Positions 1 to 64,000 of a stretch of DNA of 64,000 nt are shown here, piece after piece (position 1 is the first letter of the stretch; each line of letters opens with the position of its first letter). The notes beneath the pieces are model-generated. The model was not told the origin of the DNA and did not search any database. It saw nothing but the letters and a program-made list of their open reading frames with translations. The translations under genes and the position numbers were made by a program. Source of the DNA: Myxococcota bacterium (lineage in GTDB: Bacteria; Myxococcota_A; UBA796; CAJQPC01); the NCBI GenBank assembly GCA_036012755.1, contig DASCPX010000014.1, positions 32,001 to 96,000 on the forward strand. The letters run 5' to 3'.

Positions 1-945
1 GAGATCGCCGGGGGCTACCCGAGCTACCGGGTGGCCGACGGCTATGACCCGCGCTCCAGCGTCATCGCCATCTCCCGCCAAGGGGGGGTGACCTCTGCCG
101 TGGCCGTGCCCACCGGCTCGGGAATCCGTGGCACTTCGGCCTGGGTCGACCTCGCCGCCCAGACCCAGGCAGAGGCCCTCGTCGATACGGACGTCGCTCT
201 CCACACAGCCCTCGGCGCCCACGCTGCGGCCTCCCTCGGCACGCTCCGCATCCAGCTGGACGACGCGCGCACCTACGCCCGGGCCAAGAGCGCCTACGAC
301 CGGGACCAGCTGCGGGACCTCAGCCTGCCGATGGCCGACCTCCAAGCCCTCCAGCCGGTCCTGCGGGGAGACCTGCCGTTGGTGGTCCAGGCGGACCGGG
401 CCTCCGACATCGAGGCGCTGTTGCGCTTCGCTGACGAGCAGGAGATCCGGCTCGTGCTCCGCAGCGGCGCCGAAGCCTGGCTCATGGCAGATGAGCTCGC
501 AGCGGCCGAGGTCCCCGTGATCCTCGACCCGATGCTCTACGGTCCCCGCACCTTCGACCAGCTCCATGCCCGAGCTGACAACGCGGCGTTGCTGCACGCA
601 GCCGGGGTCGAGGTGATGTTCACGACCGGCTCCGCGCACAACAGCCGTGAGCTCCGCCACCTCGCCGGAAACGCGGTGCGCGAGGGTCTCCCGCACGAAG
701 CCGCCCTCGACGCGATCACCGCCGCTCCGGCGCGTGTCTTCGGTGTCGAGGACCGCGGCACCATCGAGGTCGGCCGCGTCGCGAACCTCGTGCTCTGGGA
801 CGGTGATCCGCTCGAAGTGACGACCCAGGCGACGTGGCTGATGATCGGCGGCAACGTGATCCCGCTCGAGTCTCGCCACACAGCCCTGCGAGACCGCTAT
901 CTGACACTGCCCGGCTCGCCGATCCCAGCCGTGGAGCTGGATTAG
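1..945 (+). CDS. Amidohydrolase family protein (5' partial)
   Basis: Frame is open from base 1. The C-terminus AITAAPARVFGVEDRGTIEVGRVANLVLWDGDPL is typical of metal-dependent amidohydrolases. Confidence 0.8.
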   Translation, partial: EIAGGYPSYRVADGYDPRSSVIAISRQGGVTSAVAVPTGSGIRGTSAWVDLAAQTQAEALVDTDVALHTALGAHAAASLGTLRIQLDDARTYARAKSAYDRDQLRDLSLPMADLQALQPVLRGDLPLVVQADRASDIEALLRFADEQEIRLVLRSGAEAWLMADELAAAEVPVILDPMLYGPRTFDQLHARADNAALLHAAGVEVMFTTGSAHNSRELRHLAGNAVREGLPHEAALDAITAAPARVFGVEDRGTIEVGRVANLVLWDGDPLEVTTQATWLMIGGNVIPLESRHTALRDRYLTLPGSPIPAVELD

Positions 946-954
946 GATCGGCTC

Positions 955-1884
955 GTGGAAGAGCGAGACGACGACAAGACCGAAGCCAACCCGATCAAGC
1001 GCCACTACGACCCCTCCCAAGAGGACCGAGAGGCCTTCCTGATCGTCCTGTCGGGAGCGTCCATCGGCAAGATGCACCGGCTGGCTGATGGAGAGAACAC
1101 GGTCGGGCGCAGCCGAAAGTGCAACGTAGTTCTCGAGGAGGAGGGCGTCTCGCGCATCCACGCCCGCGTCGAAGCCGATGACGACGGAGCGCGAATCGCC
1201 GACAACGGATCGACCAACGGCACCTTCGTCAACGGGCACAAGCTGGGAGCCGGAGAGCAGCCCACCTTGCGCGACGGCGATCGCATCATGCTGGGGGGCT
1301 CGATGGTCCTGCGCTTCAGCCTCCAGGACGAGCTCGACGAGTCCTTCCAGCAGCAGCTCTACGAGTCCGCCGTTCGAGACAACCTGACCGGCGCCTACAA
1401 CAAGCGGTACCTGCTCGAGCGCCTGGAGCAGGAGTTCAGCTACGCCGAGCGACACGGCACGCCCCTGTCCCTCATCGTGCTGGATCTCGACCACTTCAAG
1501 AAGGTCAACGACACCCACGGTCACGCCGCCGGCGACGAGGTGCTGCGGGCGGTCGCCGACGTCATCCAGGGTGCAGCCAGGGCAGAGGACATCTTCGCTC
1601 GCTACGGCGGTGAGGAGTTCGTGCTCATGCTGCGAGAGACCTCGCTCCACGACACGATGCGCTACGCTGAGCGGCTGCGCGTCCTCACCAGCGAGATCTC
1701 GGTCGTCTTCGCCGGGGTCAGCATCGAGATCACCTGCAGCCTGGGCGTCGCGAGCACCGACGGCGCCTGGTACAAGAGCGGCCGGCGCCTCTTCGTGAAG
1801 GCCGACCGCAACCTCTACCAGGCCAAGCAGTCAGGCCGGAACTGCATCTTCGGGCCGGAGCGCACCAAAAAGAGCGAGGACTGA
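955..1884 (+). CDS. FHA-domain diguanylate cyclase (FHA-GGDEF)
   Basis: FHA motifs GRS, SRIHA and DNGSTNGTFVNG. GGDEF motifs DLDHFKKVNDTHGH and RYGGEEF, with an RAED I-site. Confidence 0.92.
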   Translation: MEERDDDKTEANPIKRHYDPSQEDREAFLIVLSGASIGKMHRLADGENTVGRSRKCNVVLEEEGVSRIHARVEADDDGARIADNGSTNGTFVNGHKLGAGEQPTLRDGDRIMLGGSMVLRFSLQDELDESFQQQLYESAVRDNLTGAYNKRYLLERLEQEFSYAERHGTPLSLIVLDLDHFKKVNDTHGHAAGDEVLRAVADVIQGAARAEDIFARYGGEEFVLMLRETSLHDTMRYAERLRVLTSEISVVFAGVSIEITCSLGVASTDGAWYKSGRRLFVKADRNLYQAKQSGRNCIFGPERTKKSED

Positions 1885-1885
1885 G

Positions 1886-2473
1886 CTACCACCAGGCCTG
1901 AGACGCGATCCAGACCTGTCGGAGGTGCTCTCGCTCGACGCCCTCGACGCCCATCTTGTCGAGCACGGCCTGGACCTCGCCGTACTGCTCTGGCGCGCCG
2001 AGGCCATAGCGCGCGGTGAGGATGCCTCGCTGGCGGTCGAAGACGCGCCAGGCGGCCATGGAGAGGACCTCGTCGAGCATCGCGATGCGCATGCGCTGGG
2101 CGCACTCGCCGACCACGCGCGCCATCTCCCGCTCGTAGGACTCGCCGAAGTCCTCTGTCCCCCAGGCGGGATCGCGAGAGTACTCGTCCTCTTCCTGGTC
2201 GACGACGACGGCCTTGAAGAGGCTACGACCGAGCTCGCGCAGCGTGACCACGGTCCAGGCGAGGATCTCGTGCGCCACGCGGAACTGCCCGGAGAGCACG
2301 TGCTCCTTGGTCGTGGCGTTCCACTCGCTGAAGAAGCCGCCCGATTCGAGGCGAACGACCGGACATCCCGCGAGCTCGCACGCCACGGCGCACTCCTCGA
2401 ACTCGGCGCCCCAAACGTGGACCGCGGACGCCTCTGGATCGCTCCGGCGGATCTGCGGGACCCGGCTGATCAT
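1886..2473 (-). CDS. Hypothetical protein (195 aa)
   Basis: Protein-like composition, GGAGG upstream of the ATG, fills the gap between flanking genes. Confidence 0.65.
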   Translation of the reverse strand: MISRVPQIRRSDPEASAVHVWGAEFEECAVACELAGCPVVRLESGGFFSEWNATTKEHVLSGQFRVAHEILAWTVVTLRELGRSLFKAVVVDQEEDEYSRDPAWGTEDFGESYEREMARVVGECAQRMRIAMLDEVLSMAAWRVFDRQRGILTARYGLGAPEQYGEVQAVLDKMGVEGVEREHLRQVWIASQAWW

Positions 2474-2508
2474 CCCTACCTCCGAGGGGGAGTGTCACAC
2501 ACCGGGGC

Positions 2509-2514
2509 TATCCT
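2509..2514 (+). promoter_or_regulatory. Putative -10 hexamer TATCCT, 6 nt before GTG 2521 (leaderless-type)
   Basis: Member of the recurrent TANNNT-N5-7-start motif. Confidence 0.45.
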
Positions 2515-2520
2515 TGGGCG

Positions 2521-3234
2521 GTGCAGCTTCAGGTCGTGATCCTCTGCGGCGGCTACGGCACGCGGATGGGCACCGCGGGCGGCAGGGTCCCGAAGCCGAT
2601 GCTCAGCGTCGGAGACCAACCTCTGCTGTGGCACGTGATGCGCTGCTACGCGGACCAGGGACACCGGCGCTTCGTCCTCTGCACGGGCTACCTCGGAGGC
2701 GTGATCGACAACTGGTTCGCGGCGCATCGGCCCTTGGACTGGGAGGTCAGGATCCTGGACACCGGCCTCGACACTTCGACAGGTGGCAGGCTCCTCCTGG
2801 CGCGCCCAGCCCTCGATGAGGATCGGAGCTTCTTCTTCACCTATGGCGACGGGGTCGCGGACGTCGATCTGGCCGCCCTGTACGCCCATCACAGGAGTGA
2901 AAGCCGGCTCGCCACGGTGACCGCGCTGAGGCCGACCTCGCGCTTCGGCATCCTCGACCTCAGCGGTGGACGGGTCACACGCTTCCGCGAGAAACCACAG
3001 CTGGACGACTACGTCAGCGGGGGCTTCTTCGTCTTCGAGCCCGGTGCCTTCGACTACATGAACGCGAGCGAGCCGCTGGAGAACGGCGCCCTCGGCCGCC
3101 TCGCAGAGGCCGGGCAGCTCTCCGCCTATCGCCACGAAGGCTTCTGGCTCTCCGTCGACACTCCCCGGGATCTCACCGAGATCAACCGCATCCACGACCA
3201 CGGAGGTGCCCCATGGCTCGTCGCGTCCTCGTGA
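2521..3234 (+). CDS. Sugar-1-phosphate nucleotidyltransferase, glucose-1-phosphate cytidylyltransferase (RfbF)-like
   Basis: VILCGGYGTRM, PKPM, DTGLDTSTGGRL, TYGDGVADVD, FREKP and HEGFWLSVDTPRD motifs. Confidence 0.85.
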   Translation: MQLQVVILCGGYGTRMGTAGGRVPKPMLSVGDQPLLWHVMRCYADQGHRRFVLCTGYLGGVIDNWFAAHRPLDWEVRILDTGLDTSTGGRLLLARPALDEDRSFFFTYGDGVADVDLAALYAHHRSESRLATVTALRPTSRFGILDLSGGRVTRFREKPQLDDYVSGGFFVFEPGAFDYMNASEPLENGALGRLAEAGQLSAYRHEGFWLSVDTPRDLTEINRIHDHGGAPWLVASS

Positions 3235-4148
3235 GCGGAGCCGCCGGACTGCTCGGCGCCGCCTGTGTGGATCGACTGCTGGCTCGCGGCGACGAGGTCA
3301 TCGCACTCGTCCGTGATCGGGATCCGCGCAGCCGCTTCTACCGCAGCGGGCACCTCGATCGAGCCATCGAGGTCCGCAGCGAGCTCGCCTCGGCGCAACG
3401 CCTCGTCGCCGAGTACCAGCCCACCCACGTCCTCCACCTCGCCGCCCAGACACAGGTCACCACCGCGAACCGCACCGCCCTGTCGACCTTCGAGTCCAAC
3501 GTGCGCGGCACCTGGCTCCTGCTCGAGCACTGCCGGGACGTCGAGGGCATCGTGGTCGCCTCCTCTGACAAGGCCTACGGCGCCGCGGCGACTCCCACGA
3601 ACGAGTCTGCCGCCTTGGACCCCAGCGCACCCTACGACGTGAGCAAGGCCTGCACGGACCTCATCGCCCGCAGCTACGGCGTCCACTTCCGCCGCCCGGT
3701 CGTGGTGACGCGCTGCGGGAACCTCTACGGTCCGGGCGACCTGAACATGGACCGGCTGGTGCCCGGCATCTCGATGCAGCTCGCCCGTCGCGAGGTCCCT
3801 GTGCTGCGCTCGACGGGCACCATGACCCGGGACTGGACCTACGTGGACGACGCCGCGGAGGCCACGCTGATGCTCCTGGACCGCGCGGCGGAGCACCGCG
3901 GCGAGGCCTTCAACATCGCCAGCGGGGAGAACGCCAGCGTGCTCGACATCGTGGGGCGACTGCGGGCGCTGGCTGGCGGCGGAGAGGAGCCGGCCATCGC
4001 CGCGGAGGATCCCAGGGGCGAGATCGCCCACCAGGCCCTCGACACCGCCAAGATCCAGGCCCTGGGCTGGCGAGCTCGGATCGGCCTCGACGAGGGGCTC
4101 GCCCGGAGCTTCGCCTGGTACCGCGACCTCGCCGCCGACACGGCCTGA
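3213..4148 (+). CDS. NAD-dependent epimerase/dehydratase, CDP-glucose 4,6-dehydratase (RfbG)-like
   Basis: GAAGLLG Rossmann motif, HLAAQ, ASSDKAYG, YDVSK (YxxxK), RCGNLYGPGD; overlaps the RfbF-like gene. Confidence 0.82.
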   Translation: MARRVLVSGAAGLLGAACVDRLLARGDEVIALVRDRDPRSRFYRSGHLDRAIEVRSELASAQRLVAEYQPTHVLHLAAQTQVTTANRTALSTFESNVRGTWLLLEHCRDVEGIVVASSDKAYGAAATPTNESAALDPSAPYDVSKACTDLIARSYGVHFRRPVVVTRCGNLYGPGDLNMDRLVPGISMQLARREVPVLRSTGTMTRDWTYVDDAAEATLMLLDRAAEHRGEAFNIASGENASVLDIVGRLRALAGGGEEPAIAAEDPRGEIAHQALDTAKIQALGWRARIGLDEGLARSFAWYRDLAADTA

Positions 4149-4154
4149 GGGGGC

Positions 4155-5555
4155 ATGCGCGTCCTGCTCGTGAACCCCACGATGGGGGACTACTACCAGC
4201 ACTCGAAAGTGAAGGCCGCGATCACGCTCTCGCCGCCACTGAACCTCGCGCTGTTGGCCGGGAACCTCGAGCGCCATGGCCACACCGCGACGATCTGGGA
4301 CCTCGATGCCGAGCGCCTCGCAGCCGAGCCGGATGGCGCCTTGGAAGCCCGGCTCGGGGCAGAGAGCCCGGACATCATCGGCGTCACCTTCCGGACACCG
4401 CTCTTCCCCCAAGCCCGCCGCATCGCAGAGCTGGCCCGAAAAGTCTGCCCCTCCGCGCTGCTGGTCGCTGGAGGCGTGCACCCCTCCACCCGCCCCGACG
4501 AGGTCCTCGAGGCCGCCCCCTTCGACGTCGCGGTTCGCGGCGAGGGCGACGACAGCATCGTGCAGCTCGTCGATGGTGACAGCTACGAGGAGATCGGAGG
4601 CCTGTCCTGGCGCGGCGGACGCACCGACGACCGGCCGCCCATCCAGGAGCTGGACGCGCTGGCCTTCGGCGCCTGGAACCAGTTCGACCTGTCTCGCTAC
4701 AGCCGGAGCTCGCTCGTCGCCCACACCGCGCCGGTCGCCGACCTCGAGTTCTCCCGAGGATGCCGGGCCCGTTGCGTCTACTGCACGAAGGGTGTCTTCG
4801 GCAGCGACTGGCGAAGCAAGAGCCCGGAGCGCTTCGTCGACGAGCTGGAGCACGCAAAGGCCCACGGTTTCCGGGGCTTCAACCTCGTCGACGACTCCTT
4901 CACGACCATCACCTCCCGAGCCATCGCCACCTGCGAGGAGATGCTGCGGCGCGACGTGGATTTGCCCTGGACCTGCACCAACGGCATCCGGGTCGGGAAC
5001 GTGAACGAGGAGTTCTTCCGCGTGGCCCGCAGGGCGGGCTGCTACCTCCTCGCCTTCGGCTTCGAGAGCGGCAGCGACGCCGTGCTCAAGCGCATCAAGA
5101 AAGGCGCCACCGTCAGCCAGGCGCGCCGCGCCGTCGGCTGGGCCCGCAAGTACGGCTTCACCATCCTCGGCTACTTCATGGTCGGGCTCCCCGGCGAGAC
5201 CGAGGAGACCATCCGAGAGACCGCCGAGTTCGCCGCCTCGCTCGACGTGGACTTCGCGAAGTTCAGCATCACGATGCCCCTGCCCGGCACCCCCCTGTAC
5301 GAGGAGTGGGCTGGCAGCATCCGAGATCCTCGGAAGTACGACTTCAGCATCCACCAGCCCGACAACGGGCTCTACGACCACCCCGACTTCACCTGGCCCG
5401 AGCTCGAGGCCCACACCAAGGCGGCCTACCGCACCTTCTATGGGCGGCCCCGCTATGTCGCGAGGCGCCTGCTCCGGAGCCTTCGGAGCGGCCAGCTCCG
5501 GCGGGAGGCGCTCTACGCACTCGGCATCGGCTACGGCGGGCTGCTCCGGCGCTGA
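4155..5555 (+). CDS. Cobalamin (B12)-binding radical SAM protein
   Basis: N-terminal B12-binding region (PPLNLALLAG, GGVHPS, VRGEGD), SRGCRARCVYC, GFESGS, MVGLPGET, PLPGTPLY. Confidence 0.9.
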   Translation: MRVLLVNPTMGDYYQHSKVKAAITLSPPLNLALLAGNLERHGHTATIWDLDAERLAAEPDGALEARLGAESPDIIGVTFRTPLFPQARRIAELARKVCPSALLVAGGVHPSTRPDEVLEAAPFDVAVRGEGDDSIVQLVDGDSYEEIGGLSWRGGRTDDRPPIQELDALAFGAWNQFDLSRYSRSSLVAHTAPVADLEFSRGCRARCVYCTKGVFGSDWRSKSPERFVDELEHAKAHGFRGFNLVDDSFTTITSRAIATCEEMLRRDVDLPWTCTNGIRVGNVNEEFFRVARRAGCYLLAFGFESGSDAVLKRIKKGATVSQARRAVGWARKYGFTILGYFMVGLPGETEETIRETAEFAASLDVDFAKFSITMPLPGTPLYEEWAGSIRDPRKYDFSIHQPDNGLYDHPDFTWPELEAHTKAAYRTFYGRPRYVARRLLRSLRSGQLRREALYALGIGYGGLLRR

Positions 5556-6739
5556 CGCCGCCAGAGGACCAGGAGCCCGAGCAGCCACGCGCCGCCAAGG
5601 GGAACCGCACCGCAGCCTCCCCCTTCTGCGGTTGGCTCGATGACCTCTACAGTCACCTCGGCGACGGTGCTCTGCGGAGGATCGCCGTCGTCGGTGACCT
5701 TCACCCGCAGGACCTCCTCACCAGAGCTGGCCGGCCGCACGATGACCGTCCCGTCGTCCTCGACGAAGGCCTCGCCGAGCTCGCTGGCCTCGATCAGCGC
5801 GTAGCTGTGGGCGTCCTCTGAGTCGGGGTCGTTCGGGACCACCCTGGTGCGCGCCATGCTGCCAGCGACCACGACGATGTTGCCCCACACCGGCTCGGGG
5901 GCGCGGTTGTCGTCGGAGCCGCCGCCGTCGTCGTCGTCGTCATCGGGACCCGGGTCGTCGTCCCCGTCACAGTCTGGCGCTGGCATGCTGCGTCCGGTCT
6001 TCTCCTCGATCCAGTCGACGACATAGTCCGGTCGTCCCCAGATGCCGCCCTCCTCGCAGGGTGCGTAGACGTTTGCATAGGAGCGCGAGGTGACACCGAC
6101 GAGGTAGTGGCCTTCCGGCGTGAGCAGGTAGAGCGGGCCGCCCGAGTCGCCATAGCAGGCGTCCACACCCTCGCCACCAGCCGCGATCTCGCCACCCGGG
6201 CTGACGGCGTAGTTGCAGCCGCGCCACATGTCCGTGCAGTCATGGTCGGCGACGGTCGAGGTCGCCTCCATCAGCGTCGAGGTGTACACCGTGCCCCAGA
6301 TGTCCGTCGCGCCGTAGCCGACGATCTGCACGTCCGCGCCGTCGGCGAGGTAGGTGTCGAGGATGCAGTCCTGCGCGATGACGCGCGGTTCGATGGTCGT
6401 CTCCTCCTCCAGGACGAGGACGGCGACATCCACGGTCCCCCAGCTGTTGGAGTACTCGTGGCTGCTGCGGACCCGGATCTTCTCCCCGTTGTTGTAGTAG
6501 TTCGTCGAGTCGAGGATGACGTGGGTGATGCCACCGACGCAGTGGCCAGCCGTGATGACGACGTCCGGGGCGATCAGGGTGCCGGTGCATCCGACGGAGT
6601 TCCCGTTGAACACGATGGCCGCGGTGTCGGGCCACTTGCCAGCTGGCGCCGCTCCCCCTCCGACCACGGGTGGAGGGGCTGTGAGGCCGGTGTCATCTGC
6701 AAGGCCAAGGCTGCAGATCAGCGACAGGATCACGGACAA
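5531..6739 (-). CDS. Secreted trypsin-like (S1) serine protease with MYXO-CTERM-like anchor
   Basis: VVGG mature N-terminus, TAGHC, DVAVL, CYGDSGGP; C-terminus GGGCGAVPLGGAWLLGLLVLWRRQRR. Confidence 0.9.
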   Translation of the reverse strand: MSVILSLICSLGLADDTGLTAPPPVVGGGAAPAGKWPDTAAIVFNGNSVGCTGTLIAPDVVITAGHCVGGITHVILDSTNYYNNGEKIRVRSSHEYSNSWGTVDVAVLVLEEETTIEPRVIAQDCILDTYLADGADVQIVGYGATDIWGTVYTSTLMEATSTVADHDCTDMWRGCNYAVSPGGEIAAGGEGVDACYGDSGGPLYLLTPEGHYLVGVTSRSYANVYAPCEEGGIWGRPDYVVDWIEEKTGRSMPAPDCDGDDDPGPDDDDDDGGGSDDNRAPEPVWGNIVVVAGSMARTRVVPNDPDSEDAHSYALIEASELGEAFVEDDGTVIVRPASSGEEVLRVKVTDDGDPPQSTVAEVTVEVIEPTAEGGGCGAVPLGGAWLLGLLVLWRRQRRSSPP

Positions 6740-6761
6740 TCCGTCGGTACCGGGCGCAGCA

Positions 6762-6791
6762 TTACACGGAGCCTGCGCCTCGACATGTCAA
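6762..6791 (-). promoter_or_regulatory. Possible sigma70-like promoter in the AT-rich divergent intergenic region
   Basis: Minus-strand TTGACA (6791-6786) and TGTAAT 19 nt downstream, which is long spacing. A TGTC-N7-GACA inverted repeat lies at 6786-6800. Confidence 0.25.
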
Positions 6792-6848
6792 AAGTAGACA
6801 AGGTGTATACGCCGGAATCGGGATATCTCCCAGGTGTTGGAGATCCCG

Positions 6849-8417
6849 ATGAAAGCTCGTCACCTGCTGAGTCTCGCCACCCTGGGACTGGCCGCCTGGG
6901 CCTTTCGGGCGGAGGCCACCGCCCCCGCTGGACACCCCCTCCTGCTCATCGGCTTCGATGGTGGGGAGTGGTCGGTCATCGAGGACCTCTGGACCCGGGG
7001 CGAGCTGCCCAACCTCCAGCGCCTGGCGAACGAGGGCGTCCGGGCCCCGCTGGAGACCGAGTACGGCTGGTCACCGGTCATCTGGACGACCGTCGCGACG
7101 GGCCACGTCCCCGACGTCCACGGGATCACCGGCTTCGTCGTGGCGACGGACGACGGAGACGTCCCGGTGAGCTCCGAGATGCGGAAGGTCCCGGCGATCT
7201 GGAACATCACCTCCGCCGCCGACATGAGGACCAACCTCGTCGGCTGGTGGGGCAGCTGGCCGCCGGAGTCCGTCAATGGCGTGAACATCAGCGAGCGCTG
7301 CCAGTCCGATGTCCCCGACTGCGCAACACCGCTGGACTGGAACGCCTCCGTCGAGGGCAGCATCGGGGCGCTGAACACAGCCCACATGCAGCTCTGGCCG
7401 GGCAAGGCGAACTTCGCGCCAGAGGACCGGGTGACCACCGAGTGGGCGCCGCGCCTGGCAAAGGACTTCGACTTCATGGCGATGTACGTCCACGGGACGG
7501 ACCCCAACTCGCACAAGTACTGGCAGTACTTCCGACCGGGCGACTTCGACAGCGAGCCCGATCCGGAGAGGCTCGCCAAGCACCAGGACAAGATCCCGCG
7601 GGCCTATCGCAGCTTCGACACGGTCGTGGGTCGGGTGCTCGAGAGCGCCGGAGACGACGTCAACGTCATCATCGTCAGCGACCACGGCTTCCACGCCCTC
7701 GACGATGTCACGGTCAAGGTCACCTTCGACCTGGACAAGCTCCTGGTGCACCTCGGCTACGCCACCTACACGGACGGGACCATCGATGTCGGCCAGTCCC
7801 AGATGTGGACCTACGGCTCGGCGCTGAACGAAGCGCGCAAGCGCGTCCGCATCAGCATGGAGGGTCGCGACCCGGGGGGCACCCACACAGACGAGACAGC
7901 CGCGGCGCTGCGCGCGGAGCTCGAGGCGAGGCTCGCCACGATCACCTACACCGGCGGCGAGCCGGCCTTCACCATCGAGGACGCCAGCCCTCGCGACCAG
8001 CAGCGCGGCGGAGACTTCGTCATCTCGACCAACGAGGTCGGCGTCAGCAAGGCGCTGCTGATCGACGGAGAGAAGACGAAGGGCATCATCGCGGGCTGGG
8101 TAGAGAACAGCGGCGGCCACTCCGGCGACCCGGCCGGCGTGTTCATCGCTCATGGGCCCGACATCGACCCGGCCGCCGACATGAGCGGCATCCGCATCCA
8201 CGACGTGACCCCGACCCTGCTGTACGGGCTGGGGCTCCCGGTGGGCGAGGACATGGAGGGCGAGCCCTTCACGAAGCTCTTCAGCGCGAAGTTCCAGGCA
8301 GACAACCCGCTCCAGACCGTGAACACCTACGGCGAGCGCACATCGAGCACGGCGACCTCGACGGCCGAGGACGCGGCGATGATCCGGCAGCTGAGGCAGC
8401 TGGGCTACATGGAGTAG
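6849..8417 (+). CDS. Alkaline phosphatase superfamily protein (nucleotide pyrophosphatase/phosphodiesterase or sulfatase-like), secreted
   Basis: Signal peptide, LLIGFDGGEW, SPVIWTTVATG, IVSDHGF, HDVTPTLLYGLGLP, C-terminal QLRQLGY; GGAG before ATG 6849. Confidence 0.82.
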   Translation: MKARHLLSLATLGLAAWAFRAEATAPAGHPLLLIGFDGGEWSVIEDLWTRGELPNLQRLANEGVRAPLETEYGWSPVIWTTVATGHVPDVHGITGFVVATDDGDVPVSSEMRKVPAIWNITSAADMRTNLVGWWGSWPPESVNGVNISERCQSDVPDCATPLDWNASVEGSIGALNTAHMQLWPGKANFAPEDRVTTEWAPRLAKDFDFMAMYVHGTDPNSHKYWQYFRPGDFDSEPDPERLAKHQDKIPRAYRSFDTVVGRVLESAGDDVNVIIVSDHGFHALDDVTVKVTFDLDKLLVHLGYATYTDGTIDVGQSQMWTYGSALNEARKRVRISMEGRDPGGTHTDETAAALRAELEARLATITYTGGEPAFTIEDASPRDQQRGGDFVISTNEVGVSKALLIDGEKTKGIIAGWVENSGGHSGDPAGVFIAHGPDIDPAADMSGIRIHDVTPTLLYGLGLPVGEDMEGEPFTKLFSAKFQADNPLQTVNTYGERTSSTATSTAEDAAMIRQLRQLGYME

Positions 8418-8426
8418 GGTCCTCGA

Positions 8427-9107
8427 GTGTTCGACCTCCAGAAGACCCACCAGCTCGCTCAGCTCTTGAGCCAACCGCAGGACGCTCGGACCGCGGAGTG
8501 GCTCGGGAGCCTCCAGGACGTGGTGCTCGAGGCCAGCCTTGCCGCACGCGACCCCCAGGTGATCCAGGGGCCGGACGGCTTCCCATACTTCGCGCTGGAC
8601 CTCCCACCAGAGGCCAAGGAGTTCACGGCCTTCTGCGTGGCGCACATCCTGGAGCACTGCACCGATCGAGGGTTCGGGATCGTGCTCGAGCCGAACCGCA
8701 CCCCCCCGGGCTGGGTCTTCACCTACGGCACCCTGTGGTCGCTGCGCGCGCGAGGCAGGTTCCTGTGGGACGACACGCCCAGCGGCGTCCAGACGGAGAC
8801 GCTGGCAGCGGGCGAGGAGCGCCAGGTCCTGGTCGGCGCGCCGGACGAGACCCTGGTGCCGCCCTGGGCGCGGGCGACGCTGCGGCGCTACCTGCAGGCC
8901 TGCGGCGTCGAGACACCCATGTTCTCGCTGGTGATGGACTCGACACGCGAGCCCACCCAGAACCTTGTGTTCAACGTCGAGCCCACCGCCTTCGCGGAGC
9001 GCGGCCACTTCGACGCCTTCATGCAGCGCTTGACCTGGTTCGTGCCTCCCTACCTGCCGGTCCTCTACATCGGAGGCGACGAGGTCTCGGTACGCTTCGT
9101 GATCTGA
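8427..9107 (+). CDS. Hypothetical protein (226 aa), weak SseB-like appearance
   Basis: GC3-rich ORF co-oriented with neighbours. The family guess rests only on the GPDGFPYF, GIVLEP and QVLVGAP segments. Confidence 0.7.
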   Translation: MFDLQKTHQLAQLLSQPQDARTAEWLGSLQDVVLEASLAARDPQVIQGPDGFPYFALDLPPEAKEFTAFCVAHILEHCTDRGFGIVLEPNRTPPGWVFTYGTLWSLRARGRFLWDDTPSGVQTETLAAGEERQVLVGAPDETLVPPWARATLRRYLQACGVETPMFSLVMDSTREPTQNLVFNVEPTAFAERGHFDAFMQRLTWFVPPYLPVLYIGGDEVSVRFVI

Positions 9108-9162
9108 GGCGGGGGAGTCGCCGGACCTCCCCGGCGGTGCCGTCACGTGTCAGGCTGCCTCC

Positions 9163-9866
9163 ATGTCCACCTGGAAGGAGCACGTCCACCCACACGGAGA
9201 CCTCGTCGAGCTGGCCGAGGGCCTGTGGACCGTGACGGGCTCGCTGCCCAGATCGGGCCTGCCACGGAACATGGTGCTGTACCGGCTGCGCGACGGCGGG
9301 TTGTTGATCCACAGCGCCGTGGCGCTCGACGATCGTCGCCTGAAAGAGCTGGAAGGGCTCGGACCTCCATGGATCCTGGTGGTCCCGAACTCGATGCACA
9401 GAGCCGACGCTGCTGTCTGGAGACAGCGCTTCCCAGAGATGAAGGTCTGCTGTCCGCCCGCTGCCCGCCAGGCTGTGAGCAAGGTCGTCGAGGTGGACGA
9501 GATCGACGCGGACCTCCTCGCCGAAGAGGGCATCACCTGTCACGGCCCGACCGGAGAGTGGGAGCACGTCTACGAGCTACCGCTGGTCTCCGGCGTAGCC
9601 CTCTGCTGCACCGACCTCCTCTTCAACATCGAGGAGCACCTGCCCGGCGTCGCGGGCTTCATCGCCCAGCACGTCACAGCCAGCACCGGGTTCTTCGGCG
9701 TCACCAGACTCGGCCGACTCTTCATGTGGGCAAGACCGATGCCCTTCGAGGATGGCTGGAGGAGCAGGGCAAGCGGGATGACGTCCGCGTGATCACGGTC
9801 GCTCACGGAACACCGATCACCAAGGACGCCGGAGCCCGCCTGATCGAAGCCGCACAACGGCTCTGA
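9163..9866 (+). CDS. DUF4336-like metallo-beta-lactamase-fold protein, apparent 1-nt deletion at about 9727-9730
   Basis: RNMVLYRLRDGGLLIHSAVAL and LVVPNSMH in the first frame. The expected C-terminus GKTDALRGWL...ITVAHGTPI...AAQRL lies in the -1 frame, ending at 9866. Confidence 0.72.
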
Positions 9867-9898
9867 TCCGTCCCACGGTTCGCCGCAGAGCCCGCTGG

Positions 9899-9904
9899 TA
9901 CAGT
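9899..9904 (+). promoter_or_regulatory. Putative -10 hexamer TACAGT, 6 nt before ATG 9911
   Basis: Recurrent motif; no SD sequence seen. Confidence 0.45.
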
Positions 9905-9910
9905 CCGGGC

Positions 9911-10462
9911 ATGAATCGACGGGAAGTGATGCTCGGCACCCTGGCCATCGGCCTGTGGCCATCCACAGCGCTGGCGCGCGACAAGACCCCGAAGCTGTCC
10001 ATCGAGGTGGTCGCGAACGTGACGCATCGCCGAAAGCCCGTGGAACGCAAGCGGGTCGTGCTCCGGTTCGTCATCTACACATCCATGATGGACCGGAACC
10101 CGACCTGGGAGGACACCCAGACCCTCAACATCGTGGAGGGGCGACTCGAGACCACCCTCTCGAAGGGGCTCGGCACCATCGAGGACAACGGCTTCCCGGA
10201 GAAGATCTTCCTGGGCATCTTCGTGAAGGAGATGGGTCCGGAGGTCGTCGACGTGCGGCTCTCCCCGCTGGTCGAACTCGACTGGGTAGGCAGCGGGACC
10301 GCGCCCTGCCTCGAGCAGAACGAATCCCTGGCGCAGGGTGACCTCGACCTCGGCGGAAGCTGTACGATGACAGGCGAAGGCGCTGTCGCCTTCTACGTCA
10401 CAACGCTCCAACGCGTGCCCACAGAGGCAGAATGGGCCGCGGAGCTCGAAGCGAAAGGCTGA
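9911..10462 (+). CDS. Hypothetical exported protein with twin-arginine-like signal peptide
   Basis: N-terminus MNRREVMLGTLAIGLWPSTALA. Confidence 0.72.
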   Translation: MNRREVMLGTLAIGLWPSTALARDKTPKLSIEVVANVTHRRKPVERKRVVLRFVIYTSMMDRNPTWEDTQTLNIVEGRLETTLSKGLGTIEDNGFPEKIFLGIFVKEMGPEVVDVRLSPLVELDWVGSGTAPCLEQNESLAQGDLDLGGSCTMTGEGAVAFYVTTLQRVPTEAEWAAELEAKG

Positions 10463-10465
10463 GCC

Positions 10466-10590
10466 ATGAACATGGACTTCAAGAAGATCGCCGCCGTCGT
10501 CTTCCTCCTGGGCATCGGCTACGCCTAGTACAGCGGCGCGCTCGACGGCTTCCTCGATGGCTTCGGGGACGTGCTCGGGGGCGCCGAGCG
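10466..10590 (+). pseudogene. Small membrane-protein ORF interrupted by in-frame TAG (10526-10528)
   Basis: MNMDFKKIAAVVFLLGIGYA*YSGALDGFLDGFGDVLGGAE; codon usage stays GC3-rich across the stop. The 3' end is approximate. Confidence 0.4.
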
Positions 10591-10937
10591 CCGCTGTGCG
10601 CTTCGGCCCCCTGTCCGCGGACATCGACCTCGACGACGCCGTGGCCTGGGCCGGAGCGGATGCAGACGCTGCGGCGGGCAACTCCCTGGCCTCTCCTGGA
10701 GACCTCAGCGGGGACGACATCGGCGCGGTCCACCTCTTCTACGGGCCCCTGAGCTCGCTGTCGTCACCTGATCTCATCCTGCGCGGCGCCGGGGCCAACC
10801 ACGCCGCCGGGAGCGCGCTGGCCGGTGTCGACGTCAGCGCCGATGGTGTGGACGACCTCCTCGTGGGGGCGCCCGGAGCGAGCTCGCTGCAGGAGAACGG
10901 AGGCGCGGTCTACGTCTGGCTCGGCATGGGCTTGTAG
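10557..10937 (+). pseudogene. C-terminal fragment of an FG-GAP repeat protein
   Basis: AGNSLASPGDLSGD, GAVHLFYGP, DVSADGVDDLLVGAPG, GAVYVWLG; no signal peptide or credible start. Confidence 0.55.
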
Positions 10938-11012
10938 GGCAGGCAGGCTTCGGCAAGGTTGCCGGCGAGGCGCGGGCACCGTGGAAGCACACCCCACTTC
11001 ACGGAGTTCCCA

Positions 11013-11989
11013 ATGCTGCTCATCAGCCTCTTCGCCTGCACCCAGACCGAGACTCCCACCGACAACGCCACCGAGCCGACGCCGGCCAAGGACGAGATCG
11101 TCGAGTTCGGTCCCGGGACCGGCAGCTTCAGCGCCGAGACCGCCTCCACAGAGGCCCTCGTCGCCCTGGGCTCGACCATGGCGGACATGATGGAAGACGA
11201 GGGCGTCCGTCGCTTCTTCGAGGACGGGGGGGTACCACCTCGTCGCGCCTCCTCCGAGCGAGGAGCGCTGCGTCACCGCCAGCTTCGACAGCGGCGACAT
11301 CGTGCTCGACTACGACGCCTGCGAGGACGCCGCCGGTCAGCTCACGCTCTCGTGGGAAGGCGAGGGCACGGTCACGGGCACGTGGTCAGAGGACTTCCAG
11401 GTCGGGGACCAGGCACTCTCCGGCACCCTCGCGATCCAGCTGTATGACGGCGCCGTCCGCCTGGAGCGTCGACGGCATCGTCGCCAGCGGTCCCAACGAG
11501 GCCCTCGAGGCCGACTTCGACTGGAGCCTGGCTGTCGACAGCACAGGCCTGACGATCGACGGCAGCTGGTCGAGCGAGGTCGTCCAGACCGATGGCGCCC
11601 CCTACGCCAACGAGCTCGACATCGTCGGACTCACCTGGAGCTTCACCGACCCGTGCCGCTGCCCCACCGCCGGCGACATCAGCCAGGTCCTCGTCGCCAC
11701 GCTGGAGACCGTGACCATCGACTGGGACGACTTCATCAACCTGGGCGACGGCAGCGACGACTTCGAGCCCCAGGAGATCGACATCGAGGACGTCGACGTC
11801 ACCGTGGAGAGCCTCGTGAGCTTCTCCAGCTGCAGCGCCACCGTGACCGTGGACGCCGACGACGTCGAGATAGTGCTGCCCAAGGAGGAGACCGGGCTGC
11901 CGATCGACCTGACCGTCACCCTCCCCGCCTCCGCCACCGCCGACGCTCTCGAGGCGGTGCTGCAGGCCGCTCTCGACGGGATGTGCTAG
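11013..11989 (+). CDS. Acidic beta-rich putative lipoprotein split by two +1 frameshifts (G7 at 11226-11232 and about 11455-11458)
   Basis: GGAG then MLLISLFAC. Coherent protein continues through three frames: ...FFEDG / GYHLVAPPPSEERCVTASFDSGDIVLDYDAC...QLYDGAV / AWSVDGIVASG...ALDGMC*. Confidence 0.65.
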
Positions 11990-12075
11990 CCGGCACGCCC
12001 CGCTCTCGCGGCGGGTCGGGCTCACAGTCGGCCATGGGATACTCGATTCTCATGGCCGACTTCGAGATCTGAGCC

Positions 12076-13812
12076 TTGATCTGGCAGCTGATCACCGTGG
12101 GCCTCGCCATCGGCGGGGCCGTTGCCTGGAGGCGGCTGCGGCACGTGCGCTTGCCCGGCCCGACCTGGGCCTGGGAGGTTGGATCCGTCGCGGCTGCGGT
12201 CCTGTTGGCGGCGGTTCCGCTGATACTGGCGTGGCTGTCGCTCGCCCCGACGCGGGCTCCGATGGGCCCGGATTCGAGCAACTACCTGGGCTGCGCGCTG
12301 GCCTTCGAGACCGGCCGCTGGGAGCTCTACTTCGACGACCGCTACCCGGCCTACCCCTACCTGGTGGCGCTGTTCGCGCGGGGTGGCCCCTCTGTCCCCA
12401 CCACGGGAACCGCCCTGAGCATGGCGCTGACCGCCCTCACGGCGCTGCCGCTCTACGTGGTGGGCCGCCTGCTCGCGGGACGGGTGGCCGGAATCGGCGG
12501 CGCGGTGCTGGGACTGCGCCAGGCCGTCGTGCTGGACGCGGGCCGCACCTTCACCCACTACCCGCTCTCGGGCCTGCTCGATGCGGGTCTGCTCGCGGCG
12601 GGCATCGGGCTGGCCCGCACGGGCTCGCCCTGGTGCGCTTGGGGCCTGGCCAGCCTGGCTGGGATGGCCATCGCGGCGGACCCCAAGCAGCTGCCCCTCG
12701 CCATGGCCACCCTGTTGGTCGCAGTCGGCTTCGGCCTCGTTCGGCCTCGCCCGTACTGGCAGCGTGCCCAGCTCGTCCTCGCGGCGCTGCTGCCGTTGCC
12801 GGTCACCCACTGGCTGGTCGGACGCTACCGACTCGGGCTGTTGAGCCTGGAAGGCATCGCGGTGCGAACGCCCATGAACTTCGTAGAAGACCTGAGCCCG
12901 CACATGGAGGAGGGCTTCGCCCTGGGAGAGCCCGGAGCGCTCGGCGAGCTGGTGTCCAGCTACTCGCGCGTGCTGGGTGCCGTAGCTCCAAAGGGGGATG
13001 GCCTGGACCCCTCCTTCTTGAACGCGCTGCCCATGCACTTCCCCTCCACCAGCCCGCTCTGGGCCCTGCTCCTGCTCCTGCTGCCCGCCGCCCTCCTCTG
13101 GCGCCGCGAGGTCTGGCGCGTGGGAGCGCTGCTGCTCGTGCTGCTCCAGGTGGCCGCGGCCTCCTCTGTCATGCGCTTGCACTATGCGCATCGCTATGCG
13201 CTCCCTCACCTCGAGCAGGTGCCGGTCGTCGCGCTCGCAGGGGTCTCGCTGGCGGCCGGACCACTGGCGGCGGCAGGCCTCGCCGCCGGTTGGCTGCTGC
13301 CAGGCGCGCCGATGAGCGACCTCGACAACAGCTACCAGTCCAGACAGGCGCAGCACACCGACAACTGGGTGGGGCGCGAGGTCCCAGCCGAGCTGTACGC
13401 CGTGCAGTGGACCGACAAGTACCTGGAGGCCGACGCCGTCATCTACGACATGAGCGGGCAACGGCCCATGCCCATCCTGGCGGCGAGCCGCGAGTACGTC
13501 CGCTGCACCGCCACCCACGACACCTGCGGCCAGGCGATGAGCACCGCCACCACTCCGATCGTCGCGCTCGTCTGGGCCGACGACTTCATCAGCGGTCAGC
13601 TGCCCTCCGGCCCGCGGGAGACCATCACGATGGATACCGGCCACATGCCAACCACGCTGGGAGACTGCTGGAGCCTCCTCACCCATCCGCAGCCAGGGTC
13701 GGGCCTGTACTCCTGGACCTGCACGGAGCGTCCTGACCCATGGCCCGATGTGCGGCACGCGCCCAGGGCTCCCTCGTGGAAGGGTGCTGGAGAGTCCGAG
13801 GGCCGGCCCTAG
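12076..13812 (+). CDS. Polytopic membrane protein, GT-C (ArnT/PMT, family 39-like) glycosyltransferase
   Basis: Many TM segments, early loop GPDSSNY, YPAYPYLVAL, ADPKQ, HRYALP, periplasmic C-terminal domain; start (TTG) uncertain. Confidence 0.6.
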   Translation: MIWQLITVGLAIGGAVAWRRLRHVRLPGPTWAWEVGSVAAAVLLAAVPLILAWLSLAPTRAPMGPDSSNYLGCALAFETGRWELYFDDRYPAYPYLVALFARGGPSVPTTGTALSMALTALTALPLYVVGRLLAGRVAGIGGAVLGLRQAVVLDAGRTFTHYPLSGLLDAGLLAAGIGLARTGSPWCAWGLASLAGMAIAADPKQLPLAMATLLVAVGFGLVRPRPYWQRAQLVLAALLPLPVTHWLVGRYRLGLLSLEGIAVRTPMNFVEDLSPHMEEGFALGEPGALGELVSSYSRVLGAVAPKGDGLDPSFLNALPMHFPSTSPLWALLLLLLPAALLWRREVWRVGALLLVLLQVAAASSVMRLHYAHRYALPHLEQVPVVALAGVSLAAGPLAAAGLAAGWLLPGAPMSDLDNSYQSRQAQHTDNWVGREVPAELYAVQWTDKYLEADAVIYDMSGQRPMPILAASREYVRCTATHDTCGQAMSTATTPIVALVWADDFISGQLPSGPRETITMDTGHMPTTLGDCWSLLTHPQPGSGLYSWTCTERPDPWPDVRHAPRAPSWKGAGESEGRP

Positions 13813-14990
13813 GGACCAGCGCTCTTGTGGGTGATCGTCACCCCGGCGACCTCGCCCAGCCGCGCTGCGATGGACACCTTGTCTTGCGGCGCGGCGCTGG
13901 CGATCAGGTGGCGGGCCGCGGCGCGGGCCTCCCGACCGAGGTCCTCTGCGGAGGTCAGGCGCCCCTCTTCCTTGAGCGCTGCCGAGGCGTCCCAGACACT
14001 TCGGACCGCTTCCGGGGCATCGAGCATGCCGCCATCGAGCAGCGGAATCAGGCGTCGAGCTGCGACCTCGACGACCTCGACGTCCGCCAGCTGGAGCGCC
14101 GCGGCGAGCTCGATGGCCGCGGCGTCGTGGGCGACGACACCCTTGGCGCCGGCGAGGCGGGCGATGGCCTGCTGGGCGAGCTTGGGCTCCTCCTGCGCGA
14201 TGAAGGCGCGAGCCTCGGCGACGGTCAGCATGTCCAGCGCCAGCGGCGGGAGGTGGGCACCCCAGGCCCTCCGCAGCTCTCGAACCGTGTGGAGAGCGGC
14301 CAGCGAGCGCCCCTCCACCCGGTGGCGCTCCGCGGTGACATAGCCGTGCAGGGCTTCGAGCTGCGTCTCGGCCATCAGCATGACCTCGTCGGGTCGCCAG
14401 TCGTCGTCGTCGAGGCCAACGACGATGTCCATCCACCGCAGCGTCAGGCGACACCAGGTCACGCCCAGGGGACTGCCGACGCGGCTCTCGAAGCGCAGGA
14501 CCCGCTCGACCTGGGCCCGGGCCGTGAAGACGTGGCCCGTGGTCGCGGGCCGGAAGAGATCGGCGAGGAGCTGCCAGCCGTCCGTCGCGTAGCCGCCAAC
14601 CCGGACCGGGACGAGGTTCCAGGCGATGACCGCGAGGTTGAACCAGAAGACGTTCTCGAGGACGGGGAAGAAGCCAGCCAGCGGCCAGAGGAGCAGCGCG
14701 AGGAGCCCCTGGAAGATGAGCCCGCCCGAGTGGTAGAGCCAGCGCCGGGCGGGGACGGGTTCCACCGGAATCGCCACGCACAGTCCGCCGCTGACGAGCC
14801 AGCGGCCCAGGTAGACGATGGTCCCGGAGCGCAGGCGCCAGCGCAACAGCGGCTTGCCATGCCCGACGCCGAAGCTGGTGACGCGGTAGCCCGCGGGTCC
14901 AGCTGCGAGCGCATGTCCTAGCTCGTGCAGCACCGCGATGAGCGGCACCGCTGCAAGCCACCAGAGCGAGTCGGGAGCCACGGGCAACAC
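13809..14990 (-). CDS. Site-2 protease (peptidase M50) family protein with helical C-terminal domain
   Basis: LHELGH, FGVGHGKPL, GGLC, NLVPVRVGGYATDG; start placed at GTG 14990. Confidence 0.8.
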   Translation of the reverse strand: MLPVAPDSLWWLAAVPLIAVLHELGHALAAGPAGYRVTSFGVGHGKPLLRWRLRSGTIVYLGRWLVSGGLCVAIPVEPVPARRWLYHSGGLIFQGLLALLLWPLAGFFPVLENVFWFNLAVIAWNLVPVRVGGYATDGWQLLADLFRPATTGHVFTARAQVERVLRFESRVGSPLGVTWCRLTLRWMDIVVGLDDDDWRPDEVMLMAETQLEALHGYVTAERHRVEGRSLAALHTVRELRRAWGAHLPPLALDMLTVAEARAFIAQEEPKLAQQAIARLAGAKGVVAHDAAAIELAAALQLADVEVVEVAARRLIPLLDGGMLDAPEAVRSVWDASAALKEEGRLTSAEDLGREARAAARHLIASAAPQDKVSIAARLGEVAGVTITHKSAGP

Positions 14991-14997
14991 GACACCC

Positions 14998-15003
14998 AGG
15001 ATA
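14998..15003 (-). promoter_or_regulatory. Putative -10 hexamer TATCCT, 7 nt before GTG 14990
   Basis: Recurrent motif. Confidence 0.4.
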
Positions 15004-15052
15004 GCCCCGGGTTCCAGACCACCGACAGGATTGACGCGGGTTAGACGGGGAC

Positions 15053-15244
15053 ATGAGCTGGCCCATCGGAAAGACCTGGCACATCGGTGCCCGAGGGATC
15101 GTCGTGGCCGAGGCGCGGGCCTACGCCGCCGCCACCGGGGACGACAACCCGGCCTACGAGGAGGGCATCGCACCGCCGATGCTGCACGTGCGGCTGATGC
15201 GGCCCTTGTTGTGGGGCATCGCCCGCGTGGCCTTCCGAGCATGA
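15053..15244 (+). pseudogene. Truncated MaoC/hotdog dehydratase N-terminal fragment (63 aa)
   Basis: ARAYAAATGDDNPAY...APPMLHV resembles the MaoC-family N-terminus; it ends in an ATGA overlap with the next gene. Confidence 0.5.
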
Positions 15245-16467
15245 GGGACCCGCGCTGCCTCGGCCCCAGCGAGCTGGAGGCCGAACTCAGGACGCTGATC
15301 GGCGAGGACCTGCCTGCCGAGTTGAGTGAGCGAAGGGAAGCGGTAGAGGCCCTTGGTCGCCGCGCCGATCCCTGGCTCCTGGCGCTGCGCGAGCTGGAGG
15401 CGATCACCGACGGGCTCCCGAGCGATCTCGGGGGCGTGCGGCGAGGGCGCTTCTGGGCCCAGGACCCGGTGAGCGTGACCTTCGAGGGTTGGGACGGTCA
15501 CGGGCGCGTCGCGCTGCGGGTCCTGCGCCCCTCCGTCAAGGACGACCCCGTGTGGCGTCGCCGCCTGGAGCGCGCCGCCAGGACCCAGCCCGGGCCCGAG
15601 ATCCTGGCTCCGGAGCGCTATGTCGACGAGGTCTGGCCCCACCTCGTCGTGCCCCTGCCGGGGACCTCGCTGGCGGACCTGTTGCCGGTCGAAGACCCGC
15701 CGGATCCGCGCATCGTCGCCCGCTACGTCGGAGGGGGGCTGGCCGGACTCCGGCGCCTGCACGCGGGAGGGCTCGTGCACGGCGGACTCACACCCGCTCA
15801 TCTCGTCCAGACCTGCGATGGCGTCAAGCTCGCCTGGCTCGACCCGGTGCTCCCCCGCCCGCGAGACGCTTGCGAGGACCTCGCCGATCTCGGCCGCGCC
15901 ATCGCCGAGCTCGACCCGGAGAACATCGACCCCGTCGCCTCCCTCGCCCGTGGCCTGGCCGAGGGCCCAACCCCGACCGCCGAGATGGCCGAGGAGCTCC
16001 TCGTCCGCACCCTCGGCTCCGTGCTCGCCGACCGGCGCCATCGCCTCGCCATGCGCAGACGAATCGTCGCTCGTCGTGGCGACGAGGCCCGTCTGTTGAG
16101 CCTGGCTCGGCGTCTCCAGACCGCCACGCAGCCACCCAGCGGCAAGTTCTGCCTCCGCGCCGGCCACGACTCGGTCCTGGTGGTCGCGGAGAGCGACGGG
16201 TCGACGGTCAAGGGCGGCCCGGTCGCCAACATCGACGCCCGCTTCATGCCCACCGTCTGGAGCGCGGATCGAGGACTGGACGCCGTCGCCGCCCGGGCCC
16301 TGATGCGCGGCTGGGCGACCCGCACGCGAGGCGACGAGGAGCGCCGCAGCGCGCTCATGGTGGAGCTCACGGGGACGGACGCCCGAGCGGACGTGCTCTG
16401 CAGGTGGCTCTCCTGCCAGGCTCGCCTGAGGGCGGTGAGGATGCTGCTCGAGCTGGGTGGGCGCTGA
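15241..16467 (+). CDS. Protein with degenerate Ser/Thr kinase-like (pseudokinase) domain
   Basis: VALRVLRP, DDPVWRRRLERAAR, GTSLADLL, GLRRLHAGGLVHGGLTPAHL, VKLAWLD and DLADLG follow kinase subdomain order with the catalytic residues replaced. Confidence 0.7.
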   Translation: MRDPRCLGPSELEAELRTLIGEDLPAELSERREAVEALGRRADPWLLALRELEAITDGLPSDLGGVRRGRFWAQDPVSVTFEGWDGHGRVALRVLRPSVKDDPVWRRRLERAARTQPGPEILAPERYVDEVWPHLVVPLPGTSLADLLPVEDPPDPRIVARYVGGGLAGLRRLHAGGLVHGGLTPAHLVQTCDGVKLAWLDPVLPRPRDACEDLADLGRAIAELDPENIDPVASLARGLAEGPTPTAEMAEELLVRTLGSVLADRRHRLAMRRRIVARRGDEARLLSLARRLQTATQPPSGKFCLRAGHDSVLVVAESDGSTVKGGPVANIDARFMPTVWSADRGLDAVAARALMRGWATRTRGDEERRSALMVELTGTDARADVLCRWLSCQARLRAVRMLLELGGR

Positions 16468-16482
16468 AGCGCCTCGACCTCG

Positions 16483-18684
16483 CTACGCGTCGACCAAGGG
16501 CAGACTCAGGCCGAGGTCCTCGAGCCGCAGGATTCGGTCCGTATCGAGCCAGATGTCCCCGCGCACCACGTACTGCAGCCCCCACGACAGTGGGCCCGAG
16601 CGCTTCTCCGGGTGACGGGCGAGGTCTTCGAGCAGCTCGACGTCGCCCGGCTGCGAGCAGCCCGCGAGCACCCGCGCGAGCGCAGCCCAGAGGGGCTCGT
16701 CGGTGTCGTCTGGCGCCAGCTCTCCCTGGCCCAGCCGCGCCCGGCAGGCGGAGCGGATCAAGCTCACGACGCCGCCAGCGAAGGAGGGGGTGCGCGTGTC
16801 GGCCAGCAGCTCGATGACCGCGTCGCCATCCAGCGGGTCCGGAGCTCGCGGGTCGGTCAGGGCCAGCCGGTGGGCCCAGTGCTCGGCGGGCCGGTAGGTG
16901 CCGTGGTCGTCGACGAAGCCCGTCCACTCGGACAACAACCCCTCCCACCAGAGCTGATCTCGGCAGACCAGGGGCGGGCGAGCGGCGGCCAGAGTCGCCT
17001 CGTCGGCACCGAGCGAGGCCAGTCGCTGCAACCACCGGGACCACGCCACCCGCCGCGAGGGCCAGGCCTGCAGCAGGGACACCTCCCAGAGCACGCCGGG
17101 CCAAAGCGGCGAGCCCCCAGCGAGTACGCGCCCGAGGGCGACGCTCTCCGGGCGGCTGCAGTCCCCCCGCACCGCAGCCAGGAGGTGGCGGGCGCGCGGG
17201 GTGATCGGATCCGGCAGCTCCACCCCGAGGTCCGCGTCCAGGACGACCTCTGAGACTCGGAGCCAGGCATCCCAGCTGGTCGTCTCGACCCCATCGAGGA
17301 GGACCTCTGCCAGGCGGATCCGACGAGCCCGGGCGCTGGAAGACGCCCAGGACTGGGTGCACACGCCGATGCGTCGCGGCCAGCCCTCCACGAGGTCGCC
17401 TTGGAAGCTCCGGCACCAGCTCTCGAAGTCCTGCTCCCGGCCGAGTCCGTCCGAGTGGATCGCCCCGATCAAGCAGCTGTCCGCTTCCAGATCGCGGACC
17501 AGGCGGGCGGCGTCCGGCTCGGCGAGGACGGCAAGCCAGAGACGCAGGACCTCCCAGCTGCGGGGATCCCGAGCGAGCTCTCGGGCGGTCTCGCCTCTCT
17601 GGGGGCTTCCCACCGTCATCGAGAGATGGAGGGCGGCCAGGTACTCCCGCAGCGCCGGGTGAAGGAAGCGGAGCGCGCCCGGCCCGGTCCGCTCGAGGAG
17701 CCCGGCGTCACCGCAGAGCCACTCGACGAAGGCCCGGCGCTTGCGAGAGGTCCAGCTCGGGGGAAGCGCGCTCTCCGGATCGACGGTGTCAATCTGCTGC
17801 ATGCGCCAGGCGAATCCAGCGAGCGCCGCGAGCCGCTCGTCGAGGTCATCCTCTGTGGTGCGGGTGAGCAGGAGCGCGTCGATGCACTCTGCGTAGAGCC
17901 GGTGTCGACGCTCCGGGAGGGTCTCGTTGGGGATGAGCAGCAGCATCATCTGCAGCAGGAGCGGGCGGCGTGCCAAGGCCCGAGCGGGCTCGCTCGCCTC
18001 CAGAGAGGCCAAGAAGCGCGCCTTGGTCTCGGACCGCCGCCCAGCCTGGACGCAGACCGCCAGGAGGCGATCGACGAGCCCGTCCAGATCCCGATCGTCG
18101 AAGGGCTGGAGCTGCAACGCCTGGAAGCCCTGGGCCTCGCTCGGGAGACCGCGAGCGACCGGCCTGGTCGAGGCGACCACGTCGATTTGGGGCAAGGCCC
18201 GAACCAGGCCGACGAGCTGCGCGTTGATCTCGTTGCCAGACTCGCCCAGCTCGTCCCAGCCGTCGAGCAGGAGCATCGGTCGCGGGCCCTCCGCGGCGAC
18301 CCGCCGGAGCGGATCGGGGACCCCGACCAGCTCCGGGACGAGGCGCTGGAGCTCCTCTGTGATCCAGGCGTCGAGCGAGGGTCTAGCGCGCAGATCGCGC
18401 AGATCCAGCAGGATCGGCAGGCAGTCGTCCAGGCTGATGAGCTCGCCGAACAAGAGCTTCAACAGCGTGCTCTTGCCGCTGCCCGCCGGACCGACCACGA
18501 CGGTCTTCCGACCGGCCACGTCCCCAGCCCCGAGCACCTGCTCCCCGCCCCGCCGAGAGGTCACCCGCAGCGGCAGCGCCATCTCCGCGAGGGTCAGCGG
18601 CTGCTCGGCGCTCGGCAACAACAGCGGCGACGACCACAGGGCGTGGCGACCGGAGAGCCGAGCCCGCCAGGCAGCGACGAGCAT
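16483..18684 (-). CDS. NACHT (STAND) NTPase, about 733 aa
   Basis: Walker A GPAGSGKST, Walker B LLLDGWDE, VASTRP, LQPF, RPLLLQM, FLHPALREYLAA. Confidence 0.85.
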   Translation of the reverse strand: MLVAAWRARLSGRHALWSSPLLLPSAEQPLTLAEMALPLRVTSRRGGEQVLGAGDVAGRKTVVVGPAGSGKSTLLKLLFGELISLDDCLPILLDLRDLRARPSLDAWITEELQRLVPELVGVPDPLRRVAAEGPRPMLLLDGWDELGESGNEINAQLVGLVRALPQIDVVASTRPVARGLPSEAQGFQALQLQPFDDRDLDGLVDRLLAVCVQAGRRSETKARFLASLEASEPARALARRPLLLQMMLLLIPNETLPERRHRLYAECIDALLLTRTTEDDLDERLAALAGFAWRMQQIDTVDPESALPPSWTSRKRRAFVEWLCGDAGLLERTGPGALRFLHPALREYLAALHLSMTVGSPQRGETARELARDPRSWEVLRLWLAVLAEPDAARLVRDLEADSCLIGAIHSDGLGREQDFESWCRSFQGDLVEGWPRRIGVCTQSWASSSARARRIRLAEVLLDGVETTSWDAWLRVSEVVLDADLGVELPDPITPRARHLLAAVRGDCSRPESVALGRVLAGGSPLWPGVLWEVSLLQAWPSRRVAWSRWLQRLASLGADEATLAAARPPLVCRDQLWWEGLLSEWTGFVDDHGTYRPAEHWAHRLALTDPRAPDPLDGDAVIELLADTRTPSFAGGVVSLIRSACRARLGQGELAPDDTDEPLWAALARVLAGCSQPGDVELLEDLARHPEKRSGPLSWGLQYVVRGDIWLDTDRILRLEDLGLSLPLVDA

Positions 18685-18692
18685 CTCGAGGG

Positions 18693-19940
18693 TCAGAGTC
18701 CCACCTCTCGCAGGGCCCGGTGCAGCGCCTCGGACTCCTCGCTCATTCGAGACGCGGCCAGCGCGAGGCTGCGGCTGAGGGGGAGGTCCTCGAGGAAGGC
18801 GTCGGTGTTGGTGCCGAAGCTGTTGCCGTCGGCCCACAAGGCGATCTCGCGAGGGCTGGCGACGTCCATCGCGGCCCGGACCTCTGGCCAGCGCTCGAAG
18901 ACGGCGAGGCAGAGCACCGCCTGCTCCCCGGACACGGCGGGCAGGGCCCCAGCCGCTCGCAGGAAGCGCAGCTTGGTGAAGACCTTCGAGACGAGTCGGG
19001 GGTTGCGCAGGTCCGGGACGGCGAGCGCCCCGGCGGCGTCCTGGACCTTCAACCCCAGGGCGATCTCGCCGTGGTCGGCGAGCACCGGTCGGCGACACTC
19101 CCCGTCGATCAGCGCTTGGAGCATCGCGTCGGACAAGGGCGGGATGTCGACGCGCAGATCGAACATCTTGTCGAGGTAGCGCTCCGCGTCGAAGTCGTCC
19201 GTCCGGTAGAAGGCGCGGACTCCCTCCTTCGCGAGATCGGGGTCCATGGCCACGACGAAGGTGGCGCTCGCGCCGGCGCTGACGAGGAACCGCAGGGCCT
19301 GCAGGAGCGCGACCTGCCGCTCCGGGAGGCAACGGTCGAGGTCGTCGACGAGGATGAAGACACGGCCCCCCACCCCGCGGATCTCTGGCGGGCAGGCGGC
19401 GTCGACCAGCTGCCGGAAGGCATCGCCCATCTGCGCGACCGGATCGCCGGGATCGTCCGCGGTCAAGGCGCCGAAGGCATGAGCCGCCGCTGGCGCCGCC
19501 GCCTCGAGCAGGGGGGCTCCGGGGATGCCCAGCAAGGCCCCGGCCTTCGCCCCGAAGCCGAGCCCGGCGCGGATGACTGTCGGACCGTGGATCTTCGACG
19601 CCTCCAGCGCAGCGCCGCCGCGGGTCCGTGCACGGTCCTGCAGCCTGAGCACGACAGGGGTGAGCAGGTCGGGCGTGCCGTACTGCCAGGGGTTGATCCA
19701 CACAGCGCGGTCCACCACGCCCGGGGGTCGCTCCGGCTGGTAGGTGACCTGCGCGAGACGAGCCAGCACGTCGGTCTTTCCGCGTCCCCAGGTGCCCTGC
19801 AGCGCGATCACCGCCCCCGGCGGAAGCTGGCGGGCAAAGCCGATGATGCGCCGCGCCTGGCGCTCGTGCCCGAGAGCATCGGGGGGAAGGCTGACGGTGT
19901 CAGCGTCGAAGCTCGCTTGAGAGAGGAAGTCGTTCGCCAT
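18693..19940 (-). CDS. KAP-family P-loop NTPase
   Basis: IALQGTWGRGKT, WINPWQY, ILVDDLDRCLPE, YLDKMFD, NPRLV. Confidence 0.9.
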   Translation of the reverse strand: MANDFLSQASFDADTVSLPPDALGHERQARRIIGFARQLPPGAVIALQGTWGRGKTDVLARLAQVTYQPERPPGVVDRAVWINPWQYGTPDLLTPVVLRLQDRARTRGGAALEASKIHGPTVIRAGLGFGAKAGALLGIPGAPLLEAAAPAAAHAFGALTADDPGDPVAQMGDAFRQLVDAACPPEIRGVGGRVFILVDDLDRCLPERQVALLQALRFLVSAGASATFVVAMDPDLAKEGVRAFYRTDDFDAERYLDKMFDLRVDIPPLSDAMLQALIDGECRRPVLADHGEIALGLKVQDAAGALAVPDLRNPRLVSKVFTKLRFLRAAGALPAVSGEQAVLCLAVFERWPEVRAAMDVASPREIALWADGNSFGTNTDAFLEDLPLSRSLALAASRMSEESEALHRALREVGL

Positions 19941-19993
19941 GTCACGTTTCTATCCCGAGCGGCGGACAAGATCTGACCGCGGCCCGCGCTCGT

Positions 19994-19999
19994 TAGTCT
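19994..19999 (+). promoter_or_regulatory. Putative -10 hexamer TAGTCT, 6 nt before GTG 20006
   Basis: Recurrent motif. Confidence 0.4.
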
Positions 20000-20005
20000 G
20001 GAGAT

Positions 20006-21067
20006 GTGCCACGCATCATCGACAAGCTGGACGCAGCCGCCGGACGCACCCCCGTTTTCCTCGACCTCGGGATCGACTATTCGACGCCGCGACCGGGCCC
20101 GAAGGCGCTGATCAAGCCCGACGGGACCTACGAAGCAGGCTGGTTCCACGACTTCGACGGCGACTGGAACCTGGACGACAGCTCTGCCTTCGACATCGCC
20201 CTGCAGCGCTGGGTCCACCTCACCTTCGACGCCCCCGATCACTTCATCGTCTGCAACCTCGCGAACCTGACGCGGGCGAGCAACACGGCGCTCCTGGTCG
20301 CCAACAAGCGCACGGGCGAGTTCCACCACGCCAGCCTGACCCACCTCTACCCCCAGGACACGGTCAGGGTGGAGCCCCCCTTCACCCACTGGCGCGACTC
20401 GGAGACCGGCAGCTTCGTGCGCATCGGGGACGACCTCTCCGTGGAGCTGGCGATCAACGCCGACGGCCTCCACTTCGTGGCCACGGCGCGCCACGCCCTC
20501 GGCCCCCCGCTGATCCAGGCCAGCCGCTTCCAGCGAGGCCGCGGAGCCATCCAGTGGTACCGGATCCTGGAGCTGGAGCGAGGGCTGTTGGCGGTCGGCG
20601 ACCGGGTCGTCGAGCTGCCAGCCGGCACGATGGGGACCTGCGACCGCACCATCGGGCACCAGCGCGGGGTGCAGGCATGGAACTGGGTGGCCGGGGTCGG
20701 CACCGCCGTGGACCTCGAGACCGGCGAGCGCACCCGGCTCGGTGTGCAGATCGCCAAGGACCGCCACCTCGCGCGGCCCCAGGTTCCGAACAAGAAGTAC
20801 CTGATCTGGACCGAGGATCGGCTCTTCAAGCTCGGCGAGGTGGACTTCTCCTACGAGCACGGCAGCGACTGGCGCATCCACGGGGATGACCTCGACTTCC
20901 GCTTCGTCCCCGCCTTCCACCGCCACGAGGAGAAGCGGCTGGTGCTCGTTCGAGCCGACTTCCACCAGTTCTACGGGGAGCTCTCGGGCACGGTGCGCGT
21001 GGGGGGCCGTCGTCTCCGACTCGAGCCCTGCTTCGCCGTGACCGAGGAGTCGCTGCTCGAGCTGTGA
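20006..21067 (+). CDS. Hypothetical protein, DUF2804-like beta-rich protein
   Basis: GC3-rich ORF; WNWVAG and DFHQFYGELSGTV...AVTE resemble DUF2804. Confidence 0.6.
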   Translation: MPRIIDKLDAAAGRTPVFLDLGIDYSTPRPGPKALIKPDGTYEAGWFHDFDGDWNLDDSSAFDIALQRWVHLTFDAPDHFIVCNLANLTRASNTALLVANKRTGEFHHASLTHLYPQDTVRVEPPFTHWRDSETGSFVRIGDDLSVELAINADGLHFVATARHALGPPLIQASRFQRGRGAIQWYRILELERGLLAVGDRVVELPAGTMGTCDRTIGHQRGVQAWNWVAGVGTAVDLETGERTRLGVQIAKDRHLARPQVPNKKYLIWTEDRLFKLGEVDFSYEHGSDWRIHGDDLDFRFVPAFHRHEEKRLVLVRADFHQFYGELSGTVRVGGRRLRLEPCFAVTEESLLEL

Positions 21068-21516
21068 TCACCTTCTTGATCGCCTGTTCGCAGAGCTGCC
21101 CCGAGGGCGGCGTCGACCCGGCGCGACAGGCGGGCCTCGAGGCGATGGGCGAGCCCCTCGGCGAGGTCTGCTTCGGCGACCGGAACGTGCTCATCGGCGA
21201 GGTCATCGTCTTCGACGCCGCATGGGACGACCCCTCGCTCGTCGCGAAGGGCGAGCACCTCCTCGCCCACCGAGCGATGTCCGAGCCCGAGCCTGGCAGC
21301 CCGGAGTGCCTGGAGTCGTGGATCGCCTACGAGACAGAGGGCTGGACCCGTGAGCTCGAGAGGCGCCGGGGCCTCGGGTTGCCGGCGATCTACCCCTTCG
21401 AGGCCGGCTGGCGGGACTCCACGGTGTCGATCCGGGACTGGCTGGTGGAGCATCCAGAGGGGGGGAGCGGCGTCGATCCCCTCTTGGCCAGCTACGAGGA
21501 GCGCTGCAAGGAGTAG
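21064..21516 (+). CDS. Putative lipoprotein (150 aa)
   Basis: GTGA overlap with the upstream gene; MITFLIAC; HLLAH segment. Confidence 0.7.
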   Translation: MITFLIACSQSCPEGGVDPARQAGLEAMGEPLGEVCFGDRNVLIGEVIVFDAAWDDPSLVAKGEHLLAHRAMSEPEPGSPECLESWIAYETEGWTRELERRRGLGLPAIYPFEAGWRDSTVSIRDWLVEHPEGGSGVDPLLASYEERCKE

Positions 21517-21539
21517 ACTTGCGTCAACCGGAGGCAGCC

Positions 21540-21959
21540 GTGTTCCAACTCCTCATCCCGCTGGCCTTCGCCGACGCGGTCTCCTTCGACTCCAGCCTCG
21601 ACTGCCCGCGCGGGAGCACGATCACCGCCTCCCACATCGGCAGCTGGTGCCTGCCCAACGAGTGCGACGCGAACGAGTGCAACGAGGGGGCATGTGTCGC
21701 GGACGTCGGGCTCTGCGTCACTCGGGAAGAGGTCGCCTGCGGGGGCCGGGTCGCCGACTCCGCCGACTGCACCTTCGAGAAGGTCGAGGCCCACAAGACC
21801 TGCGACGAGCAGAGCGACTGCACCACCGGCACCTGCGAGACCGCCGACCGCTGTGCGACGGCGAAGCAGCGGGCCTGCGGAGGCTGCGCGACGACCGGCG
21901 CCGTCGGGCTCGGGGCGCTCCTGCTGGCCTTCGCGGGGGTCCTGAGGAGGAGGTCGTAA
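21540..21959 (+). CDS. Small Cys-rich secreted protein with MYXO-CTERM-like anchor
   Basis: GGAGG before GTG; short signal; many Cys; C-terminus GGCATTGAVGLGALLLAFAGVLRRRS. Confidence 0.75.
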   Translation: MFQLLIPLAFADAVSFDSSLDCPRGSTITASHIGSWCLPNECDANECNEGACVADVGLCVTREEVACGGRVADSADCTFEKVEAHKTCDEQSDCTTGTCETADRCATAKQRACGGCATTGAVGLGALLLAFAGVLRRRS

Positions 21960-22351
21960 TCCACATCCTCGTCGCCTTGTCGTGGGGAGACGCCATCCCG
22001 GGCGCACCGACCGACTGTCCGGCTGGATCGATGGGCATGAGCTCCCACTCGGGCGCCTACTGCGAGCTGATGTCCGATGACGCCTGTCTCTGCGTCGTGG
22101 CCGAAGAGGTCCCCTGCGGCTTCTTGCGCCCGATCGAAGCGCCACCCTGCACAGAGGCCCGAAAGCGGGTGACCGGGGCCTGCGCTGCGGACGGCTCCTG
22201 CACGGAGGGTGTCTGTGCCTCTGTCGCGGCCTGCGCGGCGGCTCCCGAGAAGAAGGAGCCGGCGAAGACCGACGACGAGGGCTGCAGTCACGTACCTCTG
22301 AGCGGGGCGTTGGGGCTCGGTCTCTTGATGCTCGCCACCCGCCGCAGGTGA
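21956..22351 (+). CDS. Paralogous Cys-rich secreted protein with MYXO-CTERM-like anchor, no canonical start codon
   Basis: IHILVALSWGDA signal; DCPAGS...SHSG..C matches the upstream paralog; C-terminus EGCSHVPLSGALGLGLLMLATRRR. Confidence 0.65.
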   Translation, partial: VIHILVALSWGDAIPGAPTDCPAGSMGMSSHSGAYCELMSDDACLCVVAEEVPCGFLRPIEAPPCTEARKRVTGACAADGSCTEGVCASVAACAAAPEKKEPAKTDDEGCSHVPLSGALGLGLLMLATRRR

Positions 22352-22690
22352 TCAGAACAACACGAGCCCCACGGCGAAGCTGAGCGCGTTCGCGACCAGG
22401 GCCACCGTGAACCCGGCCTTGAAGCCGAGCTTGCCCCAGTGGCCGATGATGAGGCCTTCGATCAGCACCACGGAGGCCTCGATCAGCGCCAGTCGGGCGT
22501 AGGGATCCCAGTGAAAGAGGTCCTGGTTGACCGTCCAGGCGAAGGGATGGGTCAGAAGCGTCACGGCCGGAAGGACCAGGAGCAGCCGGCGCCAGTTTTG
22601 CACCTCGAAGCGCGCCAGCTTCACGAGGCCCACCGCGACGGGGACTTCTACGGCGAGGCTGATCAGGAGCGCGAGGAGCTGGTCACTCAC
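22352..22690 (-). CDS. Small integral membrane protein (112 aa)
   Basis: Four hydrophobic segments; LTHPFAW, IEASVVLIEG, ANALSF. Confidence 0.75.
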   Translation of the reverse strand: MSDQLLALLISLAVEVPVAVGLVKLARFEVQNWRRLLLVLPAVTLLTHPFAWTVNQDLFHWDPYARLALIEASVVLIEGLIIGHWGKLGFKAGFTVALVANALSFAVGLVLF

Positions 22691-23366
22691 CCGCGACGGT
22701 CATCAGGTAGGCGCTGCCGCAGTCGGCGTTGGCGATGGCACCGACGACGACCTCGTAGACACCGCCGTCGTCCGGACCGCTGGAGTCCTCGAGGACCAGC
22801 GAGACCGTGCCCGAGCCGAAGTCCTCGTCGACGAGTCCGAGCTCCTCCGAGCCATCGGTCGACAGGCGGTTCACTGTCAGCTTGTAGGTTGCGTTCGCCG
22901 GGATGTTGGCCAGGGTCACGGTCACTGGAAAGGCGTCGCCGTACCAGTTGTCCTCGACGTAGAAGCTGAAGCGGTCGTCGTCCGCGTTGTTGTGCAGGAA
23001 GGCCACGGCCGCGTGCCCGGAGGTGGCCTCCAGCGTGCCCAGGTCATGGGGATCGTCGTCGTTGGGCTCGTAGGGATCCTCGTCCACGGCGTCCTCGTCG
23101 AGCTCGCCGTCGCAGTCGTCGTCGTCGCCGTCGCAGGTGTCGGTGGCGCCGGGGCGGACGCTGCTGTCCTCGTCGTCGCAGTCCCCTTCGTTCTCGCTCC
23201 AGCCGTCGCCGTCGTCGTCCCTGTCGAGGGGGTCCAGCTGCTCGCCGGTGTCGCCGGTGTCACCTGGGCTCGCGCTGTCGTCGGCCGGAGTGGGGTCATC
23301 GCCGCCGGAGTCGACGAGCCCTCCAGAGGCCGAGAAACCGCACGACAGCAGCGACATGAGCACCAT
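22683..23366 (-). CDS. Putative lipoprotein with DCDD (MopE-like putative metal-binding) motif and PPC-like C-terminal domain
   Basis: MVLMSLLSC; DDDGDGW...GDCDD...PGATDTCDGDDDDCDG; DPYEPND. Confidence 0.78.
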   Translation of the reverse strand: MVLMSLLSCGFSASGGLVDSGGDDPTPADDSASPGDTGDTGEQLDPLDRDDDGDGWSENEGDCDDEDSSVRPGATDTCDGDDDDCDGELDEDAVDEDPYEPNDDDPHDLGTLEATSGHAAVAFLHNNADDDRFSFYVEDNWYGDAFPVTVTLANIPANATYKLTVNRLSTDGSEELGLVDEDFGSGTVSLVLEDSSGPDDGGVYEVVVGAIANADCGSAYLMTVAGE

Positions 23367-23382
23367 CCGGCCTCTCTATCTC

Positions 23383-24369
23383 TCAGGAACCCGCTGTGCT
23401 CATGGCGAGGAGGATCGCGTTCCCCAGCCCTCCCCCGGTGGCGTACCAGCTCCCCCCTCGGGCGGGCACCGGGAGACCGAAGAGACGAGCCGTGCGGAGG
23501 TTGCGCAGGTAGCTGTCGCGGTCACCGTGCAAGCGCGCCCCGGCCAGCGAGAAGCCAGTCGGCGACACGCCGATCCCAAACAACACGGGCCCCGAGTCGA
23601 TGTCGCCGTGGCCATCGACGCCCACGGGGTATTCCCGCACCCCACCGAAGGGTCCGAGGTGTCGCTGCCGGTCCTCGAGCGCGCGGTAGAGCTCGGCGCT
23701 GAGCTCCGGATCGGCGTAGTGGGCGAAGTAGACCGCGAAGGCCGTGCCGGACCCGCGGGGGAGGTCCCTGGGTGAACCGTCGACGGCGCTGAGCGCCTGG
23801 TAGAGCATCCCCGAGTCGGGGTCGATCGCGACTTCGCGAAAGGCTGGCAGCCAGGCCTGCACCGCTTCGCCATGACCCGCCACCGTGAGCGCCGCAGCGA
23901 CCACAGCGATGTCCGGCGGGTAGACCTCTCCGGGGTAGGTCTGGAGCTCGTACACGGGGCCGTCGAGGTCAGCGAGCAGCGCCTCGGTCATCGCATCGAG
24001 CTCTGCTTCGTGGGCAAAGTCCCTGTCGATCTGCTGGTGTCGGGCCAGGGCCAGGGCGCTGTAGCCGACGTAGGCGGCGCCGAACTCGTCTCGACCCCAG
24101 CGAGCAGCGCCGAAGCTCCGCGAGTCCGGCGAGGCCAGCCAGGCGCTGCAGGTCCGCACGGCTGGCAGGTAGCGCTCAGCGGTGTCGGGGAACCGCTCGA
24201 TCACCTGCACCAGGCCCAGGACGCTCATCTGGCAGGCGCCGAGGTCCCACTCGCCTGCGAAGAGCGGATCCGAGGGAGCCAGCCCGGTCGGAGCCACGTC
24301 GCCCTTCGAGATGGCCCAGTCGGCGACCGCGACCGCTCCCCCCTTCCAGGGCGGTACCCTCTCGCTCAT
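23383..24369 (-). CDS. Linalool dehydratase/isomerase-like (alpha/alpha barrel) protein
   Basis: LQTYPGEVYPPD, PRGSGT, VREYP, GDIDSGPVLFGIGVSPTGF, LGNAILLAM; GGAGG 8 nt before ATG 24369. Confidence 0.6.
   Translation of the reverse strand: MSERVPPWKGGAVAVADWAISKGDVAPTGLAPSDPLFAGEWDLGACQMSVLGLVQVIERFPDTAERYLPAVRTCSAWLASPDSRSFGAARWGRDEFGAAYVGYSALALARHQQIDRDFAHEAELDAMTEALLADLDGPVYELQTYPGEVYPPDIAVVAAALTVAGHGEAVQAWLPAFREVAIDPDSGMLYQALSAVDGSPRDLPRGSGTAFAVYFAHYADPELSAELYRALEDRQRHLGPFGGVREYPVGVDGHGDIDSGPVLFGIGVSPTGFSLAGARLHGDRDSYLRNLRTARLFGLPVPARGGSWYATGGGLGNAILLAMSTAGS
24355..24360 (+). promoter_or_regulatory. Putative -10 hexamer TACCCT, 7 nt before ATG 24368, inside the divergent CDS
   Basis: Recurrent motif. 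Confidence 0.4.
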
Positions 24370-25204
24370 GAACCTGTCCTCCGCGGTCGTGACCGTCACC
24401 GGAGCCGGAGGGTTCATCGGCGGCGAGGTCGTGCGACTCGCCCACGCCGCCGGAGCAGAGGTCCACCACACACGTGACCCCGAGGCCATCCTCCAGCTCC
24501 CACCCGACCTCGTGATCCACTGCGCCGCCCCCGTCGATCCATCTCGCGATGCCGACGAGGCCCTCATGCACCGAGGCATCGTCGAGCTCTCCGTCGCTGT
24601 CGCCGAGGCCTGCCGCGAGACCGGTGCCCGCCTCGTGCACGTCGGCACCTGCGAGGAGTACGGCGACGGACCCGCCCCCTTCCGCGAGGACCAGCCGCCG
24701 TCCCCGGTCAGCCCCTACAGCCGGTGCAAGGTCGAGGCGACCCAGAGGCTCCGGCAGATGCCCGGGCTGCGGGTCACCGTCGCGCGCCCCTTCCTCACAT
24801 ATGGGCCGGGTCAGCGGGGTCCACGGCTGATCCCGAGCGCCATCCGCGCCGCGCTGGCATCTCGGACCTTCGAGATGACCGCAGGCACCCAGACCCGGGA
24901 GTTCAACTTCGTAGAGGACATCGCCCGCGGCCTGCTCGCCTGCCGCGACGACCGCGTAGAGGGACTGGTTGTGAACATCGGCGGGGGTCCCGAGCTCCGC
25001 GTCATCGACGTGGTCCGGCGCATCTTCGGGCTCTGCGGCGCCGAGCTGGACCTCATCCGCACCACCCGCGCCCCGCGCATCGGCGAGGTCGAGCGCTTCC
25101 TCGGAGACCACGAACGAGCGAGGCGGCTCCTGGCTCATCAGCCACGAATCGGGCTGGAGGAGGGCCTGGCGCGTACCATCGAGGCCCTTCGATGCGCGGT
25201 GTGA
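24368..25204 (+). CDS. NAD-dependent epimerase/dehydratase (nucleotide-sugar reductase-like)
   Basis: VTGAGGFIG, GTCEEYG, YSRCK, RPFLTYGPGQ, QTREFNFVED. Confidence 0.85.
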   Translation: MNLSSAVVTVTGAGGFIGGEVVRLAHAAGAEVHHTRDPEAILQLPPDLVIHCAAPVDPSRDADEALMHRGIVELSVAVAEACRETGARLVHVGTCEEYGDGPAPFREDQPPSPVSPYSRCKVEATQRLRQMPGLRVTVARPFLTYGPGQRGPRLIPSAIRAALASRTFEMTAGTQTREFNFVEDIARGLLACRDDRVEGLVVNIGGGPELRVIDVVRRIFGLCGAELDLIRTTRAPRIGEVERFLGDHERARRLLAHQPRIGLEEGLARTIEALRCAV

Positions 25205-25563
25205 CCGAACATCCCCTCGCCGTCTTCGCGGACGGACGCGGCTCCCTGCTAAAGGCCCACCCTGGCCGGGTCGAAGGCGAGGTCTACGCGATCGTCGTCA
25301 CCCCCGGCGCCAGCCGAGGACACCACCTCCATCGCCTCACGACCGAGGTCTTCGTGGCGGTCTCGGGCGAGGGCGTCGTCGGCGTGCTCGACCCCGGCAC
25401 CGGCGAAGTGGAGCACATCCCACTGCAGCGGCGCCTCGAGGTCGGCCCTGGCATCGCCCACGCGATCTTCAACCTCGGCGACACGGAGCTGGTGGTCGTG
25501 GCCGCGATGGATCGGCCTCACGACCCCGACGACGTGCTGCGACACGAGGTGCCGGCGCCGTGA
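25201..25563 (+). CDS. Cupin-domain sugar isomerase/epimerase (FdtA/WxcM/RmlC-like)
   Basis: DGRGSL, RGHHLH...E, PGIAHAIFN; GTGA overlap (alternative ATG at 25192). Confidence 0.78.
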   Translation: MTEHPLAVFADGRGSLLKAHPGRVEGEVYAIVVTPGASRGHHLHRLTTEVFVAVSGEGVVGVLDPGTGEVEHIPLQRRLEVGPGIAHAIFNLGDTELVVVAAMDRPHDPDDVLRHEVPAP

Positions 25564-27341
25564 TCCACCTCCTGACGGTGCTCCTCGCGATGGTCGTGGT
25601 CCTTGTCGACGGCAGCCCTGTCACCAAGGCGCTGTTCGTCCTGCCAGCGGTCCTCTGGGCGCCCGGGGTCGGCTTCGCGCGGCGCCTCAGCCAGAGCGCC
25701 TCGAAGCTCCAGCTCCACCTGGACGCTGCCTGGATCAGCATCGTCCTCGCCATCCCCACCCTCCTCATGCTGCGCGCGACAGGCGGCGGCGTGGCGGTCC
25801 TGCTCGGTGTGAGCGCAATCTGGGCCGTGCTCGGCACCGCCTGGGGCTGGCCGCACCGGCGCTCGGAGTCCACGCGCCTGCGCGTCCGCTTCGGCGTCCT
25901 CGCCTCCGTCCTGATGATCGTCATCTGGGCGATGAGCGCCAGGAGCCAGCTGCTGCGCCCGCTGGAGATGTGGTGGCACGCCGAGGGCCTCGAGACGCTC
26001 GCCGAGGACGCGGTGCCCCTCCACTCCGGACCGGGCTGGACCGGCGCCACGGTGATCGGGTGGGAGGAGCTGGGGACCTTGCGCTTCGAAGACGCCGACG
26101 GCCACGGCGGCTCCCTCGTGATCGAGGAGCCCGGCACCATCGCGGTCGCCGTCCGAGGGGATGTCGGCGACATGATGACCATCGGCGGGGACTCCTGGAC
26201 CATCGAGTCCGACCCGACCGTGAACGTGAACGAGGGCCCGGTCCCTCGCTACCTCGACCGCGGCGTCGTGGGGACCGTGTTGGAGGTCGACGCCGGAGAG
26301 CTGGAGATCAAGCTGTCCGGTCGAGGAAACCAGCTCTACGTCATGCCGAGCGTGCACTCCCCGTGGGAGCTCGACGGCGAAGACGAGCTCAAGCTGGTCC
26401 ACTACTACCAGCTGCTCAACATCGTGGAGAACCAGCGCTGGTCGAACGAGATCCTCGCCAGCGAACGCAACATCACGGTCAACCAGCCCCCGCTGTGGAG
26501 CTGGGTCCTGGCCGTCGCGGTGGTGGGTGTGGACAGCGACGTCATTGGAGCGAACCTGCTGTTGTTGTGGGTGCTGGTGCTGCTGGCCGGCACTGGAGTT
26601 CGCCTCCTCGAGCTGGTCGCTCCCAACGCCCCGATCGTCGCGTGGCTGCTCCCGGGGGCGGCCGCCATCGCCCACGGCAAGCTGATGCTGGACCCCGGCT
26701 CCGCGAACTTCCCGGACTCGCTCTACGCGGTCGCCTTCGTGAGTGGCCTCGTAGCGCTCAAGCAGCCGGGGCACTGGCGCTTCGCCGCGATCGCGCTGTT
26801 GGCTGGGCTGTTGCGCTACCCCGGCACCATCGCGCTGAGCATCGCCGCCTGCCTGCTGTGGATGGTCTACCGAGAGCGCGTACTCAAACGCCTCCTGGTG
26901 CTGTGGGGCCTGGTAGCAGCAGTCGCCGCGACCCTGGCTGGCCTGGCGATTGCGCTCGGGGTCTTCGACGAGTGGCTCGACATCTTGTGGTTCGAGACCG
27001 TCCCGGAGCACTTCGACAACAACCAGGAAGCCGACCCCATCTTCGAGCGCCCGCCGGTCTTCTACTGGACCTGGCTGCGCTACACGGGCTTTGGCCTGGT
27101 GCTCGCCTTGCCGGGCCTGTCCCGAGGGGCGCGCTGGGTGCTGGGCTCCGCGCTGGTCTATTCCCTGTTCCTCTGCACGATCGATCACTTCAGCTCCCAC
27201 TACTTCCTGCCGCTGCTGGCCCTGGGCGCGGTCGCCGTGGGCGCCAACGCCGCCCCGATCAAGGGCCCGATCATCCGCACGGTCGTGCCGCTCCTGGCCA
27301 TCGCCGGCTTCGTCGGCTTCGTGATCCTGGGGCACGCGTGA
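25560..27341 (+). CDS. Polytopic membrane protein (593 aa), probable GT-C superfamily
   Basis: Multiple TM segments with a periplasmic beta domain; NQPPLWSW, LRYPG; in a GTGA-coupled sugar operon. Confidence 0.6.
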   Translation: MIHLLTVLLAMVVVLVDGSPVTKALFVLPAVLWAPGVGFARRLSQSASKLQLHLDAAWISIVLAIPTLLMLRATGGGVAVLLGVSAIWAVLGTAWGWPHRRSESTRLRVRFGVLASVLMIVIWAMSARSQLLRPLEMWWHAEGLETLAEDAVPLHSGPGWTGATVIGWEELGTLRFEDADGHGGSLVIEEPGTIAVAVRGDVGDMMTIGGDSWTIESDPTVNVNEGPVPRYLDRGVVGTVLEVDAGELEIKLSGRGNQLYVMPSVHSPWELDGEDELKLVHYYQLLNIVENQRWSNEILASERNITVNQPPLWSWVLAVAVVGVDSDVIGANLLLLWVLVLLAGTGVRLLELVAPNAPIVAWLLPGAAAIAHGKLMLDPGSANFPDSLYAVAFVSGLVALKQPGHWRFAAIALLAGLLRYPGTIALSIAACLLWMVYRERVLKRLLVLWGLVAAVAATLAGLAIALGVFDEWLDILWFETVPEHFDNNQEADPIFERPPVFYWTWLRYTGFGLVLALPGLSRGARWVLGSALVYSLFLCTIDHFSSHYFLPLLALGAVAVGANAAPIKGPIIRTVVPLLAIAGFVGFVILGHA

Positions 27342-28708
27342 GGACAGCTCTCGCGGCCGCGCTGGTCGCGATGTTCCTGGCGCTGAACATCGCCTGGCTC
27401 GGCCAGGACCGACTCGTCAGGGACGGGGACGAGGAGGGCCACGTCGGCGCGGCCGAGATGTTCGTCCAGGACCTGCGGGAGGGGAACCTGCACCACTTCG
27501 TGCAGCGCAGCGTCTACGAGGACATGGGCGACTACCCCTCGCTCTACCCGGCAGCCGTCGGAGCGTGGTGGCACCTCAGCGGTCGAGGCCAGCCCGGGGA
27601 CGCTCCGGTCCGCGCCGTGAACCTCTTCTTCCTCCTGGTCTGCGCGGCCGCGGTGGCAGGCACCGCCGCACTCCTCGGCGCACGGGAGGGGGCGCTGGTG
27701 GGAGGCGCGGCCGTCCTCTTCCTGCCGCTGTCAGCGGGCCTGTCGCGACACTTCATGCCGGAGGGAGCGCTGGCGGCGGCCGTCGCGCTGGCGATCCTCG
27801 CCGCCGCCTGGCAGAGACGTCGCCCTGGCTGGGGCTCCGCGCTCTTGCTGGGCGTGGCGCTCGGGGTGGGCTTCCTCACGAAGCAGACCGTCCTGCTCTA
27901 CGCGGTCGTGCCCGTGCTGGTGCTGATCCGCCCTCATCGAAGCCTGGTCGCCCTCCCGGTCGGAGCCCTCGTCGCCCTGCCGTGGGCGCTGAACAACCTG
28001 GGCGAGCAGCTCGACTACGCGTCCCAGAGCGCGGGCTATCCGGGAGCCCTGAGCGACCACGTCCTCTACTACCCCCAAGCGCTCTGGCAGCCCGCGCTGG
28101 GTCCGGTGTGGCTCCTGCTGCTGGCAGCGGCGCTGGTCGCCGCGGGCAAGCCCCGAGGCCGCGCTCCCGTGATCGTCGGCCTCGCCTGGCTGGTAGGCGG
28201 TGTCGTCCTGTTGACCTTCGTCCCGAAGAAGTACGACCGCCTCCTGGTGCCACTGCTGCCCGCCGCCGGCCTGATCCTCGCCGCCGGTGTCCAGGCCCGC
28301 CCTCGCTGGGCTCCGGTCGTGCTCGCCGGGGTCGGCTGGACCGCGTGGGTGAGCTTCGCCGAGCTGTCCCTGTCCGGCCCGAACCCCCGCGCGCAGGCCT
28401 TCCACCCGGGCTGCGTCCAGGTGTGGCTGCGTCCCCCGGTGGACGCGGACCTTGGCTACGAAGCCGTCGCGGACTTCGCGCGGGGGGCGAGCCCGGGGCC
28501 GGTCCGGGTGATCGACGCCCCCGAGATCGACTGCAGCGTGCAGACCACCCACGGCTGGGCCTACCACCTGGGCCCCTACCTGCGGCGCGAGGGCCTCGAC
28601 CGCGAGGTCGTGGAGGAGGGACGCGGCATGGTCACCGTCGACTTCTCCGGAGGCCCCGGTGAGCCAGTGGAGATCCCGCTGCTGCAGAGCAGGTTCACCC
28701 TGCGGTGA
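27338..28708 (+). CDS. ArnT/PMT-like (GT39) membrane glycosyltransferase
   Basis: DGDEEGH acidic loop, DYPSLY, FMPEGAL, GFLTKQT, KYDRLLVPLLP; GTGA overlap. Confidence 0.75.
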   Translation: MRTALAAALVAMFLALNIAWLGQDRLVRDGDEEGHVGAAEMFVQDLREGNLHHFVQRSVYEDMGDYPSLYPAAVGAWWHLSGRGQPGDAPVRAVNLFFLLVCAAAVAGTAALLGAREGALVGGAAVLFLPLSAGLSRHFMPEGALAAAVALAILAAAWQRRRPGWGSALLLGVALGVGFLTKQTVLLYAVVPVLVLIRPHRSLVALPVGALVALPWALNNLGEQLDYASQSAGYPGALSDHVLYYPQALWQPALGPVWLLLLAAALVAAGKPRGRAPVIVGLAWLVGGVVLLTFVPKKYDRLLVPLLPAAGLILAAGVQARPRWAPVVLAGVGWTAWVSFAELSLSGPNPRAQAFHPGCVQVWLRPPVDADLGYEAVADFARGASPGPVRVIDAPEIDCSVQTTHGWAYHLGPYLRREGLDREVVEEGRGMVTVDFSGGPGEPVEIPLLQSRFTLR

Positions 28709-29637
28709 AGGTCAGCTGGCTTCTTCCAGTCCGGGACGACCCCCGTCTCGCAGAAGCGCTGGCCTCGATCGAGCTGGAGCCCGGGGACGAGGTCGTCGTG
28801 GTCGATGACGGCAGCCTGGTGCCGGTGCCCGGCGCCATCCGACAGCCCGCGAGTGGACTCGTCGCAGCGCTGGAGCGGGGTCGCGCCCGGTGCCGCAACC
28901 CGCTGATCGCCAGGCTCGACGCCGACGACCTTGCCCTGCCCGGCCGGATCGGGGCCCAGCGGCGTTTCCTGCGCGACCACCCGGAGGTCGCCGCGGTCGG
29001 AGGACGGGCACGCATCGAGTCGGCGACCCCCGGGATGCAGGCCTACGTCGACTGGGTCAACACCTGCGACGTGAACAGCGAGATCGGCGTGGAGAGCCCC
29101 CTGTTCCACCCCGCCGTGACCTTCCGCGCCGAGGCCGTCGAGGCCGTCGGCGGCTACCGCGCGTTGCTCGCCGGAGAGCCCATCCCAGAGGACTACGACC
29201 TCTGGCTTCGCCTGCACGCAGCGGGATGGAGGCTCGGTCGGGTCGAGGAGGAGGTCCTGCTGATCCGCGATCACCCGGAGCGCCTGACGCGCACCCACCC
29301 CGCCTACACGCGCGCGGCCTTCCAGCTCACACGCCAGGCCCACTTCGGAGCCCTGCTGAGGGGCCGCAGGGTCGCCGTCTATGGGGCTGGAAAGCGAGGC
29401 CGTGCCTGGCTGCGCCTGCTGGAGGAGGTCGAGGCGGAGCTGGTGGGACTGGTCGATGTCAAGCCCGGAGGTACCCGCCGTGGCCACTCGATCCGACCGA
29501 TCGAGGCCCTGGGCGAGCTGGACTTCGATGTCCTGCTCGTGGCGATTCCGCGCAGGGCGCTCGCCGAGTCTCGGGCGGCGATCCACCGTCTCCGCGGCGA
29601 TCTCGTGGAGGGAACGGACTGGTGGGCCGTGGGCTGA
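28705..29637 (+). CDS. Glycosyltransferase family 2 with C-terminal Rossmann-like domain
   Basis: LLPVRD, VVVDDGS, ARLDADD, HPAV, PEDYDLWLR, VYGAGKRG. Confidence 0.88.
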   Translation: MKVSWLLPVRDDPRLAEALASIELEPGDEVVVVDDGSLVPVPGAIRQPASGLVAALERGRARCRNPLIARLDADDLALPGRIGAQRRFLRDHPEVAAVGGRARIESATPGMQAYVDWVNTCDVNSEIGVESPLFHPAVTFRAEAVEAVGGYRALLAGEPIPEDYDLWLRLHAAGWRLGRVEEEVLLIRDHPERLTRTHPAYTRAAFQLTRQAHFGALLRGRRVAVYGAGKRGRAWLRLLEEVEAELVGLVDVKPGGTRRGHSIRPIEALGELDFDVLLVAIPRRALAESRAAIHRLRGDLVEGTDWWAVG

Positions 29638-29646
29638 GAGCTGAGG

Positions 29647-29652
29647 TAGACT
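29647..29652 (+). promoter_or_regulatory. Putative -10 hexamer TAGACT, 6 nt before ATG 29659
   Basis: Recurrent motif. Confidence 0.45.
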
Positions 29653-29658
29653 CGGCGC

Positions 29659-29853
29659 ATGAGCGACCTCGAAGCCAAGGGCCCGAAGCTCCCAGAGGGA
29701 CAGCGCGGCCTCCTCCGCGAGTTCTGGGAATTCATCGTGCACGAGAAGGCCTGGTGGATGACGCCGATCATCGTCGTCCTCGTCCTGATGGTGGCCTTCA
29801 TCCTGTGGGCCGAAGCCAGCCCGGTGCTGCCCTTCATCTACACGGTCTTCTAG
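29659..29853 (+). CDS. DUF5989 (SxtK-like) small membrane protein
   Basis: LLREFWEF...KAWWMTPII...SPVLPFIYTVF. Confidence 0.85.
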   Translation: MSDLEAKGPKLPEGQRGLLREFWEFIVHEKAWWMTPIIVVLVLMVAFILWAEASPVLPFIYTVF

Positions 29854-29864
29854 TGCTGCCCTTG

Positions 29865-30095
29865 ATGAAGCGCATCTGGCGCGCCTGGAAGGGCGTGGCC
29901 CACAAGATCATCTCGGCTCAGAACTTCGTCCTGATGTCGGGGGTCTACTGGTTCGCCGTGGCCCCGGTGGCCATCTGCATGAAGCTGATTCGGTTCCGGC
30001 TGCTGAGTACGCCGAGCGCCTCTGAAGAGGTGGACTCGTACTGGGAGGACAAGGAAGGGCTGCTGTCGATGGACCGCGCCCAGAAGATGTTCTGA
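29865..30095 (+). CDS. SxtJ-like small membrane protein
   Basis: WRAWKGVAHKI...VYWFAVAPVA...DSYW...KMF; adjacent to the DUF5989 gene. Confidence 0.7.
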   Translation: MKRIWRAWKGVAHKIISAQNFVLMSGVYWFAVAPVAICMKLIRFRLLSTPSASEEVDSYWEDKEGLLSMDRAQKMF

Positions 30096-30169
30096 GGCGA
30101 GGCCCTCCTACCCGTTGACGAGAGGTGGTGAGCCCCATACCGCCCGGATACGCCCCGTCGTCGCTTGGA

Positions 30170-31531
30170 GTGCTGCTTCTCTTGTATCTGCTGACGCTTC
30201 TGACCACGGCTTCCGCAGCCGAGGTCGAGTTCCATGGTCACTACCGAGCTCGCGGACTCATCTACGACAGCCTGTCGCTGTCCGAGGACAACCCGAACCT
30301 GCTGGGGCGGACGAGCTTCGTCGACCATCGCCTGCGGCTGTCCCCGGCGATCCACGCCTCCAGTCGCGTAGGCGTGTTCGCGCAGATCGACATGCTGCCG
30401 CTGACGGTCTGGGGGGACTCGACGAACACCTGGACCGACCCGGTCACCGGCGACGCGATCGCCATGGCGTACGCGGATGGCGTGGCGCCCTACGGCGACG
30501 CCGCCGACGGGACCTCCTACCTCAGGAACATCCAGCTCACGCGGGCCTACGCGGACGTCTACACCGAGTACGGGCGTGTGCGCTTCGGCCGCATGCCGAT
30601 CGACTGGGGCGCAGGCGTGCTCTTCGATGACGGCAACGACCCCCTCGACGAGTACGGCGACACCGGCGACCGGCTCCAGTTCACGACCCGGGTCGGCCCG
30701 GTCTACGTGATGGGCGCATACGAGCTCATCAACGAGGGACTCCTCGACCGGGACGAGCTCGAGGACGCGATGAACGCCGCGGACCTTGCCGTCGCGTGGC
30801 AGACCGAGACCCTCGGCGTGGGCCTCTACAACCGCCTCCGCTTCCAGGGAAGCCCCCAGTTCCGCGCCTACAACGGCAGCGTCTGGGCGCACGTGGAGAT
30901 GGGCCCCGCGAACGTCGACGCAGAGATCGTCGGCGTCTTCGGTCGCGGTGACCTCGACACCGGCGTCAACGACATCCAGATCATGGCTGCCGGCGGCGTG
31001 ATCGAGGGCAGCATCGACATCGACAAGATCTACGGCGGCCTCCAGTTCGGCCTCGCGACGGGCGACACGGACCCCAACGACAACGTGCTGCGGACCTTCA
31101 CCTTCGACCGCGACTACAACATCGCGCTGATGATGTTCGAGGAGCCGATGCCGGTCCTCGCCCCCGCCGTGATCAACGACGCCAACGGAGGTCGCGACCT
31201 CGACGCGGTGCGGACCGGCGACGGAATCTCCAACGCGCTCTTCCTGCGACCCCACATCGGCTACCACCTTCGCCCGGATCTTTCCGCGGACCTCGCCTAC
31301 ATCGGGGCCCGCGCACTCCAGCTGCCAGAGGACGAGCAAGCGGACCGCGGCTACGGCCAGGAGTTCGACCTGTCGCTGACCTACAGCCCCTTCGAGCACT
31401 TCTCCGCGACGGGCACCGCCGGAGCCTTCCTGCCAGGCCCCTACTACGAGAACTACGAACACGAGACCCTGGGCGGCGACTTCGACGCGCCCTCCTTCGG
31501 GGGACGGCTCGTGCTCACCGCCGAGTTCTGA
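30170..31531 (+). CDS. Outer-membrane beta-barrel protein (alginate-export/porin-like)
   Basis: Signal peptide, FHGHYRAR, RFGRMPIDWGAG, FTFDRDYNIAL, YGQEFDL, terminal Phe; start may instead be 30125. Confidence 0.75.
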   Translation: MLLLLYLLTLLTTASAAEVEFHGHYRARGLIYDSLSLSEDNPNLLGRTSFVDHRLRLSPAIHASSRVGVFAQIDMLPLTVWGDSTNTWTDPVTGDAIAMAYADGVAPYGDAADGTSYLRNIQLTRAYADVYTEYGRVRFGRMPIDWGAGVLFDDGNDPLDEYGDTGDRLQFTTRVGPVYVMGAYELINEGLLDRDELEDAMNAADLAVAWQTETLGVGLYNRLRFQGSPQFRAYNGSVWAHVEMGPANVDAEIVGVFGRGDLDTGVNDIQIMAAGGVIEGSIDIDKIYGGLQFGLATGDTDPNDNVLRTFTFDRDYNIALMMFEEPMPVLAPAVINDANGGRDLDAVRTGDGISNALFLRPHIGYHLRPDLSADLAYIGARALQLPEDEQADRGYGQEFDLSLTYSPFEHFSATGTAGAFLPGPYYENYEHETLGGDFDAPSFGGRLVLTAEF

Positions 31532-32370
31532 TGGAGGGCGTCCACACCGCGCTCGTCACGCCCTTTTCGGGCGGGGGCGTGGACCTCGACGCCTACCGAC
31601 ACCTCGCCATCCGTCAGCTCGACAACGGGGTCGATGGCCTCGTCCCCTGCGGCACGACCGGCGAGATGCCCACCCTGACGAGGGCCGAGTGGGCCGCCTG
31701 CATCCGCGCGGCGGTCGAGGTCGCCGACGGCGCCCACGTCACGGCGGGGATCGGCACGAACTGCACCGCGACGAGCGTGGACAACGCACACAGAGCCCTC
31801 GATCTGGGGGCGAGCAAGGGGCTCTTGGTGCTGCCCTACTACAACAAGCCGAGCCCGCGCGGGCACAAGGCACACGTCGCTGCGGTCGCTGCGGTCGGGC
31901 TACCCCTGGTCCTCTACCACGTGCCCGGCCGCACCGGTCAGCGCCTGCCCGTCTCCCTGCTCGCGGAGCTCTGCGAGCTCGACGGCGTGGTCGCAGCGAA
32001 GGAGGCCACCGGCGACCTCCGCTACGGCTCGGAGCTCACCGCCACCACGAGCGTCTCGGTGCTCAGCGGGGACGACTTCACCTTCTTTCCGCTCATCGCG
32101 GTGGGGGCGCTCGGCGTCATCTCGGTCGTGTCGAACGTCGCCCCGAGGATCACGACGCAGCTCTGCGCCGCTGCTCGCGCCGGAGAGCTGGACGAGGCGC
32201 GCGAGCTGCACAATCGCCTCATGCCGCTGGTCGAGTGGCTGTTCTCGGACACGAACCCCGCTCCCTGCAAGGCGGCGATGGCCGCGATGGGCCTCTGCGA
32301 AGACGAGGTCCGCCTACCCCTGGCGCCGGTCTCGTCCCCGCCACCGGAGCTGCTGGAGGGTCTCTCATGA
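31531..32370 (+). CDS. dapA: 4-hydroxy-tetrahydrodipicolinate synthase
   Basis: TALVTPF, CGTTGE, PYYNKP, YHVPGRTG, KEATG, SGDD, NPAPCK. Confidence 0.95.
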   Translation: MEGVHTALVTPFSGGGVDLDAYRHLAIRQLDNGVDGLVPCGTTGEMPTLTRAEWAACIRAAVEVADGAHVTAGIGTNCTATSVDNAHRALDLGASKGLLVLPYYNKPSPRGHKAHVAAVAAVGLPLVLYHVPGRTGQRLPVSLLAELCELDGVVAAKEATGDLRYGSELTATTSVSVLSGDDFTFFPLIAVGALGVISVVSNVAPRITTQLCAAARAGELDEARELHNRLMPLVEWLFSDTNPAPCKAAMAAMGLCEDEVRLPLAPVSSPPPELLEGLS

Positions 32371-33104
32371 GGGTCGCGATCAACGGCGCCGCCGGGCGCA
32401 TGGGCATGCTGCTGGTCGCGGACGTGATGGAGGCAGAGGACCTCGTCCTCGCCGGAGCCACCGACGCGGCGGAGGGCTTCCCGAGCCCCGCACCAGGGGT
32501 GCTCGACGACGCCCAGGTCGTCATCGACTTCTCCCTGCCGGAGGGGACCGAGGCGCTGCTGGACTGCCTCGTTCGCGAGATGCCCCTGGTCATCGGCACC
32601 ACCGGCCTCGGCCCCAGTGTCGGCGAAGCAATAGAGGAGCGCGGGACCCGCGCGCCGATCGTGCTGGCCAGCAACTTCTCGACGGGCATCACGCTGCTGA
32701 ACTCGCTGGTCGCCCGGGCCGCTGCGACCCTCCCCGACTTCCACGTCGAGATCGTCGAGATGCACCACGAGTTCAAGCGTGACGCCCCGAGCGGCACGGC
32801 GTTGACCCTGGGTCGCGCGGTGGCGGACGCCCGGGACGAGGAGCTGGGCCGCCTGGCGGTTCATGGTCGTCTGGGCGAGACCGGCATCCGCAGCGACGAG
32901 GAGATCGGCTTCCACGCTCTGCGGGGCGGCGACATCTCCGGCGAGCACACGGTCTACCTCGCAGGCCCCGGGGAGCGCTTGAAGCTCGCGCACCTCGCCA
33001 CCTCGCGGCAGGCCTTCGCCAGCGGCGCTCTCCGAGCTGCACGCTGGGTCGTCGGGCGTCCCCCCGGGCTCTACGACATGCGAGATGTGCTCGGTCTGCG
33101 CTGA
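32367..33104 (+). CDS. dapB: 4-hydroxy-tetrahydrodipicolinate reductase
   Basis: GAAGRMG, IDFS, GTTG, NFSTG, EMHHEFKRDAPSGTA; ATGA overlap with dapA. Confidence 0.95.
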   Translation: MRVAINGAAGRMGMLLVADVMEAEDLVLAGATDAAEGFPSPAPGVLDDAQVVIDFSLPEGTEALLDCLVREMPLVIGTTGLGPSVGEAIEERGTRAPIVLASNFSTGITLLNSLVARAAATLPDFHVEIVEMHHEFKRDAPSGTALTLGRAVADARDEELGRLAVHGRLGETGIRSDEEIGFHALRGGDISGEHTVYLAGPGERLKLAHLATSRQAFASGALRAARWVVGRPPGLYDMRDVLGLR

Positions 33105-33136
33105 GGCTGTGGCATCGTGCCCATCGGAAGGTGGGC

Positions 33137-34797
33137 ATGCTCCTGGGTCTCCTGGTCTCGGCCATCGCAGGACAGGCCACCCAGGCCCGGTGCTCGAGGA
33201 CGAGCCCGACCCGATCGCGGTGGTCATCAGCGGCGGCGTCACCCGCGGCGCCTACCAGGGGGGCCAGACCTGGATGATCACAGAGGCGCTCAAGCGCGCG
33301 AAGAAGGCCGAGCGCGTCGAGGAGGTCGCCTTCGCCGACTCCAGCGCCGGCAGCATCAACGCGCTGCTCGCCGCCACCGCCTTGATCCAGGAGCCCATCG
33401 CCGAGGCGCCGGTGCCGGAGGAGTCCCTCTTCTTCGAGGCGTGGGTACCGATGGGGCTCACCAACGACGAGCGCTCCGTCGACTACCACCCACCCAGCTA
33501 CCCGGGCGAGGACACCGAGGCGGTCGCTGGGCTGCGTCTGACAGCGGACGACGGCGTGATCTCCCACCACGCCTTCGCCCTCGTGCTCGATGCCCTCGAC
33601 GAGACCTGGCAGCCGGAGGAGCACGCAGGCGTCTTCGACGAGGTCCTCGTAGGGCTCACCGCCGCCCGCCTCGAGGCGGAGAGCGACAAGACCGGCATGA
33701 TCCGAGAGGTCAACGAGGCCTTCGCCTTCCTCCTCGAGCGAGACGAGGAAGAGGCCCGCGTGATGGACCTCGAGTGCCCCGGAGACGACCCGGAGGAGTG
33801 CGACGCAGAGGACCTCGTCCTCCAGTGGCGCCGGGACTCCGTGCCCTACAGGGCGATGAGCACCTTCGTGAAGCCCTCGTCCGGCATCCCGATCGCCTTC
33901 CCGCTCTGGTCGCTGGACTGCGACGAGTACGAGCGGCTCTCCCTCTGGCCGCGACAGTGCCACAGCGGAGAGGGGCGGGATCCGATCCTGCTCATGGACG
34001 GCGGGACATTCGACGGAAACCCGATGGAGGTGGCACGGAGGCTCGTCACCCGCCCCGGCACCGACCCCGACCCCTTCTTCATCTTCCTCGACCCCGATTT
34101 GGAGTTCAACCCGGAGAAAGACCCGCTCCCGGCCGAGTCATCGAGCGCCGAGCGGGTCGAGGCGCTCTTGTCCGGCTTCGTCACCACGGCGCGCATGCAG
34201 AACCTGACGGACTTCCGGCGAGACCAGCGCGAGGCCTTCGAGGACACGCTCTTCATCCAGACCCGCACGGTGCCCATCGCCGCCTACATGGGCAACTTCT
34301 ACGGCATCTTCGACCGCTCCTTCCGGGTCTGGGACTTCTACGCGGGAGTCTGGGACACGACCACGCAGCTCGGTCTAAGGAAGGCCAATGTCGGGCTCAT
34401 CGTGGAGCCGAACAGCAAGCCCTATCTCGCCGTCGCGCAGGTGCTCGAGGCCGCCGGGGCGGTGCGTCAACAGTGGCGAGACAAGGACGCGGACTGCCAA
34501 GCCATCAGACTGCGCCTGGCCGAGGAGACCGACCTGTCCGGACGCTGGGTGCCCCATCCGCGGGACCTGCCCGGCGGCGGGCCGAACCACTGGGGCGGCC
34601 TCGCCCTGGACGCGGGGGTCGGCTACGCCTGGAACCTCCGCGACGCCGCGATCAGCCCGACCGCCCTGTTCGGCTTCGGCCTCAGCGGAGCGGTGCTCGC
34701 GGGTGATGCTCCAGAGGACTTCGCCGACCACCCCACCCCCGAGCTGGTCTTCGAGATCGGCGTACGCCGCCAGCCCAGCGGCCTCCAACTGCGATGA
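33137..34797 (+). CDS. Secreted patatin-like phospholipase, apparent 1-nt deletion at CCC 33186-33188
   Basis: Signal MLLGLLVSAIAGQATQA is in one frame; SGGVTRGAYQGG, DSSAGSIN and MDGGTFDGNP are in the -1 frame. Confidence 0.65.
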
Positions 34798-35768
34798 CTC
34801 CACCGCTGTCGGTGGCACCGATGATGGAGCGCACGGACCGCCACTTCCGGGTGCTCCTGCGTCAGGTCACGCGGCGATGCCTGCTCTACACGGAGATGGT
34901 CGTGGCCCAGGCCATCCTGCGTGGAGATGCCAGGCGCCACCTGGAGTTCTCGGACATCGAGCACCCGATCTCGCTGCAGCTCGGAGGCGACGACCCGGCC
35001 ATGCTGGCCGAGTGCGCCAGGGCTGCCGAGGGCTTCGGCTACGACGAGGTCGACCTCAACGTCGGCTGCCCCAGCGACCGAGTCCAGAGCGGACACTTCG
35101 GTGTCTGCCTCATGGCCACCCCAGAGCTCGTCGCCGACTGCGTGCGCGCGATGAAGGAGGCCTGCTCGATGCCGGTCACGGTCAAGCACCGCATCGGCTT
35201 CGACGAGCAGGACACCTACGAGCAGATGCTGCGCTTCGTCGACACGGTCGCAGAGGCCGGGTGCGACCGCTTCACGGTGCATGCGCGCAAGGCCTGGCTG
35301 CAAGGGCTCTCGCCGAGAGAGAACCGCGAGGTCCCGCCCCTGCGCTACGAGGACGTCTACCGACTCAAGCGCGAGCGACCCCAGCTGGCCGTCGAACTCA
35401 ACGGCGGCGTCACGACGCTGGATGCCGTGGAGGCCCACCTCGAGATGGTCGACGCCGTGATGCTCGGCCGCGCCGCCTACGACGACCCGATGCTGCTGTC
35501 CACCGCCGACAGCCGCTTCTTCGGAGGAGACGACCCGGGCCTCTGTCGCGTCCAGATCGTCGAGGCGATGGCTGCCTACGCCTCTGAGAGGATCGACGCC
35601 GGTGACCGCCTGGGGCACGTCGCGCGCCACCTGCTGAACCTCTTCCACGGCAGACCCGGGGCCCGCAAGTTCAGGCGCCACCTCTCTCGGCACGCGCACA
35701 GACCAGGGGCCGGCGCCTCCGTCCTGCTGGACGCGCTCGAGCTGATCCCGGCTACTGCATCCGGTTGA
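34794..35768 (+). CDS. dusA: tRNA-dihydrouridine(20/20a) synthase
   Basis: SVAPMM, YTEMV, LQLGG, LNVGCPSDRVQSGHFG, VKHRIG, HARKAWLQGLSPRENREVPPL, MLGRAAY. Confidence 0.93.
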   Translation: MTPPLSVAPMMERTDRHFRVLLRQVTRRCLLYTEMVVAQAILRGDARRHLEFSDIEHPISLQLGGDDPAMLAECARAAEGFGYDEVDLNVGCPSDRVQSGHFGVCLMATPELVADCVRAMKEACSMPVTVKHRIGFDEQDTYEQMLRFVDTVAEAGCDRFTVHARKAWLQGLSPRENREVPPLRYEDVYRLKRERPQLAVELNGGVTTLDAVEAHLEMVDAVMLGRAAYDDPMLLSTADSRFFGGDDPGLCRVQIVEAMAAYASERIDAGDRLGHVARHLLNLFHGRPGARKFRRHLSRHAHRPGAGASVLLDALELIPATASG

Positions 35769-36222
35769 AGGGGAAGGTGTCCACTTCGTAGCCGATGCGT
35801 TGGTAGGCGAAGCCCACAGCGAGGTAGGCGGCGCCTGTCCCGACGATGGCTCCTGCGACCCCGCCGAGGAGCGCTGGGCGGATGCGCTTCGGCAGCGTCG
35901 CGTCCGTCCAGCCGTGGCGGTAGCCGTTGGAGTACTGCCAGGTCTGCTCCCCATCCTCCGAGTCGCTCGGGCCCCTGATCGAGTAGGCGACCGAGGTCGA
36001 CATCGCTCCCGCGACGATGCAGGGAGAGGCAAGGCAGGGACCCACGAGGGTCGTTCCGAGAGCGGCCGTCCCGAACCCGGCGGCGAAACCGACGAGCCCG
36101 GGGCGACCGCGGGGCTTGGCCTCGGCGGCGTCGTAGCCGGCGTGGTAGCCCAACTGGTATGGGCTGGTCGTTTCCACGCTCGGCTCCGACCCCCGCGCGA
36201 GGCCGGCCAGCAGCAGGATCAC
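35752..36222 (-). CDS. Hypothetical membrane/exported protein
   Basis: GTGA overlap with the upstream gene; hydrophobic Gly-rich segments. Confidence 0.62.
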   Translation of the reverse strand: MILLLAGLARGSEPSVETTSPYQLGYHAGYDAAEAKPRGRPGLVGFAAGFGTAALGTTLVGPCLASPCIVAGAMSTSVAYSIRGPSDSEDGEQTWQYSNGYRHGWTDATLPKRIRPALLGGVAGAIVGTGAAYLAVGFAYQRIGYEVDTFPFNRMQ

Positions 36223-37706
36223 TTCCGCCGCCTGGAGAGAAGGGCGAACCCGAGGAGTCCTGCCAGGCCGGCCAGCCCTGTCCCGGAAGAGGCCGCCAGC
36301 GTGCTGCATCCGGCCATCGGGATCAGGCCCCACTTCGGGTCGGGTGCGGGGCCGTACTCACAGCTCCCGGGGTCCGGGGCCCAGCCCTCTCCACAGATGG
36401 GGAACTGGTCCTCGAGGTAGGGCGCGTAGTCGATGAAGCGGATCTGGTCGTTGCTGTAGAGACCAGAGGTGTAGAGCACCAGGTCCTGGTCGACCGCCTC
36501 GGGCGTGTAGCGCATGTGGATGCGGCTCACGTAGAACTCGGGGGCGATGCCCCACCAGCCCGTGTCGTTGGACTGTTCCCGGTCGAGCCTGAAGCCCAGG
36601 GCCTCGATGGTCTCGTCGGGCAGGGGATCGTAGTCCTCGCCCGGGGCCTGGGTCGGCGCGCCGCTCGGGAAGAGCTCCGGCGCCGGGCAGGGGTCGCACT
36701 TGAAGGAGGTCGCGCCAGGCTGCATCCACGAAGGCGTCACGGCCCAGCCGTACTCGGCGACCCAGGTGAAGCCATCTGACTCTTCGAAGGCCAGGTCGAA
36801 CTGGTGGTTGTAGTAGTCCGCGAAGCTGTCCCACTCGTCGGTGCGCAGGAGGCACTCGTCATCGATGACGGCGCGAGGGTAGTTCGCGATGCCGACCTGG
36901 CCATCTTCGTAGGGCGTGACCGTGTAGACGATGAGGTCCTGCTCGCCGCCGGAGTTCAGCGTGCCGAGCCGGATGGGCAGGGAGAAGCCCTCTGACATGT
37001 AGGAGATCTGGATCGGGGAGAGGTTCGTCATGCCCGCCGGGACCGCCTCGAGGCTGACCTTCGCCGCGAGGAAGCTGGAGCCGCTGGCGATGTAGGAGCC
37101 GAGCACCTCTTCTGCGTGCTCTCCGACGGAGTAGCCGTTGGCGTCGAGCCAGGACATCAGGCCCTCGCCGTCATCTGCGGACACGAGCACGAACTCGTAC
37201 TCGCCAGCGGCGAACTCGGCCTCGACGGTGACGGCGGAGTCGGCCTCGTCCGAGGGAACCGCCGCGACGCTGCCGCCCATCCCCATGTCGGAGTTCGCCA
37301 TGGTGGAGTCCGAGCAGCCGCCGAGGGTCGCGAAGGGGAGCGCGAACAGCGGCGTGTGGCCCTTCGTCGACTTGGTCTCGATGCGCTCCCAGCCGCCGTA
37401 GTCCGCGCACTCGTACTGCACGAGGCGGGGGCCGCTGTAGACCTCGACCGTGCGGACGAGGTGGGTCTCGACGACCCGCACGTCCTCTGGCTGGAGGTCC
37501 GAGGGGACCGGGATCACGAAGGCGAAGTCGGAGAGCTCGCCCTCGTAGTCGTTGACCATCGTCAGGGTGGTCCGACCGTTCTGACGCGCGATGGCCAGCT
37601 GGCTCGCGCTGTTGGTGAGGTCGGCGCCTGCCTGGCCGATGTAGGTGCCGCAGAACGCTTCCGCTCTCGGCGACAGCGCCGCTAGGACGAGGGAGATACT
37701 CATCAT
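36219..37706 (-). CDS. DUF2330 domain protein with MYXO-CTERM-like anchor
   Basis: AEAFCG, LTMVNDYEG, FAFVIPVP, WLDANGY, LPIRLG, EYGW, CDPC; C-terminus AGCST...GFALLSRRRK. Confidence 0.85.
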   Translation of the reverse strand: MMSISLVLAALSPRAEAFCGTYIGQAGADLTNSASQLAIARQNGRTTLTMVNDYEGELSDFAFVIPVPSDLQPEDVRVVETHLVRTVEVYSGPRLVQYECADYGGWERIETKSTKGHTPLFALPFATLGGCSDSTMANSDMGMGGSVAAVPSDEADSAVTVEAEFAAGEYEFVLVSADDGEGLMSWLDANGYSVGEHAEEVLGSYIASGSSFLAAKVSLEAVPAGMTNLSPIQISYMSEGFSLPIRLGTLNSGGEQDLIVYTVTPYEDGQVGIANYPRAVIDDECLLRTDEWDSFADYYNHQFDLAFEESDGFTWVAEYGWAVTPSWMQPGATSFKCDPCPAPELFPSGAPTQAPGEDYDPLPDETIEALGFRLDREQSNDTGWWGIAPEFYVSRIHMRYTPEAVDQDLVLYTSGLYSNDQIRFIDYAPYLEDQFPICGEGWAPDPGSCEYGPAPDPKWGLIPMAGCSTLAASSGTGLAGLAGLLGFALLSRRRK

Positions 37707-37770
37707 TGGCTTCTCTGCCCAGCAGCCCTGACGCCCCCAACATACGTCTCCTTCGGCCGGTCTGTGACAG

Positions 37771-39912
37771 CTACCGGTTTGGACTGTACGGAAAGTGGCA
37801 GTCCCGACACTTCGACAGGGGCGGGATGCCCCGGCCGCGGCTGTCCCTCCGCAGGGCCGCGAGGTGTTCGTCGTCCTGCCAGATCCTCGACAGTCGGTCG
37901 TCCGTGACCTGGCCGACCCGGTTCTCGAGGCCGACATCCCAGGGACACAGCACGACCTTGCCGTCCCAGCTGACCGTCGGCGTCGCGAAGGCTCCCAAGC
38001 AGCTGCGTGGGTGCTCCTCGGAGCCGTCGTCAGCGCTCAGGCCCAGGACCTCGGCGACCTCGCGCAGGCGTCGCCTCGCCTCCGCGGTGGCCTGGAAGTG
38101 GTCGTGGTCGGTGCGCCGGAACCAGACGCCGTCGCCGGTCTCGGGCATGCGGCCGGCGCTGAGCTCGGGAGCCCTCAGCCGCTGGGTCCACTGCTCGACG
38201 AAGTAGTGGGGATCGAGCTCCTCGTCGACCACCCAGCTGGCGATGACCCGGGTCTGGGCTCCCCGGTGTCGCAGCAGCGCCTCCGCGTGGGCCACCGCCT
38301 CGTCCTCGAAGGGAGCCATGCCGTTTCCGTGGAGGATCCAGGTCTGCCTCTGCTCCGGGAACTCCCCGACCAGGGCGGCGATCTCGTCGCTGAGCAGGCG
38401 TCCGTCGGTGACGATGCGCAGCTCCTCGAAGACGCCGTCGCGGATGGAGCCCAGGACGAAGCGCAGGACGCGGACGAGCTCCGGGTGCAGCAGGGGCTCG
38501 CCGCGCCAGGAGAGCTGCAGGGTCGGAAAGACGAGGCGGCTCTTGCGGAGGTCCTCGACCACGGACTTCACGACCTCGAAGCCCATGAAGCCACGGCCGA
38601 AGTCGATGTAGCGGCGATCGCGGTACTCGAGCCACTTCTCGGGGCTCTGGAAGCAGTCCTCGACCGGGCGAGGTGAGCTGGCGACGAGCTCCTCGAAGCG
38701 CCTGCGGGTCGCCGGATCCCAGCTGGAAGCCCAGGGCGCGGTGTCGGAGAGCTCCAGGCGGAGCACGCCGCCTTCGACGCGGGTCCCCTTCTGCCGGCGG
38801 AGGCTGCCGAGTCGATCCTTGACGGCCCCTGCGGCGATGGACAGGGCCGCGCTCCCGATGGCCCCGGCGGAGTCGCTGTCCCGCCTCAGGTAGCAGTCCT
38901 GGATGCAAGGGGTGCGGCAGGACTTCACGACCTCGCGGCGTCGCCTCAGCCCCTCGCTGGCCCAGAGCTGCCTCAGGGTGTGGGTGCGGGCGCTGCCGAA
39001 GCCGCCGGCGAGGAAGTCGAGCTCCCCATCGCACATGATGGCGTCCCCGTTGGCGTTGATGTAGAGCTCCTTCCAGCCGCTCCAGCAGGGCGCCTCCAGC
39101 GGCTCGAGGGTGTCCCGGTAGTAGCTGACCACCAGGCGGAGATCGTCGAGGCTGTTGAGGATCCGGAAGCCAGCGCGCCCCTGCCTCGAGACCCGCTCCA
39201 CCAACTCCTCGACCAGCCCCTCGAGGGCGGGGATGTCCTCCTGTCGGATCCAGAGCCCCACGGCGTCCTCTGGGGCGTCCTCGCCGTGGCGGAAGAGGTT
39301 CAAGAGCTGCACGCCGTCGAAGCCCAGCCGCTCCTGCTCGGCGAGGAAGTCCGTCACCAGGGCGAGGTTTCGCCTGTGCACGATGGTGTTTGCCAGGATC
39401 TTCCGGCGCACGTTCCCAGCGGCTGCGTCGGCCTCGCGGATGTTCTGGTAGCCCCTGATGGCCCGGCGGTACATGCCCTCGCCGCGGATGCTGTCGTTGA
39501 CCGCCTCTGGCCCGTCGATGCTGATGTTGATGTGGAGGGCATGAGGCGGGATGCGGGCGATGGTCTCGGCCCGCCGCTTGTTGATGAGCGTGCCGTTGGT
39601 GGTGATCGTGATCGTGAAGTCCTTGTGGCAGGCGTACTCGAGCAGCTCCTCGAGGTCACCGCGCATGAAGAGCTCGCCGCCGAGGGGGTTGAAGACCTTC
39701 ACCCCCCACAGGGCCGCCTGGTCGATGAGCCCCTTGACCTCGGCGGTGGAGAGCTCGTCCGGCAGGTCGTAGCAGGTCGTGCACATGACGCAGGAGAGGT
39801 TGCACTGCAGCGTCAGGTTGACCGAGAGCCAGTCCGGGGGCGCCAGCGAGCGGTTCAGCGCTCGGGAGACGTACATGCGCGCGTTGCGCTCGACATCGGA
39901 GAGGCGATTCAC
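37771..39912 (-). CDS. Tandem radical SAM/SPASM protein: intact N-terminal module plus degenerate C-terminal module
   Basis: CNLSCVMC, GGE, TTNGT, ISIDG and a Cys-rich SPASM/twitch region. The second module has WRGEPLLHP and SPASM Cys but no CxxxCxxC. Confidence 0.85.
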   Translation of the reverse strand: MNRLSDVERNARMYVSRALNRSLAPPDWLSVNLTLQCNLSCVMCTTCYDLPDELSTAEVKGLIDQAALWGVKVFNPLGGELFMRGDLEELLEYACHKDFTITITTNGTLINKRRAETIARIPPHALHINISIDGPEAVNDSIRGEGMYRRAIRGYQNIREADAAAGNVRRKILANTIVHRRNLALVTDFLAEQERLGFDGVQLLNLFRHGEDAPEDAVGLWIRQEDIPALEGLVEELVERVSRQGRAGFRILNSLDDLRLVVSYYRDTLEPLEAPCWSGWKELYINANGDAIMCDGELDFLAGGFGSARTHTLRQLWASEGLRRRREVVKSCRTPCIQDCYLRRDSDSAGAIGSAALSIAAGAVKDRLGSLRRQKGTRVEGGVLRLELSDTAPWASSWDPATRRRFEELVASSPRPVEDCFQSPEKWLEYRDRRYIDFGRGFMGFEVVKSVVEDLRKSRLVFPTLQLSWRGEPLLHPELVRVLRFVLGSIRDGVFEELRIVTDGRLLSDEIAALVGEFPEQRQTWILHGNGMAPFEDEAVAHAEALLRHRGAQTRVIASWVVDEELDPHYFVEQWTQRLRAPELSAGRMPETGDGVWFRRTDHDHFQATAEARRRLREVAEVLGLSADDGSEEHPRSCLGAFATPTVSWDGKVVLCPWDVGLENRVGQVTDDRLSRIWQDDEHLAALRRDSRGRGIPPLSKCRDCHFPYSPNR

Positions 39913-39919
39913 GGCGCTG

Positions 39920-39925
39920 AGTCTA
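39920..39925 (-). promoter_or_regulatory. Putative -10 hexamer TAGACT, 7 nt before GTG 39912
   Basis: Recurrent motif. Confidence 0.4.
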
Positions 39926-39973
39926 GCCCGGCGCCCGTGCAGCGATTGCACAGCAGAGGTGCGGCCGGCGCGA

Positions 39974-40951
39974 CTACTCCAGGCAGTGCCCGTCGAGCCC
40001 GACGCCGAGGTAGTCCTCGATGACGTGCTCCTTGGCGTACATCAGCTCCTTGATGCGCTCTCCCTCGACCGAGAGCTTGGGCTCGTGGTCGGCCCACGAC
40101 AGGAAGAAGTGGGTGCGCAGCCAGAGATCCCTGACGACGTCCTGGAAGGGGGGCTCGGAGATGCGGGCGTAGACCGCCGGCTCCTCCTCCTTGGCCTCCT
40201 CGATGTAGAGCGCGATGAAGTACAAGAACGCAGTGGGACCGTCGACGGCGGAGGTGCCCCAGGGCATGTCCTCGGCGACCACGGTCAGCGCGCCCAGCCC
40301 GTTGACGTAGCAGTTGGTCTCGTCGAGCAGCTCCACCCAGCCGTAGGTGCCCTGCTGACCCGTCAAGTAGAGGTAGTAGAGCGAGGTGGCGTCTCCCTCG
40401 ACCCGGTCGTAGATGCGAGAGCGCGCGAAGCCGTCGTACCAGGGGGTCTGGGGCTTGAGGTCCCGCAGAAACCAGTAGCGGAAGTAGCCCCCGCTGCCGC
40501 CCAGGCTGTTCTCGTAGTCCCAGCCGTGCACCGTCTCGTGCACGACCGTGCCGAGGCTGTCGACGAAGACACCCCAGCTGCTCGTCTCGGTGAAGATGTC
40601 GATGTAGGGATCGTGCGACTGGGCATCGATGAGATGCGCCGCGGACTGGAAGCGTCGATCGAAGAGCTCCTCCAGCATCGAGCGGGCGTTGCCGGCCGAA
40701 AAACCGGCCTTCAGATCCGAGATGTCCGCCTGGGGCTCGAAGTGCTCGTCCCAGCAGTCGTCGTCGATCGGAACGTCCGTGTCGGTGTCCGGCTCGTCGG
40801 TGTCGTCGGTGTCGTCGGTCTCTGGCGTGCCAGTGTCGAATCCGTCCACGCCCCCGGTGTCTTCGGAGCGATCGGGCCGAGCAGGCGGACGAGGCCTCTC
40901 GATGGGGGCGAGGTTGGTCTCCGTGCAGGCGAGCAGGAGCAGTGTAGACAT
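39974..40951 (-). CDS. Putative lipoprotein with HExxH (zinc metallopeptidase-like) domain
   Basis: MSTLLLLAC, D/T-rich linker, VVHETVH and a downstream LLDETNCY. Confidence 0.7.
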   Translation of the reverse strand: MSTLLLLACTETNLAPIERPRPPARPDRSEDTGGVDGFDTGTPETDDTDDTDEPDTDTDVPIDDDCWDEHFEPQADISDLKAGFSAGNARSMLEELFDRRFQSAAHLIDAQSHDPYIDIFTETSSWGVFVDSLGTVVHETVHGWDYENSLGGSGGYFRYWFLRDLKPQTPWYDGFARSRIYDRVEGDATSLYYLYLTGQQGTYGWVELLDETNCYVNGLGALTVVAEDMPWGTSAVDGPTAFLYFIALYIEEAKEEEPAVYARISEPPFQDVVRDLWLRTHFFLSWADHEPKLSVEGERIKELMYAKEHVIEDYLGVGLDGHCLE

Positions 40952-41025
40952 GTGACTACATCGGCACCGTCCGCAGTGGAGCACAAGCGGTCTATGCTGG
41001 CCAGTCCAAAGGTACGGGAGTCGTC

Positions 41026-43344
41026 GTGGGCGGCAGTCTGAAGTGCTGGGGGTGTGGAGCGAACTTCGCGAAGGGTACCGGGAGCATCACCGGGACGAAG
41101 TGCCCCGCTTGCGTGCGGGCCGAGAAGGCCGACCAGGCAGCTCAACAGCGCGCCGACAGCGCCGATCGCGCCAGCCAGCACGCAGCGGATCGTGCTGAGG
41201 CCCAGGCATCGGCCCAGCGGGCAGCGGCGGCACAGGCCGAGTCCGAAGCCCAGGAGGCAGCGCGACGGGCCCAGGTCCACCAGGCCGAGGGCATGCGGCT
41301 GGCCGGGCTGATGGCCGGCTCCATGACCGCGACCGCGGCGGAGACCAAGGAGTGCCCCGAGTGCGCAGAGGACGTGAAGATCAAGGCCAGGAAGTGTCGC
41401 TTCTGTGGCCACGCCTTCGCGGACGCCGCCGCGGACATCGCCGCCGCGGAGGCCGACGCCCAGGCCGCCCAGGCCAAGGCGATGGGCGCTGGCCTGCAGA
41501 GCCTGTTCTCGGAGTCCAGCAGCTACCTGGGAGTTGCTCTCCGAGCCGGCCTGTCCAACGCCCCCGGCGCCCACGCCGACACGGGCGCCGCGCTCTGCAT
41601 CTCCTTCGGCGAAGCCCCCAACCGCGTCAAGCAGATGGGCATGGCTCGCGGGCTGATGTTCGACGAGTCGCTGGGCACCGAACTCGAGTCCAAGGTGGCC
41701 TCGCGCATGGAGGAGGTCGGCCGCTCGATCGACGCCGCGACCGTGGTCGTCAAGACCCGCCTGCAGGGCGGCATGGAGCAGATCGACCTCCAGCTGCGCT
41801 TCGAGTCGGCGCCGCTGGGCTGCTACGCCTTCGAGGGCGAGGTCGGAGACGACGACGTCATCCGCTACAAGACCGGGTACACGAAGAACACCTTCGGCCC
41901 GGTCACCGGCACCCTGGTCCGCACCAGCGGCTTCCTGCTGCTCTCGGGGCAGGTGCCCAGGACCTTCGAGTTCCTGGTCGCCCCCGGCACCCTGACCCTG
42001 ACCGCAGGGATGAAGCTGCGCTCCGGCGAAGCCTGGGGCAAACCAGGCACCTTCGAGCTCGCGCCCCACGACGTGCTCGTGCTCGACGTCGACTGGCTCA
42101 TGGAGAGGGGCCTGCTCAGCGAGAAGGTGGCTGGCTACCGGGTCCGTTCGGCGACCCGCCACGCCGGCAGCCGAGAGGCCCACGTCGGACGCTGGGGCAA
42201 GCGGCTCCAGGAGGGGATGGCGCTGGCCGCGGCGAGGGCTCACGGGGCCGGGAGCTTCTACAGCCGCGACAGCAGCATCCAGTGGCTGGAGGCATGGCAG
42301 CTGCAGGTGCCAGAGGACCACGACGAGGTCGAGCTCGGCGAGGGGGAGACAGTCGGCGCCGGAGAGATGAGCGAAGGCAGCTCTCCGAGTACCTCCGCCG
42401 ACGAGGGGCCGACCGGCGGGGACGGTGGCTCGATCGGCTCCGGCATTGCCAGCATGAAGAAGCGCGGCGCGCTGAAGAGCGAGCTCGGTGCCCTGAAGGT
42501 CCAGCTCAGGAGCGCCATCACAGAGACGGAGTCGGACGCGAGCCCGCTGTTCGCCGAGCTCGCCCAGACGACCGAGGGCCACGACGCTGACAACGCCGCG
42601 CACGAGCTGGTCTTGAAGAAGACCCTCGCCGTCGACTCCCAGTGGAAGGAGGCAGACGAGGCCGTCGCGGCAGCGACGCAGAGGGTCGAAGACAGCAAGA
42701 GGTCCCTGGTAGCGCTGGGCACCGAGCTCGGAGTCGCAGCGGTGGGCGCCTGGGAAGAAGGCCACATCGAGATGACCACCGAGATGCAGCCGCTGGCGGA
42801 GATCAAGGAAGAGTGCTCCCAGCTCCGCGATCGCTACCTGGAGCTCAACCACGCCTCTGGCTTCTTCGCGGTGGCGAAGGCCAAGGCCGAACAGCTGACG
42901 ATCCAGGCCAGGGTCAGCATGGCCGAGGGCAAGCTCAAGAGCGGGACCGGGGACGTCGGCCGCGAGCTCTTGGAGAACCTCCGCGAAGAGAGCGTCCGCT
43001 GCGACTCCACCTCAGAGGTCCTTGGCCGTGTGGGCGCGATCCGCCACGAGCTGGTCGATCTCGCAGAGGCCGTCGAGGCCGCGATCGCGAACAAAGAGGC
43101 CCAGGTCCCGGGGTGGGCCACGGAGCTCGGCTGCGAGGAGCTCGACGCTGCCAGCTTGCGCGCGGTGGTCGAAGGCGCGCAGGTAGAGAAGAAGCGCCTG
43201 GACGACCAGAGGCGGATCTGGCAGGAGACCGGCAGGCTCGAGGCCGTGCTGGCCGCTGAAGAAGGCCTCCCGCCCGACAACCACCCCGTCTGCGAGCTAT
43301 TGGCGAGGATCAGCGAGAAACAAGAAGAGCTGGAGACGACGTGA
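41026..43344 (+). CDS. Zinc-ribbon and coiled-coil protein (772 aa)
   Basis: CWGC..CPAC and CPEC..CRFC zinc ribbons, Ala/Gln-rich helix, globular middle, long C-terminal coiled coil. Confidence 0.78.
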   Translation: MGGSLKCWGCGANFAKGTGSITGTKCPACVRAEKADQAAQQRADSADRASQHAADRAEAQASAQRAAAAQAESEAQEAARRAQVHQAEGMRLAGLMAGSMTATAAETKECPECAEDVKIKARKCRFCGHAFADAAADIAAAEADAQAAQAKAMGAGLQSLFSESSSYLGVALRAGLSNAPGAHADTGAALCISFGEAPNRVKQMGMARGLMFDESLGTELESKVASRMEEVGRSIDAATVVVKTRLQGGMEQIDLQLRFESAPLGCYAFEGEVGDDDVIRYKTGYTKNTFGPVTGTLVRTSGFLLLSGQVPRTFEFLVAPGTLTLTAGMKLRSGEAWGKPGTFELAPHDVLVLDVDWLMERGLLSEKVAGYRVRSATRHAGSREAHVGRWGKRLQEGMALAAARAHGAGSFYSRDSSIQWLEAWQLQVPEDHDEVELGEGETVGAGEMSEGSSPSTSADEGPTGGDGGSIGSGIASMKKRGALKSELGALKVQLRSAITETESDASPLFAELAQTTEGHDADNAAHELVLKKTLAVDSQWKEADEAVAAATQRVEDSKRSLVALGTELGVAAVGAWEEGHIEMTTEMQPLAEIKEECSQLRDRYLELNHASGFFAVAKAKAEQLTIQARVSMAEGKLKSGTGDVGRELLENLREESVRCDSTSEVLGRVGAIRHELVDLAEAVEAAIANKEAQVPGWATELGCEELDAASLRAVVEGAQVEKKRLDDQRRIWQETGRLEAVLAAEEGLPPDNHPVCELLARISEKQEELETT

Positions 43345-43697
43345 TGGCGAACTTCTGTCAGACCTGTGGAGCCCAGGCCAGCGCAGGGCGCTTCTGCGCG
43401 AGCTGCGGGGCGCAGCTGACCGGAGGCCTCGCCCAGAAACAGGCCCCCGCTCCCGCTCCCGCTCCCGCTCAAGAGGTCATCGACCCCAACACCAGCGACG
43501 TGGACTGGACGGTCTGCCTGCTGCTGAACCTCTTCCTCGGCTTGCTCGGGGTCCACCGCTTCTACAGCGGCCACATCGTGATCGGCTTCATCCAGCTCAT
43601 GACCGGCGGCATGTGCGGGATCTGGACGATCGTGGACCTCATCCTGATCGTGTCCGGGACCTACACCGACGCCCAGGGGCGGCCGCTCAAGCGCTGA
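43344..43697 (+). CDS. TM2-domain protein with N-terminal zinc ribbon
   Basis: FCQTCG..FCASCG; LFLGLLGVHRFYSGH...GIWTIVDLILI...DAQG. Confidence 0.88.
   Translation: MANFCQTCGAQASAGRFCASCGAQLTGGLAQKQAPAPAPAPAQEVIDPNTSDVDWTVCLLLNLFLGLLGVHRFYSGHIVIGFIQLMTGGMCGIWTIVDLILIVSGTYTDAQGRPLKR
43446..43469 (+). repeat. (CCCGCT)4 encoding a Pro-Ala linker
   Basis: Read directly from the sequence. Confidence 0.8.
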
Positions 43698-43713
43698 GGA
43701 TCGCGACCTGGGC

Positions 43714-43719
43714 TAGGAT
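43714..43719 (+). promoter_or_regulatory. Putative -10 hexamer TAGGAT, 5 nt before GTG 43725
   Basis: Recurrent motif. Confidence 0.4.
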
Positions 43720-43724
43720 GTGGC

Positions 43725-45302
43725 GTGCGCGTCCTCGTCGTCTTTCACGGTTGGTTGCCCCGAGAAGACCGTCCCGGCAGCGGTGGCGCCATCCGCGCCT
43801 GGCACCACGGCGAGGCCCTCCGCGCAGCCGGTCACGAGGTGCTCTACGTCACCCGCGACCAGGACGTGGTCGAGGGCGGCCCGCCCAGCTTCGCCAACGC
43901 CTCCGAGCTGCGCCGCTACGCCACCGCCGTGCGCCCCGACCGCATCGTCTGCGTCCAGCCCGAGGAGGCCCCGGCGCTGGCGGGGATCGCGCCGCTGGTC
44001 GTCGACCTCTACGCCCCTCGCCTGCTCGAGTCCGCCTGGCAGGACGACACAGAGGACGCCGCTGTCGAGACCCTGCGCGCCATCGCCGCCGCGGACGAGT
44101 TCCTCTTCAGCAACCCCCGACAGCGCTGGTTCTACCTGGGTCTCCTCAGCCTGGCCGGCGTCGATCTGCGCCAGGCCAGCGGCCGAGTCGTGCCCCTGGT
44201 GGCTCCAGAGGGGCCGAAGCGCCGCATCCCCAAGCGGCCGGTGATCGTCATGGGCGGGGTGAGCTGGCCCTGGCAGGACCCGCGAGAGGCCCTGGCCCGA
44301 GCCCAGGCCCACCTGGAGAAGCGCAAAAAGGGCAAAATCGTCGTCTACGGCGGGCGCCCAGCGGTCGGGGACTGCGATGTCGTCGACCTCCCCGCCGAGG
44401 TCCCCCCCTCCAAGCGCCTGCAGTACGTGGGCAACCTCCCCTGGTCCGAGCTGCTGGAGGCCTACGCGACCGCCACCGCCGCCCTGGACGTGATGGCCCC
44501 GAACCCCGAGCGCGAGTTGGCCCTGGCCTTCCGTCACGTGGACTACCTGGGCTGTGGCCTGCCGGTGATCACCCGCGGCGACCACGCCTTGGAGCTGGGC
44601 GAGGCCGGCTGGCTCGTCGAGGACGACCTCGAAGCCGTGCTCGACGAGGTCCTCGACGACGAGAAGGCAGTGGCTCGTCGCTCGAAGGCCGCCCGCGCCC
44701 GAGCCAAGGACTTCGCCCGATCCTCGGCCGAAGCGCCGCTGGTGGCATGGGTGTCCGACGCCGCGCCCCGGGACCGCCACTCCACCCCCCTGCTCGACAC
44801 AGCGGACGCTCGAGCCCACATCGGCGAGCTGAGCGGCCTGCTCGGAGCCGAGCGCGCCCTGCGGGACAAGGCCGAAGCCGAGGTCGGCGAGAAGCGAGCC
44901 GAGAACACCCGGCTCTCCGAACAGATCGCCACCCTGACCGGAACGATCGAGCGCCTGACCCGGACCCTCGACGAGGTCGCGGGCTTCAAGCGCGAGGCCG
45001 TGCGTGTGCTCGGCGCCGACAACGCCGCGATCGGCGAAGAGGCCAGAGCGCTCAGTCGAGAGCTCGCCGATCTGCGGGCCGACCTCGCCAAGAAGGAGGT
45101 CGAGCTGCGGACCTCGCGACGGGAGCAGGACCGGCTCAACGACGCGGTCGGCCGGTTGAAGGACGAGACGGGCTACGCCGGAGAGCGGCTGCTCGAGGCC
45201 GGAAACCGCGAGGCGTCGCTCCGAGGCGATCGCGATGCCTGGAAGACACGCGCAGAGGCCGGCATGGTGGCTCGCATCCTGGGCCGCCTCCGCCGGGGCT
45301 GA
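43725..45302 (+). CDS. GT-B (GT4-like) glycosyltransferase with C-terminal coiled coil
   Basis: GGAIRAW, AGHEV, GGVSWPWQDP, DYLGCGLPVI, AGWLV; heptad-rich C-terminus. Confidence 0.75.
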   Translation: MRVLVVFHGWLPREDRPGSGGAIRAWHHGEALRAAGHEVLYVTRDQDVVEGGPPSFANASELRRYATAVRPDRIVCVQPEEAPALAGIAPLVVDLYAPRLLESAWQDDTEDAAVETLRAIAAADEFLFSNPRQRWFYLGLLSLAGVDLRQASGRVVPLVAPEGPKRRIPKRPVIVMGGVSWPWQDPREALARAQAHLEKRKKGKIVVYGGRPAVGDCDVVDLPAEVPPSKRLQYVGNLPWSELLEAYATATAALDVMAPNPERELALAFRHVDYLGCGLPVITRGDHALELGEAGWLVEDDLEAVLDEVLDDEKAVARRSKAARARAKDFARSSAEAPLVAWVSDAAPRDRHSTPLLDTADARAHIGELSGLLGAERALRDKAEAEVGEKRAENTRLSEQIATLTGTIERLTRTLDEVAGFKREAVRVLGADNAAIGEEARALSRELADLRADLAKKEVELRTSRREQDRLNDAVGRLKDETGYAGERLLEAGNREASLRGDRDAWKTRAEAGMVARILGRLRRG

Positions 45303-45325
45303 ACCATGCGCCCACAGCTCCTCCA

Positions 45326-46129
45326 ATGAAACCGCCGCTGCACGGGGTGGTGGTCCTGACGGGCGCCTCCAGCGGCATCGGCGCCGCGATGGCCGAGGAG
45401 CTGGGCGAAGCGAGGGTCCTCGTGCTGGTCGCCCGCCGCGTCGATCGCCTGGAGAGCCTCGCAGCGAGGCTGCCCAACGCAGAGGCGCGCCCCTGCGACC
45501 TGAGGGATCTGGAGGCCTGCGAGGCGCTGATCGCGGGCATCGAGGCGGACCATGGCGGCGTCGACGTGCTGATCAACAACGCCGGCCTCGGAGACATCGA
45601 GCTCTTCGAGCGCACACCTGTCGACAAGGTCATGCTGCTCATCGACGTCAACGTGCGGGCCCTGACCTGGCTCACCCACCGGGTGTTGCCAGGCATGCTG
45701 GAACGCGGCCGCGGCGGCATCCTCAACGTCTCCAGCGGCTACGGCATGACCTGGACGCCCCTGGCCTCGATCTACGGCGGCAGCAAGCACTACGTCTCGG
45801 CCTTCACCGAGGCGCTCCGCAGCGAGCTCTACGGAACGGGTGTCGTCGTCACCCAGACCTGCCCCGGTCCGGTCGTGACCGAGTTCTGGGAGGTGGCCGG
45901 CAACCCGACCGGCTTCGACGTGCCCTCCTGGGTCCAGATCCCCGCCGCCCAGTGCGCTCGCGAGTCGCTACGGGGCTTCCGTCGCGGCCGAGCGATGGTG
46001 GTCACCGGCTGGCTGCAGTGGCTGGTGACGACCCTGGGCCGGGTGTCACCGTGGTGGGTGCTGCGGCTCGTCTACTGGCCGATCGGGGGCTGGGTCCGTC
46101 GCAGGGCACGCCAGAGCTCAGCGCAGTGA
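45326..46129 (+). CDS. SDR family oxidoreductase
   Basis: TGASSGIG, VARR, NNAG, NVSS, YGGSK, CPGPV. Confidence 0.92.
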   Translation: MKPPLHGVVVLTGASSGIGAAMAEELGEARVLVLVARRVDRLESLAARLPNAEARPCDLRDLEACEALIAGIEADHGGVDVLINNAGLGDIELFERTPVDKVMLLIDVNVRALTWLTHRVLPGMLERGRGGILNVSSGYGMTWTPLASIYGGSKHYVSAFTEALRSELYGTGVVVTQTCPGPVVTEFWEVAGNPTGFDVPSWVQIPAAQCARESLRGFRRGRAMVVTGWLQWLVTTLGRVSPWWVLRLVYWPIGGWVRRRARQSSAQ

Positions 46130-46156
46130 CATGCCGAAGTCGTCCCCGCGGGACGC

Positions 46157-47808
46157 TCAGAGAAAGGCCTCGCGGACCCGCATCACCTCTTCGCTGGAGC
46201 GGGCGGGGACGAGCCGGAGGGTGCGGGCTGCGAGGGCCTCGCCGAGCTCGGGATCCCCTGCTTGCGCCAGCGGAATCGCCGGGAAGGGCAACCATCCCAA
46301 GGGGGCCGCACCCAGGACCACCTCCACCGCCTCGCCGAGCAGCTGCTCGTCCAGCTCCGTCACCATACCCGCACCGAGCCCGACGCTCAGGTCCTCTGAG
46401 GACGCAAGCGCCAGCGCGCTCCCCAGCGCCGCGTCGAGGTCGTCGAAGCTCGCCACGAGGCGCCTTTCATCCGCTTGCACCACCCTGGCCGGGAGGTCGC
46501 GAAGACGATCCGCGAGGGACTCCCTCCCGATGCCCGTGCGCTCGGCGGCGACGAGTCCACGGCGCTGAGCTGACCTCCCACTTCGGAGGGCCTGGCCGGC
46601 TGGCAGCCCGGTGAGCTCCCGGACCCGCCCGGCCGTGAGCACCTGGTCTCCCAGCGTGCGCCGCTCCAGCGCGACGTCGAGCGGCCGTGAGTCCGTGTTG
46701 AGGAACACCAGCTCCACCCGACCCACGCCCACGGTGGCCCGCAGCGGGCGAATGCCCCGCTCCCCGATCTCGACGGTCAGCGTCGAAGGACCGCCCTCGC
46801 GGACCTCGACCGACGCAGCGCCACGCATCGGCCACGCTCGCAGCCGGCAGATCCCGGGCTCGAGATCCTGCTCCAAGCGCACTCGAGCCCCGGGCTGCAC
46901 GCGCTCCTGGACGAGGCAGTGAGGGCGCCAGACCGGCGATCCCGGGCAGCTCGGCGCGCTCGCCTCGACCCGGATGGCGTCCGCGGGCCCGAAGCTGACC
47001 TCGACGGCGTCCGCGAAGGTGCTGTCGAAGTAGATGTTGCAAGCCGGACAGTGAACCCGCCGAATCGCACGCTCGAGGGGACGCCTGCCACGGCAGAAGG
47101 GGCAGAGCACCTCCCATCGCATGGCCAGGACCCCGGCCTCGACGGCATCGACGAAGGCACGCACCGCTTCGTCCGCGCCGAGACCCCAGATCGGCCCGAG
47201 GCGCAAGGGGGACATGTGGATGGTGTCCGCTGTCGAGGCGGTGTTCAGGAAGCTCTCGAGCGAAGCGGCGAAGCTCCTGTCGGCGAGGCGAGCACAGCCC
47301 GCCGCGATGCGCTGCCGCTCGGCCTCCCCCAGCACCGGACAGGACGGGCCGAAGCGCAGCTCTGGGGCGTGGAGCCGCTCCATGAGCTGTGGGAGGGCTG
47401 CGTCCAGGCCGTCGTGGAGGCCCCGGGCGAAGCCGACCGCGACGACAGGCTCCAGGGCTGCCACGCGGGGTTCCAGCTCGACCGAGAAGCGCACATCGGT
47501 GCCGCCGTCGCCGCGGGGCTTGAGGCGCAAGAGCAGCACGAGCTGCCGAAGAGGCCCGTTCAGGAAGTTCCGCTGGGAGCGCAGCCAGCGACCACGAACG
47601 AACTGAAAGGAGGCTCCTCCCACTCGAGCGTCATGCCCATCTTCTGGCTCCGGCCGAGGCGCCGGATGCCGCCGTCCTCGCGGGGCTCGTCGTAGTAGGT
47701 GTGGATCGTACCCATGGCCGCCATGAGCCGCTCGGTGTCGCTGAAGACATCCCAGGTGGGCTCGGGTGGCGCCGGACTGCTAAGCTCCCACACAAGTCGA
47801 ATGGCCAT
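46157..47808 (-). CDS. SRPBCC + DUF5939-like + degenerate class III cyclase protein, apparent 1-nt deletion at about 47606-47608
   Basis: WDVFSDTERL...LEWEEPPF continues in the -1 frame as QFVRGRW...NGPL; WEVLCPFC, HCPACNI, VEVSF, CPGSP. Confidence 0.68.
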
Positions 47809-47915
47809 GCAGCCCTGGATGCCACTGTCCGACCGGCGTTTCGGCTTGCGGTGAGTCCCCAGAAGGCCGACGATACCCGCCCCCGGCTCGAAGTGGCCTC
47901 CCACGGAGACGAGCG

Positions 47916-50900
47916 ATGATCCTGGCACTGCTCCTGGCCTGCGGCGAAAAGGACACCACCTCGGACAGCGGCGCCGCCGACAACGACGGGGACGGCGTCC
48001 TCGCCGCCGACGACTGCGACGACGACGACAGCGCGCTGGGTGCTGTCGAGGACGACAACGACTGCGATGGGGCCCTCGCCGAGGACGACTGCGACGACCA
48101 GGACGCCACCAGCCATCCGGGCGCCGACGAGGACTATGGCGACGGCGCCGACAACGACTGCGACGGAGGGGTGGACCGCGGCGAGTCGACCTGTTCCGCG
48201 CTGCTGACCCTCAGCGACGAGACCGATACCAGCGCCCAGGACTTCTGTGACTCCTGGTCGTTCGACGCCACCTTCGAGTACACGGCAGACGCTCGCCCCG
48301 AGATGACCAGCTTCGCACTCGAAATGAAGGCGGCCGAAGGCGGCACCTGCAAGTTCACGCTCGACCAGACCGAGCTCTGTGGCGAGGGCTACTACCTCCA
48401 GGGAGAGGGCGAGTCCGGCGCGCTGCTCGCCACGACCGTCTCCTGCGCCGACTTCAGCGGCTCCGCCGCCTGGACCGGAGAGGGCTACGTGCGGATCGAC
48501 GACGTCAACGAGGGCATCGCCGCCGGCGTGGGCGCGTCGACCCCGCACAAGATGGGCCTCAGCGCGTACCTGGCTGTCGAGGGCGACGACGGGATGGCCC
48601 TCGAAGGCGACATCGTCTTCGAGGCGACCCAGCTGGGGACCGAGATGGCATCGACCGGGTGCGCGGTGAGCGACGGCGACGAGGACGACGACGGCAGCAT
48701 CGATGTGGTCTACGACGGGGACGACTGCGACGACGACGACCCCCTGACGGCTCCCGGAGCGGCCCCCAACGACGACGCGACGGCCTGTATGACCGACGCC
48801 GACGAGGACGACTGGGGGGACCCCGAGCCCGACGGCGACGCCGAACCCGGAACGGACTGCGACGATGCCGACGCCGAGGTGTACTTGGGTGTCGCGGAGA
48901 ACGAGCCGGAGCTCTGTACGCGGGACAGCGACGACGACGGCTGGGCCGACGCAGGCGCGCAGGAGCCTCTCGAGGCCGGCGACGACTGCAACGACGAGAA
49001 CGCGGACGAGTACCCGGGCGCGGTGACCGAGGCCTCCGCCGACCAGTGCATGACCGACATCGACGGAGACGGCTTCGGCGACGCCTTCGCGACCGGCTTC
49101 TACGACGCAGGCACGGACTGCGACGATGGCGACGCCGACGTCTACATCGGCTCCGCCAGCGAGGAGCCGGAGCTCTGCGCTCTGGACGTCGACGGGGACG
49201 GATGGGCCGACGGCGCGGCCTCGAGCCCCTACGACGCGGGCAGCGACTGCAACGACGCGGACGCGACCGAGTACCCGGGCGCCGTGGCAGAGGCGACGGC
49301 TGGCGAGTGCATGAACGACACGGACGCGGACGGCTACGGCGACGACAACCCGGGTGGCCTGTACGACGTCGGCACCGACTGCCAGGACGGCAACGACGAC
49401 ATCTTCCCGGGGGCCGCAACCAAGGAGCCGACGCTCTGCGCTCGCGACAGCGATGGCGACGGCTGGGGCACGTGTTCCGGCGCCAGTGGCTTCGACGCGG
49501 GCACCGACTGCGACGACAGCGACGCGACCACGTTCCCCGACTGGGCGGGCGAAGACGGCGGCTGCGTGCAGGACCTGGACGGCGACGGCTACGGCAACAT
49601 CACGGCGCCGACGTCCAGCAGTTGTTGGGACGCCGGCACCGACTGCGACGACGGCGACGACACGGCGTACCCGGGCGCGGCTTCGGCGGAGTCCACGCTC
49701 TGCACCATCGACGCCGACGCCGATGGCTACGGCGACGACACGTTGAGCTCACCGGTGGACGCCGGCACCGACTGCGACGACAGCGACGACAGCGTCTGGC
49801 CCGACCAGCCCGGCCTGGACGTGGCGGACGGTGTCGACCTGGACTGTGACGGGAGCGACTTCGAGAACGACGCCGAGAACGACATCGCCGAGTTCGGCTT
49901 CGAGATGGACACCACGACGTCCGGCAGCGGGGACACCTACCTGGGGACGTGGCTCGAGGTCGGCGACTGGGACAACGACGGCGCCGACGACCTCTACATC
50001 GGCGGCAACGGCGACCACACGGAGGCCTCCATCGGCTTCATCGTCACCGGCCCGATCTCGAGCTGGGACGCGGACATCTACAACGCCAGCACCTCGCACG
50101 AGGAGCGGACCATGGGCACGGCGATGGGCGACATCGACGGCGACGGGAACACGGACTTCGGAGTCCGAGGCTGGATGTCGACCGGTGACTACGGCGCGGT
50201 TTGGCTCGGCCCGGTGACGGCCACGCTCGACGCGGCCACCGCGGACTTCGTCCTGGATGAGGGCGGCGACTACGACTGCTTCTGGAGGTTCGGCACCAAG
50301 GCGGACGAGGACCTGCAGTTCGGGGACGTCGATGGGGACGGGCAGGACGACCTGATCGTCGGCAGCCCCATGTGGAACCACGAGTGCAACGGCGGAAGCG
50401 GCGTCTGGCGCGGCGCCGTCCAGATCACATACGGGCCGATCTCGACCGACGTGACGCTGGACGACTCGGACGTGATCCTCGTCGGCGACAGCTACCCCGA
50501 CACGTACGGCTCGCGCCCTCGGGTGGTGGACGACCTGGACGGCGACGGCATCGACGATGTGGTCAGCGGCTCGTCGCGGGGCGGAGTCCTCCATGTCCTG
50601 ACGAACATTTCGAGCCTGTCGACGGGCGCGCTCGACACGGAAGCCACTCTCGCCGTCGAGCTCGGCCCGGGGACCCGTACGGTGGCCTGTGGCGCCGGCG
50701 ACTGGGACAACGACGGGTTCGGCGACGTCCTGCTGACGGAGGCCTACGGCACAGCCGAGCTGATCCTCGGGCAGACGACGCTGACGAGCACGAGCCACGT
50801 CGACTTCGAGATGGGCTCGGGCAGCGGGGCCCTGGGCAGCGGCTGCGCAGGCGGCGGCGACTTCGACGGAGACGGCAAGGACGACGTCGCCTTCCAGGCT

Positions 50901-51137
50901 GGCTACGACACGGCGTACCTGGTGTACGGCGGCGTGTCGGGCACGCTAGACGTCGACACCGACTCCGACGTGGTCCTGACCTGGTCGGGCTACCCGCTCT
51001 ACAACGGCTACGAGGGTCGACCCATCGCGTTCGGCGACTTCGACGCGGACGGGCTGGACGACCTGGTCATCGGCACGCCGTACGCGGCCACCAGCAGCGA
51101 CTACCACGGGGGCACGGTCGTCGTGTACGGCCAGTAG
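47916..51137 (+). CDS. Large acidic surface lipoprotein with DCDD (MopE-like) repeats and C-terminal FG-GAP propeller
   Basis: GGAG then MILALLLAC; tandem DxDGDG..GTDCDD units; several GDxDGDGxDDL motifs. Confidence 0.88.
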   Translation: MILALLLACGEKDTTSDSGAADNDGDGVLAADDCDDDDSALGAVEDDNDCDGALAEDDCDDQDATSHPGADEDYGDGADNDCDGGVDRGESTCSALLTLSDETDTSAQDFCDSWSFDATFEYTADARPEMTSFALEMKAAEGGTCKFTLDQTELCGEGYYLQGEGESGALLATTVSCADFSGSAAWTGEGYVRIDDVNEGIAAGVGASTPHKMGLSAYLAVEGDDGMALEGDIVFEATQLGTEMASTGCAVSDGDEDDDGSIDVVYDGDDCDDDDPLTAPGAAPNDDATACMTDADEDDWGDPEPDGDAEPGTDCDDADAEVYLGVAENEPELCTRDSDDDGWADAGAQEPLEAGDDCNDENADEYPGAVTEASADQCMTDIDGDGFGDAFATGFYDAGTDCDDGDADVYIGSASEEPELCALDVDGDGWADGAASSPYDAGSDCNDADATEYPGAVAEATAGECMNDTDADGYGDDNPGGLYDVGTDCQDGNDDIFPGAATKEPTLCARDSDGDGWGTCSGASGFDAGTDCDDSDATTFPDWAGEDGGCVQDLDGDGYGNITAPTSSSCWDAGTDCDDGDDTAYPGAASAESTLCTIDADADGYGDDTLSSPVDAGTDCDDSDDSVWPDQPGLDVADGVDLDCDGSDFENDAENDIAEFGFEMDTTTSGSGDTYLGTWLEVGDWDNDGADDLYIGGNGDHTEASIGFIVTGPISSWDADIYNASTSHEERTMGTAMGDIDGDGNTDFGVRGWMSTGDYGAVWLGPVTATLDAATADFVLDEGGDYDCFWRFGTKADEDLQFGDVDGDGQDDLIVGSPMWNHECNGGSGVWRGAVQITYGPISTDVTLDDSDVILVGDSYPDTYGSRPRVVDDLDGDGIDDVVSGSSRGGVLHVLTNISSLSTGALDTEATLAVELGPGTRTVACGAGDWDNDGFGDVLLTEAYGTAELILGQTTLTSTSHVDFEMGSGSGALGSGCAGGGDFDGDGKDDVAFQAGYDTAYLVYGGVSGTLDVDTDSDVVLTWSGYPLYNGYEGRPIAFGDFDADGLDDLVIGTPYAATSSDYHGGTVVVYGQ
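48660..49860 (+). repeat. About nine tandem ~43-aa Asp/Cys-rich repeats within the CDS
   Basis: Unit C-x2-D-x-D-x-DG(W/Y/F)...GTDC(D/N)D...(Y/F)PGA, counted from the translation. Confidence 0.8.
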
Positions 51138-51140
51138 CCG

Positions 51141-52028
51141 TCAGCTCGGGGGAGTCAGGACCCCGGTCCCAGAGCTATCGGTACCCCAGCAGGCGATGGC
51201 GTCGTCGCCCTCGACGCCGCAGGCGTGGTCCCAGCCGACACCGACCGCGCGGAGACCGGAATCCGGCGGATCTCCAATGCCGTCACTGGCATCGCCCCAA
51301 CACGTCGCGATGCCGGCGTCGTCAACAGCGCAGGAGCTGTCCATGCCGGTTGCGACCTCTGTGAAGCTGCCGGTCGGAGGCTTGGCCTGTTCGTAGTTGT
51401 CGCGGCCCCAGCAGGCCACGGAGCCGTCGCTGGACTTCACGCCGCAGCCGGTACGAGAGCCGATGTCGATCTCGTCGAACTGGCCGGAGGGCGCGTCAGC
51501 GGACTCGCCGGAGCCACCCCAGCAGGTGATCGTCTGGCTCGGCGCGAGGCCGCAGCTCACCCCGTCGCCAGCGCTCACCGCTACGAGCTTGCCCGAGGGG
51601 GCGCTCGTCTCGCCGAAGCTGTCGGCGCCCCAACAGTCGACGTGCATATCGGAGTGCAGGGCGCACGCGTGGCCGGTTCCCAGATCGATGTCGTCGTATC
51701 CGTCGCCGCCGGGTGCACCATCGAGGGCGGCGCCCCAACAGTGGACCAGCCCGTCGACGTCGAGGCCGCAGGTGCTGGATCCGCCGGCTGAGATCCGGCG
51801 GAGCTTCACGTCCGGAGGCGTGGACTGACCGTCGCTGTCCGAGCCCCAGCACTTCGCGGTGCCGTCGGTCTCGAGGAGGCAGTTGTGCTGACTGCCCACG
51901 GCGAGGCGCCGTCGGTTCAGGAGGGTGTCGTCGGGCACGGAGTCATCGGTCGACTCGGAGTCCGTCCCGGAGTCCGGCGTGACGATGCCACCGATCTCGC
52001 CCACACACGCAAGCAGCAACAAGACCAC
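51141..52028 (-). CDS. RCC1/BLIP-II-like repeat lipoprotein
   Basis: AGGAGG then MVLLLLAC; repeated G..H.C......CWG units. Confidence 0.85.
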   Translation of the reverse strand: MVLLLLACVGEIGGIVTPDSGTDSESTDDSVPDDTLLNRRRLAVGSQHNCLLETDGTAKCWGSDSDGQSTPPDVKLRRISAGGSSTCGLDVDGLVHCWGAALDGAPGGDGYDDIDLGTGHACALHSDMHVDCWGADSFGETSAPSGKLVAVSAGDGVSCGLAPSQTITCWGGSGESADAPSGQFDEIDIGSRTGCGVKSSDGSVACWGRDNYEQAKPPTGSFTEVATGMDSSCAVDDAGIATCWGDASDGIGDPPDSGLRAVGVGWDHACGVEGDDAIACWGTDSSGTGVLTPPS

Positions 52029-52177
52029 GATTCACCTCCTCGCACACCGCGCCGGGATCTCATACGCGCTTGGGAGCGCACCCGCGAGTCAGCTGGCCTC
52101 GGGATCGCTCGAAATGACCGATCGGAGCATCGTGGCGCCGTGGTCGTGCGGGATAGGGATCGCGGCAGGAGGACGAC

Positions 52178-53098
52178 ATGTTGATCCTGTTCCTGGCCTG
52201 CGCAGAGATCGAAGGAGACGACCCCGGCGAGTGCGTCGACCGAGCGGACAACGACGCGGACGGGCTCTTCGATTGCGACGACGATGGCTGCGTGGGCAGC
52301 CCTGACTGCACCGGAGAGGCGGACGCGGACACGGATGCAGACACGGACAGCGACACGGACGCGGACGCGGACAGCGATACGGACGCGGACACGGACACGG
52401 ACACGGACACGGACACGGACGCGGACGCGGACGCGGACGCGGACACGGATGTGGGCATCGCCTCGCTGAAGGGCACAGTGCTCGTCGGGATCATCACGAC
52501 TCCGTTCCAGTTCGCCCTCACCGCGGACGACGACAAGATGACCTACGACGGCTGGTTCGACGTCGACGAATCGACCACCGTGATCCTCGACGGGGGTCCC
52601 TGGATACTGGGCGTGAACCCGTCCTGGCCGGACGCCGCCATCGAGTACCGGTGCGAGAACACCGAGGGGGTCGCGCGCCAGATGGACCTCCCCGACCTCT
52701 TCGGCGATGCTGGCTGGCACCACCTCGCCGTAGAGCTGACTCGGGACGACGCGATCGTCTGGCTCGACGGTGAAGTCGCGCACACGGGCAGCTTCGACTG
52801 CCACCTCGACGCCACCTCTTCCCAGTACGACTTCGACCTTGGTGACGGCCAGGGCACCCTGGGCATGGACGAGCTCCGAGCCACCCACGGAGAGCTGTTC
52901 AGCGGGAGCTTCACCCCCGACTACCCCCTGACCGTCGACTCCAAGACGGTCTTCCTCTGGCGCGTCACGTCAGACGACTCGGGAGGCGAGAGCGAGGGCG
53001 ACTCGGCCGCGGGTCAGAGCCTCACGGACCACGCCGGCAACTCAGTCACCGGCATCATCGACGAGGGCCTGTGGTCAGAGGCCCGCGCGACCGACTAG
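52178..53098 (+). CDS. Lipoprotein with DA/DT linker and LamG/concanavalin-like domain
   Basis: AGGAGG then MLILFLAC; DNDADGLFDCDD; GWHHLAV...VWLDG...MDELR. Confidence 0.8.
   Translation: MLILFLACAEIEGDDPGECVDRADNDADGLFDCDDDGCVGSPDCTGEADADTDADTDSDTDADADSDTDADTDTDTDTDTDADADADADTDVGIASLKGTVLVGIITTPFQFALTADDDKMTYDGWFDVDESTTVILDGGPWILGVNPSWPDAAIEYRCENTEGVARQMDLPDLFGDAGWHHLAVELTRDDAIVWLDGEVAHTGSFDCHLDATSSQYDFDLGDGQGTLGMDELRATHGELFSGSFTPDYPLTVDSKTVFLWRVTSDDSGGESEGDSAAGQSLTDHAGNSVTGIIDEGLWSEARATD
52322..52450 (+). repeat. Degenerate hexamer array GAC(A/G)CG encoding (DA/DT)n
   Basis: Read directly from the sequence. Confidence 0.9.
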
Positions 53099-53117
53099 CA
53101 GGAAGGTCACCGACCGG

Positions 53118-54020
53118 TCAGAGCCCCGCGGTCCCCGTGAACGTCATGGTGCAGGGGTCGTTGTAGGGGATGGCGCAGGCGCCCTCCGGGATGTAGTTCA
53201 CCGTGCCGGTGACGTCGAAGCCCGCGCCGGTGGGCGTGAACAGGAACTCGTCCACCCACCCCACCTCGCAGTCGGTGCCGTTTCCTTCGAAGCTACCGGT
53301 CCCGTAGGCCTCGACGCCGTCGCCTGTAGTCAGCAGGGGGTAGGTCGCCTCCCCAGCGTCGCCGGCGAGCACGCCGTTGAGGCACTCGCCCACCCGCATG
53401 ACGAGGAGGGTCCCATCCGCGCTCCCGTTCGGGTAGGTGGTGCAGTCGTTCGTCTGCTCGAGGTCGAGCACCCAGAGCCCCTCGGACATCGTGACCTCTT
53501 CGGCGTCCTGTCCCGTCACCGGCCAGTGGATGTCGAAGCTCCCCGCCAGGGCATGACCGCCCTCGGCTGCGAGCGCGTAGGACCCCTCGATGTCGACGAA
53601 GAGCTTCTCGTTGGTGAAGTTCCCGGTCTTGTCGCCAGCGGAGGCGTCGGTGATCACGACCTGGCCGCTGTCCATCCACCACTCGCCCTCGAGCCCGTCC
53701 GGCACCCCGGTGCAGTCGTAGCTGAGGAAGGCCGCCGCGCCAGCGTGGTTGACCTCGTAGGTGTTGACCCCGCACACGGCCTCGCGGTGGATGTACAGCG
53801 AACACTCGAAGCCCACCTCGTCCACCGCGTGCAAGGTCAGGTCGAAGGACCGGACCTTCGGCGCGTCGTCCGGGTCGAACTCCATCGTGGCGTCGAGGTC
53901 GACGGCCGCGCAGAGATCGAGGTTCAGGATGGTGCCGTCGGCCAGGATGCCGTCCAGGCTCGCCGAGCAGGTGCGCTCGTCCTCGTACTTGTTGCAGGCA
54001 GTCAGGAGGAGGATGAGCAT
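53118..54020 (-). CDS. Putative lipoprotein, Cys-containing beta-rich domains
   Basis: GAGG then MLILLLTAC; the N-terminal domain is homologous to a segment of the 47916 protein. Confidence 0.78.
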   Translation of the reverse strand: MLILLLTACNKYEDERTCSASLDGILADGTILNLDLCAAVDLDATMEFDPDDAPKVRSFDLTLHAVDEVGFECSLYIHREAVCGVNTYEVNHAGAAAFLSYDCTGVPDGLEGEWWMDSGQVVITDASAGDKTGNFTNEKLFVDIEGSYALAAEGGHALAGSFDIHWPVTGQDAEEVTMSEGLWVLDLEQTNDCTTYPNGSADGTLLVMRVGECLNGVLAGDAGEATYPLLTTGDGVEAYGTGSFEGNGTDCEVGWVDEFLFTPTGAGFDVTGTVNYIPEGACAIPYNDPCTMTFTGTAGL

Positions 54021-54060
54021 CTGGACCTCGGCTCGGAAGAGTGTCGCGCGTCGGGAGTAT

Positions 54061-55758
54061 TCACGGTCGGAGCCCCTCGGCCAGGAGCTCGAGGAGCTCG
54101 AGCACGTCTTCGCCGTGGTCGCCGCAAGGCAGGACGACTCGACCCAGCTGCAGGTCACGGCCGCTGTGCGCGAGCGGCAGCCCCACCAGGTCCCTCACGG
54201 CGAGCTCGAAGTTGCTGCTGACAAGCCGCCGGTTCGTGAGCACCCAGCCCCGCTTCCACGAACCGAGCGCCGTGTCGTCCATCGCGAGGATGGCCTTGTC
54301 TCCCGCCGCCCCAAGGACCTTGGCCAGGACCAGCGCCCTGCCAGCGCGGGCGTCGGTGCCCCCCAGGATGCGCTTGCCCTGCAAGCCCTCGGCCTCTGCG
54401 GAGAGGATGTCGAAGAGCTCCGACGAGATGGGCGGGAAGTGGTCCTCGGCGATGGACTCCTCGGGAATCTCCAGGCCCCAGTCCCGAGCCAGCAGCACCA
54501 GGATCGGGCGGATCAGCTTTGGGTGGTCGTAGACGGCGATGGCGTGCGGCCCGATGTGGAGCGCGTGCTCGACGCGGCTCACCTCCAGACCCTGTAGAGC
54601 AGCCAGCGGGAGGTCGAAGGCGCCCTTGCGCCCGTTCGAGCGCAGGGCCCGGTTGCTCAGGACCCAGCCTTTGTCCCAGCTCTGGTAGCTGTCGTCCCCG
54701 GCGACCAGGACCTTCTCGTCGTCCGGCACGCCGAGCGCCCGGATCAGCCTGGCGACGTTCTTGTCCGCGCGCAACGCAGAGCCGCCGCGGATCCGGGCGG
54801 TCGGCAGGTCACGGGTCATCTCGACGAGCTCTCCGTAAGCGGGGTGCTGGGGTGCCACCTCGAGGGCCTCGATGCCGTGCTCGCGCTGTCGCGCCCGAGC
54901 CTCGACGAGCCGGCAGAGGTCGGACATGGAGAGCTCCGCCTCGTCCCCCACCGGCGCGACGCGGACCCGCAGGTTGTCCCCGATGATCGACAGCTCCATC
55001 TTCAGCTGGTCGGCCTGTCCCTTCGTCAGCTTCGCGTCGATGCGCTGGGAGCCCTTTGTCGACGACCAGTGCTTGAACATGCGCGCGTAGGTGTGGGGGT
55101 GCTCGTCGGTGTACTGGGCGATGATCTCGGACAGATCCGTGCGGAGGTCCTTGGGGATCCGGGTCTCGTCGAAGACCACGGTCCAGTCGTCGGAGACCTC
55201 GACCTCGGCGAGGCGGAGCAGCCAGTCGCGGAGATCCCCGAGCATCTTCGCGCGCTCGGTGTGAGCCATGAAGGCCTCGAAGACCGCGGCGTGGGCCTGC
55301 CCATGGGCCTCTCGCCGTGCCTGAGCCGCTCGCTCGTTGGTCTTGCGACCGTGGCGGATGTTGGCTCGCGTCGTCTTCAGCCGGCCCGAGACCGCGGCGA
55401 CCTCCGGGTCCGTCCCAGCCTCGCGCTCGCGTCGGGCGATCTCCCCGTCGAGGCGCTCGCCCTCTGCGAACGCGGCCTTCTTCTCGGCGACCAGGGTCCC
55501 GAGCTCGGAGGCCGCGTCCCCGAGCTGTCGCTGGATCTCGAGCGCCTCGGAGAGTCCACGGACCACCACCGGGCCTCCGCCACCGGCCGCGCCGAAGCGA
55601 GGCCTCGAGGCATCTCGCCGCTGTTCGTCCGCCTTGTCGCGCTCCCGTCTCTCCTCCTGCATGTTCGAGAAGCACCCATAGGAGCAGCACGGCGAGTGCC
55701 AGGCGGGCGGTTCGAACTTCCGGCGGCAGTGGGGGCAGGTGCGGGTGAAGATGCCCAT
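54061..55758 (-). CDS. Zn-finger + coiled-coil + L7/L12-CTD-like + duplicated PH-like domain protein
   Basis: TCPHC...CCSYGC; duplicated DD....SW..GWVL(S/T)NR.L motif; TGATG coupling. Confidence 0.75.
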   Translation of the reverse strand: MGIFTRTCPHCRRKFEPPAWHSPCCSYGCFSNMQEERRERDKADEQRRDASRPRFGAAGGGGPVVVRGLSEALEIQRQLGDAASELGTLVAEKKAAFAEGERLDGEIARREREAGTDPEVAAVSGRLKTTRANIRHGRKTNERAAQARREAHGQAHAAVFEAFMAHTERAKMLGDLRDWLLRLAEVEVSDDWTVVFDETRIPKDLRTDLSEIIAQYTDEHPHTYARMFKHWSSTKGSQRIDAKLTKGQADQLKMELSIIGDNLRVRVAPVGDEAELSMSDLCRLVEARARQREHGIEALEVAPQHPAYGELVEMTRDLPTARIRGGSALRADKNVARLIRALGVPDDEKVLVAGDDSYQSWDKGWVLSNRALRSNGRKGAFDLPLAALQGLEVSRVEHALHIGPHAIAVYDHPKLIRPILVLLARDWGLEIPEESIAEDHFPPISSELFDILSAEAEGLQGKRILGGTDARAGRALVLAKVLGAAGDKAILAMDDTALGSWKRGWVLTNRRLVSSNFELAVRDLVGLPLAHSGRDLQLGRVVLPCGDHGEDVLELLELLAEGLRP

Positions 55759-56981
55759 CAGGCCCCCACCACCTTCACGACGAGTTCCGCGTGGGTCCCG
55801 GCGAGGGCCTCTGCGAGGGCCCTGGCGTCGACCTCGGACAGCGAAAGCGGCAAGGCGCCGCCTGTCTCGACGAAGGAAGCGTCCAGTCCGGTCCGGGTCG
55901 ACAGCACGAACTCGACGCCCCCTCGCCGCCGCGGGGGGACCCGAGAAGCGTCCAGGGAGACGGTGAACGCGCTCGGGGTCACCTCTGGCTCCGCTGCCAC
56001 GTACTGTTGCGCGCAGGCCTCATCGAGCAGGGCCATCAGGTCCTGCTCAGGCGCCTCCTCTGCAGCCTGCTGCCGGGCGGCGCGCAGTCCGAGCACCTTG
56101 GCCTCCGTGCGCCGCATCAGCCCGTCGAGGGAGGCGATCTCGAGCTCGTCCTCGACCGGGTAGTCGCCTCGATCGGGGGATGGCCGGACCGTGCGCGCCG
56201 AGAGTCCGTAGAACTTGCGCGCCATGCTGGCGACCTCGTCGGCGATCTGCCGGTTCATCACCCGGGGCACGCGCCGAGCTCCGGTGCCTCTCCAGCTCGC
56301 ACAGGTCTCGGCCAGCTCGTCGTCCTGCTCATCGAGCTTGCGAGCGACGTAGCTCCCGAGCGAGCGCAGGCTCTTGTCCTCTGCGCTGGTGTCGTCCAGC
56401 TGGACGGTGAAACCCCGGGGCACGTCGTCGCCGACGAAGCCCATCATCCACACCGCCACGCCGTCGATCTCGCCGAGCAGCTCCTCGAGCTTGCGGTCGG
56501 CCTCCTTCGTCCGCGCGCGGCCCTCACGACTCGCGGCCTCGGCGCTGTCGCGATGCTCGACGAGCGCGGAGGAGACCCCCGCGTACTCCGCCTTGGCGCT
56601 CTTCAGTTCGGCCCCGAGCTCCCCCAGCCGGACCTTGGAGGCACCCTGCCGGTCGAAGCGGTCGAGTCGGGCTTGCTTGTCGCGGTTCTCGGCCCGCATC
56701 CGGGCGAGCTGTTGTCGACCCTCGGCCAGGCAGTCCCGGGCGTTCTTCAGGATCCTCCGGCTGTCGTGCATCAGGCCCTGGTCGACGCTCACCGACTGCG
56801 TGGGCGCGGGGGCCGGCGCGGAGAGCCACTCCCTGCGCTCGTTGTCCTTCGCGCGCCGCTGGTCGTCCCGCTCCTCCTCCATCACGACCTTCTTGCAGCC
56901 CCAGGAGCAGTAGGGAGCGTGCCAGGCGGGCGGATCGAACCTGGCCTTGCAGAAGGGACAGGTGCGCGTGAACAGGCTCAT
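55758..56981 (-). CDS. Paralogous Zn-finger + coiled-coil + L7/L12-CTD-like protein
   Basis: TCPFC...YCSWGC; two FTVxLD-initiated small domains; TGATG coupling. Confidence 0.75.
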   Translation of the reverse strand: MSLFTRTCPFCKARFDPPAWHAPYCSWGCKKVVMEEERDDQRRAKDNERREWLSAPAPAPTQSVSVDQGLMHDSRRILKNARDCLAEGRQQLARMRAENRDKQARLDRFDRQGASKVRLGELGAELKSAKAEYAGVSSALVEHRDSAEAASREGRARTKEADRKLEELLGEIDGVAVWMMGFVGDDVPRGFTVQLDDTSAEDKSLRSLGSYVARKLDEQDDELAETCASWRGTGARRVPRVMNRQIADEVASMARKFYGLSARTVRPSPDRGDYPVEDELEIASLDGLMRRTEAKVLGLRAARQQAAEEAPEQDLMALLDEACAQQYVAAEPEVTPSAFTVSLDASRVPPRRRGGVEFVLSTRTGLDASFVETGGALPLSLSEVDARALAEALAGTHAELVVKVVGA

Positions 56982-57523
56982 CAGCTCCCCTCGAAGGTCC
57001 AGTCCCAGACCGCGAGATCCGAGACGACGAGCTCAAGCGTCTGCAGCTCGAACAGGCACTGGTTGGTCTCGAGCATCACGTCCATCACCGAACCCAGGTG
57101 CTTCTTGTTCAGCAGGCACTGGAGGGTGCGACCACCGTCGACGAGCTCGAAGGGGATGCTCTCCTGCATGCCCGTGATCTGCTTGGTCCACGAGCCCTTG
57201 AAGGTGCGACCGTCGACGATGACGAGCTCCTCGCTGACCAGCGTGCGCTTGCGGTGCACGTACTGCAGACAATGCACCTCGTGGTCCAGCCGGAACCGGA
57301 GCTGGACGTCGATGCCCATGTACTTCCCGCCCATGAGCATGAAGGGCTGCTGGTTGAATGCATCGATCGTGGCGGAGCGGGGCTCGAGCTCGGACGTCGC
57401 CGCTGGGCCGGTCATCTGCGCCCGCAGCTCGTCGGTGGCCTCGATGACGTCCTCGACCCGCACGACACCGACGCCGACGCTCATCTGGAAGTACTCGCCG
57501 TCGATCTCCGTGTAGGGGAACAT
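56981..57523 (-). CDS. Hypothetical 180-aa protein, possibly the C-terminal domain of the upstream gene
   Basis: GC3-rich ORF from ATG 57523; the frame is also continuous with the FGE-like C-terminal motif upstream. Confidence 0.65.
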   Translation of the reverse strand: MFPYTEIDGEYFQMSVGVGVVRVEDVIEATDELRAQMTGPAATSELEPRSATIDAFNQQPFMLMGGKYMGIDVQLRFRLDHEVHCLQYVHRKRTLVSEELVIVDGRTFKGSWTKQITGMQESIPFELVDGGRTLQCLLNKKHLGSVMDVMLETNQCLFELQTLELVVSDLAVWDWTFEGS

Positions 57524-58626
57524 CAAGGACAGCGGCACACCCGCCAGCGACCGGGCGAGGCGCAGCCCGAAGGCGCCACGCTCGTAGGGTCGCACCGCTC
57601 GGGGGGCCAGGTCCCGCCCCAGCACCAGGCGGTGGTAGTGACCGGCGACGACCGGGTCCCCTCTACGACGCCGCTCGGATCGGCCTCCAGGAAGGGGTAC
57701 ACGGCGCCGTCGTAGCAGAGCTCGGCGCTCGCGGCCAGGTCCGGACGGGCGTAGCGCTCGGCCGTGGTCGGCAACCGGTAGCCGTTGGCATAGACCCGCC
57801 AGGCGACCACGCTGCCAGGCGGACACTGGCCATAGGCGTCGAGATCCCTGGCCGCGCGGGCCTGCTCGAAGCGAGGGAGGAGCTCATAGGGCGGACTCAG
57901 CCCGTGGAGCTCGCTCAGGCGGTTGCAGAAGACCACCGCGTCGAGGAAGGAGAGGGACGTCATCCCCTGCCCCATCACCTCGCTCCAGAGCGCCGGCGAG
58001 ACCGGTGAGGCGCCCAGCTCGAAGGCTGCGCTGAGCGAGACCCGCATCGGAATCCGACGCCCGGTCTCCTCCTCGAACAGCTGTGAGAGGAGCGTGGTCG
58101 GCTCGACCCGCGTCATCTCCGGAGGCCCCGACGGCTCGGCCTGCGGGCTGTCGGCCGTGGACCCCTCGCGAGCGCGCTGGAAGATCTGCTTGGCCTCGTC
58201 AGCGGACAGGCCCAGCTCACGCCGCAGCCGGGACAGGCCCTGCTTGCCTTCGGCGCTCAAGGTGCCAGAGGACAGCTCGTGTCGCACGGCCTCCGTGTAG
58301 CGCTCCGCGGCCGAGGGTCCATCGTCCAGGAAGTCGTCCACCTCGTCGACGAGGAAGTCATCGACTTCCTCGCCCTGAAGCTCGGACGCGGCCCAGTCGA
58401 TCAGGGCCTCGAGCGCCCGAAGGCCGGCCGGCGCGTCTTCGTCTGCGAGAGCGTCGATGTCCTGGAGGGCTCGGGGTGACGCGCTCTCCCCGAGGCCGCT
58501 CCGGGCCTGGCGCGCCGCCTTGCGAACCTGCATGACGGCCACCTCGGGATCCTCGTCCGCGTAGCGCCGGGCCTTGGCCAGGATGGCGCGCAAGGCGTCG
58601 AGCTGATCGGTGGTGTAGACGCCCAT
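57523..58626 (-). CDS. Helical N-terminal domains + degenerate FGE-sulfatase (SUMF1/EgtB-like) domain, probable frameshift at 57658-57661
   Basis: FELGASPVS, LSFLDAVVFCNRLS, NGYRLPTTAE, ELCYD; the family's terminal G.RLAR motif (GLRLARS) is in the -1 frame. Confidence 0.65.
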   Translation of the reverse strand: MGVYTTDQLDALRAILAKARRYADEDPEVAVMQVRKAARQARSGLGESASPRALQDIDALADEDAPAGLRALEALIDWAASELQGEEVDDFLVDEVDDFLDDGPSAAERYTEAVRHELSSGTLSAEGKQGLSRLRRELGLSADEAKQIFQRAREGSTADSPQAEPSGPPEMTRVEPTTLLSQLFEEETGRRIPMRVSLSAAFELGASPVSPALWSEVMGQGMTSLSFLDAVVFCNRLSELHGLSPPYELLPRFEQARAARDLDAYGQCPPGSVVAWRVYANGYRLPTTAERYARPDLAASAELCYDGAVYPFLEADPSGVVEGTRSSPVTTTAWCWGGTWPPERCDPTSVAPSGCASPGRWRVCRCP

Positions 58627-58635
58627 CGCGCGATG

Positions 58636-59718
58636 CTACTTCGTGGCCGACCCCTGGCGAAGCGTGGCAGCAACGACCTCGTCGGTCGTGCGGTACCAGT
58701 TGATGCCGCCGCAGCTCGCGCAGAGACCCTCGAAGCGCCCCTCGATGTGGTCGAGGCGACGCTTCAGGGCCGTGGGGCCTTCCCAGAGCTCGCGGAAGGA
58801 GTGATCCGCCAACGAGCCGAGGTCGAGCTCCCCGCCCAGGTCCACGCAGCACATCATCAGGTGGCCGTCGTGGCGGATCACCGGCGTCATCCAGAGACCC
58901 GGGCAGGGCTGACGGGCGCCGGCGCTCGCTGTGCTCTCCCACGGGCGGCGCTCCCAGAGCTTGACCTCGACGTGACCGCGATCCTCGCCCTTGATCCCCT
59001 GCTCCTTGCAGGTGCGCTCGTAGAGCTCGTCGGCCTCGAGCTGACCGGGTCCCCCTGCGCCGACCGACAGCCGCTTGATCATGATGTCGGTGTGGCCTCG
59101 GGCCGCCCCCTGGCAGGACAGGAAGTCGCTCCAGTACTCGACGAAGGGCCGTGCCTCGTGCTCGTTTCCGGGCTGGAGGACGAACTGGAGCTCCACGTTC
59201 AGGTTCACCTCGCCGTCCAGACGCGCTCGCCGGCGCAGCAGGTGCCGCACGTGCCTCTGGACTCGGGACAGGGCGTCCTGCCCCTTCACGCGCAGGTAGG
59301 TCTCGGCGCTCACGGCGTCGATGGTGAACACCAGGAGCAGCGGCACCTCCGGGCGTCTTCTGTAGACCTCGACGAGCCGGTCCATCCGGGCTGGGGTCAG
59401 CGTGATCGCGTTGGTGTCGATACGCAGGTAGCCCACCCGGTCGCCGAGCCTCAGCTGGAGGTGGCCGACCATTGACTCGAGCTCCGGATGCAGGCTGGGA
59501 TCTCCGAGCCACTGGAGGATCACGTGGTCGAAGCGGCAGTCCTCGTCGGCGAGCCCGTCCACGATGCGCTCGAACAGGCCGATCTCCATGCGCCCCTTGG
59601 GTCGCTGGTGGATCTGCTCCCAGCCCTCGTGGTGGGGTGCGCACATCGAGCACGACAGGTTGCAGAGGTCCGTCGGCTCGATCTGCAGCACGCCGAAGTG
59701 GTCGAGGGACACGTCCAT
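58636..59718 (-). CDS. Radical SAM/SPASM domain protein
   Basis: IEPTDLCNLSCSMC, WLGDPSLHP, DTNA, PCPGLW...DGHLMMCCVD...CASC. Confidence 0.9.
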   Translation of the reverse strand: MDVSLDHFGVLQIEPTDLCNLSCSMCAPHHEGWEQIHQRPKGRMEIGLFERIVDGLADEDCRFDHVILQWLGDPSLHPELESMVGHLQLRLGDRVGYLRIDTNAITLTPARMDRLVEVYRRRPEVPLLLVFTIDAVSAETYLRVKGQDALSRVQRHVRHLLRRRARLDGEVNLNVELQFVLQPGNEHEARPFVEYWSDFLSCQGAARGHTDIMIKRLSVGAGGPGQLEADELYERTCKEQGIKGEDRGHVEVKLWERRPWESTASAGARQPCPGLWMTPVIRHDGHLMMCCVDLGGELDLGSLADHSFRELWEGPTALKRRLDHIEGRFEGLCASCGGINWYRTTDEVVAATLRQGSATK

Positions 59719-59794
59719 GAGTGGTCAAACCCGCCTGGGCCGCGTTGCACGTGGCTGGGGCCCGTGCCAGATTAGCCCGTCTGTCGGAGACCCC

Positions 59795-60079
59795 ATGCGC
59801 CAGCTCGCCGTCGCGATCATCATCGTCTCGGGCCTCACGGCTTGCGGAAACGCCTGCCAGGACACCTGCAAGGAGCTCACGTCCTACGCAGAGGACTGCG
59901 GCTACGTCGTGAACGAAGAGGAGGTCGATAAGTGCATCGACGACTTCTCGAGGGCCAACACCACGGCCGAGGAGCGCGACCACTGCAAGGAGTTCGTCGA
60001 CAACGTCAGCGACGAGTGGAGCTGCCAGGAGGCTGCCCGCTACATGGGCGTGGAAGCGGGCGGCGGAGGCGGGGAGTAG
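59795..60079 (+). CDS. Small Cys-rich lipoprotein (94 aa)
   Basis: GGAG then MRQLAVAIIIVSGLTAC, a canonical lipobox; CQDTC plus further Cys. Confidence 0.75.
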   Translation: MRQLAVAIIIVSGLTACGNACQDTCKELTSYAEDCGYVVNEEEVDKCIDDFSRANTTAEERDHCKEFVDNVSDEWSCQEAARYMGVEAGGGGGE

Positions 60080-60119
60080 TGCTCGAAGCCCTCATCCGGT
60101 AGCATCTCGCGCGGAGAGC

Positions 60120-62024
60120 ATGGCCACCTCTTTCGAGCCAGAAGCCTTCGGCAAGTACTACCTGATCGATCGGATCGCGACCGGCGGGATGGCGGAGATC
60201 TTCAAGGCGAAGAGCTTCTCGACGGCGGGCTTCGAGAAGGTCCAGGTGATCAAGCGCATCCTGTCGCACCTCTCGGACAACGAAGAGTTCGTCACGATGT
60301 TCATCGACGAGGCCAAGATCTCGGTCTCGCTGCAGCACTCGAACCTCGTCCAGATCTACGACTTCGGCAAGATCCGCGACAACTACTTCATCGCGATGGA
60401 GTGGATCGACGGAAAGGACATCAAGCAGGCCCTCCGAAAGCTGGCCCATCGCCGAAAGCTCCTCCCAGAGGAGTTCGCGGTCTTCATCGCGCACGAGACC
60501 TGCAAGGGCCTCGACTACGCCCACAAGAAGACGGACCTGCGGGGCAACCCGCTCGCGATCATCCACCGCGACATGTCCCCCAGCAACGTGCTCGTGTCCT
60601 ACTCGGGCGAGGTCAAGATCGCCGACTTCGGCATCGCCAAGGCGGAGATGTCCCAGTACGACACGAAGGACGGCGTGCTGAAGGGCAAGTTCGAGTACAT
60701 GAGCCCCGAGCAGGCCCGCGGGGACACCGTCACCCAGCAGTCGGATCTGTTCAGCGCCGGGATCATCCTCTACGAGATGCTGACCGGGCGGCGGCTGTTC
60801 AAGACCGACAGCGAGATCAAGACGCTCGAGAAGATCAAGGCGGTGGACATCAAGCCCCCGTCCTCTGTGAACCCGAACGTGCCGCAGCGCCTCGACGACA
60901 TCGTCATGAAGGCGCTCACCGCCGATCTCGACAAGCGCTTCCGCGACGCCAGGGACTTCCAGCAGGAGCTGCTGGAGTACATGTACCCGTCGACCCCGCC
61001 GACGATCCAGCGCTCCATGGCGATGTTCATGGAGGAGCTCTTCTCAGAGGAGCGCGCCGACGAGACCGAGCGCATGGAGCACGGCTCGAACATCGCCCAG
61101 GAGCTCCACAGCCGCGCCCCGGAGCTGGATCTGGAGCCCGACTGGGAAGAGGGCACCGGGGGCTCGGGGACGGGGGGGACCATCCAGACCCAGCCCCCGT
61201 CGCGAGTCCCGCTCGCGGTGGCGATCACCGTGGTGCTGCTGTTGCTCGGCGTCGTGGGGTGGCTGGCAACCCGGACACCGGAGCCTGTCGTACCCAACGT
61301 GGTCGAGGTCGAGGTGCTGCCCACCGAGGGGGCGCTGAAGCTGCGCATCAACACCAGCGCCCTGGTCCTGGTCGGCGGGCAGGAGGCGGGCACAGGCAAC
61401 GAGGTCGCCGTCGAGCACCTCGAGCCTGGCTCGATCACGCTCCGCGTCGAGGCCGAGGGCTTCGAGCCCTTCGAGGAGCTCGTCGAGGTGGTGGCCGGCG
61501 AGCGCCTCGTGATGCCGATCAAGCTCACGAAGACCGAGACCGAGACCGAGACCACAGGTGGCACGCGTCCCCCCCCCGCGACCGCGACCTCGACCTCGAC
61601 CATCGTCTTCGAGTCCACCCCGGCGGGCGCCGATGTGTACGTGGACAACTCGCTGATCGGCAAGACACCGCTGGAATGGACCAAGGGCACGGGCGACCAC
61701 AAGGTCAGCTACCGCCTGGGCGGCTACGACACCGCCAGCTTCTCTGTCTCGGCCCCCTCCGAGGGCAGCGAGACGGTCGCCAGGACCCTGAAGAAGAAGG
61801 TGGCCGCCAAGGGCAAGCTCAACGTGAACATCGCCGGCGGCAAGGTCTGGGGCGAGATCTTCGTCGACGGCGACAAGGCGGGGCGGACACCGATGTTCAA
61901 CTACGAGCTCACCAGCGGCGACCACACGATCCGCGTGAAGAACGACACGATCGGCCTGGACAAGAGCCAGAGCGTGACGGTGGTGGCGAGCGAGACCACG
62001 AAGGTGATCTTCAGGGTGGATTGA
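60120..62024 (+). CDS. Transmembrane Ser/Thr protein kinase with PEGA-like domains
   Basis: GGMAEIF, VIKRIL, HRDMSPSN, DFGIAK, YMSPEQ; TM helix; ESTPAGADVYVD...GKTPL. Confidence 0.95.
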   Translation: MATSFEPEAFGKYYLIDRIATGGMAEIFKAKSFSTAGFEKVQVIKRILSHLSDNEEFVTMFIDEAKISVSLQHSNLVQIYDFGKIRDNYFIAMEWIDGKDIKQALRKLAHRRKLLPEEFAVFIAHETCKGLDYAHKKTDLRGNPLAIIHRDMSPSNVLVSYSGEVKIADFGIAKAEMSQYDTKDGVLKGKFEYMSPEQARGDTVTQQSDLFSAGIILYEMLTGRRLFKTDSEIKTLEKIKAVDIKPPSSVNPNVPQRLDDIVMKALTADLDKRFRDARDFQQELLEYMYPSTPPTIQRSMAMFMEELFSEERADETERMEHGSNIAQELHSRAPELDLEPDWEEGTGGSGTGGTIQTQPPSRVPLAVAITVVLLLLGVVGWLATRTPEPVVPNVVEVEVLPTEGALKLRINTSALVLVGGQEAGTGNEVAVEHLEPGSITLRVEAEGFEPFEELVEVVAGERLVMPIKLTKTETETETTGGTRPPPATATSTSTIVFESTPAGADVYVDNSLIGKTPLEWTKGTGDHKVSYRLGGYDTASFSVSAPSEGSETVARTLKKKVAAKGKLNVNIAGGKVWGEIFVDGDKAGRTPMFNYELTSGDHTIRVKNDTIGLDKSQSVTVVASETTKVIFRVD

Positions 62025-62033
62025 GCTTCACGC

Positions 62034-62735
62034 TCACTGGCCCCCGCCGACGACATCGATGTGAACACAGCGGCCTTGCTCGCGAGCTCTCTCGACGAGA
62101 GGTCCGAACTCCGCCGAATCAAAAGCCTGGACTCGCCCCGGCAGGGCACCCTCGCAGCGGAGCTTCCGGTTCTCGATGAGCTCGTCGAGCACGGCGCGGT
62201 AGTGCGTCTGCACCGCTACCAGGCACGGCTCCGGGTGGAGCGCCGATGTACAGAGCGATGAAGAGAGATCGAGCCTTGGCGCGAGCGCCCGGAGATAGAG
62301 GTCCGGCCAGTCACTGTCGGGCAGTTCAAAAGGGGTGAGTTCGTTGATGATCTCGTTCTCGAAGCGCCCCGGAAGTCCATCGGCCCCATCCAACCGCTCA
62401 ATGACCTCGAAGGCGAGGTGGTTACGGCAAGGAGGCGCGTAGTCTCCCGCGTCGGCGCACCACCGCGCTTCGCCGCTGCGCTCGGCGACGACAAAGAAGC
62501 ACTCCTCGCGGTGGAATCCCGTGAGCTCCCCGCACAGCGTCGCCGCCGCTTCCGAGTCACTCTGCGACACCGTGCCAACGACACTCCACACACACTCGGA
62601 CCGTCCCAAGTTCGCGCCGATCTGGAGGCAGGTCTCCACGGCGGCTGCAGGGTCCTTGCTGGCCTGTAGTAGCGCTATCTGATCGAGCTCAGCATCGGAT
62701 GGAGCCGACCAACAGGCACTCAGCAAGCCGATCAC
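62034..62735 (-). CDS. Putative Cys-containing lipoprotein
   Basis: GTGA overlap; MIGLLSAC; spaced Cys in helical repeats. Confidence 0.7.
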   Translation of the reverse strand: MIGLLSACWSAPSDAELDQIALLQASKDPAAAVETCLQIGANLGRSECVWSVVGTVSQSDSEAAATLCGELTGFHREECFFVVAERSGEARWCADAGDYAPPCRNHLAFEVIERLDGADGLPGRFENEIINELTPFELPDSDWPDLYLRALAPRLDLSSSLCTSALHPEPCLVAVQTHYRAVLDELIENRKLRCEGALPGRVQAFDSAEFGPLVERAREQGRCVHIDVVGGGQ

Positions 62736-64000
62736 AATCCCTCGCCAGACACCCGGTAGGCGCCTCCGATGAGCGAGCCCGTCCCCGGAGCGCCAATGAA
62801 CAGCGAGTCGACGATGTCCAAGTGGACAACGTCCTCGCCTCCACTGACGAGCGCTTCGCCAAGATGCTGCGCCTCGAACTCCCCGATCAAGGCCGCGCCA
62901 GCGTCATCTGGCCCTATTGCCCCGCTGACGGGACCATGGAAGAGGAACACCGCTCCGGACGATTCGAAGGCGGGCGCCCCGATGGCCAGATCGGTCTGCC
63001 GATCGAGGTCGACGTCAGCGGCAATGGAAGCGCTCGCTCCGAATCTATCTCCGCTCGAACCCGTCGCGCGGACGTTGGCGGTGCTGTCAGGAAGATCGCC
63101 CACATCGGGCCCGAAGAACACGCTGACTTGCACGTCGTCGACCGAGACCACGAGGTCGTCGTACCCGTCGCCGTTCAAGTCCCCTCCGCTCACGTCGTCC
63201 CCAAAGCCGATCTGGGAGAGCGCGAAGAACCGTCGATCAGCGTCGGACTTCGAGACCGTCTGGCCGTAGCTCACGTCTCGGAAAAGGTAGACGGCGTCTT
63301 CGGCGGGGGCGCCCACGGCGAGCGCGTCTACGCCATCGCCGTCCATGTCCAGCAAGGTCACCGACTGTCCGAACTCGTCGTCACCAGAACCCGTGACCTT
63401 GCGATCGGCGGCACCGGTATCGACCTCGCCTTCCAGAGACTCGGGGAACCGGTACACAGCGGAGCTTCCTGGTGCTCCGCTCCAGAACCCGCCAGAGAAG
63501 CCGCTGAGTGCCAGCGCGGTTCCGAAGTAGCCATGGGCGTCGAGCCCACACGCGGCCAGGACTCCGTCGTCAGGACCATAGGTCCCGGGGTCGATGGCGT
63601 CGAAGGCGTAGACGCACCCTTCGTTGGTTTCCCCAGCACCACGGGCTCCCACGATGGGCTCGACGTCGTCGTCACGATCCCGATCGGCACCGATCGCGAC
63701 CGCTGACCCGAAGTAGTCGTACTCCGAGGATCCCATGTAGACGGGTCCCTCACTCAGGTCGACATCCGCATTGTAGTAGCCCTCAATGCCAACGTAGACG
63801 CGGCCGGTGTTTGCATTCCAGCCAGGGGCGCCAACAAGCACACCAGCTTCGCCACCTTCGATGGGCACCCCGCCATCGAGGACGCTGCCGGCTGACTCGC
63901 CGGTGCCCGCAGCCAGAAAGAAACCGGCTTCCTCGACGCCAACGTCCCCGACCCAGCTGCATCCGTTGTCGCCACCATCGCAGTCGTTGTCGACGAAGTC
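62732..64000 (-). CDS. FG-GAP repeat protein with DNDCDG motif (5' partial)
   Basis: Frame is open from base 64000 (DFVDNDCDGG); repeats such as DMDGDGVDALAVGAP and GDLNGDGYDDL. Confidence 0.85.
   Translation of the reverse strand, partial: DFVDNDCDGGDNGCSWVGDVGVEEAGFFLAAGTGESAGSVLDGGVPIEGGEAGVLVGAPGWNANTGRVYVGIEGYYNADVDLSEGPVYMGSSEYDYFGSAVAIGADRDRDDDVEPIVGARGAGETNEGCVYAFDAIDPGTYGPDDGVLAACGLDAHGYFGTALALSGFSGGFWSGAPGSSAVYRFPESLEGEVDTGAADRKVTGSGDDEFGQSVTLLDMDGDGVDALAVGAPAEDAVYLFRDVSYGQTVSKSDADRRFFALSQIGFGDDVSGGDLNGDGYDDLVVSVDDVQVSVFFGPDVGDLPDSTANVRATGSSGDRFGASASIAADVDLDRQTDLAIGAPAFESSGAVFLFHGPVSGAIGPDDAGAALIGEFEAQHLGEALVSGGEDVVHLDIVDSLFIGAPGTGSLIGGAYRVSGEGL

Follow-up and report, generated by a model that had tools for sequence, protein, structure and literature searches.

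Roughly one in eight genes of the 6.7-Mb genome (743 of 5,674, 13.1%) encodes a protein that opens with Met, four to nine hydrophobic residues and [AGS]Cys, and these short tags, as far as the sequences indicate, likely direct export and lipid anchoring. The pattern was first noticed at nine genes of the window, the 64-kb stretch of DNA analysed here, in a first-pass annotation that also named the genome-wide count as a check. At internal start codons, which serve as the control, the same pattern occurs only 170 times in 76,787 (0.22%).

Short-signal genes in the window

The N-termini given in the first-pass annotation are reproduced at all nine coordinates. Cys is residue 8 or 9, and the translated starts place no Lys, Arg, Asp or Glu ahead of it in any of the nine. 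Seven starts carry a Shine–Dalgarno (SD) sequence or a GTGA overlap, as had been claimed. On the forward strand, the gene at 11013..11989 (Cys9) has the SD GGAG 6 nt upstream; a G7 run (11226-11232) shifts its frame, after which reading resumes in that of the ORF at 11444-11989, and it was missed by our own caller, which supplied the gene calls for this analysis. The genes at 21064..21516 (Cys8, 150 aa, GTGA overlap) and 47916..51137 (Cys9, 1073 aa, SD) have no upstream in-frame start, and the gene at 52178..53098 (Cys8, 306 aa) follows an AGGAGG SD. On the reverse strand, an AGGAGG SD precedes the gene at 51141..52028 (Cys8), an SD the gene at 53118..54020 (Cys9, 300 aa), whose homologue search returned just itself, and a GTGA overlap the gene at 62034..62735 (Cys8, 233 aa), which is again devoid of upstream in-frame starts. 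The start of 22683..23366 (Cys9) has a GAGG at a spacing of just 3 nt. The start of 39974..40951 (Cys9, 325 aa) is the least supported of the nine, with neither SD nor coupling, and its sole nearby upstream GTG would add a Cys/Arg-rich extension unlike a signal. In-frame stops lie one, three and seven codons upstream of 52028, 23366 and 52178, so that Cys in these proteins can be at most residue 9, 12 and 15, respectively, whatever the start codon. Of the mature-part domains proposed at first pass, Pfam recovers FG-GAP (47916) and RCC1 repeats (52028) but not LamG. In addition, MopE is matched in the 47916 and 23366 proteins, and six of the nine proteins contain no Pfam family.

The signal at 59795..60079 (forward strand) is canonical, with Arg2 and Cys17 as previously described, and provides an internal control. 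Short uncharged signals of the SPase I type are found on the reverse strand in a 156-aa protein (35752..36222, GTGA overlap) and a DUF2330 protein (36219..37703), and a trypsin-family protease (5531..6733) also has a short uncharged signal. The two examples of short SPase I signals given at first pass are weak: the start at 21540 is rivalled by TTG 21519, which has its own SD and yields an Arg-bearing leader, leaving the start of this exported-type protein (21519..21959, forward strand) ambiguous between TTG and GTG, and the start at 33137 begins a frame of just 46 codons. Better examples of the class occur genome-wide, where 326 Cys-less candidates have an Ala-x-Ala ending near residue 10-11.

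Genome-wide properties of the short signals

Of the 942 proteins whose N-terminus is an uncharged hydrophobic stretch, 605 place Cys within residues 6-11, where 7% would be expected. The combination of N-terminal hydrophobic run and Cys is not due to chance. The Cys lies at residues 6-11 with a peak at 8, and the first-Cys peak at 7-10 persists when the hydrophobicity filter is removed. The starts are mostly well defined: 581 of the 743 have an SD, coupling or, at -13..-11, the TAnnnT -10 box of a leaderless mRNA, this box being present at 123 short-signal starts versus 65 of the 76,787 internal ones. Upstream starts giving signals of normal length, which the first-pass annotation had named as refuting its reading, are largely not borne out. 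Any upstream in-frame start is missing in 391 genes, near in-frame stops limit 129 to Cys13 or earlier with any start codon, and a canonical upstream start has better support in just six.

Charge follows signal length. Lys/Arg occurs at residues 2-4 in 0/128, 2/242, 5/159 and 5/94 signals with Cys at 7, 8, 9 and 10, respectively, which is depleted below the background of 37% in 4,450 other genes. Before the lipobox, Lys/Arg is present in 12 of 623 signals with Cys at 7-10, which thus lack a charged n-region, as against 76-100% of those with Cys at 16-24. Tat-like signals number 12 genome-wide, and the short signals are without Arg and hence without a twin-arginine motif. Residue -1 is Ala, Gly or Ser in 716 proteins with the first Cys at 7-10, Leu being the runner-up with 43. 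The strict lipobox [LV][ASTVI][GAS]C is found in 149 of 743 short versus 62 of 155 long signals, the short ones fitting at -1 and Cys. The mature parts contain a membrane segment in 2% of cases versus 21% of other genes.

Orthologues, cargo and distribution

In the one family compared in depth, CpoB/YbgF, the Cys is aligned in 69 of 70 orthologues, in line with the conservation on which the first-pass reading had been made to depend. All 35 short CpoB signals are uncharged, 30 of the 34 longer ones are charged, and the tree requires at least seven switches between the short uncharged and the canonical signal. Public gene calls of the 35 orthologues place the short starts identically. BamA, BamD and LolA bear short uncharged signals of the SPase I type. 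In a comparison of 30 BamA loci, several with starts beyond the stretch compared, the signal is short and uncharged in G000, G305, G301 and G242 and Arg-bearing in G307, G050, G339, G335 and G267.

The 114 cargo proteins sampled include SBP_bac_5, cytochromes c (multi-haem), YkuD (L,D-transpeptidase), M23, subtilases, sulfatases, CotH and FG-GAP proteins, together with one PPDK_N-domain protein of a normally cytoplasmic kind. Of these, SBP_bac_5, the multi-haem cytochromes c and the L,D-transpeptidase are, like CpoB, predicted to be periplasmic, which is one of the grounds for regarding the use of minimal signals as well supported.

Matches to the pattern number 18-96 in 10 of 44 genomes of one Myxococcota-like order, the label being taken from the source names of homologues, and no more than nine in any of the 257 genomes compared from elsewhere in the phylum, where the trait is not seen. 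Within the order the trait is patchy. G127 has no short lipoprotein signal in 298 genes and G067 one in 282, which is not firm. Candidate short uncharged signals of the SPase I type number nine among the 298 genes of G127, about six of them convincing by eye, and three weak ones among 239 genes of the outgroup G287. The variable-gap pattern is noisy under ~3-fold over control, as G287 reaches 2.9-fold yet has no short signals in its 239 genes.

A proposed minimal signal for export and lipidation

An n-region and a membrane-spanning length are regarded as defining bacterial signals. A helix rises ~1.5 Å per residue, and the bilayer measures ~30 Å. We propose that the 5-10 uncharged, Leu-rich residues with Cys act as minimal Sec/SPase II signals, exported through SecYEG, with the Cys diacylated by Lgt, the leader cut by LspA and the new N-terminus acylated by Lnt; we give about an even chance to Sec export followed by such lipidation through a buried, uncharged mini-signal. 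Six to eight residues are too short for a bilayer-spanning helix, and the N-terminus would therefore leave the cytoplasmic side and enter the lateral gate or the outer leaflet. For a buried N-terminus charge would be a liability, which would explain the depletion of Lys/Arg. Leu at -3 (63%) disfavours LepB and so points to cleavage before Cys by LspA, whereas the Cys-less class with Ala-x-Ala would go to LepB. The first-pass view of a minimal-signal lineage gains good support from starts, orthologue Cys and cargo; its suggestion of a modified Lgt/LspA gains none from the comparisons made.

Sec/SPase II lipoprotein signals average ~16-26 residues (PMC8689077), and the canonical E. coli Lpp type has a Leu-rich h-region, a small -1 residue and an invariant Cys (PMC8689077, PMC9360617), all shared by the short signals. 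Also common to both are a disordered acidic/Pro tether, extracytoplasmic cargo and Lgt/LspA/Lnt/LolA genes. In contrast to that description, the signals here have 5-10 residues, no positive n-region and a bulky -2 residue in 532 of 743 (72%), and the short type is the majority (743 versus 155 long lipoprotein signals) rather than an outlier. Likewise, the Cys-less signals share with canonical Sec/SPase I signals an h-region followed by Ala-x-Ala and their presence on BamA and LolA, here also on BamD, but have no n-region and a cleavage site near residue 10-11. Type IV prepilin and archaellin leaders are also very short; they carry charge, are removed on the cytoplasmic face and leave the h-region in place, whereas here the leader is the h-region. 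No description of such short uncharged signals was found in the open-access papers searched.

If this reading is correct, bacterial signal peptides could be shorter than the minimum now accepted, the leaders being about half the textbook length. A clade exporting most envelope proteins without n-region or spanning length would offer hundreds of natural substrates, and its SecY ring variant would make minimal signals and pore-ring proofreading testable with reporters in laboratory strains. Moreover, the secretome of these uncultured bacteria may be underestimated by rule-based predictors, and compact tags could serve lipoprotein display.

Export and maturation machinery

The genome encodes one SecA, one SecY, five Lgt, two LspA, one Lnt and two LolA. 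In SecY, the pore-ring residue Ile187 is replaced by Ala/Ser in 26 of 26 genomes of the order versus 0 of 12 of the class and 0 of 16 of the phylum, and Phe192 by a small residue; among 78 distant SecY sequences, position 187 is Ala/Ser in three and Thr in 18. I187 is a member of the pore ring (PMC2171872), to which prlA alleles map that pass defective or missing signals (PMC7530735). The order's SecY resembles E. coli prlA alleles in that a smaller residue replaces a pore-ring Ile (PMC7530735, PMC3101351, PMC2171872), but the change is natural, fixed order-wide and located at I187; no description of I187A as a prl allele was found in the literature searched. It is conceivable, if somewhat short of even, that the two replacements loosen signal proofreading, in the manner of a naturally occurring prlA allele, and thereby permitted repeated shortening. 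The shortest lipoprotein signals would then require a second step beyond SecY. For the modified Sec system suggested at first pass, this supplies one candidate, which is not sufficient, since low genomes share it.

Alternatively, ordinary SecYEG/SRP/YidC and Lgt/LspA accept Leu-rich mini-signals, which spread by drift as new start codons arose inside old h-regions, often on leaderless mRNA, the SecY change being an unrelated mark of the order. We regard this as somewhat unlikely, although several observations agree with it. SecY A187/S187 is present also in order members without short lipoprotein signals (G127, A187; G067, A187/S187), and no SecY column convincingly splits high from low genomes. 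LspA and Ffh alignments contain no separating columns either, and SecA only weak ones: K/R occupies position 235 in 14 of 15 high genomes and in two of 10 low ones, one of the two being an outgroup, a difference confounded by kinship. Copy numbers in 15 high, 3 intermediate, 11 low and 5 outgroup genomes overlap between high and low (LspA 1-2 versus 1-3, Lgt 3-5 versus 2-6), several high genomes having one LspA each. Furthermore, the short signals exceed the long ones in hydrophobicity (mean KD 2.69 versus 2.23, 47% Leu), a property that enters the selection filter, and their genes are more often leaderless (16.6% versus 5.2%). Ordinary machinery leaves unexplained, however, the confinement of the trait to one order and its repeated origins there.

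The overlapping counts speak against Lgt/LspA expansion as the cause, and with the LspA catalytic residues D123/D141 intact, the modified Lgt/LspA of the first-pass annotation finds no support. Two further candidates fail: the lspA-adjacent Lgt is not seen in G340, G341, G378, G252 and G376 and so is not the required enzyme, and the His-Asp-His Lgt class is shared by all 27 order genomes, whether high or low.

It is improbable that the proteins are exported outside the Lgt-LspA-Lnt sequence, with the leader kept as a hydrophobic anchor or the Cys acylated by a His103-less Lgt without LspA cleavage. His at E. coli Lgt position 103 is kept in just one of the five Lgt (Tyr there is also frequent among outgroups from the class and the phylum), the lipobox departs from the usual at -2, and residue 2 mostly prevents Met removal. 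One Lgt class (g5297), with a periplasmic-side insertion, is found in all 17 of the high and intermediate genomes tested, and G127 lacks it; against this, it also occurs in six of 10 low genomes, outgroup paralogues being partly sampled. Residue -1 is strictly small, as LspA requires, and orthologues swap canonical and short signals while keeping the same Cys and mature start. A start-calling artefact, with true signals beginning upstream through non-AUG starts, read-through or assembly frameshifts, has hardly any chance and is largely refuted: the assembly does have frameshifts (11013 gene) and 175 of the 743 genes have some upstream start yielding Cys at 13-35, but the missing upstream starts, near stops, SD, coupling and -10 boxes located at the short starts, agreeing public CpoB calls and short signals in other genomes all speak against it.

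The minimal-signal reading also has a bolder, rather unlikely form, a second Sec topology. Here the lateral gate of a SecY with a widened ring would take in the entire leader, 6-9 uncharged residues that may still be formylated, and a dedicated Lgt without His103 would receive it in the outer leaflet. Several families of the order would use this as their principal export code, one that n-region rules miss. Loss of formylation was considered separately and rejected, as fmt, two def and map are all present. As a separate observation on Ffh, position N381 is Q/H in most genomes of the order.

Short signals in the source genome

A gene caller self-trained on the source genome (G000; 6.73 Mb, 68% G+C, 96% complete) and blind to amino-acid motifs yielded 5,779 genes, in which the first cysteine peaks at residues 7-10 (190, 313, 231 and 160 genes; 27-47 at residues 25-45). 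A lipobox filter applied to the 5,674 genes whose 5' end is closed places Cys at residues 6-11 in 743, at 12-14 in 72 and at 15 or beyond in 155. The nine short, uncharged signals described in the window by the first-pass annotation have counterparts throughout the genome: 743 of 5,674 genes, compared with a pass rate of 0.22% for internal start codons. In addition, 326 further proteins combine an uncharged h-region at the start with an Ala-x-Ala-like site peaking at 10-11 (SPase I-type; 2% of internal starts also pass). These candidates are better examples of similarly short non-lipoprotein signals than the two cited earlier from the window (21540 and 33137), which are weak.

Two papers describe canonical lipoprotein signals as averaging 16-26 residues, with an n-region that is positively charged and the lipobox [LV][ASTVI][GAS]C (PMC8689077, PMC9360617). 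The short signals fail on length and charge, and only 149 of 743 meet this strict box; they therefore lie outside the canonical class, yet most likely work like canonical signals. The feature is real, large and, within the phylum searched, confined to one lineage. To the extent of the openly accessible literature searched, which contained no description of short uncharged lipoprotein signals, it is also unpublished.

Charge, cargo and orthologues

When the lipobox is defined by its final three residues alone, 0/128 signals with Cys7, 2/242 with Cys8, 5/159 with Cys9 and 5/94 with Cys10 carry Lys/Arg at residues 2-4, as do 37% of other genes. Among signals the share climbs through Cys 12-15, and at Cys 16-24 Lys/Arg is present before the lipobox in 76-100%. 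Selection thus acts against charge in short signals. Since so short a leader cannot both keep its N-terminus cytoplasmic and bring Cys to the outer face, we infer a topology different from that of canonical signals.

Among 114 of the 743 proteins, sampled from 16 dense 20-kb regions, nearly all with a family are of extracytoplasmic types (SBP_bac_5, multi-haem cytochromes c, YkuD, M23, M16, M28, subtilases, sulfatases, CotH, FG-GAP, MopE, RCC1); one carries a PPDK_N domain. Mature parts are acidic, and 2% of short-signal proteins have a membrane segment there, versus 21% of other genes. As a side observation, the C-terminus of the protein at G000:C59:94198-94863 has a Cys/Gly motif followed by a hydrophobic stretch and a row of Arg residues, resembling a MYXO-CTERM tag.

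CpoB/YbgF, whose gene is coupled to pal, has Cys8. Loss of Cys conservation would have counted against the first-pass reading; the aligned Cys is kept in 69 of 70 CpoB homologues with public gene calls. Source names of homologues point to Myxococcota or Deltaproteobacteria. Cys lies at 8-10 in 35 of them (none charged) and at 12-24 in 34 (30 charged), and a FastTree tree implies at least seven changes between the short and longer states. Four genomes with many short lipoprotein signals also have a short, uncharged BamA leader; in several genomes with fewer such signals the BamA leader contains Arg. In the source genome, BamA, BamD and one LolA have uncharged short SPase I-type leaders, and the Pal signal is canonical. 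Because the BamD orthologue (L127, G000:C149:39842-40588) has such a leader and no lipobox Cys, it may be soluble and periplasmic, whereas CpoB is a predicted lipoprotein.

Distribution among relatives

All pattern searches covered genomes of one phylum. Matches to a fixed Cys8 pattern numbered 18-96 per genome in 10 of 44 order genomes; none of the 14 class and 243 phylum genomes had more than 9. Across 127 order genomes, Cys7 and variable patterns are high in genera of family f1 and in families f5 and f6, and near background in parts of f2, f3 and f4. Direct gene calls on samples found short lipoprotein signals in 42/321 genes of the source genome, 11/155 of G350 and 8/147 of G376, in 1/282 and 0/298 of the poor genomes G067 and G127, and in none of 239 from the class outgroup G287.

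Export and lipidation machinery

The source genome has single copies of SecA, SecY, YidC, LepB and Ffh, together with fmt, two def, map, five Lgt, two LspA, Lnt and two LolA. At SecY position 187 (E. coli numbering), 26/26 order genomes have Ala/Ser and 28/28 class and phylum genomes Ile/Met; residue 192 is small in 26/26 and Phe/Met in 27/28, respectively. Among 78 distant SecY, 187 is Ala/Ser in 3 and Thr in 18. I187 belongs to the isoleucine ring (PMC2171872), and ring prlA alleles let defective or missing signals through (PMC7530735, PMC3101351, PMC3164448).

Short-signal proteins would be exported by Sec and then processed by Lgt, LspA and Lnt, with the uncharged leader buried. That they travel the Sec/SPase II route at all is quite probable; that the SecY change is the permissive cause has roughly even chances. 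Of the modified Sec/Lgt/LspA system proposed earlier, SecY 187 stands as an order-wide candidate, yet Ala/Ser187 also occurs in poor genomes, and LspA keeps its catalytic Asp pair. The same route with ordinary machinery is a less probable alternative. Ffh has no column parting rich from poor genomes and SecA only weak ones. Most of the 25 order genomes carry Gln/His at Ffh N381, a position that is Asn/Asp in outgroups (L308-L329). FtsY (L016, G000:C157:72737-73810) has a membrane-anchor-like N-terminal hydrophobic segment.

A modified Lgt/LspA system finds no support in paralogue numbers, which do not follow the trait across the genomes searched. The five Lgt form three classes; His103 (E. coli numbering) is missing in four, two contain the motif His-Asp-His-Pro-Gly and carry Asp at the positions equivalent to E. 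coli 151 and 243, and the g5297 class has a long insertion. This class is at most necessary, not sufficient, because G067, G077 and G092 possess it and are counted as without short signals. In G127, SecY has A187, the g5297 class has no match and none of the 298 sampled genes has a short lipoprotein signal, but several SPase I-type leaders are short and uncharged. This pattern fits two steps, the translocon change first and the lipidation change second. Leaders left uncleaved or otherwise acylated are an improbable alternative to the Sec/Lgt/LspA/Lnt route.

Start sites and window genes

Miscalled starts are a very improbable explanation: a canonical upstream start is better supported in 6 of the 743 genes and both starts are supported in 8 more, while 391 lack any in-frame start further upstream, support for 581 starts comes from an SD, from coupling or from a -10 box of leaderless type, and in 129 Cys13 is the upper limit whatever the start codon. 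The leaderless-type box, TAnnnT at -13 to -11, precedes 444 of the 5,674 genes and is commoner in short-signal genes (16.6% vs 6.6%).

In the window (G000:C14:32001-96000), all nine starts and N-termini read as described. An SD or GTGA overlap accompanies eight, or seven, the number originally claimed, if the GAGG at 23366 is left uncounted for its 3-nt spacing; in-frame stops lie 1-7 codons upstream in three. A G7 run at 11226-11232 splits the 11013 gene by a probable frameshift. Another probable frameshift lies at 33137-33277, where the frame opened by the hydrophobic leader at 33137 runs for just 46 codons and differs from that of the long ORF which ends at 34797; both are probably assembly errors or slippage sites. 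Within 54061-59718, two paralogous genes (55758 and 56981, reverse strand) begin with Cys-x2-Cys zinc-finger-like motifs and adjoin a radical-SAM-like gene (59718, reverse strand).
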